A stretch of 64,000 nt of DNA from Takakia lepidozioides (GCA_030704615.1 CM060732.1:79360001-79424000); one strand, 5' to 3'; shown: positions 1-64,000, counted from the first letter of the stretch. The notes: generated from the letters alone by a model not told the origin. Program-made: numbers and translations.

Positions 1-194
1 ATTAAGCAGCTTCCACTTTCTGCGATTTCTGCACTAGTTCTCTAGATCAGTCTTGGTTAGTCCCCGAAGAAGCTCCATGGATCATCACTGGTGCTTGCAA
101 AGTCTTCGAGAATCTATAGATATCTTGTTAGAACTTCTAAACCCTGGGGTGAAGAGAGAAATCCTAGTATATGGCGGCGATTGTCTTGGAATTT

Positions 195-1394
195 TTACAT
201 TGACGGCATGCTGCGGAGCACCAATCCTTCCATTGTCAGCCCTGGGCCAATGCCGATCAGCAATCCCCACTCCTTGCCCTCTCCTGTTGTTGATGCACCT
301 GCCTTCAGTGACCGAGTGCGAATATTATCGAGCACAAACAACACACATGCGCTGCCCATGTTGCCGTAGTTTGCAAGAGTGTCTCGGCTCGCCCCTAACT
401 TCTCTGGCGACAAACCCAATTGGTTCTCTATTTGGTTGAGGATCGCAACACCTCCCGGGTGTACCGCCCAGAACATGTCATTACACTCTGTGGAATCTGC
501 CCATGCTCTTGCTTCGGTCACAAACTCGTCGATGCTCGTTGACACCAGCTTGGGGATATCTGGCGTCAGGTGGTAGTACATGCCAGCCTCCATAAAGTGT
601 CCGTCAATCGCTCCTTCACTGTTTGGCACATTCATCTCACCGGCCCATTGGATTTCAAACAACGGTCGCTCCACTTCGGGGATTAGATCACATCCCACGA
701 TCACTGCTCCTGCACCGTCTCCAAACAATCCTTGTCCTACTAATCCGTCTAGATATTCCTCGCTGGGTGCTCGGAAGAAGCTAGCGGTCACTTCGCTGCT
801 GATTACCAGCACGCGGGCACCCTTGTTGTTCTCGGCAAGGTCCTTGGCAACTCTCAGTGCAGCAGCCCCTCCCCAGCAACCTGTCTGGTACATCATCACC
901 CGTCTCACCTTTGGGGAAAGTCCCAAGGATTTTGCGACAATGAGATCAACCCCGGGCATATTCACCACACTAGTGGTAGTCACGACGATATGGGTAATCT
1001 CTGACTTGGAGCGGCCCCACTCTTTGATCACCTTCTCGGCTGCCTCCTTGGCCAGCTTTGGCACCCACTCAATCAGTATGTTGTGACGCACATTGAGGGA
1101 GTCATCGAGGTAGGTGCCCAAAACGGGGTACTCTTCGATCAATTCCTTTGTCATAACCATGTGACGTTTGTTGATTTGCATCTTATCACAGATGCGCTTG
1201 AACTTGGCTTTGAGGGCGGTCTTGTGATTGCAGTTGGTGGCATCGAAGTAGTAGTCAGCGTAGGTGCTCTGCTCATGCACTGTCGGAGGATTCGCTGTTC
1301 CGATGGCCATCACCGTAGCAGGCCCCTCCGCTCGTGGCTGCGCTCTAGTGCGGCCGTAACTCTGCCCTCCATGGACTTGCCCATTTGACGCCAT
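195..1394 (-). CDS. Type III polyketide synthase (CHS superfamily), copy 1, intronless, 399 aa
   Basis: Uninterrupted ORF with the Cys-His-Asn triad ([18 protein letters not shown]), [19 protein letters not shown] and C-terminal GIGPGLT. Confidence 0.97.
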   Translation of the reverse strand: MASNGQVHGGQSYGRTRAQPRAEGPATVMAIGTANPPTVHEQSTYADYYFDATNCNHKTALKAKFKRICDKMQINKRHMVMTKELIEEYPVLGTYLDDSLNVRHNILIEWVPKLAKEAAEKVIKEWGRSKSEITHIVVTTTSVVNMPGVDLIVAKSLGLSPKVRRVMMYQTGCWGGAAALRVAKDLAENNKGARVLVISSEVTASFFRAPSEEYLDGLVGQGLFGDGAGAVIVGCDLIPEVERPLFEIQWAGEMNVPNSEGAIDGHFMEAGMYYHLTPDIPKLVSTSIDEFVTEARAWADSTECNDMFWAVHPGGVAILNQIENQLGLSPEKLGASRDTLANYGNMGSACVLFVLDNIRTRSLKAGASTTGEGKEWGLLIGIGPGLTMEGLVLRSMPSM

Positions 1395-1739
1395 TGCACC
1401 TGCGGTGTCTTCTGGACCTGATTATAGATTGAGCTCTGCCTTGACTGGGCTAATAAGCAGATGGGTAATATCACCAGCTAAGAAATTTACACCTCCAAGG
1501 TATGTCAAAGATTATCCCGTTCAGCTCCGGCTTCTTAAAGCTTACAATGACGAAGATGGAGATAATTGTGTACAGCGATGGATGAGTATCACCAGCTAGA
1601 TGTGGGAGCTCCAAGGCATATAGTTCGAATATGAGATCTCAGGCTGTCCAGAATTTAGAGAGCTTGTGTATTGCCAACTCGAGTCTAAAGCTCTGAGACT
1701 CCCTGAAGAAGATGGATGGAGTAGAAACCCGGCAGGACA

Positions 1740-2185
1740 ACTATATATAAGTGTGCGTGTATGCACATGGGTGCGTGTGAGTGCGCGTGTAGACCCCAGG
1801 GATTGTGGGTCTGCGCTGCGCGTGCTGATTTGACCGATTACTGTTGGGCGACTTACTGGGCAGGCCACTCAAATTTGACTGTGCCTTACTGTTGGCCTCT
1901 GATCAATTTGCAGGCAGTGCAAAGTTCGCTCGGACCGCCAACCTTTCGGATATCGAGGAGCCCAGGGACCCAGGGCTCCCCGGGATCCAGGACCCTCATC
2001 TCTTGGAGGCAATTGGGAGGGAACTTTCCAGTATTCGAATTGGGGGATTTCTGTTAAAAACAACAAATCCAGGTTTGCACAGCGTGGGATGAGAGCATGA
2101 GTAAGTTGACTGACAGAGGCTGCGCGGGCGCAGACAAGCAAATGCAATATGTATGAATTGCGGTGCAGTCTCTGCTTGACTGGGT
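1740..2185 (-). promoter_or_regulatory. Promoter of PKS copy 1: TATA box, CGCG box, clustered W-boxes
   Basis: TATATA at ~1742-1749, GCGCGTG at ~1818, TTGAC(C/T) at ~1830, ~1875, ~2105 and ~2177. The same motif block recurs upstream of copies 2 and 3. Confidence 0.55.
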
Positions 2186-4689
2186 CACAGAGCCGTCCTA
2201 CATTGCACTGAAACTGCAGTGTAAAGTTCAGGGTGGGCCCACGACTCTGAACTCCAGGTGCACACGCTGTGATGCAATTCCAAGTGAATGCCAAGTTGCT
2301 ACGCTTCTCTCAAAAGTCATATGCGGTTGCTGGCCATATGCGGCCAGCCACCGCCGCTCAATGCGTCTCTGTGGTGAGGGTCTAGTGCTGGTATTGAAAT
2401 ATTTTCACCTTTCAATAACAGCCGCCGGTTCAATAGTATTAGAATACTCACAAAATTTTAATACCCATCGAACTCGGGTATAAATAATTTGATTATGGCA
2501 TGTTGGGTGAAATAGTAACGAGTATGTGGTGGGCTGGATCTGCACTTGTCCAACAATGGTTGATACTTCATATATATATATATATATGATGCCTCCCGAA
2601 GGAAGCGTCAATTATGGTGTCTCTACTAATACCATGTGAGGTTGGGTAGCGAGCATGCTCAAGCGAGCACAAGGGCATATTCCCCAAATTTCTGCGAAAT
2701 TTCCGTGAAATTTTCAGAGGGAAACGAGATTGGTGAAACTAATAATTATGCGAAATTAACACATAAAGAACAAGTAGCCCCTATACCTGATGAACATGTT
2801 ACCCTATAGGCGTGGCTTTTTATCCACAACAGGTGGGCGGTGAGGCTTCACCTCAAAATTTAAGGTCCTCACACATGGATATTTTCGCCCGGCGAAACCA
2901 GCATGAGAAGAAATCACATTGTAGCTAACTAAAAGATGGGATTGTTGGGTGATGATTTTATATAGAAAGTTTTGACTCAAGCTATACCACTAAAGGTTTC
3001 TCAATGTGAAACCCACCGCTGCTTAGGTTTGTGCCCATATCACATATATTATCTTAATGTGAAATTCACTGTTGTCGCTATAGGTTTTAGGATTTCTGGC
3101 TAGACTACTGAAGGTTTCACCTTGCTGAATTGGCATAGATGTACCGTACAAATGCATCGGTCCTCTATACCCTCTTATGGTTTTATTCCATTTTGAAAAC
3201 ATATAACTTATATGACCAAGGCTTAAAAACATAAAACTCCCATGGCCAGGTTGTCCTCACATGATACCAACCCCCTACCATGTTCATCCTGTTTGTTTTT
3301 AGCCCTAAAATGGGTATTGCTTGGATATTGCCTTTCCCAACACCTGCCTAGGTGGGGTATTGACTTTGGTATTGCAAGTGCCAATAGTACTAAGGGTTCT
3401 ATTTCTTAACCCTAATATTATAAAAATAGATACCACGGCTACAACAATTTGCCGAGCTCCATTGTTTTCTACAATGACAACAACAATATTGTGAATTCCG
3501 TGAGCTACACACTAGAGGAGACCGGGTTGATACCAATGTTGGGCGGGTATGTCACTAAGAACATGACCTACGGGTCCGGACTTGTCAATATGAAAACCCA
3601 CTAGAAGCACGCCGGGCCCGGGCTTGTGAGGATTTTAAGATTTTTGTTGTCCCGCGGTTATGCATAATCTATGTTTTTTTTTTTGTGGGTCATGGATATA
3701 AAGGGTTTGTTGTTACATAACCCTGCCGGTCGTGTGTAAGGGCAGGTCATGATTTTATTTATTTATTTATAAATGACTCCAACTTCTCTAAGAAGATTTT
3801 GGCCACCCTCATTCATTGAAAATCATCAATTGCTGAAGTACCTCAGTCATGATCTCCCCCCTATTTCATCAACTATCACTAGTCATCACCAACCTGGGCC
3901 CACCTCTTCACATGCCCTCATTCTCCAGACTCCACAAGCCCCGCCCACCCCTCCCACACCACTAACCCGCCTATGCACGGCTTTTGGCGGGCCTCGTAGA
4001 GCCGTAACCCACCTATACAGGTCTTGGGGGGTGCCCTAGGGAGAGCCAAACCCACCTAGGCAAATTGAGTAAATGAAAGGTTTATAGTAAGAATTAGATC
4101 CACATATGCAATCCACAATCCACTTGGACTGCAACCTTCTTATCTGGGATAACTTTCAACTAATAGACATTAAACATAAAAAAAGCTACAAGGAATAACG
4201 TCCGTTGGGACGAATGTCCAGACGCGACTTCCAACATGACGTTAATGTATCAGCATCACCTCGCGTCCACATGTGCAACCCTGTTTGCGATTTTGAGCTC
4301 GACCCTTTGGGCCTTGTGAAAAAGAGTTTAGATTTTTGGTTGTGATGCCCAAAGGGATGGCAGATTACTCATAATGCCGCAATATTGAGTTGCGGCGCCA
4401 AAAGAACTTAGTTTTCTTTTCTATATGTTTCTTCTTCTTATGGTGCTTGTGACTTGTGACGTCGAGGGGTCGCAAATTATTCAAAACATCAGCCTTGGGT
4501 TGGGCCCCTGGGCAAAAAAAAACGCTTAGATAATTTTTATTTTTTTAGATAATTGTGCGACGATCTTTTCCGTCTCAAACTTATTCCCTCAAATGTTTTT
4601 TTTATAAAAGAGCTACCCCTGCTACCAAGGTTTAACACCTTTGTGGCAGCAATTGGTGGATTGAACCCACAACCACTTCCGAAGTGGTC

Positions 4690-4926
4690 TGTTTCCATTA
4701 CCACTAACAATGCATCTAAGTCTAAGTGCATCCCATGTGTATCCAAAGACCCTTATGTTTCTGAGATGTAGGGTAGCCTGTGCCGTTGGCATGAAGAATT
4801 GAAATGTAGGCCCAAGTGCAATCTCCCATGTAGAGGCCCAAATGCAACCTCTAGTGTCCAATGTCATCTAAGTCCAAGCACAATCTCCTATGCATCAAGA
4901 GACCCTGCAGTTTGGGAGATCTCCAC
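4690..4926. repeat. Left part of an unclassified interspersed repeat interrupted by the MULE
   Basis: Internal repeats CCAAGTGCA(A/T)TC(T/C)CC and GACCCTGCAGTTTGGGAGATCTCC continue at 17604-18430. An uninterrupted version of the target sequence lies at ~18001-18040. Confidence 0.6.
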
Positions 4927-5285
4927 GCCTCTCATTTTTAAATAATTGGGAGTTTATGTCGCGCGTGTGGGACAGGGCGCGCACGCCCGCGGGGTCGCCC
5001 TCCCCCGCCCCGCCAACCCCCACCTGCCAGGCGCGCACCACGGTCGGTAGCCCCGCAGCCACCCGCGGCCCCCGCCCGCCCGCCCTCGCCGTTGGGTCCG
5101 CCCGCCATCGGGTCCCCAGTGGGTCTGCCCTTGCTGGGGTTTGCCCAAGCTCGGTCTGCGAGGTCTGCCCGCAGACCACCCCAGACCGGCACAACAGACC
5201 CAGACGCACCCCAGATGATGTGCCGCCCATCTCACCGTGATGCCGCGTTGCTATCGTAGCCACCCGGATTTAGGGCATGGCAGCC
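4927..5285 (+). repeat. Left terminal inverted repeat of the MULE (GC-rich)
   Basis: Reverse-complement match to ~17236-17594, e.g. GGGAGTTTATGTC, GGGTCCCCAGTGGGTCTGCCCTTGCTGGGG, CCGGATTTAGGGCATG. Confidence 0.9.
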
Positions 5286-5511
5286 GCCGCAAATCGTGGG
5301 CGAAGACTGTTTCATCGATCTTTTCCTCCCTCTGGTCTGTTCCTGCCAACGCGTTTCCGTCCTGCCAAGAACGTGCGTGCTGTCGTCCTTCGCTTCCACT
5401 TTTCCAGGTCGTATTGCAGGTGCTTTCGAGTGCGTGAAGGGGTACTGCAGTGTATATGGTAGCGGCTGTCGATGCCCAACCAAAAAGCTTTCTTATACGT
5501 CCACTGCGACA

Positions 5512-8357
5512 ATGTCTTCAAACACCAAAAGATGGGTCATTTTCCTGCAAAGACCTTTACTGGAAGAACGAGAGTCGCTATGGATACATGGGCTCTCAAG
5601 TGCGGGTCCGCACGGCCTGTATTCCCTGGCAAAGAGTGCCCGACTTTGTACTTGGAGAGGAGAGTAGAAACGGGTGTTCCACCCAATTTTACATAAATGT
5701 GCATGTTAACACGAAGCCCGGACCGCGAAGAGCTCCAAGAGCTAACACATATCTAACCTCTGTCATGTCTGCACCATATTCCCACACTGCCTCTTTGTTC
5801 ATGCCCTGTGCTTGTGCTTGCCGGACATGTACATGCATGATATGTAGATAGGGTTTAGGTTGTCTTACATGCTTGTAGAACTCCATGGGTGTCGATGACA
5901 TACTCCGGTGTCGATGACATACGACCCTGTCCAGGTATCAGTGTTGCTATGGACCAGAGGACAAGCGCACCAACAATTTGACTATCACGGATCCTAAAGT
6001 CAAGCGAGGAGGTCCGGACGTTGGGGCTGGAAGAAGTAATCCTCACAAAGGTCCAAGACGAAAGAAAAACCAATACGGCGAGTCTTACAAGCATGGGTGT
6101 CTCTGTTGTTTCAAAGTCTCGCAATGTTATCTTGCTCCAGACATTGGGGTCATCACATATTATAACAACTAGAACACCTGGATGTGTCCGGAAAACCCTC
6201 TCATGGCGGATATGCTGAGTTCCAGTTCAGCCGATATGCTTATGCTCCACATATTAGCGAGGAGCTCAAAAAGTGGATCATGGAATGCTTGTCTCGAGGC
6301 TTGAGTGTCGCCCAAGTCATGATTGAACACAACGAGCATGTCATGCAGAACAGTGGCTTGGGAGACGCATGGACACGCGACGACTTTCTCCTCGAGCAAG
6401 ATGTCCGAAATCTCGCTGAAAAACGAGCCCGACAGACCTTCAAAAAACACGCTGATGACGCACAATCCGTGCGTATGTGGAAAGATCAAAACCCGGACTC
6501 GGTCTTCTTCTACCAGGAGGAATCATTGGCACCCACATTTCAACATTTTGATGGAGATTTGACCTTCACCATTGGGATTTAGACTCCTTGGCAGCGGCAG
6601 AAGATGTTGGACTTGGGCCATGCGCGCATCGTAGCTTGTGACGCTACATTTGGAACTAACCATCACAAGGTCTACCATGGACCTCTCCACGGGCTTTTGC
6701 TAGCATGATAGCATACTACAATGGTCTCCCACTCTTGTGGTGCATTGCTTATTCATCCTCAATCCCGATAGACCTAACTGTTGTAGACCTTGTCCCAGTA
6801 CACCCTGTTCCAGCAGACCTTCCACTGCACTCTGTTTTAGGGCAGACCCTTTTGCGTGTTCACCCTGTTACAGTAGACCCTGTGCGTGTTCACAAAGTTG
6901 CAGTACACCATGTGCGTGTTCACCAAGTTGCAATACACCATGTGTGTTTTCACCCTATTGCAGTAGACCTTGTGCCTGTCGGTACGACACTGGTCTGCTA
7001 ATTACAAATTGTTATTTCATGCAGTTCCCCTTGTACACGTTGATGGTGTTCGACCAATGGCTGAACGGAATTCCGGTTGCATACATTTTGTCAGCACACA
7101 ATCGAACATCAGACCTTATCCCGTGGATGCTAGCATTGCGTGATGCCCTCCTTCAGGAAAAACCCAACTGGCGGCCAAATGTCTTCATTGTCGACGACGC
7201 TGCTGCAGAAATCAATGCAATCCGGTATGCCACATCTCAATCTGCCCTATGGTCTGCTGTATGGTCCGCTGCAAGGTCTGCCATGTCTGGTCTGGTATGC
7301 CACATCTCATTCTGCCCTATGGTCCGCTTCAGGGTCTGCTATATGGTCTGCCCTATATGGTCTGCCCTGTTTAATCTCATGCTTGTGGCAGTGCTGAATA
7401 CGAATGCCTGGTTCAGGCACTTCTGACTTTGTGGCCGCATGTAGGTCTGTTTTCACAGGAGTATGCATTTTCCTTTGCCTTTGGCATGTACGGACGGCCT
7501 GGGTCAAGCAATCATGCCAGAAAATCAGTGATCCGGGAACATCCTCGAAACTATTGGCAGATATGGGCGACCTTATGTACTGCAGAGGTGGACCGCAGAA
7601 AGAAGATGAAGCTGTGAAATGGGTTAAGAAAAAATTGAAGGCAATGAAAAAGAAATATCCGTCTGGTCAGTTGTTCCTCCACTACATTCATGTGTACTGG
7701 GTTCCCAAAATCGCTATGTGGTGTACTGTTGCCCGCAACATTCCACATGCAAGCCAAGATACTAATGCGAGCATCGAGGCATACCACGGAAACTTAAAGG
7801 CGAGACTTAATATGGGCAAAGCCAAAATGACCGGTCGAAGAGCCGATTGCCTCATATGGGAGTTGACTGGGCGTATACTGGTCCACTACTGGTACAACAT
7901 TCATCTGAAGATGCATGGGTTTATTCGCAACGATAAACAGGAAAAACACATTTCCAGTGCAATATGTGTAGCCCATGACATACCTCTTTCACGTGTGACT
8001 TTGCTTACAGTGCCTGGGCAGCTTGCTTACGTCATCAGCTCCTCCGATCTGAATACAACGTACACCGTGTTCAATCCAGAGTCGCAGTGGGCCTGCTGCA
8101 CCTGCCCGTGGGCGCTGAAAGGCAATCTGTGCAAGCACCGGGTTCGGGTCATAAAGTTGCTAAAACCAGACCTGCAAGACGGTCTCATTGTCCGGACATG
8201 TGGTTCCCACTTCGGTATTGTTCACGGTGGGTTGGAGAATTTGGACGAACATGACGACATGGCAACATGCGACTTCGAAAGCGGTAACATGCGTGCAAGC
8301 GCAACCCCGAACATGGCAGAGTCATTGCTCACGGCAGACCTGTTGGAAGCTATTTAG
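5512..8357 (+). pseudogene. MULE transposase with SWIM zinc finger, spliced, with premature stops
   Basis: Motifs IPWQRVPDFVLGEE, YGPED, TRDDFL, DAQSVRMW, GI*TPWQ, DATFGTN, PLYTLMVFD, FIVDDA, LCLWHV, TNASIEAYH and SWIM CTCPWALKGNLCKH. In-frame TAG at ~6170 and ~6580. Confidence 0.88.
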
Positions 8358-9727
8358 AAACGGGAGATAACCGACCTGCTTGACCTTGTACACAACGACG
8401 CATACCTTATACACCATTGCTTGTCTGCGGGTGCGTGTTTGCCGAGGGCAGATGCAGGACATCCTCGTCAAAAAAGCTTCCGGCATGTTACACCCGGCTG
8501 CAGCACGAGCGTTCAATTGTGTAAAAGACAACAACAACATGTCATTGAAGAGGAAAAAAGATTTTGTGGAACATTTTCAAGCTCGGCGAAAAATGAAACT
8601 AAATGGGGGGAAACGTGTGTCTGCCCTTCCTCCTGTTAGCCATATTTACTCGGCTCTGAGGCGGGTGTCTCATCGTCCAGAACTGAGAAAGATGGATCAA
8701 TCTAACTAAGGAAAGGACCTGCAGTTGTCCAATGCGGTAGATCAATTCTCACCTGCAGTAGACCAGATCGGCAGACCACCTGCAGTAGACCAGTTCGACA
8801 GACCGTTATCGCATACCACCTGAAGTAGACCAATTCGGCAGACCATAATCGGACACCACCTGCAGTAGACCAGATCGGCAGACCATGATAGTACACCACC
8901 TGCAGTAGACCAACACTGACTTGTAATAGACCAATGCGGCAGAGCATCTGCGACTCCCTTAATGTGCTTTTTAAAGGTTTGATGAAGGAGACCATGAAGT
9001 CGAAAAATGAGCCAAAGTGAACCAGTAAACGAATGTAATAGAGTAATGAAGCAAGCATAGTTCAATGAAGCAGACCAAAGACAATACACTCAACTAACGA
9101 TGGGACTGACTTGTGCCCCATATTTAGCCGACCACCGAATTTAGTATACCACTATGTCACGGAGCAGACCAGCAACCGTGGTCCAAACTCAGTCCACTGG
9201 AGGTAGCAGACCAATAACATTAATTCAGTAGCAGACCACGTCGAGGAGAACTGCATATATCAAGAGATCAATAACATCGGACCAGCAAAACGTGGATCAC
9301 TACTCAATACAAAACGTAGTAGTAGAGTAGACCACGACAACAGACTCATGAAATGTTCCACAGACCATATGAAGCAGACCAATACAGTACAGGGGTAGCC
9401 CAAGACAATACACTCGACTAACGATAGGACTGACCTGTGCCACCGAATTTGGTATACCACTATTTCATAGAGGAGACCAACAACCGTGGTCCAAATTAAG
9501 TCCACTCCGTGGAAATAGCAGACCAATCACTTCAGAAGCAGACCACGGCCAGGAGTACAGCATACATCGGTTCACAAACAGACCACGTGGAGCACTACTC
9601 AATACAAAACATCGAGCAGAAATGTTTAGTAGTAGACCACGACAACAGACTAATGAAATGTTCCACAAAAGTGTACATCATATATAAAATCGAACAAACC
9701 TGCACCACAGACCACATGAGTGAATTT

Positions 9728-10644
9728 TCATTTATTGCCAGGCCTAGATGAAATAACCCGGACTTCGGAAGAGTCTGACACGTCCGAGATCTTCCTAGAT
9801 GACAACTGTCTTTCTACAACTACATTCTCCATAGTCATGAGTGCTTTCAAAATGTACTCAACACACTTTAGGCGTTGCCTGCAAACATAGCGGAATGTAA
9901 ACCACTTTGAGGTAAACGACTTTCCTCTCTCTCCAAGTCTTTTGCCACGATCGCCCTTCAACCAGTCGTAGAACCCCTCGATAAAGGACATGACGTAAAA
10001 GCCACATTCCCAAGAGAAGGGTTGTTGTGGCACTTCAGGGACATGAAAATTGAATCCAGTGGCCTCGTCCCACGACGCAGTGTGCGGCTCCAAGCCGAGA
10101 CATGCTCCATACACATTTCGAACCCATGGCAATATCTCCACGGGTTTGTGCATCTCCTTGATTGAGTTCAGATGAGTGAACACGCGGAGCACCCGGTCAA
10201 TAATCACCAAACTCCAATGAGACCTGCCACAACGCAGGGCGCATCAGCACAAGGGAACAGCTGCAAATCAAAATGGCAGACCCATTGAGCAGACTGGTAG
10301 ACCTGGGCACACCAATGTTGCAGACCAGTGATGGTGGACCAATTATAAAGGGCAGAGAAACAGTGGTACTCACGAATGCAGAGCACTTACCCATCAACTA
10401 TTGGTACCAGTATGTACTTGCAGGTCTTCAGGTCCTTCCCCATACGATGCACTGTCAATCCGTGCTCTACCTGCGAGCGAACCCGTTCCTGACCTGCACT
10501 CCAGTGAATCTTCACTACACTCCAAACCCACGTCGGCAAAATAGCAACATCATTATATGTCTTGACATCCAGATCCTTCTGATAAAACCTACACCACAAC
10601 TCAAGCAATCGGTCTGTAACCTCGGATTCCTGTTTCTCTAGCAA
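9728..10644 (-). CDS. Ulp1/peptidase C48-like (SUMO protease) domain exons carried by the MULE
   Basis: KYILVPIVDG, then an intron, then SHWSLVIID (His, Asp) and VPQQPFSWECGFYV (Gln, catalytic Cys). Upstream exons probably extend to ~12700 or beyond. Confidence 0.8.
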
Positions 10645-12473
10645 TTTGAGGTCCTCGGTGGAAATACTGCACTCAAACTGTGGGTCGTTTTAAAAAAAGT
10701 ACAACATTGCTTTTCCCTCAGAGATATGTGCGTTGAAAGTGGAGCCAAATCGGGCAGTGAACCTGCACAAACTCGGGAAAACCCTTTAAGAACCGGGCTG
10801 GCGGACCCAAAAGGACCAAACCTACAACGGATACGGTTCCAGACCCAAGGACCAGACCAACGGAGCAGGCCAATGGAGCGGACAAACGACAGCCACATCT
10901 AACCTAGCAGACCCATGAAGTAGACCCATATAACCTTTTTGCTGCAGACCCATAGACTTGGTGTGTTCAGAGAATCGCAAGCAGACCAACGACACTTACT
11001 TTTGTTTGTTACGCAGCTCCGCGACTTCGCTCTCCACTTCCAAGCAGACCTTCCGGTCAGCACTCATGTATACTCCGGACTTCGGTTTTTTTGCAACGCC
11101 TTTTGGGGGGGAAATTATTTTTACCCTCGGGTCTGCCACGCCATCTGGTATGCGCTTCTTCCCAGCTCTATTTGGTGAAGTAGGTTCCTCCAACTTCTTT
11201 TCCAATGCAACAGCCGCCTCCTTCATACCTTCCCGGAGCTGGCTAGCTCGGCTTCGCAACAAAATTTTGTCCTGGGGTTTACTAACACTTTGTGGTCCCG
11301 TTCTAGACGCTTCCTGCACTCCATGGGTCGAAGTGGCCCCTACGGTGGGGGTTATCACTACTGGTACACCCTTTGTGCTTGACCGCATGTTGAGCACCTG
11401 CGATGGACCACGAGCTGGGACCTCAGACGCCACAACCTTCACACGAATATCAGACAACAGAACATCAGCAATGACCACCCAAATGCACTGGGAAAAAAAA
11501 TGGACTACAAAAATACAATGGAATCAGACCTTTGTGGGCGCTGTGGGTGTCTGCAATTGCACCACTCCTGTGGCAGGTACATCTTCGACTACAGTGACTG
11601 GTTCCACAGAATGAGAAGGGACAGAAACATGTGCATGTGTTTCGACAAGGTCTGATGAATGGTCTGCTATGGGTGGAGCACCCTATCAATGGATTGGTCT
11701 ATTGCCAGTAGTGGGTCTACAGACGAGTCGGGGTCCACAAAAGTAAGCGGCAAAACGGCCAAAGATGCATCCTCATCTGCAGTAGACCCTGCCTCTAATA
11801 GATGGGGAAGGTCACCGACCAAACTGACACAGTCATAGTCCATTGTTGCAATTGCAGAATTGGTCTGTACTATGGATAAATGAGCACTGACGCCTTCCCG
11901 GTTCTATTCAGGCAGTGCCGTGTCAGAAGGTCTGGTGGCAAGGGTAAGATCCACTACCATTCTCTGCTTCTCAGCAGATGTTGCAGTGGGGTGGAAAGGA
12001 ATTGCTCCTCTCATTTTCGGCAACTCGTATGTGCCAGGGAGGATGGGCGTTGCTTCCTGGGTTATCGCCAGGTCTCCAGATGGTCTGATGTCCTGCACTG
12101 GCAAGGTCTGCTGATGTTGGAATGGTGAGGTGTTGGCGTCCATACATGCGTCGCGATCCACTTCTGCTGTGCATTTGTCAAGCAATGTACCAGCCAGGGT
12201 GTCCTCCGGCAAGGTCTGATCTTCTCTCCTCTGCTCCAGCAAGGTCTGATCAGGTCTGCACTGGTCGGGAAATGTCTGCTCTGAGATGGTGTGGTCTGGT
12301 ATCCTCTGGTCTTTTGGGGTATGGTCTGTTGTGCACTCGGATCGTCTGGAGTCCTGCGCTGTGGTCTGGTCTGCTGTGGTATGGTCTTCTGTGGTCTGCT
12401 CTTGTCTTGTTTGGTGTGGGGTGGTCTGGTCTGATTTGGTGTGGTCTGGTTGTGTCTGGTCTTGTCGGGTCTG

Positions 12474-15400
12474 CTATGGAGTGCTCTGGCTTGCACTGGT
12501 CTGCTCAAGTATGATTTCCACTGCAGCGGTCTGCTTCATCAAGGTGATGGGTGCCCGCTGATCCGGAAAGGTCTGCCCATGTCCAATCTGGAAGTTGTTA
12601 TCTGCAAAGGTCTGCATAACCAAGGTCTCCCCGGTAATTTCGGGTAAGGTGTGCAATGCCTCCACGAAAGTCTGTTTTCGCAACGAAAAGTTTTTGTCAC
12701 CCACATTCTCTAGCTTGGGATCACTGGCAATCCAGTCGGGGGTCTGCTGTTCCTTGTTCTCCGTAATCTAGTCGGGGGTTTGCTGGTTGGCATGTCGGTA
12801 CTTGGGATTTGGCTGGAAAGGGTATGCTCGCTCCACAGTCTGCTCGCTGCGGGTCTCCTGGGTCTCCATGGGAGTTGGGTTCTGTGTGTCTGCTGTTGTA
12901 CGAACTCCAATGAGCCTACACTTAACGGGTGACTCGACTCCAGTATGGCCACGGAAGGCTCGTAGAAGCTGCCTTTCACCATTGGCGTACTGGTCAAGAG
13001 CATTCCGAACAAGCTCGTCCTCTGATCATACTCTGCAACATGTCACAAACACGTCAAAAACAAAGCACTCATCCTTGGTCTGCTAACAAACGGAAGAATA
13101 CATGGGGGTTTGATTCACATGGGGCTCTGTTGGTTATCATGGTTCATAAAGTCTGCTAGAAGGTCCTCGTTCGTGGTCAACGTCAAGGTCTGTTTAAAAG
13201 GTCTGTTCAAAAGGTTTGTGTAAAAGGTCTGTTTAAAAGGTCGGTGTAAAAGGTCTGTTAACGAGGTCTGTTAGGTCTGATGACATACCATGATCTAGGA
13301 CTGTGGTCCACAGCCCAATATCTTTTATAAGCCAATCCATGAAGGCCTCATCAAGCTCTCCTAGAGCTGCAACATGGTCCTCTGCTGGAAACCCGCTCCA
13401 AAGCACTTAGAAAGCATGTCGTTTGTTGAATGCAATGTCGAAAACCGCACGCTCCTGCACAGTCACAAACCACATCATGGCGTCTTGCGTGATACTTTCC
13501 CGAGCCTCTTCGCTTCCGTGCAGCAGGTCCATCCGCAGGTTGTGAAGGTCTTTTTTTAATTTGGTGTAAGACCTGAAATTGCCAAATTGCATCCATTGAC
13601 GGCGGAGGAAACAATCTGCCATCTCCTCAAAAGCAGTCTCTGTCAAGCTCGCTAAGTGCTTCGGACGAACACCAAATATTGGGTGGGCGATGGCCATGTG
13701 CCTTATCTCTAGTGGGCGTGGGTCGTGCATGAGAAAGAGCTGCGCAATAAGCGGTGGCTCGGTCTCATCTGCCAGAATCGCCACTCCATACTCACGGGCT
13801 TTGTCCAAAACACGAGTCGCCTCCTCTGCCGTGAACTCCATTGAGGAGTGTTGCGGAGCAAAGGTCCACTGGGAGGCGAAGATGCGGTGAAGCTCATTGT
13901 ACTAGTCCAGATGCCGATTGCTTTCCCCACAACGAAACTTCGGAAAAGTGGGGTCATTCTCATCAGTTGCAGACCGCTGTGGAGGACGCCATGGTCTGTC
14001 AAATGTGAAAACAGTTCGACCACGCAATGTGGTCTGCTGAGGGTCTACTGAAGAGGTACGAAGGTCCGCTGGAGGACGGGTCACGGAAGAAAGGTCCACT
14101 GAGCCGGGTCTGCTAGTCTGACTGGCGCTGTCAAAAGCCTTTACAGCAGACGGAGGGAGGCCTGCTGCGTGGCCAGTGGTACCATCTTGAATTGATGCAA
14201 TGGCATCAGCCGACTGTGGATACAGACTCAGGATGTAGTCACGAATATCACGGACCTCATTCCGGACAAGTGTATTTTCCAAGGGAGGACCGTTCAACCT
14301 GTACTTCCAGATTTGCAAAGCCCTGTACATTCGATTGTCTTGCACATTCGCCTCCTGAAAACAAACAGCAATATTGGCCTTCACATTAGAGCAGTAGACC
14401 ATAGACTAGTAGATTGGGCCTGACAGCAGACCAGTAGACCATACACCAGTAGACCATTACAGTAGACTAGTAGAGCATAGTAGTAGACCATAGACGTGGA
14501 CCCATGCAGCAGACCACAGCCATGGCAGTAGTGCGCCTTTCAAAGCAACTCCAGTACCATGTTGCGCAAAGCAGACCCAAAACAGTAGACGGTTCGCTGT
14601 AGACCACATATATAATAATAATAATAAAACACTATGATTTTCAACAGGGGAAAGTAGTCGCACGGTTCTGGACGTATAGAGCAAACCACAGCCAGAACAA
14701 GTAATGCAGTACCATGTACAGAATAGCAGACCCAGAACAGTAGACCGACAGCAGCAGGCCACACATACAACAATGGAGCATAGCATATCACTAATTGCAA
14801 TCGAAAGACTCAAATACGGTAGGACGGCAAAAAGAGTGGTTGAAGTACCTAGAGGCCGTTGTAGTCTTCATCCCTTGGGTGTGATTGTGCCTCCACCCAC
14901 TTCTTCTCGGCTGTGTCAATGGTCTGCTGTATCTGCCCTGATCTCACATAAGCATACAAAAAAGAGAAAAAATCTGGATCTGATTCATCTGGGTACTGAT
15001 CTGGCAGAAGACCGTGGGAAAGTAGGTACAATGTGCAAGGGCGGACAGGGGTGCCCGTTACATCTCCATGAGCGTCAGTCAAGGACTGTTGTTTCTTGGT
15101 TTGCTTGTTGGGTCTGATATGTGGTGGGCGTCGTGGGTCTGTTTGAGGGTGTGATTCCTCCATGGGGATGTCCGAGTCAAGGATTATGTCATGTACCGGC
15201 GGGGTGTACCCAATGGGGTCGTTCACCAAGTACGGTCTCACAAGTAGTCCCGGCCGCTCTGTCGACATGTCCTAAATATGATCCTCCTCTTCATGAGAGT
15301 CTTCCTCACTTGAGTCATCCCCACTCGACAACAAAGTTGAAACGACAGCCTGTGGTCTGCTGGTGTTGGTCTGCTGGGACAGACCTGGTTGCAATTCTTT

Positions 15401-15931
15401 GCTACTCACTCTCATATCCCGTGGTATGCCAGTACTGGTACTGCCAGATTTGTGACTTTTGCGGTCTACATTTTTTTTAGCTCCATCACTGAGCTTCCTT
15501 TTCTTCACTGGCACAATGAGGCCGGGGCTCAGCAGGGCGGCTTCAGTGTAATAACGCTGCCGCACTTCCTCAGCAGACCGAGCGACGGCATGCGCACCCC
15601 TACACTTTGCAGTGATTTCTTTTGCGGCCTTAGACAAACTTGGCTTGGGCCAAGGCTTGAAGTTCTCGGGGACCATACCTTTGCATCCTCCATCAAGGGC
15701 ATGGCGGTTTAGAGTCTCTTTGTTCTTGACAATATCGGGGCAAAAGGGGCACTGAAACCGATCCTTTGGCCAGTTCTCTTTCTCCTTCGCTACGCGCAAG
15801 TCCAAAAATGCTTCTACTATTTTAGCATCGTACTTAGTTGGCTCATACTAGTACATTCTCTTGGCTTTGTGGCGAGGGGCATGCACATATTCCACCCAAT
15901 CGGCTCCGCCCTTTGGGCAAGCTTCTTCCAT
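12474..15931 (-). pseudogene. Multi-exon MULE cargo gene with an N-terminal CxxC-x12-H-x5-C zinc finger; function unknown; may be fused to the Ulp1 exons
   Basis: ATG at 15931 opens a frame that runs through TAG stops into ORFs 15272-15805 (QCPFCPDIVKNKETLNRHALDGGC) and 14849-15268. Further coding-like blocks lie at 13902-14360 and 13407-13841. Confidence 0.6.
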
Positions 15932-17235
15932 GGCTGCAACCGAAGGAGGAATTGTGTCAAAGACGGTCTGCTAAATGCAAATGAAGAAGAGCAAGCAAAA
16001 AAGGAAATGAAGGTCTGGCGGTGAAGAAGTCTGGTGAAGTTGATACCTTTGCACTTCGGCAACGACGGGCACGCGGCCTTTGAAGAGCGGGCGGGTGCTA
16101 CAAACGAATCGTCGAGTCGAAGAGGCAGAAACCGCGAAGCGCAACACACCGTGCAGTCGCAAAGTGGAGAGACGCGAAAGACGCAAGAGGAGGAAGAGGC
16201 GAGGACCCCAACGTAACGGCTCACTGCTAAGCGTGACAGGAGCACGCGTGCGACCGCCGAGGCCATGTACGTCGGCCATTGGACTGCTGTCGAAACATCA
16301 AACGTCCCGGAGGCACAATAATGGCCGCTGCCAAGGACTTTCATGGTCTGCCCTAAGTCTCCACCAAAAGGGTCAGCCAAAAGGGTCCGCCAAAAGGGTC
16401 TGCCAAAAGGGTCTGTGGCACTGGTTTGTCGCATTCGTGAGGCAAAGATTGTCTGCACTCGGTCTGCCATCGGGGTCTGACCAGAGTTCTCCAGGCTGGT
16501 CTGTTGGTTCGGTCTTCTCGTCTAGACTGGCATGGTGCACTCTTCTCTTCTCCTGCTCTGACCATTTGGTCTGCCCTCTGTCTGCAGTGTGTCCCCACCC
16601 GTTTCACCATTTCAATGGTCCCCCGGCTGGGTCTCTGCATCCCCGCACTGTCATGGTAACACTTGGAAGGTCCACTGGTTCGTTGCACAAAAAATTCCGC
16701 CACACATGCCCATTTCGTCCTGCATCGATGGGTCCACCTGCAAACAACATCCAAGAGACGGAACTCGGGAGGAAATCGGAATTTTATACAGCCAGCCATG
16801 CACATATGCTTCCGCTATTTTTGCAATGCCATTCCACACATGCTATATGAAGGACAAGCCTCGAACAAGACAGTGTGACAAGGGAAAGGCCGATTCTCAA
16901 TTGCTGTCCGCTAAATGAGTCGTACTTGTTAGCAAAGACCTAAATACTTCCATTCAAGTCTGCACTGTAAACTCAATGTAACTCATTTCCCCGCGTTCAA
17001 ACAGTCCCACGAATAGGCGAACAACAAAGCAAAAATAGTAGAAGCATATGAACAAAAGAGGCTATGGCTTGAAACGATGGACTCCGACATTGCCAGAGAG
17101 TCCATGGAGTCATGCAAAGGGATTCTTCACAACCGCCGGGTCTGTTGGTTCTAAACAGTCAAACAACAAACATCAGCAAGCAACACGAGAAAAAAAAAAA
17201 AAAAAAAAAAAAAAGGGTCTGAGGAGATCGGCGAG

Positions 17236-17594
17236 TGCCATGGCATGCCCTAAATCCGGACGGTCTGGATAAAACCGGATCTGGACGGGCAGATGCGCGC
17301 CACGTAGGTCTGGGTCTGTTGTGCCGGTCTGGGGTGGTCTGCGGGCAGACCTCGCAGACCTCGCTTGGGCAGACCCCAGCAAGGGCAGACCCACTGGGGA
17401 CCCGATGGCGGGGGGACCCAGCGGCGAGGGCGGGCGGGCGGGGCCACGGGCGGCTGCGGGGCTTCCGACCGCGGTGCGTGGCTAGCAGGTGGGGGTGGGC
17501 GTGGGCGGGGGTGGGCGACCCCGCGTCCGTGCGGGCGTGCGCGCCCTGTCCCACACGCGGGACATAAACTCCCAATTATTCAAAAATGAGAGGC
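17236..17594 (-). repeat. Right terminal inverted repeat of the MULE
   Basis: Inverted copy of 4927-5285. Confidence 0.9.
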
Positions 17595-17603
17595 GATCTC
17601 CAC

Positions 17604-18445
17604 ATCATTGTTCCAACAAAGTCTACTTTGATTGTTGAGGCTTCATATATTGATATATCCACTTTGCTATTTTTCGCGAATTTCCAGCAACTTGGACGCG
17701 GGTCCAAAAATGATGAGACCAAATGTCCAGTGTCATCTATGTCCAAGTGCAATCCCATATGTATCTAGAGACCCGTCATCTATGTCCAAGTGCAATCCCA
17801 TATGTATCTAGAGACCCTCCTGTTTGGAAGATCTAGGCCTAGGGTAGCATGTGCCATTGGCACATGTGTGAAGAATTGAATCTAAGCCCAAGTGCAATAT
17901 CCTATGTATCCAAGTGCATCTCCCATGTAGAGGCCCAAGTGCAACCTCTAGTGTCCAATGTCATGTAAGTCCAAGTGCAACCCATGTGCATCCAAAGACC
18001 CTGCAGTTTGGGAGATCTCCATGTCATTGTTCCAACAAAGCCCACTTTGCTATTTTTGCAATCTCCCCTGTCAAGGCTTGATATATTGATATATCCACTT
18101 TGCTATTTTTCACGAATTTCCAGCGACCAAAAGTATTTGAAACTCCAAATCTCCCACATAAAGGGCCAATCACTCGTCTAGGAAAGCCCACTTTGCTATT
18201 TTTTTCGAATTTCCAGTGACCAAAAATACTTGAAATTCCATATCTCCCACACCACAGGTCCAAAAATCATGAGACCAAGCTGGTGCATCCCTCCTCACCG
18301 GGGGCTCTCGAACGGCAACAAGCACCAGGGCTGGAGCTTGCGGTTTGGGAGATCTCAACGACGCTACAAAACAATACAAAACAAACAAAACAAAACAAAC
18401 AGACTGCCAGCTTCCTTCATATATTGATTATTATTATTATTATTA
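17604..18445. repeat. Right part of the host repeat, ending in (CAAAA)n and (TAT)n tracts
   Basis: Continues the 4690-4926 motifs and contains internal direct repeats (ATCTATGTCCAAGTGCAATCCCATATGTATCTAGAGACCC x2; CCACTTTGCTATTTTT x4). Confidence 0.55.
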
Positions 18446-19564
18446 TCTAACCCACTATTGTCGAAGCTTTACACATTGTCTTCATGGTGGTTCTAAACTT
18501 AAGTATGGTTGGAAGGAGAACTGCATTTCCACTTTAAGATATGAGTATGTTTCATCTCAAATCTGATAGGTCATGGTATGACCTTTTCTCCTTCCTTTGG
18601 GCGGGCCTGGTCAATATGAAAGATGTTATCTTCTCCTCTCCCCATTATTAAGGGCCTGATTTTTTATTTTTTACTTTTTTTTGGCCTGATTTATGACCGA
18701 TCGCTCTTGGGTGTTCCCTTTTTTCTGAAAAGCAAGAGAATAAGAAAATAAAAATTCACAGACAGTGTAATGTAGCTGATCCTATTGCCGCAGCAGCACC
18801 CTATTTCCGCTTATTTCCGTTTGCAAACAAATTTCCCCTATAACGGTGGATTGTGTGCTGACTAGCACCTTTCTCCCTTGCTCATACTGAATCTGCTCTT
18901 GAAAGCTGTGCTCCAACGATAGCTAAGGTGTGCTCCTCCATATACTACATGCGCGGGACCTCCAACTTGGATGCCCTCGTGCTACCGGGTTCCAGAGCCG
19001 ATCTGTGCTTGTCTACCAAACAAACAATGAACCCGGGGGGAGATGAAGAAAAGGTGAAATTACTTCACTGCAGTTTTGATGCTCTGCCGACTACAGAGAA
19101 GTTCCTGAATCCCAGCTTGGATTGAATTAAAAACAGAAAATACTGTCTTTCTTTTTATGCATGAATCTATATCTCTAGAGACTACTAGTTTCTTTGCCAA
19201 TTTTCACTGTTTCTATTGTTGTTCGAATATATGCATCTAACACTTCAAGGTCGGCCACTTCAAGGTGCAACTTGAAGTCAACTCAAGTGAACTGGCGCAT
19301 TCTGTACAGTTGTAGTTCTGAGGTATGAACCTGGCCTGGCACTCAAGATTCATCCATTCGTCCAAGAATTGTGGAATTTTGAATAAAGTTCATGCTAGAC
19401 CTATCCTTGCACTCCAAGCTGGCCGCCAATTGCGTCCCTTGAAGTCTGTCACTGGCAAGTGAATACAGTGAGCTACATCTGAGTTCCTAACTTGTTCCGA
19501 AGCCTAACTGCGGAATGATGCAGTACTATGTAGAACAATGTTTTGCACCCAGAAACTTATGTAC

Positions 19565-19938
19565 TAGAGTTATCCGTAAAGGGTCCCAAACTGGGCATTT
19601 GAACCCTGAGTTTGGCCAAAACTCGGTACGAAACTCGAAACTCAGGATCAAGCGGTACACTAGAAAAAAACAGGGGACCAAACTGCCAGGACTAGGAAAA
19701 TGGGGGTGGCAGGAGTTTGGTGCCGAGTTTTGTTAGTCGTCGAGGCGGAGGCGGTCAGAGCTCACTAGCTCGCGCCATAGCAGCGGTTGCCCTCAACCCC
19801 AGTTTATGATTTGGTGCCCTCTTTTCTGACTTCGTGCCCAGTTTTCTGCACTTTACGGATTAACTCAAACTCAGGATGAAACCGTAACTCGGGTCCAAAC
19901 AGGGTACCAAACTCAGGCTCACTTTACGGATAACTCTA
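19565..19938. mobile_element. MITE, ~370 bp, immediately downstream of PKS copy 2
   Basis: Perfect 17-bp inverted repeat TAGAGTTATCCGTAAAG / CTTTACGGATAACTCTA. Flanks read as either a TA or an ACT duplication. Subterminal AAACTC(A/G)GG repeats. Confidence 0.8.
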
Positions 19939-20086
19939 CTGTAAGCAGCTTTTGCTGCAATGAGTTCTCAAAAGTTTCATGAATCTGCGTCAAGCTGCTG
20001 AAGACCGAACACAGGTACTTCGTGCCTGCTTCTCTGGGCTCAGCTTATATTTCAACGATGACATTGTGGCGGTGGGGAAAAGTGAT

Positions 20087-21292
20087 CTAAATGGAAGGCA
20101 TGCTGCGTAGTACCAGACCTTCCATTGTTAGCCCTGGGCCAATGCCGATCAGCAATCCCCACTCCTTGCCCTCTCCTGTTGTTGATGCGCCTGCCTTCAG
20201 TGAACGATTGCGAATATTATCGAGCACGAACAACACACATGCGCTGCCCATGTTGCCGTAGTTTGCAAGAGTGTCTCGGCTCGCCCCTAGCTTCTCTTGC
20301 GACAAACCCAATTGGTTCTCTATTTGGTTGAGGATCGCAACACCTCCCGGGTGTACCGCCCAGAACATATCATTACACTCTGTGGAATCTGCCCATGTTC
20401 TTGCTTCGGTCACAAACTCGTCGATGCTCGTTGACACCAGCTTGGGGATATCTGGCGTCAGGTGGTAGTACATGCCAGCCTCCATGAAGTGTCCGTCAAT
20501 CGCTCCTTCACTGTTTGGCACATTCATCTCCCCAGCCCATTGGATTTCGAACAACGGTCGCTCCACTTCAGGGATTGGGTCAGACCCCACGATCACTGCT
20601 CCTGCACCGTCTCCAAACAATCCTTGTCCTACTAATCCATCCAGATATTCCTCGCTGGGTGCTCGGAAGAAGCTCGCAGTCACTTCGCTGCTGATTACCA
20701 GAACGCGGGCACCCTTGTTGTTCTCGGCAAGGTCCTTGGCAACTCTCAGTGCAGCAGCCCCTCCCCAGCAACCTGTCTGGTACATCATCACCCGTCTCAC
20801 CTTTGGGGAAAGTCCCAAGGATTTTGCCACAAGGAGATCAACCCCGGGCATATTCACCACACTAGTTGTAGTCACGACGATATGGGTAATCTCTGACTTG
20901 GGGCGGCCCCATTCCTTGATCACCTTTTCGGCTGCCTCCTTGGCCAGCTTCGGCACCCACTCAATCAGTATGTTGTGACGCACATTGAGAGAGTCATCGA
21001 GGTAGGTGCCCAGAACGGGGTACTCTTCGATCAATTCCTTTGTCATAACCATGTGGCGTTTGTTGATTTGCATCTTATCACAGATGCGCTTGAACTTGGC
21101 TTTGAGAGCGGTCTTGTGATTGCAGTTGGTAGCATCGAAGTAGTAGTCAGCGTAGGTGCTCTGCTTATGCACTATCGGAGGATTTGCTGTCCCGATAGCC
21201 ATCACAGTGGCCGGCCCTTCCGCTCGTGGCTGCGCCCTGCGCATGCCGGCGCTATAAGCCTCGCCTGTTTTGATTTGCCCATTCGACGCCAT
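20087..21292 (-). CDS. Type III polyketide synthase, copy 2, intronless, 401 aa
   Basis: Intact ORF near-identical to copy 1, with the same catalytic triad. Confidence 0.97.
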   Translation of the reverse strand: MASNGQIKTGEAYSAGMRRAQPRAEGPATVMAIGTANPPIVHKQSTYADYYFDATNCNHKTALKAKFKRICDKMQINKRHMVMTKELIEEYPVLGTYLDDSLNVRHNILIEWVPKLAKEAAEKVIKEWGRPKSEITHIVVTTTSVVNMPGVDLLVAKSLGLSPKVRRVMMYQTGCWGGAAALRVAKDLAENNKGARVLVISSEVTASFFRAPSEEYLDGLVGQGLFGDGAGAVIVGSDPIPEVERPLFEIQWAGEMNVPNSEGAIDGHFMEAGMYYHLTPDIPKLVSTSIDEFVTEARTWADSTECNDMFWAVHPGGVAILNQIENQLGLSQEKLGASRDTLANYGNMGSACVLFVLDNIRNRSLKAGASTTGEGKEWGLLIGIGPGLTMEGLVLRSMPSI

Positions 21293-21843
21293 TGCGCTAG
21301 CTTCTGTCCAGACCTAACAATTCGCTCTGCCTTCGCAAGAGATGTGTATCGCCAGCTATTTGTGGATCTCCTGCAAGGTATGTCAAAAGTTTAACCCTTT
21401 TCTGTTCTGGTTTGAATATGAGATTTCAAGTTCGACGATCGAGCTTGTGTACAGCGATCTCGAGAGCGAAGAGAAGAAAGCTCGAGACTCTCTGAAGGAG
21501 ATGGGTGCAGCACTGGAAACACGGCAGGGCTTATATACGTGTGTGTGGGTGTGTAGTTAGACAAGGTCTCGCTGCGCGTGCTTATTTGACTAACGAGTCC
21601 CGGAGTTTAATTTGACCACAGCTGCTACTCCTCCACTCTAATCCTGTAGTGCCACATTTTCGAACGACCCTTTCAATGATCTGGACCATGTGTTTCAACG
21701 TTGGCTGCTCAGATTTGACTGTGAATAGTGAACTGAAACCACCGCCCAACTTCACTTTATTACTCGTCTTGGATTTGTAACAATGTTGCCCTTGGAAATT
21801 TTTGGCACCTTGGATTTAAATATGAAATAACACAGGGATGCTT

Positions 21844-24800
21844 GATGAAACCTTGTAAGACTTTATTTACAACATGTACAATGGGTGAACATGCATATGA
21901 TGTGAAGTTCCCAAAAAGGGGGGGGAGGAACAAGAAACAAGAGAAGAAAACAAAAAGCTATAGTAAGCTACTCAGCTAGAGAAAAAAACAAAAGCTATAG
22001 TAAGCTACTCAACCAGCGACGAAAACAGAAGCTATAGTAAACTACTCAAGCAAAGCGACCCTCCCAGCCAACAGCTTGGAGGAGATCAGGCAAAGAGATA
22101 GGCAAAGTGTCAGGCAGAGGCGGAAGACGAGATGACGCGGAGCTAGCCACATCAGCCCGATGCAAAATAGAGATGGCTTGTGCTCTCTGCAAAGCAACTG
22201 AAACACGTTGTCGATAGTAGGCGACAAGGACGGAGGCATGTGGGATGCCAGTGGACCCGCTCTTGGCTGCATGATGTGCATATGTCCGCAGGAAATCGTC
22301 GAAGTGCCGGTGCAATGAGCCAAATATTTCGATCGCCAGTGGAAGAAATGTGTCGGTGGGGTGACAATCGCTGTAGTCGCGCTCCTTGGCCTGGGCTGCT
22401 ACAGTGGCTGCCGTGCCTAGTGTGGTAGCTACGCGAGATAGCAGATCCGCTCGAGTGGGGTCGGCGAGAACGACATCTGCTAAGGTACGCAAACTATCTC
22501 TAGATAGGACGATGTCAACACGATGGCGTGTAGAGTGGGACGTGAGCGTGGGTCGTAGATGTGGTTGCTCACGCAGTACATGATACCCTGCCTCCCGAGC
22601 AATAGATGCCACCGCATCGCGAACCATATCATGAGACATAGTGCGCTCACCACCACATGGACAGCGGAGGAGATGGATGGCAAGGTCATCGATGGGCTGA
22701 AGACAGACGCAACGCTGAAGGCCCAATGCCGAAGGATGAGGCAAACCGAGTCGAAGGCGGAGCGCAGTAGTGAAAATAGGGGATGAGAGGCGAAAATGTG
22801 CGATAGTGGGTCATGCTGTCAACCATGCCCCTGCTCCGGGTCCTGCGCATGATAGAAGTCGGGCTCGATGCAACTCAGAAGAAGCACTTGAGAGCATGCC
22901 GGAAAAGGAATGACGGTGCACGTGCTCGGAAATGGACTCCTGAAGATGGTCGAGGCCTTGAGCAACCAACTGCTCAAATGGTGGTAGACATGCTCGCGCC
23001 GGTGTCGGAAGAAGATCTCGTGCAGAGCGGAGATGCTGCTGGAAGGGTAAAATGCCACTGTCGATATGTGCAATGGCATCCATAAGGATGAGACGATGGT
23101 CACAGAGAAATCGTGAAGCGAGGGCTGGCGCCACCAATGCCCAACTGCCGAGGAAAGCTGACGGGGCGGTAGTGACAGTGGACAAAAGACCCACACCACC
23201 GGAAGAGATGGACAAGGTGGCTTGCTGTCGTGGCAAAAGTCCCTGAGCACCCTCCAGAGCTCCTGGTCCTATCAATCTCCCGAAGATAGTCATCATGGTA
23301 GTATCAAACCCAGATAAGAGGTGTAGGAAATCTGGGCTGGGTGAAACAGTGCGCAAGAGATAGGAGGGACGTTGAAGGAAACATTTGGTCAAGATTTCAT
23401 ATGCTACCTGTACATCTCCGAGCCTAGGAAGGAGATCGGCGTGGGTGGCATCCTGGTGGAGTGCATCTTCCAAGAAGGACGTTGTGAACTGGGTGGTGCC
23501 AAAAGGGACTCCCAGGATTCTGATGCCATTGGGCGGAGCAATGAAGTGAGCAGGGAGCACAAAATCTGCAGGGAGACCGGACGGAGACCACACCGTACAT
23601 TTGCGAGGTTGCACTGAAAGGCCCACGGCAGAGAGTTGGGTGACAAAATGATAGTAAGCTGAAAGTACCTATGAGGCAGGGCCTATAATGTGCGTGTCGT
23701 CTGCCACCGACGGAAAAAGACAAGATGAGTGAACTTGTGCAGAAGCCGTGAGGGCGTGGACATGAGCCATGGCAAACAAAGGTCCTCCTAAAGGGTCGTC
23801 TTGGCGGGTCCCAACATCGGACTGAATGATGGAGCACTCACCTAGGCGAGAATGATGACTGTAGTATAGGGGAGTGGTGGATGCATAGAATAATTGAACA
23901 AACGGAATGAGCTCGTGGAAATCTCCTCCGGCTGAACGGAGCTCCTGAAAGATAGCCGCTCGTGACATAGTGTTGAAAGCGTTGGTGACGTCGACCTAGA
24001 GAACCACCCAATCCGGATGAAGATCAAGAGCTGCATGAATCCCCTGAACCACCGCCTCGCAACCGCCTGGAGTGGCGACCCCGAACTGGTGCGGAAAGAG
24101 GTGTCCAGTGAAGGCATCTCGAAACTGAAGACAAAGTGAGCGGCTGACAGGGCGGTAAAGAACCTCTCCAACTGCGATAGGGCGGATGCCAGTACCTGAG
24201 GGTTTGCTCATAGCCAACAATCTGGAGGCCCCAAGGAGACGGGCCACTGGGGCAGAGATACGGCCAGCAGCAATAAAGGAGCAAATCTGAAATAGCTGAG
24301 AGAAGCCACTAGCAGAGTCATGTGGAGAGAAACAGTCGCGTAAGTGCTCATACAGGAGACCGGAAGGACCTGCCGCTGCAAGATGGGGACTGCCCGTGAA
24401 GGCCTGAGTGAAGACCTCCCGATCTAGCTTGAGATCCTGGTGTGGCTCGAAGTCCTCAACAAAAAGCGGCAGAATATCCTGAGCTGATGGGTGAAGGGCT
24501 TCGAGGGCAGTGACAGTATCCGGTGATGGAGGCGTTGGTGAGGAAGGTGCTAAAGCCTTGGCCGCGCGTGAGTACTCGCCAACGCGGCCTAACATGAGAC
24601 TATGACAAAGTCGCCTGTGGGCCGATGAGGGTGGCTGCGTGGAGGAAGCAGGAGGGGCGCGTGCCGCAAGGGCTAGTGCCCGTAATTGATGCTCATCTTG
24701 CAGACTCTCCCAATCTCCAGATAAAAAACGGCGAAGACGGATGCGCGTCTCTCTGTGCCTTGACTGACCGCCACGAGGGGGCAAAACCAAACACCACTGA

Positions 24801-25870
24801 GGAAATAACAAGAAAAGATACCATGCTGGTATATCATCTGGATCATAAGCCAGCCTGTCTAAGGGTAGGAGTGCCAGTTGGACCTCATGACGTAGCGCCA
24901 CCGGAATTCTTGTATAAAGACGAGGCCTTGGCAGTCCTAGCTGAAATGCGCCCAGAACATCTAGCGCTGAAAGCCAATGCCAAGCAGAGGCAGGAGGTGG
25001 CGCGTGCAAGACACTGAGCTGAAATGGAGAAATATCATTTGTGTGGGACTGATGAAGAGCCGCACACGTGCGCTGGTGTCGCGCAAGCCCTCTGATGCGC
25101 GCAAAAAGACGACCGCAAGCTGACATGGGGTACGGTCTGATGGGAGAGGCGCCTTCTGTTGGGGTAAGAGTGATGGGGTCGGCAATGCAGGCTGCACAAC
25201 TAGAGAAGAAGGCACGTGGAGAGGCTCATGACCAAGAGGAGTTAGGTTGCCTTGAAGCCGCTGCCGAGAATGGGATGGAGAACCTAGAGGAGAAATGACT
25301 GGCGTGGGACCTCGAACCCTACCTGAGAGGCGCAGCGGGGGAGGGCTCAACAGACACTATGGGAGTTCTTCGGTCGGTGGGGCGCCAATGGAAGAACCTG
25401 GAATCAGTGGTGGAGAAGACCGTTGTGAAGATGACGACTCTTCTTGAACTTGGTGTCTGGAGCTTGGACTCTGGTGCGCATCAGGAACATGTGAGCTAGG
25501 GGTAGGGGTACGTTGGCGTTGGGGTCTTCCAAGAGGAGCAAGTCTTCCAATAGGAGCAGTTGCGGCTGTGTTCAACACCTCTCGTTGCTCTGGGGAGCGA
25601 ACTGCCAGGGATGGTGGAGTAGGCAGTAAAGGGGTTGTTGTGTGGGCTGGAGTTGGCTGCCTATACGGCGTCGGGGTTGAACGAGCTGGGGGACGAGCCG
25701 AATGAGGCCGCTGACCGGCGTGGGGCCCACTGTTGCACAACGGCCGCTTGCTCGCTTAGCGCTGCTACCGCTGTTGCTACTGCCAACACCTCCACTAAGT
25801 TGGCGACGCTGCAGGCCTTGCCGAGGTCTGGCGGCGACGCCGCTCATCGTACTTCTCGTGTCCACGCTCG
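21844..25870 (-). mobile_element. Decayed non-LTR retrotransposon with RT and restriction-like endonuclease (CRE-like clade)
   Basis: Zinc finger (CGRLFARIRGLARHQRTC), RT motifs IRPIAVGE, HQFGV, DVTNAFN, GTRQDDPLG, VADD, ILGVPFG, then CCHC (CVC..HLLRC), SHD, RVDIV, LADV, KERDY, PLAIEIFG. Stops and frameshifts are present. The element is absent from the paralogous interval at ~29367. The 5' boundary is approximate (25870-25985). Confidence 0.85.
21948..22047. repeat. Three ~40-bp tandem repeats in the 3' UTR of the CRE-like element
   Basis: AAAACA(A/G)AAGCTATAGTAA(G/A)CTACTCA occurs three times. Confidence 0.8.
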
Positions 25871-25989
25871 TCAGACTCAAAAAGCCCCGTTGTTCACGTG
25901 CAGGAATTGCACCACGCCATACTTGTTCAAATTTTCAACAGATCTCAAATAAAAGTTCAGTTGCTGCCATTCCTGAAAGCAATGCATCA

Positions 25990-27594
25990 TAATGTTCACT
26001 ACTGTCAGATGACGTAGGTTATAAGTTATAATCTTTCGAAAACACAGTACATATCTAGATTCAAAATCAAACACTGTAGAGTCGTCTTATGTGGGCAATT
26101 GGTGACTGACCACCTGAAGCAGTGGCGGACGAAAATGCAGTTTAATGTCCACGGATAGCATTGTCAAGGAAACATTGTTAATGGTAAGGATGTAGGGAAT
26201 TCCAAAAAGGCCTTGACCTCACAAGCAGCTGCATGTTGTGAGTTGTGACCAATTTCTATGTTGCAAAGTTGGTACTGCTCTCTTAAATTATATCGACTGT
26301 TGGTAAGTCCTCCACTGAAGCAAAATTTCTTAATTGCAAGAGGTCACTTTCCACGAAACAGTCGCGTTGTAGTCACTTGGTTTGACGCCGCTGCGTGTTT
26401 CTTTGGGCATATCAAGTGGTGAATAGTGATGGTCGACAGCTCATCATTGGACTCGTAGCGAGGGGATCACTGGGCGCAACAACGGACAATCTCTGACCCT
26501 GTCAAACAAAGCCTTTGTAAGCACGACGTTGAAGGGGTAGCTCGCACAAGCTACCACTTTGAACAATGTACGATGTACCACTTCAATCAGACTCGCATCC
26601 TGGATTCCTCCCGAGGTCATTAATCCTGGCGGCCCATGTTGAGAGCACCTGCGAATGTTCAAATCTCTGAAGATCTGCGGGTTACAGAATGATTGAAAGA
26701 AATGGAAATCTCGGTCGTCCCTCACCTGTGGGTGATTGTTGCCTCTATGGCTCCATGAGGGTTTCATTTCTTCAGACAGGCTCCTCCTAAGTATGACATT
26801 GTCGGTTTTTAAAACAGAATCAAAATCCAAAATTTAACAGAAGTTTGATTGATTTCGTGTTGGATTCTCTTACATGGATCTGAAAGAACAACCGGTAGGT
26901 TGATCATCAATTTATTGGTATGTCGGAGAAATGGTGATAGATGAGTTGCTTTTTGGAAATTTGAAACAAATGAGTGTAACTTACAGACTAGTGTGAGCTG
27001 TAGGAGGGGACAACGAAGTATAGCCACATGTTCACGAATAACTTTTGTAGAAGAATGGATACTTCAGATTGAAGCTGTTGTCACACTGGCACTTTCGAAA
27101 ACCAGTTGACAAAATGTACATGAGCACTGAAAGCTTCTTTAGGGCTCCATTGTATTTGAACCGGGAGCCTGGTATGAACTTATGAACTCCCATTGGAAGA
27201 ACCAACAAAGTTCATGGTCATGCTTCATGGTCCTTCAAGTGGCAGCTCAAAGCCAATTGGGTCACTTGAATGAACTCTATGAGTGGCTTGCAATTCAATT
27301 TGAACAAGAATTTAATGTACTACTTGGGGGCCTAAGTGGGCAATGCTGCACTGCGCCCTATCTATACAACTGCTCTTGAAAGTTAGGAATCTATGTAAGT
27401 CTAACAGATCCTGCGATGATCTTCGCTATTAAAAAGCGTGTCACCGTGGTGTAAGCTGATGAATCTTGAGGTCTAGCACAAAAAGCAGCTCCCGTAGAAG
27501 TAAGCCTTGGCAGGCACGAAGTACCTGCAGGCTGCTTAAGAATGGAGCTTTACTCAATGCCAGCTGACATTGTCGGCAGTGGCAAGAAAATAAT
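25990..27594. repeat. Intergenic arm of a tandem segmental duplication (paralogous to ~29370-31069)
   Basis: Collinear shared blocks such as ACACTGTAGAGTCGTCTTATGTGG, GGCGGCCCATGTTGAGAGCACCTGCGAAT and CTAACAGATCCTGCGATGATCTTCGC. Confidence 0.9.
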
Positions 27595-28800
27595 CTACAT
27601 GGAAGGCATGCTTCGGAGCACCAATCCTTCCATTGTCAGCCCTGGACCAATGCCGATCAGCAATCCCCACTCCTTGCCCTCTCCTGTTGTTGATGCGCCT
27701 GCCTTCAGTGAACGATTGCGAACATTATCGAGCACGAACAACACACATGCGCTGCCCATGTTACCGTAGTTTGCAAGAGTGTCTCGGCTCGCCCCTAACT
27801 TCTCTGGTAACAAACCCAATTGGTTCTCTATTTGGTTGAGGATCGCAACACCTCCCGGGTGTACCGCCCAGAACATATCATTACACTCTGTGGAATCTGC
27901 CCATGTTCTTGCTTCGGTCACAAACTCGTCGATGCTCGTCGACACCAGCTTGGGGATATCTGGCGTCAGGTGGTAGTACATGCCAGCCTCCATGAAGTGT
28001 CCGTCAATCGCTCCTTCACTGTTTGGCACATTCATCTCCCCAGCCCATTGGATTTCGAACAACGGTCGCTCCACTTCAGGGATTGGGTCAGACCCCACGA
28101 TCACTGCTCCTGCACCGTCTCCAAACAATCCTTGTCCTACTAATCCATCCAGATATTCCTCGCTGGGTGCTCGGAAGAAGCTCGCAGTCACTTCGCTGCT
28201 GATTACCAGAACGCGGGCACCCTTGTTGTTCTCGGCAAGGTCCTTGGCAACTCTCAGTGCAGCAGCCCCTCCCCAGCAACCTGTCTGGTACATCATCACC
28301 CGTCTCACCTTTGGGGAAAGTCCCAAGGATTTTGCCACAATGAGATCAACCCCGGGCATATTCACCACACTAGTGGTAGTCACGACGATATGGGTAATCT
28401 CTGACTTGGAGCGGCCCCATTCCTTGATCACCTTTTCGGCTGCCTCCTTGGCCAGCTTCGGCACCCACTCAATCAGTATGTTGTGACGCACATTGAGAGA
28501 GGGCTCCAGGTAGGTGCCCAAAACGGGGTACTCCTCGATCAGTTCCTTTGTCATAACCATGTGGCGTTTGTTGATTTGCATCTTATCACAGATGCGCTTG
28601 AACTTGGCTTTGAGGGCGGTCTTGTGATTGCAGTTGGTGGCATCGAAGTAGTAGTCAGCGTAGGTGCTCTGCTCATGCACTGTCGGAGGATTCGCTGTTC
28701 CGATGGCCATCACCGTAGCAGGCCCCTCCGCTCGTGGCTGCGCCCTGCGCACGCCGGCTTTATAAGCCTCCTCTGTTTTGAATTGCCCATTTGATGCCAT
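27595..28800 (-). CDS. Type III polyketide synthase, copy 3, intronless, 401 aa
   Basis: Intact ORF. The true start is taken as the MASNG ATG at 28800 by comparison with the paralogs. Confidence 0.97.
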
Positions 28801-31069
28801 TGCGCTAGCTTCTGGACCTAACAATTCGATGATCTCTGCCTTCGCGGGGCTAACAAAGAGATGGGTATCACCAGCTACCTGTGGATCTCTTGCTTGCAAG
28901 GTATGTCAAGGTTTAACCCTTTTCTGTTCTGGTTGGAATATGAGATTCAAGTTCGAAGATCGAGCTTGTGTACAGCGATCTCGAGAGCAAAGAGAACAAA
29001 GCTCGAGACTCTCTGAAGGAGATGGGTGGAGTACTGGAAACACGGCAGGGCTTATAAACGTGCCTGTGGGTGTGTAGTTAGATAGGTCTCGCTGCGCGTG
29101 CTTATTTGACTAACGACCGTAGTTTAATTTGACCACAGCTGCTACTCCTCCACTCCTCTAATAATCTTGTAGTGCCACATTTCCGACCCTTTCAAAGATT
29201 TGGACCCCGTGTTTCAACGTGGCTGCTCAGATTTGACTGCGAATAGTGAACTGAAACCACCGCCCAACTTCACTTTCTTTGAATGACTCGTCTCAGACTT
29301 GTAACATGGTTGTCCTTGGAAATTTTTGGTACCTTGGATTTGAATATGAAATAAAACAGGGATGCTTACATAACACTACTTTCAAATGACGTACTTGTGT
29401 TGGTTATAACTTCAATCTTTCAAACACACAGTAACACAGGCACTAAAAGGTCCAGTAGATTCAAATCAAACACTGTAGAGTCGTCTTATGTGGTAGTACC
29501 GGGGCAATTGGGGAAAGACCACCTGACGCAGTGGCGGCGCGACAAGAAAATGTAGTTTAATGTCCACGGATTGCATTGTCAATGAAGCATTGTTAATGGT
29601 AAGGGTGGGCCCATGACCTCACAAGCAGCTGCATGTTGTGACGTTGTTCACGGCCCATTTCTATGTTGCAAAGTTGGTACACTGCTCTCTTAAATTATCC
29701 ACAAGTCCTCCACCAGTTGAAGCAAAATTTCTTAACTGCAAGAGGTCTTTCCACGAAACAGTCGCGTTGTAGTCACTTGGTTTCTTTGGGCATCAAGTGG
29801 TGAATAGTGAGGGTCAACAGCTCATCATTGGACTCGTAGAGAGGGAATCTCTGGGAACAACAACGGACAATTGTCTCTGACCCTGTCAAACAAAGCAAGT
29901 CGTCAGCCCACCTCGGCTGTAAGCACAACGTTGAAGGACTGATCACACAAGCTACCACTTCATGTACGATAGAGTCAAACGGACTCGCATCCTGGATTCC
30001 TCCCTCATTAATTATCCGGGCGGCCCATGTTGAGAGCACCTGCGAATCTTTAAATCTCTGAAGATCTGCGGTGTACAGAATGATTGAAAGAAATGGAATC
30101 TTGGTCGTCCCTCGCCTCTGGGTGATTGTTGCCTCTATGGCTCAATGAGGGTTTCATTTCTTCTCCTCTTTATAACATTGTTGGTTTTTCAAAAAAAAAA
30201 AAGTTTGGAAATCTGATCATTCGATGAAGTGGGTGATTGAATGGGTTGACTGATATCACAATCAGAATCAAAATCAAAAGATTTCAAAGTCCAAAATTCA
30301 GTTGACAGAAGTTTTGATTGATTTGGTGTTGGACTCTCTCTTACATATTGCAGAAAGAACGGAGGGTTGATCAATCATCAATATATGGGTAAGTGGGAAA
30401 AATGGTGATAGAAGAGTTGCTTCTTGGAAATTTGTTAACAAATGAGTGTAACTTACAGTACATTTACAGACTGGTGTAAGCTGTGCAGGAAGGGGGAAAA
30501 GGAAGTAAAGCCATGAATAACCTCTTTGAAGAATGGATACTAGATTGAAGCTGATGTCACACTGGCATTTCGGAAAATTTTCCAACCAGTTGACAAAATG
30601 TACATGAGCACTGGAAGCTTCTTTAGGGCTCCATTGTATTTGAACAGGGAGCCCGGTCTGAACCTATGAACTCCCATTGGAAGAACCAACAAAGTTCATG
30701 GGACCTCATGCTACATGAATGGTCCTTCCAAAAGCCACTTGAGTGAACTCTGTGACTGGCTTGCAATTCAATTTGAGCAAGAATTTAATGTATAATCTTT
30801 CCTCACTACTTGGGAGCCTAAGTGGGCAATGCTGCACTGGCACCTATCTATACAACTGCTCAATTAGGAATCTATGTAAGTCTAACAGATCCTGCGATGA
30901 TCTTCGCTATTAAAAAGCGTGTCATCGTGGTGTACAGGCTGATAAATCTTGAGGTCTAGCACAAAAAGCAGCTCCATTCTTAAGCAGCAGGTACTTCGTG
31001 CCTGCCAAGGCTAGGGGAGCTGCTTCTCTCAATGCCAGGTGACATTGTCGGCAGTGGCAAGAAAATAAC

Positions 31070-32263
31070 CTACATGGAAGGCATGCTGCGGAGCACCAAT
31101 CCTTCCATTGTCAGCCCTGGACCAATGCCGATCAGCAATCCCCACTCCCTGCCCTCTCCTGTTGTTGATGCACCAGCCTTCAGTGACCGAGTGCGAATAT
31201 TATCGAGCACGAACAACACACATGCGCTGCCCATGTTGCCGTAGTTTGCAAGAGTGTCTCGGCTCGCCCCTAGCTTTTCTGGTAACAAACCCAATTGGTT
31301 CTCTATTTGGTTGAGGATCGCAACACCTCCCGGGTGTACCGCCCAGAACATATCATTACACTCTGTGGAATCTGCCCATGTTCTTGCTTCGGTCACAAAC
31401 TCGTCGATGCTCGTTGACACCAGCTTGGGGATATCTGGCGTCAGGTGGTAGTACATGCCAGCCTCCATGAAGTGTCCGTCAATCGCTCCTTCACTGTTTG
31501 GCACATTCATCTCCCCAGCCCATTGGATTTCGAACAACGGTCGCTCCACTTCAGGGATTGGGTCAGACCCCACGATCACTGCTCCTGCACCGTCTCCAAA
31601 CAATCCTTGTCCTACTAATCCATCCAGATATTCCTCGCTGGGTGCTCGGAAGAAGCTCGCAGTCACTTCGCTGCTGATTACCAGGACGCGGGCACCCTTG
31701 TTGTTCTCGGCAAGGTCCTTGGCAACTCTCAGTGCAGCAGCCCCTCCCCAGCAACCTGTCTGGTACATCATCACCCGTCTCACCTTTGGGGAAAGTCCCA
31801 AGGATTTTGCCACAATGAGGTCAACCCCGGGCATATTCACCACACTAGTGGTAGTCACGACGATATGGGTAATCTCTGACTTGGAGCGGCCCCATTCCTT
31901 GATCACCTTTTCGGCTGCCTCCTTGGCCAGCTTCGGCACCCACTCAATCAGTATGTTGTGACGCACATTGAGAGAGGGCTCCAGGTAGGTGCCCAAAACG
32001 GGGTACTCTTCGATCAATTCCTTTGTCATAACCATGTGGCGTTTGTTGATTTGCATCTTATCACAGATGCGCTTGAACTTGGCTTTGAGCGCGGTCTTGT
32101 GATTACAGTTGGTAGCATCAAAGTAGTAGTCAGCGTAGGTGCTCTGCTCATGCACTGTCGGAGGATTCGCTGTACCAATGGCCATCACTGTTGCCGGCCC
32201 CTCTGCTCGAGGTTGTGCCCTGCGCCCCGTGCCATAAGACTCGATATGCCCATTTGACGCCAT
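31070..32263 (-). CDS. Type III polyketide synthase, copy 4, intronless, 397 aa
   Basis: Intact ORF with the MASNG ATG at 32263. Confidence 0.97.
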   Translation of the reverse strand: MASNGHIESYGTGRRAQPRAEGPATVMAIGTANPPTVHEQSTYADYYFDATNCNHKTALKAKFKRICDKMQINKRHMVMTKELIEEYPVLGTYLEPSLNVRHNILIEWVPKLAKEAAEKVIKEWGRSKSEITHIVVTTTSVVNMPGVDLIVAKSLGLSPKVRRVMMYQTGCWGGAAALRVAKDLAENNKGARVLVISSEVTASFFRAPSEEYLDGLVGQGLFGDGAGAVIVGSDPIPEVERPLFEIQWAGEMNVPNSEGAIDGHFMEAGMYYHLTPDIPKLVSTSIDEFVTEARTWADSTECNDMFWAVHPGGVAILNQIENQLGLLPEKLGASRDTLANYGNMGSACVLFVLDNIRTRSLKAGASTTGEGREWGLLIGIGPGLTMEGLVLRSMPSM

Positions 32264-32489
32264 TATACCTTGATGGGTCTCTGACCCTCGACAATACACA
32301 GACTCTAAAACGAGTGTTCAAAGCGCAGCTTAAACTCGTATTATCACCTCTCGAGAGGGAGATCGAGAGCGGCCAAAGGGGAATTTACCGAACTATGGGT
32401 GCAGAGAGGGAGGCGCAGCAATGAGCAAGGCAAGTGTAGAGTAGAGAAGCTAAGCAGAGAAAGAATTGAGCAGGATAGAGACAACAGAG

Positions 32490-32670
32490 AGGAAAGGGTT
32501 ATATATAGTTGTGTGAGTGCGACAATCTCTGGGCCATGGTCTCTTCAATATTGGCTGCCCGCAAGTGTTGACTGGGCAGCGAGTCGCAGCGCGAGCCCAA
32601 TTGACGAACCCGCTGTGGCGGCCCACACACGGAACGCAGTCAGGAAACTGCCCACGCTGTTGACTGTATG
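32490..32670 (-). promoter_or_regulatory. Promoter of copy 4 (second promoter type, shared with copy 5)
   Basis: GGGTTATATA(TA)GTTGTG (TATA), CGCAAGTGTTGACTGGG and GCCCAATTGAC..ACCC..GTGGCGGC are conserved at 49625-49740. Confidence 0.6.
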
Positions 32671-32966
32671 AACACCCCAAAAGATCAGCCTAACTTAGTA
32701 CTTGGAGCGACAAGGAATTTCAACCCTCCTGCAGCGCATCTAGTAGGTGACATTCATAGGTTTTGATAGATTCAACAAGTTGCACTATGTACTGCAAGGG
32801 AATATATTTTGTCCTTGGTGTATATTTGGATATAATGGATGCCATTGTTTTGAATGATACATTTTATGTTTTCTCGCACAATGCTGAGCTGGGTAATCTT
32901 TTAGTTAATATTCTTTGCAGCGTTTGTGACATTACACAGGCAAAGCGGAGAATGCCACACTAGGCT

Positions 32967-33424
32967 TAAAACAAGCCTGAAGCATATACTCCTTTCCTCT
33001 CAAGAAGCAAGGTTGCACAACAAAGGGGCGAGCGGAAAGAGCAAGCGGCGCGCGAGACGAGGATCAAACACACGAATCAGACACTAAGCAGCTCTCATCC
33101 AAAACTTGTACACCCAAATCACATATACACCAACACCCGAGTACACCACCCTCACCTTGTGTCAGGGCGCCGTCTTTATACAAAAGCCCTAACCATAGTG
33201 GCCCGCCGCGTGGCGAGGCATCATAGGCCAAAGCCCACGGTGCTGCCTTGTAGCCTTAGATCTGATGAAAGGCCAAGATCAAGCCACCAGCCTAAACTAA
33301 CCCTAACCTAAACATCATTGTAACGATTAACGGCTTTATATGCCAAAAATATATACTATGAATGTGTATCGCCGTTTTGGATGAAACGGGCTATTTTCAG
33401 GCTAAGCAAGTATGGGGCTTTACA
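32967..33424 (-). repeat. 3' LTR
   Basis: Near-identical to 42279-42737 (TAAAACAAGCC...GGGGCTTTACA on +). Confidence 0.95.
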
Positions 33425-33889
33425 TCTGTGAAGCCTACCCCCCACGAAAAATCCTGAGCTCCACGAAGGAAATCAATGATGGAAAATATCACCCTCCACT
33501 GCTGGGTGAAAAACCTACCAAGGGAAAACCTGGCACCTGCAAGTTGGGCCGAGGACAAAACCATTGGCTAGGAAAACCGTGCAGGGAGTACAGATGGTGA
33601 GAAAAAGTTCCAAGTCCTAGAGAGGACAAGTCCGAGGATCCTAAGAGTCATCATCTGTAAACTAAGACTAAGCCGCTGAGAAGAGAAGTGGAGTAAACTG
33701 AAGCAGATCGCGAAGAAGATCAAGACATCACCCCACAGTGCGCCCCTCCACATTGATACATGTGAGATCAAAAACTAGCTCGGAATGCACCAAGTCTGTA
33801 AAAGAAACAGGTTCATCCCGCACTTCAGTGTTAGAGCCTTGGGGAAGAAGAAGAGCACGTCGCCTACGTAAAATCTGATAGATCAAGTA

Positions 33890-36800
33890 TGGACCGTCGA
33901 TCTTGAGCTTAGATTTGCATGCATGCTTGCCATGCTATAATCGAACACACACGGTCTGTCCCACCTGAAACAGGTTAGAATACTTGACACGTTTGTTAAA
34001 ATTACGGACTTGGGTTAGTTGAGCCTTACCAGTGTTCGTCTTGGCATCATGGATAGACACCGCATGGCGAGCATGAAGATCCTCAACAAAGGTTTCAAGA
34101 TCAACCAGATCAGCAACAGTAGAGATAAGAGGGGTAGAATGCAAAGGAGAAACACACTTGCGACCATACAACAACTCAAAATGAGTCTTTTTGGTACTAG
34201 CATGCACGGCAGTGCGATAAGCAAAGAGAATAGGGGGAAGAAATGTAGATCCCACTCCCTGGTAAGTGCGCCATTCTTCTCCAACATTCGGCAGAGAGTT
34301 TGGTTGAAGCGTTCCGTAAGGCCATTGGTCTAGGGATGGTATGGAGCGGTGGTGGAATGCTTGACACCGAAGTTGAAGCAAATCATCGTGAGGAGCTGGT
34401 TACAAAACTCCTTGCCCTGATCCGTTAGTATCTCCCGAGGACACCCATGCCTCATAAGGATCTCATTGAAGAAGAACTGAGCTACAGCATCACTAGCCTT
34501 GGAACGCAAAGGCCGGACTTCTACCCACTTAGTCAAGTAGTCGGTAGCAACACAAAGGTAGCTTTGACCCTTTGATGTGAGTGCGAGGGGTCCTACCAAG
34601 TCAATGCCAACACGAGCAAAAGCATGGGTGACAGGCAAAGGCTGCAGCTCATATAAGATCCAGGGCCTAGGGAGAGCAATGTTAGCACGACAACCTTCAC
34701 ACTTAGAGATGAACTCGGTGATGTCTCGGTGAATTCCCAGCCAATAGTATACCTCTTGGATGCGGTCCACAATTTTCTTGATACCAAGGTGACCTACATA
34801 CAAGGAACAATGGAAACGCTCCAATAAAGCATTCAGCTGGCTCTATGGTGGCACCTCCAAGTAGCATGACACTCCCCCTCTAGTGAGCTCCTTGAAAAAC
34901 TTATCACCCATAAAACGGTGAGTAGACACATGATAGAGAATTTGTTTACGCAAGGACTCGGAAAGGCCAGCTGGCGAAGGCCCTGATTGGCATCGCTGGA
35001 GTAGCGCAGCATGTAGCTGATCATCCATGACTGCACTGCACATAAGAGGTAGACAATGGGTTTTAGAGAAGGTGGTCCGGAGTGCCTGCATCTATGATCT
35101 CTAGCCAGGGATACCTTCACCTCAATTGTTACTACTCATGGATAGCCAAATCAGGCCTTGAAGCTCAGGCCAATAGTCACACTGGAGTGCAGCAGCCGAA
35201 TCACAACAAACTCGGGGGCCTAGGAAAGAGAAAGACTGAAACACAACAAGGAACTTCCACCAAACTATCCGAATTCTCGCGAAGTGATAGATCCACCACA
35301 CATACTAACACACGAATAAATCAACCAGGTTCATCTAATAGGCTAGACCAGCCCCATGCAGCCAAGATGCCATAAGAATCGAGGGCTAAGGGTTGCTGAT
35401 CTGCACAAAGAAGGTTGAGAAGAGGGGCAGGATCAGGAGGAGCAGCAGCATCAGCAGCAATAAGGTCATCCAGGGTGAGCATAGGCCTGCTGACAGGAGG
35501 ATCAACCCGCGTGAGTGCATTAGCATTTGTATTTTCCTTGCCCTTCTTGTAGACTATATCCATGTCAAATTCCTGCAGGTACATAGTCTATCTAGCAAGT
35601 GTGCCATGAAGTTCCATTGGCTTAACAAGAGCCTTTAGTGGAAGATGATCAGTCTCTACCACAAACCGGCTGCCATGTAAATATTGCCTGAAATGCTTCA
35701 CGCCAAAAACCAGGGCTAGACCCTCCTTATCAGATATGGAATAATTCCTTTCATGACGATCTAGACGACGAGATGCATAGGCTATTACATGCTCCTTGCC
35801 TTCTACAACTTGACATAAGATTGCAGAGATGGCAACATCTGATGCATCAGTCTGAAGTAAAAAACGTAACTCAAAATTGGGAAACATGAGGATGGGACAC
35901 AAGACCTTGCGAAGGGTGTCAAAAGCAGCCTGTTGGACGAAGGTCCATTCAAACCTGGCATCTTTGCACAACACCTTGGTTAGAGGGTGAGCAAGCTTGG
36001 CAAAGTTCTTTATGAAGTGCCTATAATAAAAAGCCAGACCAAGGAAGGATTTGATACAATGTTTATCCCTAGGGATAGGAAAGCCCCAAACAGACTCAAG
36101 CTTGGCAGGATCATGAAGCAAACCATCTTTGGACAAAACATGACCAAGGAAGTGCAGCTCGGGCACGAATAGCTCACACTTCTTGGGCTTTACTTTGAGA
36201 CCTGCAGTGCGCAATTTGCTGAAAACATGCTACAGATCAGCTAGGTGAGCATTAAAACTGGCTGAGTAAACATTGATATCATCGACATAAATTAAAGCAC
36301 ACTCCCAGCGCAGATTGCCCAAGACAATGTCAATGAGGCGTTGGAAAGTAGAGGTGGCATTGCATAAACCAAAAGGCATGGTCTCATATTGGTACTTGCC
36401 CATGCGACACACAAATGAGGTCTTTTCCTTGGCAGATTCAATAAGAGGAACTTGCCAAAAGCCAGACGCAAGATCAAGGGTGGCACCATGCAATTGACAC
36501 TACAACAGATTCGCGGTAGTTATGACTGCCAAACCATGGTAGTCATGGTTTTCATGACTTTGACCATGACTACACCATGTTTTTATATGAAATTGACCTC
36601 CCGCAGTCGTTCATACGACTGTAGTCATATGAACGACTATCTAAATAGTCGTCTGTATGACTACATGGCTCCGGAATGGGCGGAAGGCTGTTCAACGGCA
36701 ATTGACCAGATTTAGCTCACCATTCATAGTCATTTCCATGACTACAGTGTACATGGATGAGGTTACATAGTCATGATGACTACTGGGGATTTTGTAATTT

Positions 36801-39800
36801 GGTGTGTATAATACAATTAAAACATCATATGATTATATGAATGACTAATGGGTGTATTGGTTAACAGGTAATGAACTATAACTCTTATAGTAAAGAGGTT
36901 GCAGGTTCAAACTCCTCTAAGTACAATCAAATGGATAAGATGACCCTAGGGTTAGTAGGTGAGTTAGGGATAGCACGTGGTGCCCTAGATGGATTGCCAC
37001 GTGGTTTTTTCATTATTATAAAATGCATTATGCCACGTGGCACAATGCGGTGTGACGCGGCGTTTGACATATGTTTTAGTTTTTTAGTTTTTTAATTTAA
37101 TTTAATTTTTTAAATCAATTGCGCCTCGCCACGTGGCGCGGCAGCGGCGGCTACAGTATGGTATATATGACTGCAGTGAGAGATATCACTTGGTTCATAT
37201 GACTGTAGTCATCCGGACCGTACCATCCTGTACTCATTGTATTGACTTGGTTTGCACGACTTACAGTCATAGAAGTCATATGTACCGTTTATGACTGCAG
37301 AATAGTCATAAATACCGCGATCTGTTGTAGTGTGATCCAAGGTCTCATTAATCCTGGGTAATGGGTAGGCATCCTTTTTGGTGATGTCATTCAGCTTCCT
37401 GAAGTCAACACAGAAACGAGTGGTACCATCTTTCTTACCAACCAGGACAATCGGACTGGCCCAAGGAGAAACTGAAGGCTTAACCACGCCAGCATCAAGC
37501 ATTTTCTGTACCTCTTCTTGAATTATTGCACGTTCCTTGACACTCTCATGGTAAGCAAATTGTTTAATAGGAGCCCCTTCAGTGACAATGTCATGTTGGA
37601 GAATATGAGTGCGTCCTAGATCAGTGGATCCCAAACTGAAAACATCTAGATTCTTTGCAATAAGCATTTCCACTTTCCTCCTTTGTCTAGAGGAGAGAGT
37701 TGTGCCCAACTTGATTTCAGATAAGAGGGCCGCCTTACCTTCTGGGCTGAGATCAAGGACAGGTGGTGGAGCAACTGCAGCAAAGGCAGAAACCTCATCT
37801 AAGAGGCCATGTTGGATGCCGATGGCCTCAAGTCCAAAGCCAGCGTGCACCTCTTGTATCGCAGCAATGGGCAGAGCAGTATTGCGAGCCAGAACCTGCC
37901 CCTTTTTAATAGTCACAGGGAAGCGCTCAAGATTAGCAATCAGGATCTTGACTTCCTGCCTATATCCTCTATCCAGAACACCAGTGGCCACCAGGCAGTG
38001 CTTAAGGGCATTCAATCTCCTCCAACCTTCAACTTCTAGGAAATGAGAAGCTGGACACAAGAAAGCCAGACCAGACTTGACCACCTTCTGAGTCAAGGCA
38101 AGGATGGTGATGTTGAGAGGTGCACGAATTAGAGTAGAATTCTTTGGAATAGCTATGGGCACCCCTGTCCTATCCCTAGCACCAGGAACATGCCACTGAT
38201 ATAAGAGTTGAAGAATAGGCTGAAACTTGTAGAAATCATTCCAATTGAGGTTGGAGTGAGAGTTCTGTTGTACCTCCTTTACTAGGGCCTGGACTCTGGA
38301 CAAATTGGCTGTAGCAGACCCAGCCTTTATCTTCACTGCTTTCAAAAGAACCACTACTTCATGCCCCTCTCCATTGTTAAAGCGAAGGGAGTAGTCTACT
38401 AGGCTGATGGTGGCACCAGCCCCGGTCATCCAGTCAAGGCCTAGAAGGAATTGATCTCCAATGGTGACTATGCAGGTACCTAACGACAACCTCCTTTTTA
38501 TGAATTATGATGGGAACAGTGACTAGTCCTAAGGGCTCATACCTGGATCCATCTGCAATAAGCACCTCAATACCCGTGGCAGAGCATAGTTTAAGACCAA
38601 GAACTCTCACAACACTCAAGGGTATGGCAGCTATAGTGCATCCAGTATCAACCACACAGGGAAAGCTGAGCTCGTGGATATGGCACTGGGCCATGAGGGG
38701 ACTGATCTGCTGGCCAGCAGTCTGCCGACTGAGAGGACAATGCAAAGCTTTGAAATTAGTAGATACAACAGCTTGAATCGGAACAGAAGAAACAGGGTTG
38801 GTAGATGATGGACCTCTTGCCCCCTTCCCAAGAGATCGTGCTAGTTTAAAAGAGGGGAAGAGCCATTAGCTGTCTTCTTGTTCTTGATCAGCTCTGGTAG
38901 CCCTGCTCTGTCTAGACAATGCTTCGTCCAGTGTTCAAAAGACCCACAGATGTAACAGGCAGCACGATTACCTTCATAGGCTTGTCCAGTCTGGGTTCGA
39001 CCTCTATTGTTACGTCTTGTGGTTCCTTGGCTGTGTCGAGGCTGCCATCTCTGTTGATGAGCCTGCATGGCAGCAAACTGAGTGGCCACAGACTCACTAA
39101 GACTTCCCACAGTATTAGCCAACCCCTGAAGAGTAAAATCATCAGCTTTATATGTCTTAGCAGGAGGAACATAGGGTGAGGATGTTGCAAACATGCCAAG
39201 CTCTGAACCCACTGGAGCTTGAAACTTGGCATGATGTTGCATTGATTTGCTGTCAGCCAAGTCTGCCATTTTAAGATTAATTTCTGCTAACATAGTCTTG
39301 TCATCAACAAAATGATGTCGTTGAGCCCAATTCTGAATAGTGGAAGGCAACCCAAGGAGAAAATACCTTTTAACCATACGATCCCTCTCTGCGGGGTCTA
39401 TGATGTTTTCAACAGCAGCAAATTTTAGATCCATGTAATACTTCCACAAGGATTCCCCAGGTTGGTAAGTCCTGGCCGAAAGCTTGGTAAAGCAATCCAG
39501 AGGCCTCTCAGGAGGTTTGAACAAGGTCTTTGCCTATTCCACCAGAGTTGCCCAGTTGAGGCTGGGATCATCCATGACAGCCGCATGCAGTAAGTCACGA
39601 GCTGGTCCCTTCATGCTCATCCTAAAGATCGTCATCTTGAAATTCTCAGGCACTCCATTGACACTAGCAATGACCTCAAACATCTGAAGATATCTATCAA
39701 AGTCTTTTCCCATGGTATATTCTGGGTAAGGTTGAGTGGTCAGCTGGGGAATCAGATGATACGGCAAGCTATGGTTGATATGACCATGGAGGACAGACCC

Positions 39801-42067
39801 ATGAGCAGGGCAACAGGGAACTATGGGAGCAGCATTACCATGCACATATCCAATATTAGATGCAGAATTGTAACTTACATTATTATTGCTGACTGATCAT
39901 GTAGCAGTTGAGGCTGACAGACGTGACGCCACCGTGCCCATGGGAAGAGCAGGTATTGCCACACTTGGCTGAGCAACAGGGTTAGTAGACTGCAAGTGGG
40001 TCTGTGGCATGCCACTCATGGGAAGAGTGGATGCCACTCCCACCGGTTGTGTTGACACAGATCTTATACTGCTAAGAGGGATATTGCTAGCATGCATACC
40101 CACGGACTGGCTAGAGACAAGATGTGGTGGCACCCCAGCTTGGAAGCAGCAGGAAGAGCCCCCACTGATTGGTCAGCTATGGCAGGAGGCAGAGCAGTAG
40201 ACATATTAGAGGGCCCTTGCATCATGACACCCCCACCTTGAACAACACCATGCACGTTCAACACAGGAAGATTGCCCACATGCAGACCCGAATTCATAGG
40301 CAACAAGTTCCCTCCCTCGAGAGTGGGACTAGGGAAATTCACAACAGGCAGCATCCTAGGACTCAAGTTAGCAACCAGGGCCAGCATACTGCTCGTAGTA
40401 GCCCAGACATCCGAACCAGACCCTTCGATCCCGTGGACATGAGTAGGATGAGAGGGCAGAACGTTTAACTCCCGAGCCAGCGTAGGCTCAGTCCGTCTAG
40501 CCACCAAGGCCTCATCACGCCGATCATAGACAGAAAGGCCCTCAAGGGTGGCTATCCCAGACCCCTCATCAACTAATGTAATACCAGTTAGGGACTCTGC
40601 AACTGCTCCCATTGTCCCAACATTCAACAATTCATCATCACTCACCATGAAATTACCTGCCTGCAGGTTGTCCGATCCCTCATTCACTTCTACTATACCT
40701 TCGGCCAGCGGCTCTCCTAAATTATTCATGGACCTCTGTCTTCCGGATCTCAGCCAAGTAGTTCTAGAATCACCTAGCATACAAGAAACGAGGTTGGATT
40801 GGAGGCATAACATTTAAGCAGCAGGGATGTGGAGCATGGGCCGAGCACTTGGCGAGCTGTCTTCCGGAACCCAAGTGGAACAATACACCACCCTCAGCAC
40901 CTTGTGTGATTGTAATTCATAGATCCCCAACGCCAGCCACTCCCAACCATCAGCTCCTTTAAGCCAAAAGCCAACGCGGGTGGTATCGCCCTCTCTCCAG
41001 GTGCGCGAAAGCACAGTCGAGTTTGAACAGTCACTCAGTCTCTCAAACGCGCTTGGGCGAGCCACTTGCTATGAAGCAAAGGACTCCACACCCAGGACCA
41101 CTAGATCAGACAACTGTACTATCAAGGCCCCACCCGTCAAACCATCAATTAACTGTGAATAAGTAGGTGCCAAGGCGCAGGGCCGGAGCTGAAATCGTAG
41201 TGCCCTCAAGATCAAAGCCCCCGTGCCTTGTAACATCAACGACAACCAACTTCGCCCTACCACATCAGGGCCATGTTGAAGCTCTGCACTTCGAACACCA
41301 GAAAGAGGTAGATACAAGCCAACTTCCAACCAGGTCAATTCACGATGGTTCAGAAAACGCGACTTGATCGTCCTGGACAGTAGACGCTCTTTGTTGCATA
41401 GCTCAAATTCGCGCTTAGCAAGCTGTCTGGCCCTGGATATCACCGCACCAGGCTCAAGCAAAGGTCGCGTGAACAGGGCCTCATGATGACTGGTTAGTAC
41501 AGCAAGATCACCTACAACAGCTCTCTCTACACGCTCAAACCAAAGCTGATCTTCGTCACACAACAGATCATCTATTTCCTGTGACAATTCAATGTCTCTC
41601 TCTAATTCTGCTGCTTGCTGCCTACTTTCGAAATATTCAGGGCCTGGATCCACAAAATTGTCAAAGTTATAGTAGTCTGGGTCAAAGCTATCTAGAGAGC
41701 TGTCAGACCTCTCAAACCTTGGCGACCACGCCTCTGCCTCCCCCAGATTATCATAATCACTACCACCAGGAGAACCCAATGAAACAACAAGGGCTGGAAC
41801 GTAAGCAGCAGGCTCAGGAAGAGGCGACGCTGGCAAGGCAACACTGCCAGGCCGCGCGCCGTCGGTAGTGTTAGTAATAACAAGAATGTCAGCAGGGTGA
41901 GAAACAACGGGAGGAGCAACAACAACAACACCAGCAGAATAAGAAGTGCCAACAGGGTCAGTCTCTACACTAGGATCAGCTTTGATAGCAAGTGCCACGC
42001 TAATCTGAAGGAATAGGCTCTCCCCCTCTCTACGAGCTACACAAGACAAGTCACGAACTGTAGCCAT
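33890..42067 (-). pseudogene. gag-pol polyprotein remnants
   Basis: ORF fragments 41069-42067, 40064-41065, 38841-39845, 38434-38745, 37209-38489, 36230-36493, 35588-36214, 34330-34824 and 33935-34381, separated by stops and frameshifts. Confidence 0.9.
36498..37332. mobile_element. Non-autonomous CACTA (EnSpm) element nested in the gypsy RT
   Basis: Termini CACTACAACAGAT..CGCGGTA / TACCGCGATCTGTTGTAGTG, 3-bp TSD TGA (36495-97, 37333-35), subterminal ATGACT/AGTCAT repeats. Removing it restores RT RINETLDQLHGAT. Confidence 0.93.
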
Positions 42068-42260
42068 CCCCTGCGATCACACCCCAACACACATCGTGAG
42101 ACGGCAAAATCACAGCAGCAGGAGAAAATAGGGCAAAGCGAGGAGTCGTCATCGATAACACGCATTAGCGAACCCCTTAGGCAGTAGGACGTAGAGCAGA
42201 TCCCGCGAAAAGACCTAACTGATCCTGACAGTGCGGGCAGGATCCACCACGCCTAGAGTA

Positions 42261-42278
42261 CCCGGCGTCTCTCCACCA
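42261..42278 (-). other. Primer-binding site, probably tRNA-Ala
   Basis: TGGTGGAGAGACGCCGGG directly follows the 5' LTR on the minus strand. Its complement CCCGGCGTCTCTCCACCA resembles tRNA-Ala 3' ends. Confidence 0.65.
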
Positions 42279-42737
42279 TAAAACAAGCCTGAAGCATATA
42301 CTCATTTCCTCTCAAGAAGCGAGGTTGCACAACAAAGGGGCGAGCGGAAAGAGCAAGCAGCGCGCGAGACGAGGATCAAACACACGAATCAGACACTAAG
42401 TAGCTCTCATCCAAAACTTGTACACCCAAATCACATATACACCAACACCCGAGTACACCGCCCTCACCTTGTGTCAGGGCGCCGTCTTTATACAAAAGCC
42501 CTAACCATAGTGGCCTGCCGCGTGGCGAGGCATCATAGGCCAAAGCCCACGATGCTGCCTTGCAGCCTTAGATCTGATGAAAGGCCAAGATCAAGCCACC
42601 AGCCTAAACTAACCCTAACCTAAACATCATTGTAACGGATTAACGGCTTTATACGCCAAAAAAATATACTATGAATGTGTATCGCCGTTTTGGATGAAAC
42701 GGGCTATTTTCAGGCTAAGCAAGTATGGGGCTTTACA
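42279..42737 (-). repeat. 5' LTR
   Basis: Near-identical to 32967-33424. Confidence 0.95.
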
Positions 42738-42746
42738 AGGTCTTAA

Positions 42747-43612
42747 CCCTTAAAGGACGAGCTCTTTTTTGTTGGGCCCACTGAGAAAGGGTGCATACCC
42801 TTATGGACGAGGGCACTTCTACTAACCCCCCATCATCCGTGGGGATGAACCTTATACTTATGTGCATATCTACTAGATCCATGTCCTGTCAAAAATGTAG
42901 GCAAATTGACCATTGCATTGGGAGATTATAACAAACTAATATGCCCCAATTTGTAAACATATTCAACAGAGAACTGAGGCTATCCAATCGGCACTCAATG
43001 GGAAGAAGCAAATCCCTCTGTGTGCTCGACATCATGACGAACTACACGCGGGCAATTGCATGGAAAAAATTGTTTGACCACAAAATTGAAGTATCGAGTT
43101 GAATCTTTCTAGACAAAGGCCCTCCATAATCTGATTGTATGGCACCTAAACTACTGCCTCCCCAAAAAATCAGACCAAAATTCCAAAAAATCAGTTTGGC
43201 TGTTTTGTATGTGAAATCTGGAAGGCAAATTATCTTGTTTTGGCGTCTTTCCCAAGTACACCCATGAGGTGACATTTGTTTTCCAATTCCTCTGGTAAGT
43301 AAGTGCAAAGTAATATTTCATGGTGCCTTGTCCAAAAAATTTGGCATTAAGATAAATTTTTAGCCCTAGATGTTATCTTGAAGATTGCCCACTTGGCTGC
43401 CACGTAGGCAGGTCAATGGTGCTCTAACACTGGATTTTTTGAACCCCTGGCACTTTGCAAAAATTCTAGGGAGCAAATCTTTTATGATTTTTTGGCGATG
43501 TAAATTCTTACATATGCTCCTCTCTGACAGCTACAATTCATCTTGAACGTTCACTTCCATCTGCTATCATCCATGGGAACTCGAGCGTGGCAAGTAATCG
43601 ACCATTTAAGGG
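42747..43612. mobile_element. Possible non-autonomous piggyBac-like element
   Basis: TTAA|CCCTTAAAGGACGA ... TCGACCATTTAAGGG|TTAA. A second similar left end starts at ~43619. Confidence 0.5.
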
Positions 43613-43949
43613 TTAAGATTAACCCCTAAAGAATGTTTTTGTGGGGGCCCATTCAAAACAAATGTACCCTCATGGATGAGCTCATTTGACAAACATCAGA
43701 CAGGATGACGCAACGCGTCCACATTTTTTATTTTTATTTTTTTCTTGTGGACACGGCAAGAACATGGGCAGATTTAGAAAATGGAAGAGGTATAGCGATT
43801 GCACAAATGTCACGTTTGAAACTATTCAACTGGTCCAAGATTGTCTCATTTTTTGGCAACAAATTTGGGTGGTCCCGCAGTTGATACTACAAAATGGTCC
43901 TTGAGGAAAGCAATGACATATAGGGTGGGTGAAAGGGCTGATGTGTTTC

Positions 43950-44800
43950 AGCCTATTGTATATTGACATGCAATGGAAAGTATGGTCCTTCCATTGGGAA
44001 CTGTCTTTGTCATGATTGCTGAAGATGAGACCGTAGTGAAACGATATTTGGTTAGATGGGTTGCTAGCGATGATGTCATTTTGGGATTTTGTGGGGTTGA
44101 AGAAAAACATGCTTGTGTGTCAGACTTTGTAGTTGAAATAGGAGAAGGTGAAGGAGCCTTTGACAAGATTGTAGATGCCTTCAAGGACAACATGATAGCT
44201 CTTATGCTAGAGTGTTGATAACAAATCTCTTACATGTTAGTTTGCATCGATTGGTTGTAGTTGTGCAACTTACATGCAATAGGTTTAACAGTGAGTTCGT
44301 GAGGTGTAAATGAGAGAAAGTGAGGGTGTTGTGGAACAAATATGTGAGAGGTGTAGTTGGACCAATTGCTTCAGATGGTGACAGTCGAAGGATGAAGCTA
44401 ATGTTGGAAGATTATGACAATGGGGCTGGAGAAAGGTTCTTCATTCCTTGGAAAGGCTGTTGGGGAATGGTAGAGATATCTATAGACTACACGACCAAGA
44501 CTTTATTCACAATGGGAAGAAGTTGGTGAATCTATTCAACAACCCTTCACGATAACTAGTATTGGGTGAGAAGCTTGCAACCTTGAACCATATGCTTTTG
44601 ATTTATCAAACGTTTCCAAGTGATAAACATGGACTCCAAGAAGGTGATGTCACGAAGGAAGATCGGCAAAATTGGGGGGTAGCTCAACGCATAACTTCTC
44701 GCAAAGTGCAAGCATGAGAGGGCTAGATTTCAAGCACAAGATTACCTAGGATTCCTTGTGGATCAATAGCTATAAGAAACCTGCATGGGTGGATGGTCAA
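43950..44800 (+). pseudogene. Degenerate DDE transposase fragment, P-element/THAP9-like
   Basis: IAEDETVVKR..VRW..DDVILGFCG, then ASDGDSRR, then (frameshifted) HDQDFIHNGKKLVN resembling the DxxH motif. Confidence 0.5.
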
Positions 44801-45339
44801 CTAAAGGTAGCTGCTGCAGCACTAAGGGTCCTCTCTGTGGGCATATAAACACAGCCACAAAGAGGTTCTTCTTACTCACGCCGCCAGCAGGCCACCGCTG
44901 CACTAGTGCCAACCACCAGCAGTAGGCCCCTGCACTTGGTCAGTATTCACAATGCTCCTTCACTTAATTTGCCCACCAGATTCCAAGCTACTCATGCAAG
45001 AGACAAAGCTAAGTATTTGAATCTGCTGAATTGTTTCCTTGGTTTATAGGGGGCAGGGCAGATAATCATAGGTAATTTTGTGCTTGAAATGTAGCCTTCT
45101 TGCATGAATCTGAACCCACATTCCATCCCTGCTCCTTCAGCTATTCCTGCCAAGAGAAAGAGAGAGGGAGGGGCACGGCAGGGAGAGGGAGAGGCAAGGA
45201 CAGGGAGAGGGTATCCAGTGATGTGCTCACTGTTTGGGGGGGGTGGCTGGCGGGTCGCTCATGAGCTGGAGCAAGCAGGCTGCCGCCGCCGCCGCCGCAG
45301 CCAGCCAGCCACCAGCAGATAGCTCCCGCATTTGGTGAG

Positions 45340-45455
45340 TATTCAGCGATGCTCCCGCACTTAACATATATGTTGACGAGGCAGGCGTTGCATAAAAAAA
45401 TGTCTGGCTTAAATCCAGTTTGGATAAGGTGAACGTGCACCTGCCCACCAGCTTC
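45340..45455 (-). pseudogene. PLS-class PPR gene fragment
   Basis: GGQVHVHLIQTGFKPDIFLCNACLVNIYVKCGSI is a typical L-S PPR motif junction. Confidence 0.75.
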
Positions 45456-45484
45456 CAACTTTTTCATCTTTATGCTAAAATGTC

Positions 45485-45860
45485 TCATTGATTGGTGGCC
45501 GCAGATGTGGAAACTCGTGAAAGAATTTTTAAAATCTTGCGACACGTGTGCTCGAGCGAAGGGACCACGACATCGACCTTACGGCCTTCTTCAACCATTA
45601 CCCATTCCCAATGGTCCGTGGTCGTCCGTGTCTATGGACTTTATTACGGACCTTCCAATTTCCAAGACCACTGATTCAATCCTTGTTATTGTAGATCGTT
45701 TTACAAAGATGGCACATTTCATTCCATGTAATAAAACGGTTACCGAAGAGGAAACTGCAAGACTCTTCCTCAATAATATCTACCGCATGCATGGACTCCC
45801 GAAGGACATTGTGTTTGATCGAGGACCACAGTTCATATCAAATTTCTGGAGGGGATTATT
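45485..45860 (+). mobile_element. Ty3/gypsy (chromovirus-type) integrase fragment
   Basis: WWPQM..SCDTCARAK..PYGLLQPLPIP..W..VSMDFITDLP..VDRFTKMAHFIP..HGLPKDIVFDRGPQF. Confidence 0.9.
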
Positions 45861-45984
45861 TTACCATATACATTTTGATGCAATAGTGAGTTTTTAGAAA
45901 AATATGGGTGGTACCATGGACCACTATCACTACAAAATTAGCAGACAGAAGTCCATTTTGGTCTGCCCTACCCTACATTCACCC

Positions 45985-46115
45985 TATATATCGGGTCTGG
46001 CCAAGAATTTGTTGTCAGTGGGATCTATAGCGGACAAGGGACACATTGTTGTGTTTGATTCGCACAAATGTTTGATAATGTCCAAAAATGGGCCCAAACA
46101 GATAATAGCGGGTAG
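45985..46115 (+). mobile_element. Ty1/copia polyprotein fragment (post-protease region)
   Basis: YISGLAKNLLSVGSIADKGHIVVFDSHKCLI. Confidence 0.75.
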
Positions 46116-46332
46116 TTGCACGCTAAGGTGGACAAAAAACGGCAGATGCTGCTTCCATGGAAGTCATGATCAAATTTAAAATTAATGATATTTCCCAAAA
46201 TAATTTTAAAAGATAATAGACAATGTTATATTTAACATTTTTAGTAAAGGGTCATACCCCAAACATCAAAGATATTTTTTACTATAAATTTTAATCTTTA
46301 ATTTGAATAAAATTTGATATATCAGAAATTAG

Positions 46333-46790
46333 AATTTACATCGATTTGTCCATATACAACCAAGCCATTGTAGATTGTATTTTTGTATCCTTTGCAGTAA
46401 AATATGACACCTCTAAAACCCAAAACACAATATATACTAAACTAGAACAAATCCACCTATATATAACACTAATATTAGTCCATAGATACTAAATGACAGC
46501 TGATATTGTCATTTTCAATTGAAATCTGGATTGTTCTCTAAATTGGCCCCCTTACCTCAAAATTTACATCGATTTATCCATATACAACCAAGCCATTGTA
46601 GATTGTATTTTTGTATTATTTGCAGTAAAATATGACACCTCTAAAACCCAAAACACAATATATACTAAACTAGAACAAATCCACCTATATATAACACTAA
46701 TATTAGTCCATAGATAGTAAATGACAGTTGATATTGTCATTTTCAGTTGAAATCTGGATTGTTATCTAAATTGGGCCCCTTACCTCAAAA
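46333..46790. repeat. Direct tandem duplication of an AT-rich unit of ~228 bp
   Basis: TTTACATCGATTT.TCCATATACAACCAAGCC ... CCCCTTACCTCAAAA occurs twice. Confidence 0.9.
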
Positions 46791-46869
46791 GTTCAAAGCA
46801 ATACACCAAAGGCACAATGGCTTATTTTGAGCCCATGTAGTTCCATTTGCAGCGGTAACAGTCCACAGT

Positions 46870-47400
46870 TGTCGTGTTCAAAAGTCCATAGCCTTTCGAC
46901 ATTTTATTGGATTGACGATTGGACAATTGATATAGGTAGGTATTGAAGTTAGGAATCCGGTTGGGAGCAGGACCCATAAGTTGGCTGAGTAAACGTCAAC
47001 CAACTATAGCTTTATCATCAATAGAGGCTATCAGAGACCACCAAGGAGTCTGTTTGGCTGAAGCGAATGCTTCAAGAATTGAGTCTTGCAGACGAAAGGG
47101 CGCTTATTCACATTGATAATTAAAGTTGCATTAAGATAGCGCATAATCCTGTTTTTCATGCTAGAACTAAACACACATAAGTCCAATATCATTTTGTTCG
47201 AGAACAATTCTGTTAGGGAACCTAGAGGTCAATTATGTCTCAACTACCGAATTCTACAAAAGCCTTAGGAAGACTCAAGTTTGAGAAGTGCAGATTCGAA
47301 ATAGGAGTTTGCAAGAAGTTAGAGGTCCAAACTAGAATCCTGTAGTTGTGGTTTGAGAGGGAATGTAGAAGTAACAAAGATTTATCAGTAACACACAAAT
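46870..47400 (+). mobile_element. Ty1/copia RNase H remnant with polypurine tract and start of an LTR
   Basis: Degenerate WLSKRQPTIALSS, IAHNPVFHARTKH and YHFVRE, then TTGAGAGGGAA followed by TGTAGAAG at ~47363. Confidence 0.7.
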
Positions 47401-48246
47401 AGAACTCTGTCAACAAGATTTGCTGTAAAATAGTTAGTCATCAATGAAAGAGAACAAGGGGGTAGTTAATGATTAAGTCGGTAGATTTATTAGCACACGG
47501 CATGCACTAAACATATCTAGGTGAGGTAACCCGATATAAGACTGTAAGCCTAAGCCTATGTCTCAGTTCACCGTTCTCGAAGTAGCTGAGTTTTCAACAA
47601 TGCGAGACCCAAGAAATCTTTCTTGATGATGCTGCTGTTGTCAGATAGGATTTGGGCAATCGTCTCTACATTCCTGCTTTGCAACCGGCCAAATACGATG
47701 ACACACCTCACGGCAAAATGGGGGCCCCTGAATTTCTACATGAAGGACAATCAGCATTTTCACGCTGTCGAAAACTGCATGTTCAGTACGATCCATTGAG
47801 CACCTCATCGATGCCTTCAACAAGTAATCCATTGGGTTAGAAAAAGTGTTTGTTGAAAAATCTTGAACTCCATTGGAAGTTTCGTATTTCTGAAGTGGTC
47901 GTCGAGTATCAGTACAAGGACAATCTCTCCTTGGAGAGAGTCACCGAAAAAATTCAATTCTGAGTATAAGAATGGGCTAAGCCAGCAGGCTTCGTCCTTC
48001 CACCCAATCCAGGTGGGCAGTTTGAAGGAATTCTGCTGCCGCTGACAGTATATTCAAATGATCTACTTCAAAGCCCCTTCAAAAGGGCTATGTAGTTTAT
48101 AGTTGCACAGCACCTATATGAACAATGTTGGTTTCAGGTGATTGAGGAGCGCCGAGAAGCACAAGAAACCTACTAGTCTCGCTTCCAGCTCGGAGACCTT
48201 GGCTCAATCATGGTCAGTGGTGGGCAGAGGAAAAATACTATTGAAA

Positions 48247-49449
48247 TTACATGGAAGGCATGCTGCGTAGCACCAATCCTTCCATTGTCAACCCTGGACC
48301 AATGCCGATCAGCAATCCCCATTCCTTGCCCTCTCCTGTTGTTGATGCGCCTGACTTCAGTGACCGATTGCGAACATTATCGAGCACGAACAACACACAT
48401 GCGCTGCCCATGTTGCCGTAGTTTGCAAGAGTGTCTCGGCTCGCCCCTAACTTCTCTGGCGACAAACCCAATTGGTTCTCTATTTGGTTGAGGATCGCAA
48501 CACCTCCCGGGTGTACCGCCCAGAACATGTCATTACACTCTGTGGAATCTGCCCATGCTCTTGCTTCGGTCACAAACTCGTCGATGCTCGTTGACACCAG
48601 CTTGGGGATATCTGGCGTCAGGTGGTAGTACATGCCAGCCTCCATGAAGTGTCCGTCAATCGCTCCTTCACTGTTTGGCACATTCATCTCCCCAGCCCAT
48701 TGGATTTCGAACAACGGTCGCTCCACTTCGGGGATTAGATCACATCCCACGATCACTGCTCCTGCACCGTCTCCAAACAATCCTTGTCCTACTAATCCGT
48801 CTAGATATTCCTCGCTGGGTGCTCGGAAGAAGCTAGCAGTCACTTCGCTGCTGATTACCAGAACGCGGGCACCCTTGTTGTTCTCGGCAAGGTCCTTGGC
48901 AACTCTCAGTGCAGCAGCCCCTCCCCAGCAACCTGTCTGGTACATCATCACCCGTCTCACCTTTGGGGAAAGTCCCAAGGATTTTGCCACAATGAGATCA
49001 ACCCCGGGCATATTCACCACACTAGTGGTAGTCACGACGATATGGGTAATCTCTGACTTGGAGCGGCCCCACTCTTTGATCACCTTCTCGGCTGCCTCCT
49101 TGGCCAGCTTTGGCACCCACTCAATCAGTATGTTGTGACGCACATTGAGGGAGTCATCGAGGTAGGTGCCCAAAACGGGGTACTCTTCGATCAATTCCTT
49201 TGTCATAACCATGTGACGTTTGTTGATTTGCATCTTATCACAGATGCGCTTGAACTTGGCTTTGAGCGCGGTCTTGTGGTTGCAGTTGGTTGCATCGAAG
49301 TAGTAGTCAGCGTAGGTGCTCTGCTCATGCACTGTCGGAGGATTTGCTGTACCAATGGCCATCACAGTGGCCGGCCCCTCTGCTCGCGGCTGCGCCCTTC
49401 GCCCATTACCATAAGCCTCCCCTGCATCGATGTGCCCATTTGATGCCAT
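48247..49449 (-). CDS. Type III polyketide synthase, copy 5, intronless, 400 aa
   Basis: Intact ORF with the MASNG ATG at 49449. The longer ORF call runs through the promoter and is not the true start. Confidence 0.97.
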
Positions 49450-50063
49450 ATTCCAAACTGGGTGTCTCGGAGTCGAAAAGAGACAGAGAGTGAAAGCACA
49501 GCTCAATCTTTTGTGGGTCTTAGAGAGGGATACAGTCTGATGATCAGGCAAGCAAGTGTAAACTGTAAACGGTGCTCGAGCAGTGAAGGAGAGGAAGATC
49601 GATTTGAATGGAGGGGAAGGAGAGGAAGGGGTTATATAGTTGTGAAGCGTGCCTCCCTGGCCGCAAGTGTTGACTGGGTAGGTCTTTGCCCAATTGACCA
49701 ACCCACCGTGGCGGCTCACACCACAATCAACTTGACCGCTTCAGATTCAAAGTCATACTGTGTTGGCCTCTCTCGCATATAATATACCTGTTTTCTAGTC
49801 ATGCCGAGTCAAAGAGCAAAACATTTCCAACAAGTTAGCACAAACCAGCCAAGCACAATTGCCATGACATTGCTGCTTCTACAGAAGAAGCAAATTTTCT
49901 TAAGACAACGCTTTGATTAATCCAATCCTTGAGCTTGGAGTAGGCTGCCAAATCTCTAGTAGAATCATCAAACTGTGATACTGTATACATCACAGCATAG
50001 GCCCCACCACCCCCTCAAAAGAGACTAGCCGCCCTAAGGCGAAGTGGCTCCCTATGGGCTGGC

Positions 50064-50192
50064 TTTGGCCAATGTCTTCTCTCTCTACATCAATCACTTA
50101 TTAGTTACGCCAGCTTTTGGCCAGAGTCTTCTCTCTCTACATCAATCACTTATTAGTTAGCCACCTTTGGCCAGAGTCTACTCTCCACATCA
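50064..50192. repeat. Short tandem repeat (~50 bp, about 2.5 copies)
   Basis: TTTGGCCA..GTCTTCTCTCT..ACATCAATCACTTATTAGTTA is repeated. Confidence 0.75.
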
Positions 50193-51111
50193 CAACAACA
50201 TGAGTGGCAGATGTTTATAAACATAAGTTTGGAAAGTGCTCCCCACTGTAGGTACCACCTAAAGTTGTCACACAGAGCATTCTGCAACTTGCAAAGAATT
50301 TACACAATGTAATTTAGCCACTCTTCCTTTGCCATTTTTTTCTCACCCCCTCCACTCCCTCTTGGAGCTGTGTTTTATGTAGGTATGTGTAATTCTTCAT
50401 TTCATACAAAAGAAGATGCAATAAAGAATCCCTCCCGGCAGACTAGATGCCTGTTAGAAGTGTCCACGAAGGCAGTTGCCTGACAAACTAAGGAGGGAAG
50501 AAAACTAAAACTAAAACTAAGCTGCCTCAGCATTGTTCCTCTTGTTGTAGAGTAAGAAAAGGACCTGTTTATATAGAACTACCAAGATTGTGTGACCAAC
50601 TGGACCATATCAAGTCCTTGTTGAAGTGTGTAATTGTAACTGCAGTGCTCAACACCAAACACATTCAAGTTCGTGCCATAAATTTACTGGGTGTCTGTAG
50701 AGGTCTATTGACAACATTACACTGAAGCAAGAAGTCAACCATGCAATCTGAAAAGCCATGCAAATGAAAAAACTGGCCGTTGAGAAGAACTTCAAGATTG
50801 GACAGTGATCCAAATGGCAGCGAGAAGCTTGCCACACAGAGCCTTCTGAAGTAAAGGTGAGGCACACTAAACCATGGCATCCACAGAAGAAAAATCTGAA
50901 AACGGAATGCTGAGGTACAATTCATTTCATGGACTTAATGTCTGCCTCTTGCAGAGAGAACCAGTGGCAAGATTTATTGCGAGCATTACCACAATAAATT
51001 GGTTGATTGGAAGACTCAATTGAGCCTGAGGAAAAATCATAACTTCAACCAAAATTAGCGGCCTAAATTGCCAAATGCCTTTTCTACTGCGTGCGAGTTC
51101 CACACACCCAA

Positions 51112-53340
51112 TCAAGTAGTGCTCGTGCCATTATCAGCACCTTGCAAAAAGGAGCTTGACCGGTTGTATCTCATATGACTTTTCACAAGCTGACCCGATG
51201 CCAATGCTGCCATGAGTGAGAGCTCCCCCGCAAGCACTGAGCCTGCAACAATGCGTGCCAGTTTCTGGGCATTTGCCCCTGGATTGTCACGGTCAGCCCC
51301 CTGGACGCCAAGAATGTTGAGTGCTGCAGCCTAAAAGCAATACCGTTGTTCCAAGTCAGTGTCCAAACAGCACTCAGATCGTACTATAGATGGTGCTTTC
51401 CAAGAGGACATCAACATTCACACACCAGAGAGTTCATTATCGTCATGGTTCCTGACATTACCTGGGAGGGCAAGAATGTACCACCACCGACTGTGCCCAC
51501 CTCAATGCATGGCATGGTAACCGAAGCATACAGGTCTTTCCCACCATTTACCGCCTCTAGCATTGTCATGCACTGGCTGCTCTCCACATTCTGAGCAACA
51601 TCCTGGCCCGTTGCGAGATATAATGCGGTGACGATGTTGGAGGCGTGGGCATTGAACCCACCAATAGATCCAGCCAAGGCTGACCCTGCGAGGTTCTTGA
51701 TTGTGTTCAATTCAACCAATGCTTCCACTGTGGTTTTCAGCACCTTCCGGACCTTCACATAGTAACCGAGATAGTGTAAGACACTCTACTTGGCAGCAGA
51801 CAGTCCTAATAATGTACGTTAAAAATACACAGCACGGACAACAGCCAAAATAACAGGAAGAGGATATATGTATTTCATGCCCCTATCAGAACCTCTCCTG
51901 CGGCCAGAAGAAGACAGAACAGCCAAAGACAAAATACAGCAAGGGGTATCTTCCTGTTCCCTTTGATGTATTATCTAACTGAAGTAGACTTTCCGCAGTA
52001 CCGCAACCCCACATAAGAGATCTAATGTGCATCTGCAATTCTTTGAGATGTTCTGAGGTAATTGCTAAATCAGTGTCCAACACCCTTCAAGCAGAGAAAG
52101 AAGGCAACAGAAAAACTCACCACAGAGCTAGAGATTGTGGCCTCACAGACAACAGATTTACCCCTGCCCTCAATCCAGTTGATTGCGGTGGCCTTCTTGT
52201 CAGCGCACAGATTGCCTGATATGCTTATGACCTCCATGTCGTCAAACTTACTTCGCAGGTAGGTCAGCACATGTTGTACACCTTTTGAAACCATGTTCAT
52301 GCCCATGGCATCCCCAGTGCTGCAGCTCATGCGAATGTAAGCATGTCGCCCTGCAACCAGACACTGCACCTTTTGCAGCCTTGCAAACCTGCCAAAGTAA
52401 CAATAAGTAGAAATTACGAGCATCCCGGAATAAGAAGAAAGCCAGGGACTACCAGGGCTTTCAGGGGAATGGCTTACGAGCATACTAAAACACCTTGAGC
52501 ACTGTCTTGATCCTACTTGGTGAAAGGGTTGTGTGGATACTTTAAAGACTTACACAAAATTGACAGTTCCTAGGTATCACAGTGTATTAACACTCCCAAG
52601 ATCATTTAACTAAAGGTGGCTTTGAGAACTTGAAGGTTTGAATAAGTTGCATGCTCTAAGACAAGGGAACATGCCACACGGAAAAACACTTCAGAAAATT
52701 GAAAAGGACACCTCTCAACAAAAACTAACCTGCTTGATTGATTGAACACTGTAACAATATCTTCAAAATGCTTCTGCCCCTCAACAAACATCTTGAGGTC
52801 TGCAGCGCGCTTTGCACTGGGGAATCGCACAACAGGGGCTCGAGACATGCAGTCCCTCAAGATGACCGTGGCGGCCCCACCTGACTGATGGATAGCCTTG
52901 CAACCCCTGTTGGTGCTTGCCACCAGGCATCCCTCAGTCGTTGCCATGGGAACAACATACTCAGTTCCATCGAGGAGTAGGGGCCCAGCTATCCCTACTG
53001 GAATTTGAACATGGCCTACAACCATCTCACAGCAAGCTCCCAGCACCATTGCATAATCGAACCCCTCGACTGGCATACCCTGGAAAGACCTACCTGTCTG
53101 CATTTCGACTGCGCGTCGGCGGACAACGACAGCACGGTGGCAGTCTCCAAGTTCAGATTCAAGAGAGTGGGAAGCCAGACGACCATCACATATTGCTGCT
53201 GCAATCTCTTCATTGCTCAGCCCTGAGAATGAGTCTTCCCCCAAATGTACCATTGTTCCGTTTGAGTTCAGCTCCTCAAGGGGGAGGCAAGCAATCTTAA
53301 GTGGCCCCTCTCGCTCCGCGGGGAAATTTAAGGTATTCAT
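51112..53340 (-). CDS. HMGR: 3-hydroxy-3-methylglutaryl-CoA reductase (class I); exons 53340(or 53369)-52730, 52388-52121, 51752-51462, 51330-51112
   Basis: [58 protein letters not shown] and [12 protein letters not shown] junctions keep the frame. The start codon is uncertain. Confidence 0.93.
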
Positions 53341-56020
53341 GTCCCAATAATTTTCGATTCCTACATCACCTGCATTGTAGGAAACCCTTTGGATAGTTTG
53401 CCCCTGAACCTCAGGCTTTACAGAGAAGAGACTTCTACACCTACATGGATGTCAAGACTAATTAGAGATAGAAGAGCCTGTCCAACAGCTCTGAACATCT
53501 GCAGTAGTGCAGGAGAAGCACCAGCGCTCACTAGCTGTCACACGCATGTGGCAGCTTTGGAAAGTGGAGTTCTGGCCTTGGACATCCATGTGCTCTCCTG
53601 TTCCTTTCTATCCGGATGGCATCTATTTCACTAGGTTGTATCTGCATTTCTTCATGAGCTGTCCATCGTCAAATGTGTGTTTGTGATTGTGCAATAGCAG
53701 GACATAGTGTGGCACCTTCAGAACTGGCGATGTGAGCACCGCCTTACTGTGGCCACATAGAGAGCATTGATCATAACAAAGTTAGGGGCGAATCGAGTTT
53801 CAAATTCTTCGGGGCACTGCTTGTACGGGGTTCCTGTCTATCCACATTCCCTGCGTAGTTGTTTTGCAGCATAACAGCTTAAGGCTGAGAAGCTACAGAT
53901 AGCTGACGTGCATGCAAAGATTTAAATGATCGCCGAAACCTGAACAAAGTGTAGTGCACCAGGAGTCACTCACCCATTCAGCCGATTGCCTTTCATAAAA
54001 CATATGTTCTCGAAATTCGAAGCCCGCCGGAAGTCTTCCGACATCACAACATAATGTCCGAGTCACAATGCCACGGATGATAGAGCCGAAGACCCGAGGG
54101 GCTATAGCTGTCCTACTTCGACTTGGAGGGGTCAGCACCTGCACAGACATTGCGCGCGGAAAGCTTGAGCACTCTGTTGAGATCTCAGCCGAACACTGCA
54201 GACGTGAAATAGGACTTGTGCAATCTATAGACTGAGCCTGGCATGATAACAAGAAGTAAAATGTGGACTTGTCCTCAGACACGATAAATACAGATCAATC
54301 AGAAACTCCAAATCGACCACGCAAAATTATGCAGTCAAACTTGCACTATACACGATTCAATGGCAGAGAAAAGACACAGACCTCCAGAAGGCAAGCTCCA
54401 TCTACTCGCAGACAAAACGGTAATAAAAAATCAGGTGAAAATCCTGGCACTGCCAATGATCACGCAAGTAGTGATCACAACTCCTCCGCATCCACCACCC
54501 AACAATCCCTGCTGTTTGTGCGATGCATAAGAGTAAGTACGAGGGAGCCTGTTGTTCCAGCAGAGTGCCGACCTCGTACGTGGCTGGGTGTAAGATCCCC
54601 ACGTGCTCTTCCTCTTCCTCTTCTTCAACGGGCCAAACGAGGTCTCACGATTTGAGCTCTTCAATTTACCTCGTTCACAGTTTTCAAGGATTCGCATGCA
54701 TTGTTTTTTCTTCCTTGCTCGTTCGCGAAGACCCAACAATTTACAAGTAGGATGATGACGATGACGATGGGGTTGGTTTTGTCCGAGGGCCCGCAAGCTT
54801 GATGGACTTCTTTAAAGTACTACAGTTCTACGGGTTTAATGTCCTCTCTGACTTCTGACGAAGCCTGAGCCTGCCATTCTGTCCTGTCAGCTGTGCCTCT
54901 GAAAAGCTCCGTTGTAAAGTGGAAGCTCTTTCAGGTCCTAGCGCATGGACCTCACAAATGGCAATGTCATACTTGCTCATGCTGCTGGAGGACCCACTCC
55001 CTGTACACCAGTTAAGGAACGAGCCTCGCGAGACCTAAAAAGCTGTCCTTCTCCTGGTCGGATCTCACACAGGCCAATGTCATATAAGTTAAGTTAGAGA
55101 GCCATAAATCACAGTGTAACACATCGCCACGACCTCGCATGCTACACCCCAGTCTGTCCCCATTCTTGTGTGGAATGAATTGATGGCTGCAAGCAGAGCT
55201 GTGAGAATCTTGCACATGTTTCTTGTTTCTTGCTTTCAATAGACTTTTCTATTTGGGAACTTCAGTGGTACAATTGTAGTGAGATCTGATAGTTGTCGGT
55301 GGAATGAGCTCAGTATCGCAGTAAATGCTGAGCATCTGGTTCTGGGTGTTATTAGACAGGTCTTATTGTGTTCGTTTCTGGTACTCAAGACTGATAAGCT
55401 TTGTGAGCTTTCTGATGCCTCATGGCAAGATTGCTACGGAAGGAGTTGTTTCTCCTCTGGCCTGATTTGTGAGCTGGTGCTTCCCTTTCAAGAACAAAAT
55501 TGCAGGGGTGTGATTACAGCAATCACAAACATGGAAGCAATGAACCTAGGCCTGCACCACATTGGTGCTGGATCCAGAAGAATAATGCCATTGGGTTTTT
55601 TTGTTGTCAAATAAATTGCGGTGTTAAGTATAAGGTGGTCTAGTAAGGTTTGCAGGTGAGGATCAAAACAGGAATGAAGGATTCAACTTGGTGAACTCGC
55701 TTGCAAGAAGTGGGAGATTGTCCTAGTACGGGAGTATATACCTTCAGCAGTGACCAAGTTTTTGTAGAGAAATAATGTAAAAGACCAATCTTTTTTCCCG
55801 ACTCGAAAAAGGGTTAGTATTTGGCTGGGAATATACCCGCAAGGGTACTCCACAGCCAATAATAGCAGGGAACAATCAATGAATATGTCTCTCCATGGAG
55901 CTCTGACATCTTACTGATCTACAAAGCAGAGTGCGACTACATCATGCTCAGCACTCTACCTATGCCTCCGTAACCACAGCAACAAAACTTCACTAAAACA
56001 ATGTATAGGGAGCATTATGA

Positions 56021-59000
56021 TCACAATGAAATGGACGCCTCTTTAACAGTGTCAACGGGAACAATTTGTTTCTCTTCAGCTGGTTGAATGGCGAAGGCAA
56101 GGGTGAAAATTTCGCTGTAGTGCTCCACAAAGTGAACCTCAAGGCCCTCCTTCACATGTGCGGGGAGCTCGTCATAGTCACGCTTGTTCGCAGAAGGGAA
56201 GATAATTATTTTAACACCACTCCTCCTGGCTGCCACTGTCTTCTCCTTCACCTGCAAGAACCAGGCCAACGACCATTCATACCAGAAGAGCGTCAGCCAG
56301 CAGGATATACCCATTGACCATTTAAGGTGGACATGAACCCTTGTGGGCATAGACTCTGCAATCCCTCCCAGACTACCGTACTGCTCATATGACCACCATC
56401 CAGTTGGAGTGGACTGAGATGGAATTGACATCATGCAAGAGAGAATTGTCTCTGGCCTCGCCTTAACCATCACGAGTGCACGAGAAGATGGCAAACAGAA
56501 TAGAAAAGAGAGGAAGACTTTGGTCTACATCAGATCCACTGATAATGTGCAGGAGGTTTCAAGTTGAGCAAGTATACCCCTCCAATAGGTAGCACTCGGC
56601 CTGTGAGAGTGACCTCGCCTGTCATAGCGACATCTCTGCGCACGGGCTGATTCAATGCAAGAGACAGCATCGAAGTTATCATGGTGCTGCCTGCACTCGG
56701 CCCATCTTTTGGGGTGGCCCCGGCTGGAACATGCAAGTGCAGCTTTGAATTAGCAAAGAAAGTGTTTCCGGGGTCTTTCTCCCGTAAGATCCCTCTGGAG
56801 AGAGTGTGGGCTATGGTAGCACTTTCCTTCATCACATCCCCCAATTGACCAGTTAGCTGGAGCATCCCCTTGCCTTCACCTTGCTCAATCAGGCTGGTCT
56901 CTACATACAAGGTGGAGCCCCCCATGGCAGTCCAGGCTAACCCCATCACAACACCGACAGGGGTTTCGTCATAAAGGCGATCACTCTGGAACACTGGGTT
57001 ACCTACGTAGTCAGCCAGGTTTGAATCATCTACTATCATCTTCTCCTGAGGCAATATGGGAATCTCCTCTTTTGCTTCTTCAGGTGCATCCACTATCATC
57101 TTCTCCTGGGGCAATATGGGATTCCCCTCTTCTTTTGCTTCTTGAGATGCATCTACTATCATCGTCTCCTGGGGCAATATGGGAGTCTCCTCCTCTTTTG
57201 TTTGAGGGGCAGTGGGCGTTTCTTCTGGGACCTGCCACACAGCACAAAGCGAGCCCCTTAGCAGACCTACAAACTCTCCACTTATATAAGTTACTCGAAA
57301 CCCTACACAGAATTTATCCATTTGAAAGGCTCTTAACAAATCATTAATAATTGGAGGTGACATCTACAACTGCCTGGTCAGGATACCCATTCCTCAACAT
57401 GAATTGTGGTAGCCTCCTAAGCATGGTGTCTGTCTGTCTCAAGTAGTCAATGACCGATCCCTTTGAGAAAAGAGGTTTGTATTCACCTTGGGGCTCAACT
57501 CCACCCCACACATCTACCCGTGATTTTGATTATTGAACTGTGTCAATTGAACATGTCAGCCATTAGCGGATTTTCTTTTCTTGTTGCCGAAGTAGTATTA
57601 CAGCGGTGCTAAAGATGACTGCCCATTCACATTATTTAGGAGAAATTGTTGGCACTCAACAGTTTCTAAATGCTTTTATCACTGGTACACCCATACAATA
57701 GGATCACACTGGGCATCATCACATGAGAATCCTGGTGATGGGTAAGAGATTCAGTTTGCCAAGGAAGCAGATATAGGGCTCTACTCTAGATGCCACAAAT
57801 TATTCGTCAATAATCCATATCATACTACTGGAAGTGGAGCTGCCACAGTCGATGACGAATTACAGTAAGCTTTAACCCGAATCAGTTTCCTTTTAATGGA
57901 TCCTCAATGTCTGTGGCAAAGTGGATGTCACTTCAAGGTAAGATTCACAGCCTGATGTGTAAAAACCATTCACTGGATTAGGACAATTACCACCCCAGAA
58001 GAACCATGCCTCAAGGGTGCTTCATAGCCAATGTCGACCCAGAATCAGCAGCCACTGCAACTCTCAAGTTAAGATCAATTGAGCATGTTAGGGCACCTTT
58101 CCATGTGACCCCCTCACCCCCTGGAGTTGACGTCGCATGGCCCAGTGCAGGTCAAAATAGCCTTGTCATGTCACCCTGGCACTCCCCCAACCCATTCTGG
58201 GGTAAGGGGGTTTGTAGCCACTGCCAAAAGCGGACTTCTGGGCTCCACGGGTCAGAGGCAGCTCTATACCTGCTATACCGAGTCATTACGTTCTCTACAA
58301 CCTGCTACAGCCAGTGATAGAGGCAAGGACGCATCTCAAAACCTAAAACTAGGGGCAGGAAGAAAGGTGACTGCCGGTAGCCACTGCTCTCAACCGGATG
58401 CACATAGCAAGGCTCAGTAGCCTTGACCACCGATGACCCAATCTTTGGCCTGCGTCATCAACCGGGTGAGGGGGTCACATGGAAAGAGGCCCATAGCTGA
58501 CACATCATGTCTCCAGCGAGCCCCTGTGGGTATACACACTCTAGACCACATTTTCTATGGGATCGACATCTTGTCCACATTTCTTCTCTTTCTCTAATGT
58601 ACGATAAGTGTGCAATTATCAACAAATGCCCTACTGAAATATGGTGAAATAAGGACTACCTCAACGATGATCTCCTCCGAGGATGTTACCATGGGGATTG
58701 GTTCCTGCGAGCTCTCTTCCTTTTTAGTATTTTGTGCGCCCTCAAGAGGTTGGATGGCTTCCTCAGTTTTTGGAAGCGTCAGGGTCTCTGTATTTGCTGG
58801 CACTTCTTCAACAATCACAGCCCTTTCTGGACCCATACCAAGAATATCTAGCTGTTTTCGGACCAGCTTCAAGGCAACCTGCAGACCACCAGCCAGAAAT
58901 CAATAACAATCCTAATTCACTACCATGGAACTTATCACCTGGACCACTCCATCACAGATATATCAACTCTTAGGGATGGACTATCCGTTCAACCTCTTCT

Positions 59001-62000
59001 CCAAAATTACGGCAAGATCCCTGTCACCTAAGTATCCATATAAGTGTTGAGAAATCTCCATACTTACAATTAAAGGTAGCCAAAAAAAACAGTACTGAGA
59101 AGATCTGATCTGAGGTTGGAGGGATTTTCAGAAGAGAAAACCGGCAACAAACAGCAAAGAAAAGAAAAACAGAGACAATAAAAAAGGAAAAACGAAGAAA
59201 AAGAAGCAAGGATAAAATAGACACGGATACAATCAAAAAAACAAACACGGATTCAATTGACCCGTAAACTGAGATTGCAGTACAGGCTTGGTGACTGTCT
59301 CTCACCAATCCATGACCAAGTAGAACAACAACATGTATGGGAATGACAAGCCACCATCACTTGCCCACCGACTTCGTCAGCTCCCGACAATGGGTATAGG
59401 TTTATGCACAGAGCACAACCAACGTACTGAGTTTCTGTCACATATCTAGAAGTAACGGGAAAACTCAGTCATGTTGTTGGCTATCACCTAAAGAAAGTGC
59501 AAGGAAACAAGCCGAAGAAGGCTGAAAAAGTAAACACTTGAGGGGATAAGAAAGAAGAAGAAAAAGAAGAAAAAACAAAACAGAGAAGAGGAGGAAAACA
59601 TATAGGGGTAAGTAGACTCCCTGACAACAACTCATGAGCTAAAACAGGCAGCCTGGTACTAGAGCGCTTTTTCAGGCCAGGCAGTTGCACCTGAGCCGCC
59701 CAAATGAAGCTCATGCATTGGTGCAAGCACCAGATCAATGGGGATAAACCCTAGGGCAAGTGCCCTTATGTCGAGGCTCACACCATAGTAAGATGTCAGT
59801 GGTGACTTCGATATTGGTACTGTCTGTGTAAAGTCAATGCTCAATACAACTACAATCGGTACTTGCTAAGAGAATTTATGTCTCATATATAGCAATGTCT
59901 AAATGCCCTCCATTGATAGCTCCGCGAGCATGCCCCTAGCAACCAAATGTGTCAGAGAGGTTCAGATGTGGAAACCAAGGCCAGGTGATCACCTTACGGT
60001 AAATCTTCTCGATGTGTTTCTGAAGATTTCGCACCCCCGCCTCCCGGCAATAGGTCTCAATTAATGTGTGCAATGCCCCATCACTCACGTCCACCTGCAT
60101 GTAACAACCCTCATGGACAGAACTCAGCCTCAGAGTCTAATGTCTATCATCTCAATCTGTGTCTGCACCTTATTCGGGGCCCTCCTGTTCTTGTGTACAA
60201 GTGACCACCAAAAACATAACGTGAATTAGTAGATTAATGACAATTTCAATTCTTGTTTTGAAGACTCCCAGTCTGTGGCCTTCAGCTTTAAGGACCCAAA
60301 GTGTCTGGCAGCTCTACATGAGGCACTGTCTTTGGGTGACCTTTCATGTAGTGGAATATAAAAACATATGTTCCACTACGAGGTACTATATTTAACTACA
60401 TGTTGGATAACCAGTTTGACTGAATAGTGAATTATTGAGACATAACCCAGATAGTCACTATGTAGTAACTATTATCAACCAAGTTGATACACATGTACTG
60501 ACATGTCCTGGGATAATATACCGCATAGTGAAAACCAATGAAATATATAACCATAAATTCACTATGTAGTACTTATTTCAGCTATAAGTTGGTACCACAT
60601 TGTGAAACTTATTCACTAAGAAAATTTTGTTATTCATTCTTGCTCTAGTTGCCGTCCCTTCAGTCTCCAGTGGGACCACATGCAGGAGAAGAAAAGAGGG
60701 CCACCTGTTCAGGTTTGACCCCCGAGCCTTCACGGGCTGCCTTTTCCAAGTAATCACGAGCAATGTGCATTTTTTCATCTGTGATGTAGCCCACCAGGCG
60801 AATCACTTCCATCCGGTCTAGCAGTGGGCCAGGTATGTTCTCCACCAGATTTGCCGTACAGACAAATAGTACCTATCATGCCACCAATCATTGATCACTT
60901 CCATTTAACCCCCAGATGACGACCCCTCACTACACGACAATGACATTTACCCTCTGGTCTGCATCATTGGTGTAGACTTGCAAATGATTGGATGTGCTAG
61001 CCGAGTCAGAAGACAACTGGTCTCTATCAGACGAGGCAGGGTGTGAAGTCTGGAACAGATCACTAAAAGAATGGTCTTCGTCAGTATCAATATACTTCGA
61101 ATGAAAATACAAGAAACCATCTTTTTCTCAAAAAGAATAGGAATGAAGTAGACCTGAATACTTGTGACCTTCCATAGAGGATCCAGGACAATTGCTAACA
61201 GACAAAGTAGGGAGGAAAAGCTGAGGAAAAACCTTAGACAAATCAATCGGGACATCAAGATAATGATCCAAAAAGTTTGCGTTTTGTTCCGGGTCCAAGA
61301 GCTCCAGCAGAGCACTTGCCGGATCTCCTGCATGCCCGCGCCCCAGCTATATCCGCAATGGATGTATTTCAGCACAAATTAGTTGTCCACACAACATTCC
61401 ATGCTTCGGAACTGAGGACCCCAAGGGATAGCAATATTGATCACTACATCCACTGACCATATTCAAAAGAAATGTTCTCATAGATTGCATGTCAAGTGGT
61501 GGGCATCTGTAGGTTGCATTGCACACATAACATATAACAAGCATCTCAACGTGACTCACAACCCCAAGTCTCAGACAATGGTGATTCAACAGTATGGCCA
61601 CTCACAACAAGGTCCTGCCTTATATCCTAGCGCATCTCAAGATGCCAATTTTCTATTTGTATTAAAGGATTCAATTTAAATCTGAATGGAGCTTATTCAC
61701 ACAATTAAAGACACAAGAGGCTTGCCTCGAGTCTGAAATGTGGGATACCTTATCAATCTCGTCAATCAACACCAAAGGATTTGACGTGCCAGCAGATTTC
61801 AGACATTGCACCATCTTGCCAGGCATGGCCCCCACATACGTTCGCCGGTGCCCCTGCCATTGCCATCAGACTTAAAACTTAGGCCCCATATAGTTATGCA
61901 TATCTGCTGTGCATGGTATGTTGGAGCCACCATGTAAAGAATTAGGAAAAGTACTGAAGTGCCCTGCAGGTATAAGAAGGTAAGTAGCCGAGTATCAGCA

Positions 62001-63467
62001 TCTTAGGCCATAATAATAATGTAGTTTGAGACATCAAGACCCAAACCTTGATTTCCGCAACGTCACTGAGTCCTCCAACTGAGAACCGATAGAACTTGCG
62101 GTTGAGCGCATGAGCAATGGAGCGACCAATGCTGGTTTTGCCAACACCTGGGGGGCCTGCCAAACATATGATTTTTCCTGCCAACAAAACCACACCAGCT
62201 ATGAGAAGACATACGCAAGAATTTGAACTCTGAGGGAAGAATGGTGAAAATAAGGGAAGCACTACAGGAACAATGTGGTGGCTGAGAAAGAGGCTACCTT
62301 GAGCTGTTCCCCTGAGCCTTCCAACAGCAATAAACTCAAGGATGCGCTCTTTTACATCTGACAGACCGTAGTGCTCATCATCCAAAATCTTTTGCGCTTG
62401 ATAAACATCAAAATTCTCTTTGCTACCCACCCCCAAGAAACAACAGTCAACGACAAACCTCCATGCAAAACTGTAGGAATCACGTAATAAACTATGCCTT
62501 CACAGCTTGTGGAGTTAAGACACTGCACTGGAATAAGGAGATACACACTGTACTTCCATACGACCTCCCCACCCCTTCCAGTGATTACAGATGGAGAATA
62601 ACTGGTCTGGTCAAAATCCATCTGCACTTAGGGCTGGATGCCCCTGCATGAGACACTGGATGGAAAAGAATAATGCCATACCCCAGCAGGTAGTGCACTA
62701 AATCTGTTCCTCAAGATAGCAGATGTCTGCTCGGTTCTCCTGCTGAAGCAAAGGAGCTGAAATTTTCTAGCAGAGAAAATCCCAAAAACACATTGCTTTT
62801 GTGGATCATGTCAGATATCAACCCCATAAGATACGCGAGGCCTAACTTCTCAGAGAATCTTGCATGCCTATGTCACTGGAATATAATCATTAGAATAACA
62901 ACACCCTTGCAATGATCAGTCTGGGAAAAGGGTGCCAAACCTATACTGGCCCCAGGGGAGGGACGTGAGCCAATCGAGGTAGTTGCGAGTGACATTGAAC
63001 TCGCTGGAGCTCGCCTCCAAGCCCTGTAGCTTGTTCAATTCTTCATCAATCACTTGCAATACTTGTTTTGGACAATCCTTCCGCATCGGTTCCAACCTCT
63101 CCCGAAACTTTCCTGCTCCATTTGAAATGAGTTTGGTTTTTAATGCAAACACTATGGGCCTGCCCTACCCCAACAAACGTCTCTGGAGGCAGACAAGATT
63201 CCATACAAACTTTGTCCCTTAACTTTACCTGCACGAGGCCTTCACCCTTAGACAATCGCTAGAACATTAATTGTGGTTTCCGGATTTGTTCCTCTCTCAT
63301 GTTTTCTTCCATTTTGTCCCATAAGCTCTATGAGCTTTCCGCGGACGTTATAAAGCACCATTTCATTCCCTTATTGGCTTTACCTAAACTGCTAGAATAA
63401 ACATGATTCTGAAGATGAGAGTCTTACCAGTCAAAGCGGTCTTATCATCGGTCTCCAACCCCAGCTC
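56021..63467 (-). CDS. LON1: Lon protease, LON1/mitochondrial type, 5' part outside the window; exons 63467-63428, 63112-62941, 62422-62298, 62177-62047, 61853-61749, 61346-61233, 60872-60705, 60094-59993, 58878-58660, 57231-56578, 56251-56021
   Basis: [15 protein letters not shown], Walker [52 protein letters not shown] (catalytic Ser), VKEKT (catalytic Lys). No C-terminal SKL. Confidence 0.95.
58091..58492. mobile_element. PIF/Harbinger (Tourist)-like MITE in a Lon intron
   Basis: GGGCACCTTTCCATGTGACCCCCTCACCC and the inverted GGGTGAGGGGGTCACATGGAAAGAGGCCC, flanked by TTA / ATA. Confidence 0.75.
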
Positions 63468-64000
63468 CTGCACCATGCAACAAATTGGCCCCCTTATCAC
63501 CTAATCCTTTGTAGCTCCGACATAAGAATTGCATTCCAAGAGCATCCCCAACATCCGTTTGGCTGCCCTCCCAACTATCAGAAGCTTCCTGTAGTCATCT
63601 TACGGGGATCTGTGGTTATCTGAAAGGTTACCAGACAGATTCATGTACCACACATTCATGTGCACTGCGAATAGTGAATCAATTCCAGGACTTATGTCCC
63701 ATTATTTTCAGATACCAGAATCTTAAGTACCAATTTTGGACACCTTGGATCCCACAATCAACTCGAGGTTTTTTTTGCTGCTCTCTTTCTCGAGGAAACA
63801 AGAAGGGTTGAATTCAGACTTCAGATCCAAACAATGCTCTTTCACTGAGTCTGTGTGTGCCTCCTTGCATGTGAGAAAACATAGGAAACAGCGAAGGGCC
63901 ACATTTTTAATTGGGGGGTAGCGCAGGTGTATTGTTTGCATTTAGCTTGAAGGCATAGGAGGCCACTTTGCAATCTTTCAGTAGCGGTTGCTGACAACTG

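Follow-up and report, generated by a model that had tools for sequence, protein, structure and literature searches.

The minus strand of a 64,000 nt stretch of Takakia lepidozioides DNA (hereafter, the window) carries five genes for type III polyketide synthases (PKSs), all of them intact and without introns (Table 1). ORF calling and translation gave a complete reading frame for each of the five, running from ATG to stop codon without an internal stop; the ATG of copy 3, at 28798-28800, lies within a longer mechanical ORF. Copy 1, the copy tested, belongs to the CHS/STS superfamily of type III PKSs, as both Pfam domains were found over the full length (Chal_sti_synt_N, PF00195, 3.4e-94; Chal_sti_synt_C, PF02797, 1.5e-54) and 127 solved type III PKS chains were matched. 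Self-blastn aligned 20059-21843 with 27565-29367 at 92.9% (copies 2 and 3) and 26820-28750 with 30284-32225 at 90.4% (copies 3 and 4), as well as the downstream flanks of copies 3 and 4 (26056-26773 with 29456-30163, 80.5%).

Table 1. Type III PKS genes and associated stretches in the window
Feature	Coordinates	Strand	Description
Type III PKS copy 1	195-1394	-	399 aa; intronless, intact; ORF, Pfam, residue table
Type III PKS copy 2	20087-21292	-	401 aa; intronless, intact; ORF, residue table
Type III PKS copy 3	27595-28800	-	401 aa; intronless, intact; ORF, residue table
Type III PKS copy 4	31070-32263	-	397 aa; intronless, intact; ORF, residue table
Type III PKS copy 5	48247-49449	-	400 aa; intronless, intact; ORF, residue table
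Copy 1 probable 3' untranslated region	1-194	-	Continues past window start
Copy 1 probable 5' untranslated region	1395-1717	-	Transcribed stretch upstream of ATG
Copy 2 upstream flank	21293-21843	-	Common to copy 3 flank 28801-29367; duplicated-unit remnant
Copy 3 downstream flank	26056-27594	-	Common to copy 4 flank 29456-31069; duplicated-unit remnant

Identity among the five copies is 94-97% in DNA and 95-98% in protein, which makes them non-independent observations of any residue pattern. With dS between 0.09 and 0.19 and dN/dS between 0.04 and 0.15 in the core, strong purifying selection acts on them. The same set of changes is retained in relatives at 58-81% identity and, together with the low dN/dS, this argues that the residue pattern described below did not arise by chance. 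Copy 1 is spanned without joints by contigs of runs X5 and X6 which, like X1, we guess to be RNA. Coverage extends over the coding region and about 320 nt upstream, and then ends: an X5 contig (1251-1717) and an X6 contig (1314-1703) stop upstream of the gene, and depth is absent from 1761 to 2400 in both runs. At the other end, contigs covering 1-296 (X5) and 1-335 (X6) show no differences to the window and reach past its start, and contigs of other paralogues part from copy 1 exactly at 195. In X1, summed contig depth is 5,000 to 100,000 on the gene but only some 4 in the flanking DNA past 2100. The array genes are probably transcribed.

To place the substitutions we used alfalfa CHS2 numbering, fixed against chain 1bi5. 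The alignment to CHS2 that a preliminary description of the locus had called for is gapless (copy 1 residues 15-396 against 1bi5 6-387), so the changes listed there do fall at homologous positions. Motif alignments located V196S and T197F (1bi5 185-207), L258F, R259M, L263M, T264Y and F265Y (250-275) and S338G (328-350), and a table against a 389-aa legume CHS added G134V, F165W, A213G, P307V and F373I, again in all five copies. In total, 12-13 substitutions in or near the pocket are common to every copy, and the signature loop reads GIGPG in place of (G/A)FGPG. The residues kept throughout are T132, S133, M137, C164, E192, T194, F215, G216, I254, G256, H303, N336 and P375, which include the Cys164-His303-Asn336 triad, the gatekeeper Phe215 and the proline of the G-x-G-P-G loop. 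The ORFs and the residue table thus confirm the five-gene array, its listed substitutions and the retention of the triad, F215 and G256 as first described.

A bona fide CHS pocket has Thr197, Gly256, Phe265 and Ser338; all copies have Phe197, Gly256, Tyr265 and Gly338. The change of three of these four residues, along with the GFGPG loop, agrees with the initial view that the enzymes are probably not chalcone synthases. The roles named there for the pocket residues are stated in PMC5713876, according to which every known benzoate-specific PKS has F265Y and S338G; both are present in the five copies. Either of two residues can plug the coumaroyl pocket, Phe197 in biphenyl synthase (BIS) and Met263 in benzophenone synthase (BPS), and the array enzymes have both. 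In this respect the benzoate-type pocket proposed earlier matches the literature. It does so only in part, as neither G256A (BIS and BPS) nor G216A (BIS) is found and F265Y is also present in an orcinol synthase. Since Gly256 and Gly216 are kept, the cavity near the CoA tunnel would remain CHS-like. Moreover, W165, V134, Y264 and V307 are without counterpart in BIS and BPS.

In the phylogeny the array genes form a monophyletic clade with sequences from Sphagnum, Physcomitrium patens and Ceratodon (99/96 support), whose signature is W165, F197, M259, M263, Y264, Y265, V/A307 and I373. Members score 683-825 bits against a profile of the clade, versus at most 600 for ordinary CHS and other single-domain matches. 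The clade extends from the deep-branching Takakia to Sphagnum and Physcomitrium, with a single clear member in P. patens, and purifying selection has preserved its substitutions ever since the deepest branchings among mosses. The idea that the pocket is particular to the array did not hold, as most of its signature is that of the whole clade. Position 338 is Ala in nearly all members. Gly338, Ser196 and Phe258 are also found in an unrelated metagenomic moss lineage, in which position 338 alternates between Gly, Ala and Thr among close relatives. Given the usual Ala338 and this switching, the Gly338 of the array may not be critical. Canonical CHS with all residues intact coexists in the same mosses (P0019 in Sphagnum, P0024 in Ceratodon). 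A literature search for assays of enzymes of the moss clade found none.

The array genes lie outside the clade formed by moss, liverwort, lycophyte and seed-plant CHS. The backbone had been called moss CHS-like, and indeed the best solved match is a moss CHS (536 bits); nesting within moss CHS was not supported, since the sister group of the clade may be all land-plant CHS or moss CHS, two placements that the AU test does not separate (p 0.56). It is an old clade, spread across mosses and standing beside chalcone synthase. A BIS-like sequence, on the other hand, nests among seed plants with 100/100 support and at a wide distance from the moss clade, so the array genes do not descend from the angiosperm BIS/BPS clade, and BPS reaches only 400 bits in the whole-protein comparison. 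The likeness of the array enzymes to BIS and BPS is convergent, because the BIS-like sequence sits among seed plants and the array genes among mosses, in line with the independent origin of the pocket suggested at the outset.

What these enzymes might do can be outlined from their residues, with pocket shape, starter and product all inferred. Because the triad and Phe215 are unaltered, as are the residues of the CoA tunnel, starter loading and extension with malonyl-CoA should persist: an acyl-CoA starter would be loaded on Cys164 and then undergo decarboxylative Claisen condensation with malonyl-CoA. The pocket for the coumaroyl ring of CHS would be plugged twice, by Phe197 in the manner of BIS and by Met263 in the manner of BPS, with Tyr as the gate residue at 265. 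Residue 338 is Gly, which in BIS and BPS gives access to a further pocket, behind the catalytic Cys, that steers elongation and cyclisation. p-Coumaroyl-CoA in the CHS binding mode would most likely be rejected, and priming with a small starter would lead to a non-flavonoid polyketide, benzoyl- and hydroxybenzoyl-type starters being the single most likely candidate. We consider it likely that the array enzymes are active, are not CHS and exclude coumaroyl-CoA. A benzoate starter is plausible, and that a benzoate-type acid is the physiological one is put forward tentatively. The joint reading, non-chalcone synthases with a small starter and the benzoyl type as leading candidate, strikes a compromise between these two judgements and comes a little short of an even chance. 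A wider scenario, in which mosses evolved a benzoate-primed type III PKS early and apart from flowering plants, and unknown bryophyte benzoyl or hydroxybenzoyl polyketides are made in quantity by the array, seems distinctly unlikely; if true, the product types would be benzophenone, biphenyl, phenylpyrone or acetophenone.

Large side chains at positions 197 and 263 narrow a starter pocket generally and not for benzoate alone, and the array enzymes might thus pick acetyl-, malonyl- or short branched acyl-CoA. We regard such an aliphatic starter as rather unlikely; its product would be, with equally modest likelihood, a pyrone, a resorcinol/orsellinate type or an acylphloroglucinol, as in 2-pyrone, orcinol and valerophenone synthases. 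The presence of F265Y in the acetyl-primed orcinol synthase of Rhododendron speaks for it, as do the retained G256 and the prevalence in the clade of Ala338 and not the Gly typical of BIS and BPS. However, orcinol synthase shrinks its cavity by S338W, whereas residue 338 of the array becomes smaller. In the acetyl-specific 2-pyrone synthase, G256L/S338I narrow the cavity. Furthermore, the array has the exact trio of changes that, in a result known to us as relayed by a later paper, shifts CHS to benzoyl-CoA. The same relayed result, in which the triple mutant lost its preference for 4-coumaroyl-CoA, weighs against a phenylpropanoid starter bound in another mode (cinnamoyl-, (dihydro)coumaroyl- or caffeoyl-CoA, with fewer extensions or another cyclisation), as does the clash of Phe197 in BIS3 and of Met263 in BPS with the coumaroyl-derived part of naringenin, the array having both. 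Phenylpropanoid-derived phenolics are abundant in mosses, the pocket residues Thr132, Ser133, Glu192 and Thr194 are kept, and a liverwort stilbenecarboxylate synthase (2p0u, 506 bits) scores above alfalfa CHS (485); all the same, we find this starter improbable, and equally so the styrylpyrone, benzalacetone, bibenzyl or stilbenecarboxylate types it would yield.

A small residue 338, Gly or Ala, enlarges the space behind Cys164 and could open a fatty-acyl tunnel, leading to alkylpyrones or alkylresorcinols. Type III PKSs of this kind exist in bryophytes (PMC11316218), and the products of the array, as for moss ORS or ASCL, would be destined for the cuticle or spore wall. Nevertheless, Phe197 fills the cavity floor, a site at which enzymes that form a tunnel carry small residues (T197G), and the clade groups with CHS-like enzymes, apart from the bacterial-type outgroup. 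The residues diagnostic of 2'-oxoalkylresorcinol synthase (ORS), Gln218, Val/Ala277 and Ala286 (PMC11316218), are replaced in the array by Phe, Gly and Tyr, if PpORS 218/277/286 correspond to CHS 197/256/265 by a constant offset of 21, a mapping we infer. Both the long-chain starter and such a destination are quite improbable. Least probable is that the genes are ordinary chalcone synthases, extra copies for the flavonoid pathway whose substitutions are neutral lineage variation. Their relatives are annotated as chalcone synthase in databases and the Physcomitrium CHS is the best solved match; against this stand the altered pocket residues (three of the four defining ones) and GFGPG loop, the intact canonical CHS in the same Sphagnum (P0019) and Ceratodon (P0024), the well-supported separate clade (99/96) and the persistence of the substitutions under purifying selection since the deepest moss splits.

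Type III PKSs are the classic example of how a handful of residues in a pocket redirect the chemistry of plants. To our knowledge, benzoate-specific members come only from a few flowering-plant families, and reports of benzophenones, biphenyls or xanthones in mosses are not known to us, which counts against a benzoate-type starter in the array. Here a separate moss lineage has reached the same residue solution, in which the two known plugs of the pocket are combined with a Tyr gate and Gly338; the array represents its fully BIS/BPS-like Gly338 version, and a milder Ala338 version is conserved across mosses under purifying selection. This suggests either a moss metabolite class without an assigned enzyme or an enzyme class without an assigned metabolite. 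The array offers a natural test of which benzoate-determining residues suffice, and its intronless genes can be expressed directly from genomic DNA. Should the starter prove to be aliphatic or a phenylpropanoid, the habit of inferring starter preference from four residues would be corrected.

Finally, we compared the array enzymes with known systems. The closest solved structure is Physcomitrium patens CHS (PDB 6dx7, 9jl6), which aligns without gaps over 384 residues and shares the fold, the triad and the dimer-forming Met137, but falls in the clade of ordinary moss CHS and has the canonical T197, L263, F265, S338 and GFGPG. Closer by descent are the uncharacterised clade members XP_024370350.1/PHYPA_004541 (P. 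patens), CY35_03G075900, CY35_04G100000 and BDL97_04G096700 (Sphagnum) and KC19_4G270000 (Ceratodon), which group with the array at 99/96 and share W165, F197, M263, Y264, Y265 and I373, the Ceratodon protein partly. They differ in having Ala at 338 (replaced by Ser in Ceratodon and by Gln in one of the Sphagnum paralogues), Ile/Thr/Val at 196 and Leu/Met at 258, where the array has Gly338, Ser196 and Phe258. The Physcomitrium member may be 'PpCHS9', which Koduri et al. reportedly called, in 2010, a probable non-CHS. The canonical CHS intron, which the array genes lack, is still present in a metagenomic relative. Among enzymes with other starters, the Citrus microcarpa quinolone synthase (PDB 3wd8), which is primed by N-methylanthraniloyl-CoA, resembles the array in its aromatic residue 197 (Tyr), Met263, Gly338 and eliminated coumaroyl pocket; it differs in Ala256 and in Met132 and Met194, which close the extra pocket, the array having Thr at both positions. 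That an anthraniloyl starter goes with such a residue combination weighs against the benzoate reading.

BPS of Hypericum androsaemum (5uco) and Garcinia mangostana (7cbf) has Met263, Tyr265, Gly338 and, as noted in the first description, a GNMGSAC stretch, identical to that of the array in both structures. S338G opens a new pocket in BPS, the walls of which include Thr135 and the residues G-S-A-C (PMC5713876), and this Thr is shared with the array as Thr132. In contrast, BPS is of angiosperm lineage, keeps Thr197 and has Ala256, with GLGPG in Garcinia; it ranks 60th by whole protein, 3rd and 5th by the residue-338 motif and 1st by the loop motif. BIS3 of Malus x domestica (Rosaceae; PDB 5w8q) carries the features first ascribed to it, GIGPG, Phe197, Tyr265 and Gly338, all as in the array, and its coumaroyl pocket is plugged by the same Phe197; naringenin would collide with Phe192 in MdBIS3 and with Met267 in HaBPS, residues that block that pocket (PMC5713876). 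BIS3 comes 4th-5th by the loop motif, is absent from the best 60 whole-protein PDB matches and has Ala132, Ala216, Ala256 and Phe263 (Thr132, Gly216, Gly256 and Met263 in the array), as well as Pro307 and G-A-P-T after residue 338 (Val307 and GNMGSAC in the array). A further parallel is the Hypericum CHS triple mutant L263M/F265Y/S338G, which, as PMC5713876 relays from Liu et al. (2003), prefers benzoyl-CoA to 4-coumaroyl-CoA. Its background is otherwise canonical CHS; all five copies carry the same three substitutions naturally, and add T197F, F165W, G134V, T264Y, R259M, P307V and F373I.

The five type III polyketide synthase (PKS) genes of the array, numbered copies 1 to 5 by rising coordinate, code for proteins 397 to 401 residues long. 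Both chalcone/stilbene synthase Pfam domains were found in copy 1, covering its full length, and the protein matched 127 solved type III PKS chains, the best of which was the Physcomitrium patens chalcone synthase (536 bits, vs. 485 for alfalfa CHS2 and 400 for Garcinia benzophenone synthase). None of the five genes contains an intron, and the public-run contigs that match copy 1 showed no joints. A 168-aa ORF runs on the plus strand in the same relative place of all five (580-1086, 20472-20978, 27980-28486, 31455-31961, and 48632-49138); it most likely follows from the conserved coding sequence opposite and does not represent a gene.

Features of the window around and within the synthase array
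Feature	Position	Strand	Details
PKS copy 1	195-1394	-	complete ORF
PKS copy 2	20087-21292	-	complete ORF
PKS copy 3	27595-28800	-	complete ORF
PKS copy 4	31070-32263	-	complete ORF
PKS copy 5	48247-49449	-	complete ORF
Mutator-like transposon	~4927-17594		between copies 1 and 2; inverted ends 4926-5205 and 17308-17595, 91% identical
Reverse-transcriptase-like ORFs	22046-25126	-	three consecutive (232, 271, 376 aa), like non-LTR retrotransposon reverse transcriptase
Ty3/gypsy retrotransposon	32967-42737		between copies 4 and 5; LTRs 32967-33424 and 42279-42737, 97.6% identical
230-bp tandem unit	46333-46562 and 46561-46790		upstream of copy 5; 96.5% identical; AT-rich stretch, GC 0.37
HMG-CoA reductase gene	51411-53340 (exons ~51.4-53.3 kb)	- (array strand)	host gene beyond array
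Lon protease gene	56021-62436 (Lon_C 56.0-57.4 kb; AAA ~62 kb)	- (array strand)	host gene beyond array

To place the active-site residues, copy 1 was aligned with alfalfa CHS2 (PDB chain 1bi5), which gave a gap-free alignment with a constant offset of nine residues. Short motif searches fixed the critical stretches on 1bi5 (residues 185-207, 250-275, and 328-350), and the other positions were read from a comparison with a legume CHS of 389 residues. The substitutions listed in the preliminary description are therefore all real and at homologous positions. In alfalfa numbering, all five copies carry G134V, F165W, V196S, T197F, A213G, L258F, R259M, L263M, T264Y, F265Y, P307V, S338G, and F373I, and all retain T132, S133, M137, C164, E192, T194, F215, G216, I254, G256, H303, N336, and P375. 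An AlphaFold2 model built from a 14-sequence alignment of the clade was poor (mean pLDDT 53.8).

No identical protein was present in a collection of 5.8 billion sequences. The nearest relatives are Sphagnum proteins (81 and 78% identity). Scored with a profile of the relatives, a distinct group reaches 683-825 bits, whereas ordinary single-domain CHS do not exceed 600. By cluster look-up this group includes four paralogue groups of Sphagnum, XP_024370350.1/PHYPA_004541 of P. patens, KC19_4G270000 of Ceratodon purpureus, and several unnamed transcriptome or metagenome sequences. W165, F197, M263, Y264, Y265, and I373 are common to the whole group (in Ceratodon, only in part), and residue 338 is Ala in nearly all members. 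In a maximum-likelihood tree with a bacterial-type root the moss group was monophyletic (99/96), with the five window genes as one branch inside it (100/99). The group branched outside a clade joining the CHS of mosses, liverworts, lycophytes, and seed plants, at a weak node (61/92), and an approximately unbiased (AU) test did not reject the tree in which it is the sister of ordinary moss CHS (p 0.56). Identification of the window genes as 2'-oxoalkylresorcinol synthases was rejected, as they lack the diagnostic residues of the bryophyte enzymes. A literature search found no published characterisation or assay of any member of the moss clade.

Residue 338 varies among relatives outside the array. 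A cluster found only in metagenomes (P0014) shows 78% identity with the window genes and shares their Ser196 and Phe258. Of its members, all with 90% or more identity to each other, one has Gly at position 338, six have Ala, and one has Thr. That P0014 is orthologous to the window genes was a hypothesis based on the residues and set ahead of the tree. It was rejected: in the tree the cluster lies apart from the window genes, and a clade of the two fails the AU test (p 0.0055), two of the three P0014 rows being partial proteins. The Ser196/Phe258/Gly338 combination either arose twice or was ancestral and lost several times. Residue 338 is thus labile within the moss clade, which weakens the case for Gly338 alone as the mark of a new function. 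A clade member on a metagenomic moss contig (L004, 9318-10990) has yet another pocket, with Ile258, Leu263, and Thr338; evidently the pocket is evolving fast within this clade.

The same metagenomic relative carries the canonical CHS intron, of ~480 nt, after the conserved Cys65, and therefore the intron was lost in the window lineage before amplification. Similarity between copies runs from the stop codon to near the start codon, with two exceptions in the flanks: ~550 nt upstream common to copies 2 and 3, and ~800-1500 nt downstream common to copies 3 and 4. Seventeen informative sites group copies 1 and 5 against 2, 3, and 4, and six join copies 3 and 4 within the second group. Another 13 sites conflict with this pattern; most of them sit close to one or other end of the coding sequence (below position 110 and above 1000), which points to some gene conversion. 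That each copy is a separate retrocopy was rejected, given that the copies stand in tandem and have no UTR sequence in common, their similarity reaching from near the ATG to the stop codon and no further; a better fit is one intron loss before amplification and some gene conversion afterwards.

At the DNA level the copies share 94-97% identity, and their conserved core has a synonymous divergence of 0.09-0.19 and a dN/dS of 0.04-0.15. Amino-acid differences among the five proteins fall mostly within the first 18 residues. The N-terminal tail (codons 6-18), with several substitutions and small indels, is the sole hypervariable part, and outside it ~15 positions differ in all. Two public runs from the same organism and separate studies (X5 and X6), of transcriptome-assembly size, contain contigs that match copy 1 exactly; these reach past the window start on one side and end at ~1703-1717 on the other, with nothing over 1761-2400. 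In a further run, X1, summed contig depth was 5,000 to 100,000 on the coding region of copy 1 vs. ~4 past 2100, although contig depth cannot rank genes. These data fit strong expression of an unspliced transcript whose leader is ~320 nt long, the RNA nature of the runs being a guess. In run X8, which carries the label of another organism (B), two low-depth contigs (depth 3-4) are identical to copy 1 (window 243-399 and 621-869), which could reflect contamination, mislabelling, or a very close relative.

Transposable elements fill the space between the copies. The Mutator-like element contains weak MULE transposase and SWIM zinc-finger ORFs (6737-8357) and an Ulp1-like fragment (9728-10210), and the Ty3/gypsy element contains ORFs for integrase and RNase H as well as one that has a dUTPase domain (37209-38489). 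The three reverse-transcriptase-like ORFs gave no Pfam hits; over their span the plus strand is G-rich (GC skew +0.15 to +0.18). No functional link of the HMG-CoA reductase and Lon protease genes to the synthases is evident. A biosynthetic gene cluster was rejected, as a search of the window ORFs of at least 150 aa, which intron-split genes could escape, turned up no CoA ligase, P450, methyltransferase, or prenyltransferase.

Taken together, the five genes are selected and probably active and highly expressed members of a moss-wide sister lineage of CHS. As far as the residues indicate, closure of the coumaroyl pocket in this lineage follows the pattern of biphenyl synthase (BIS) and benzophenone synthase (BPS), and Gly338 would take the pocket of the window genome furthest in that direction. 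According to the structural study of Malus BIS3 and Hypericum BPS (PMC5713876), the coumaroyl pocket is shut by a residue that clashes with bound naringenin, Phe192 (position 197) in BIS3 and Met267 (position 263) in BPS, and S338G creates an additional pocket behind the catalytic Cys, which Thr135 and the G-S-A-C stretch line in BPS. The BIS and BPS residues given in the preliminary description held up: the printed alignment of BIS3 gives Phe192, Tyr260, and Gly335, corresponding to Phe197, Tyr265, and Gly338, and its GIGPG is identical to that of the window enzymes, BIS3 ranking 4th-5th in the loop motif search behind Garcinia BPS in 1st place; around position 338 both solved BPS have the identical stretch, ranking 3rd and 5th. 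BIS and BPS rank low in the motif regions around 197 and 256-265, and therefore the likeness is one of single residues, not of segments. The comparison drew on printed PDB alignments and on a fragment of a BIS-like protein (P0257). Since the BIS-like sequence lies inside the seed-plant clade (100/100), with well-supported branches between it and the moss clade, the resemblance is convergent, as had been proposed.

On this basis we consider it quite likely that the window enzymes exclude p-coumaroyl-CoA and are not chalcone synthases. That their starter is of benzoate type is a more tentative proposal, for which the main rival is a small aliphatic starter. F265Y and S338G are present in all known benzoate-specific enzymes, and the CHS triple mutant L263M/F265Y/S338G prefers benzoyl-CoA (PMC5713876). 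In the window enzymes Tyr265 and Gly338 are joined by the two plugs, Phe197 and Met263, by Thr132, and by a G-S-A-C stretch identical to that of BPS. Tyr265 and Gly338 occur together in only 2 of 134 representatives of type III PKS diversity. Several points speak against a benzoate starter. To our knowledge, mosses have not been reported to contain a benzophenone, biphenyl, or xanthone. F265Y is also found in an acetyl-primed orcinol synthase, and a quinolone synthase with Tyr197, Met263, and Gly338 takes an anthraniloyl starter (PMC5713876). Moreover, Gly256 and Gly216 stay as in CHS, whereas BIS3 has Ala at both and BPS has Ala at 256 (PMC5713876), a difference at 256 that the preliminary description had rightly noted. 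Trp165, Val134, Tyr264, and Val307 of the window enzymes are without known counterpart.
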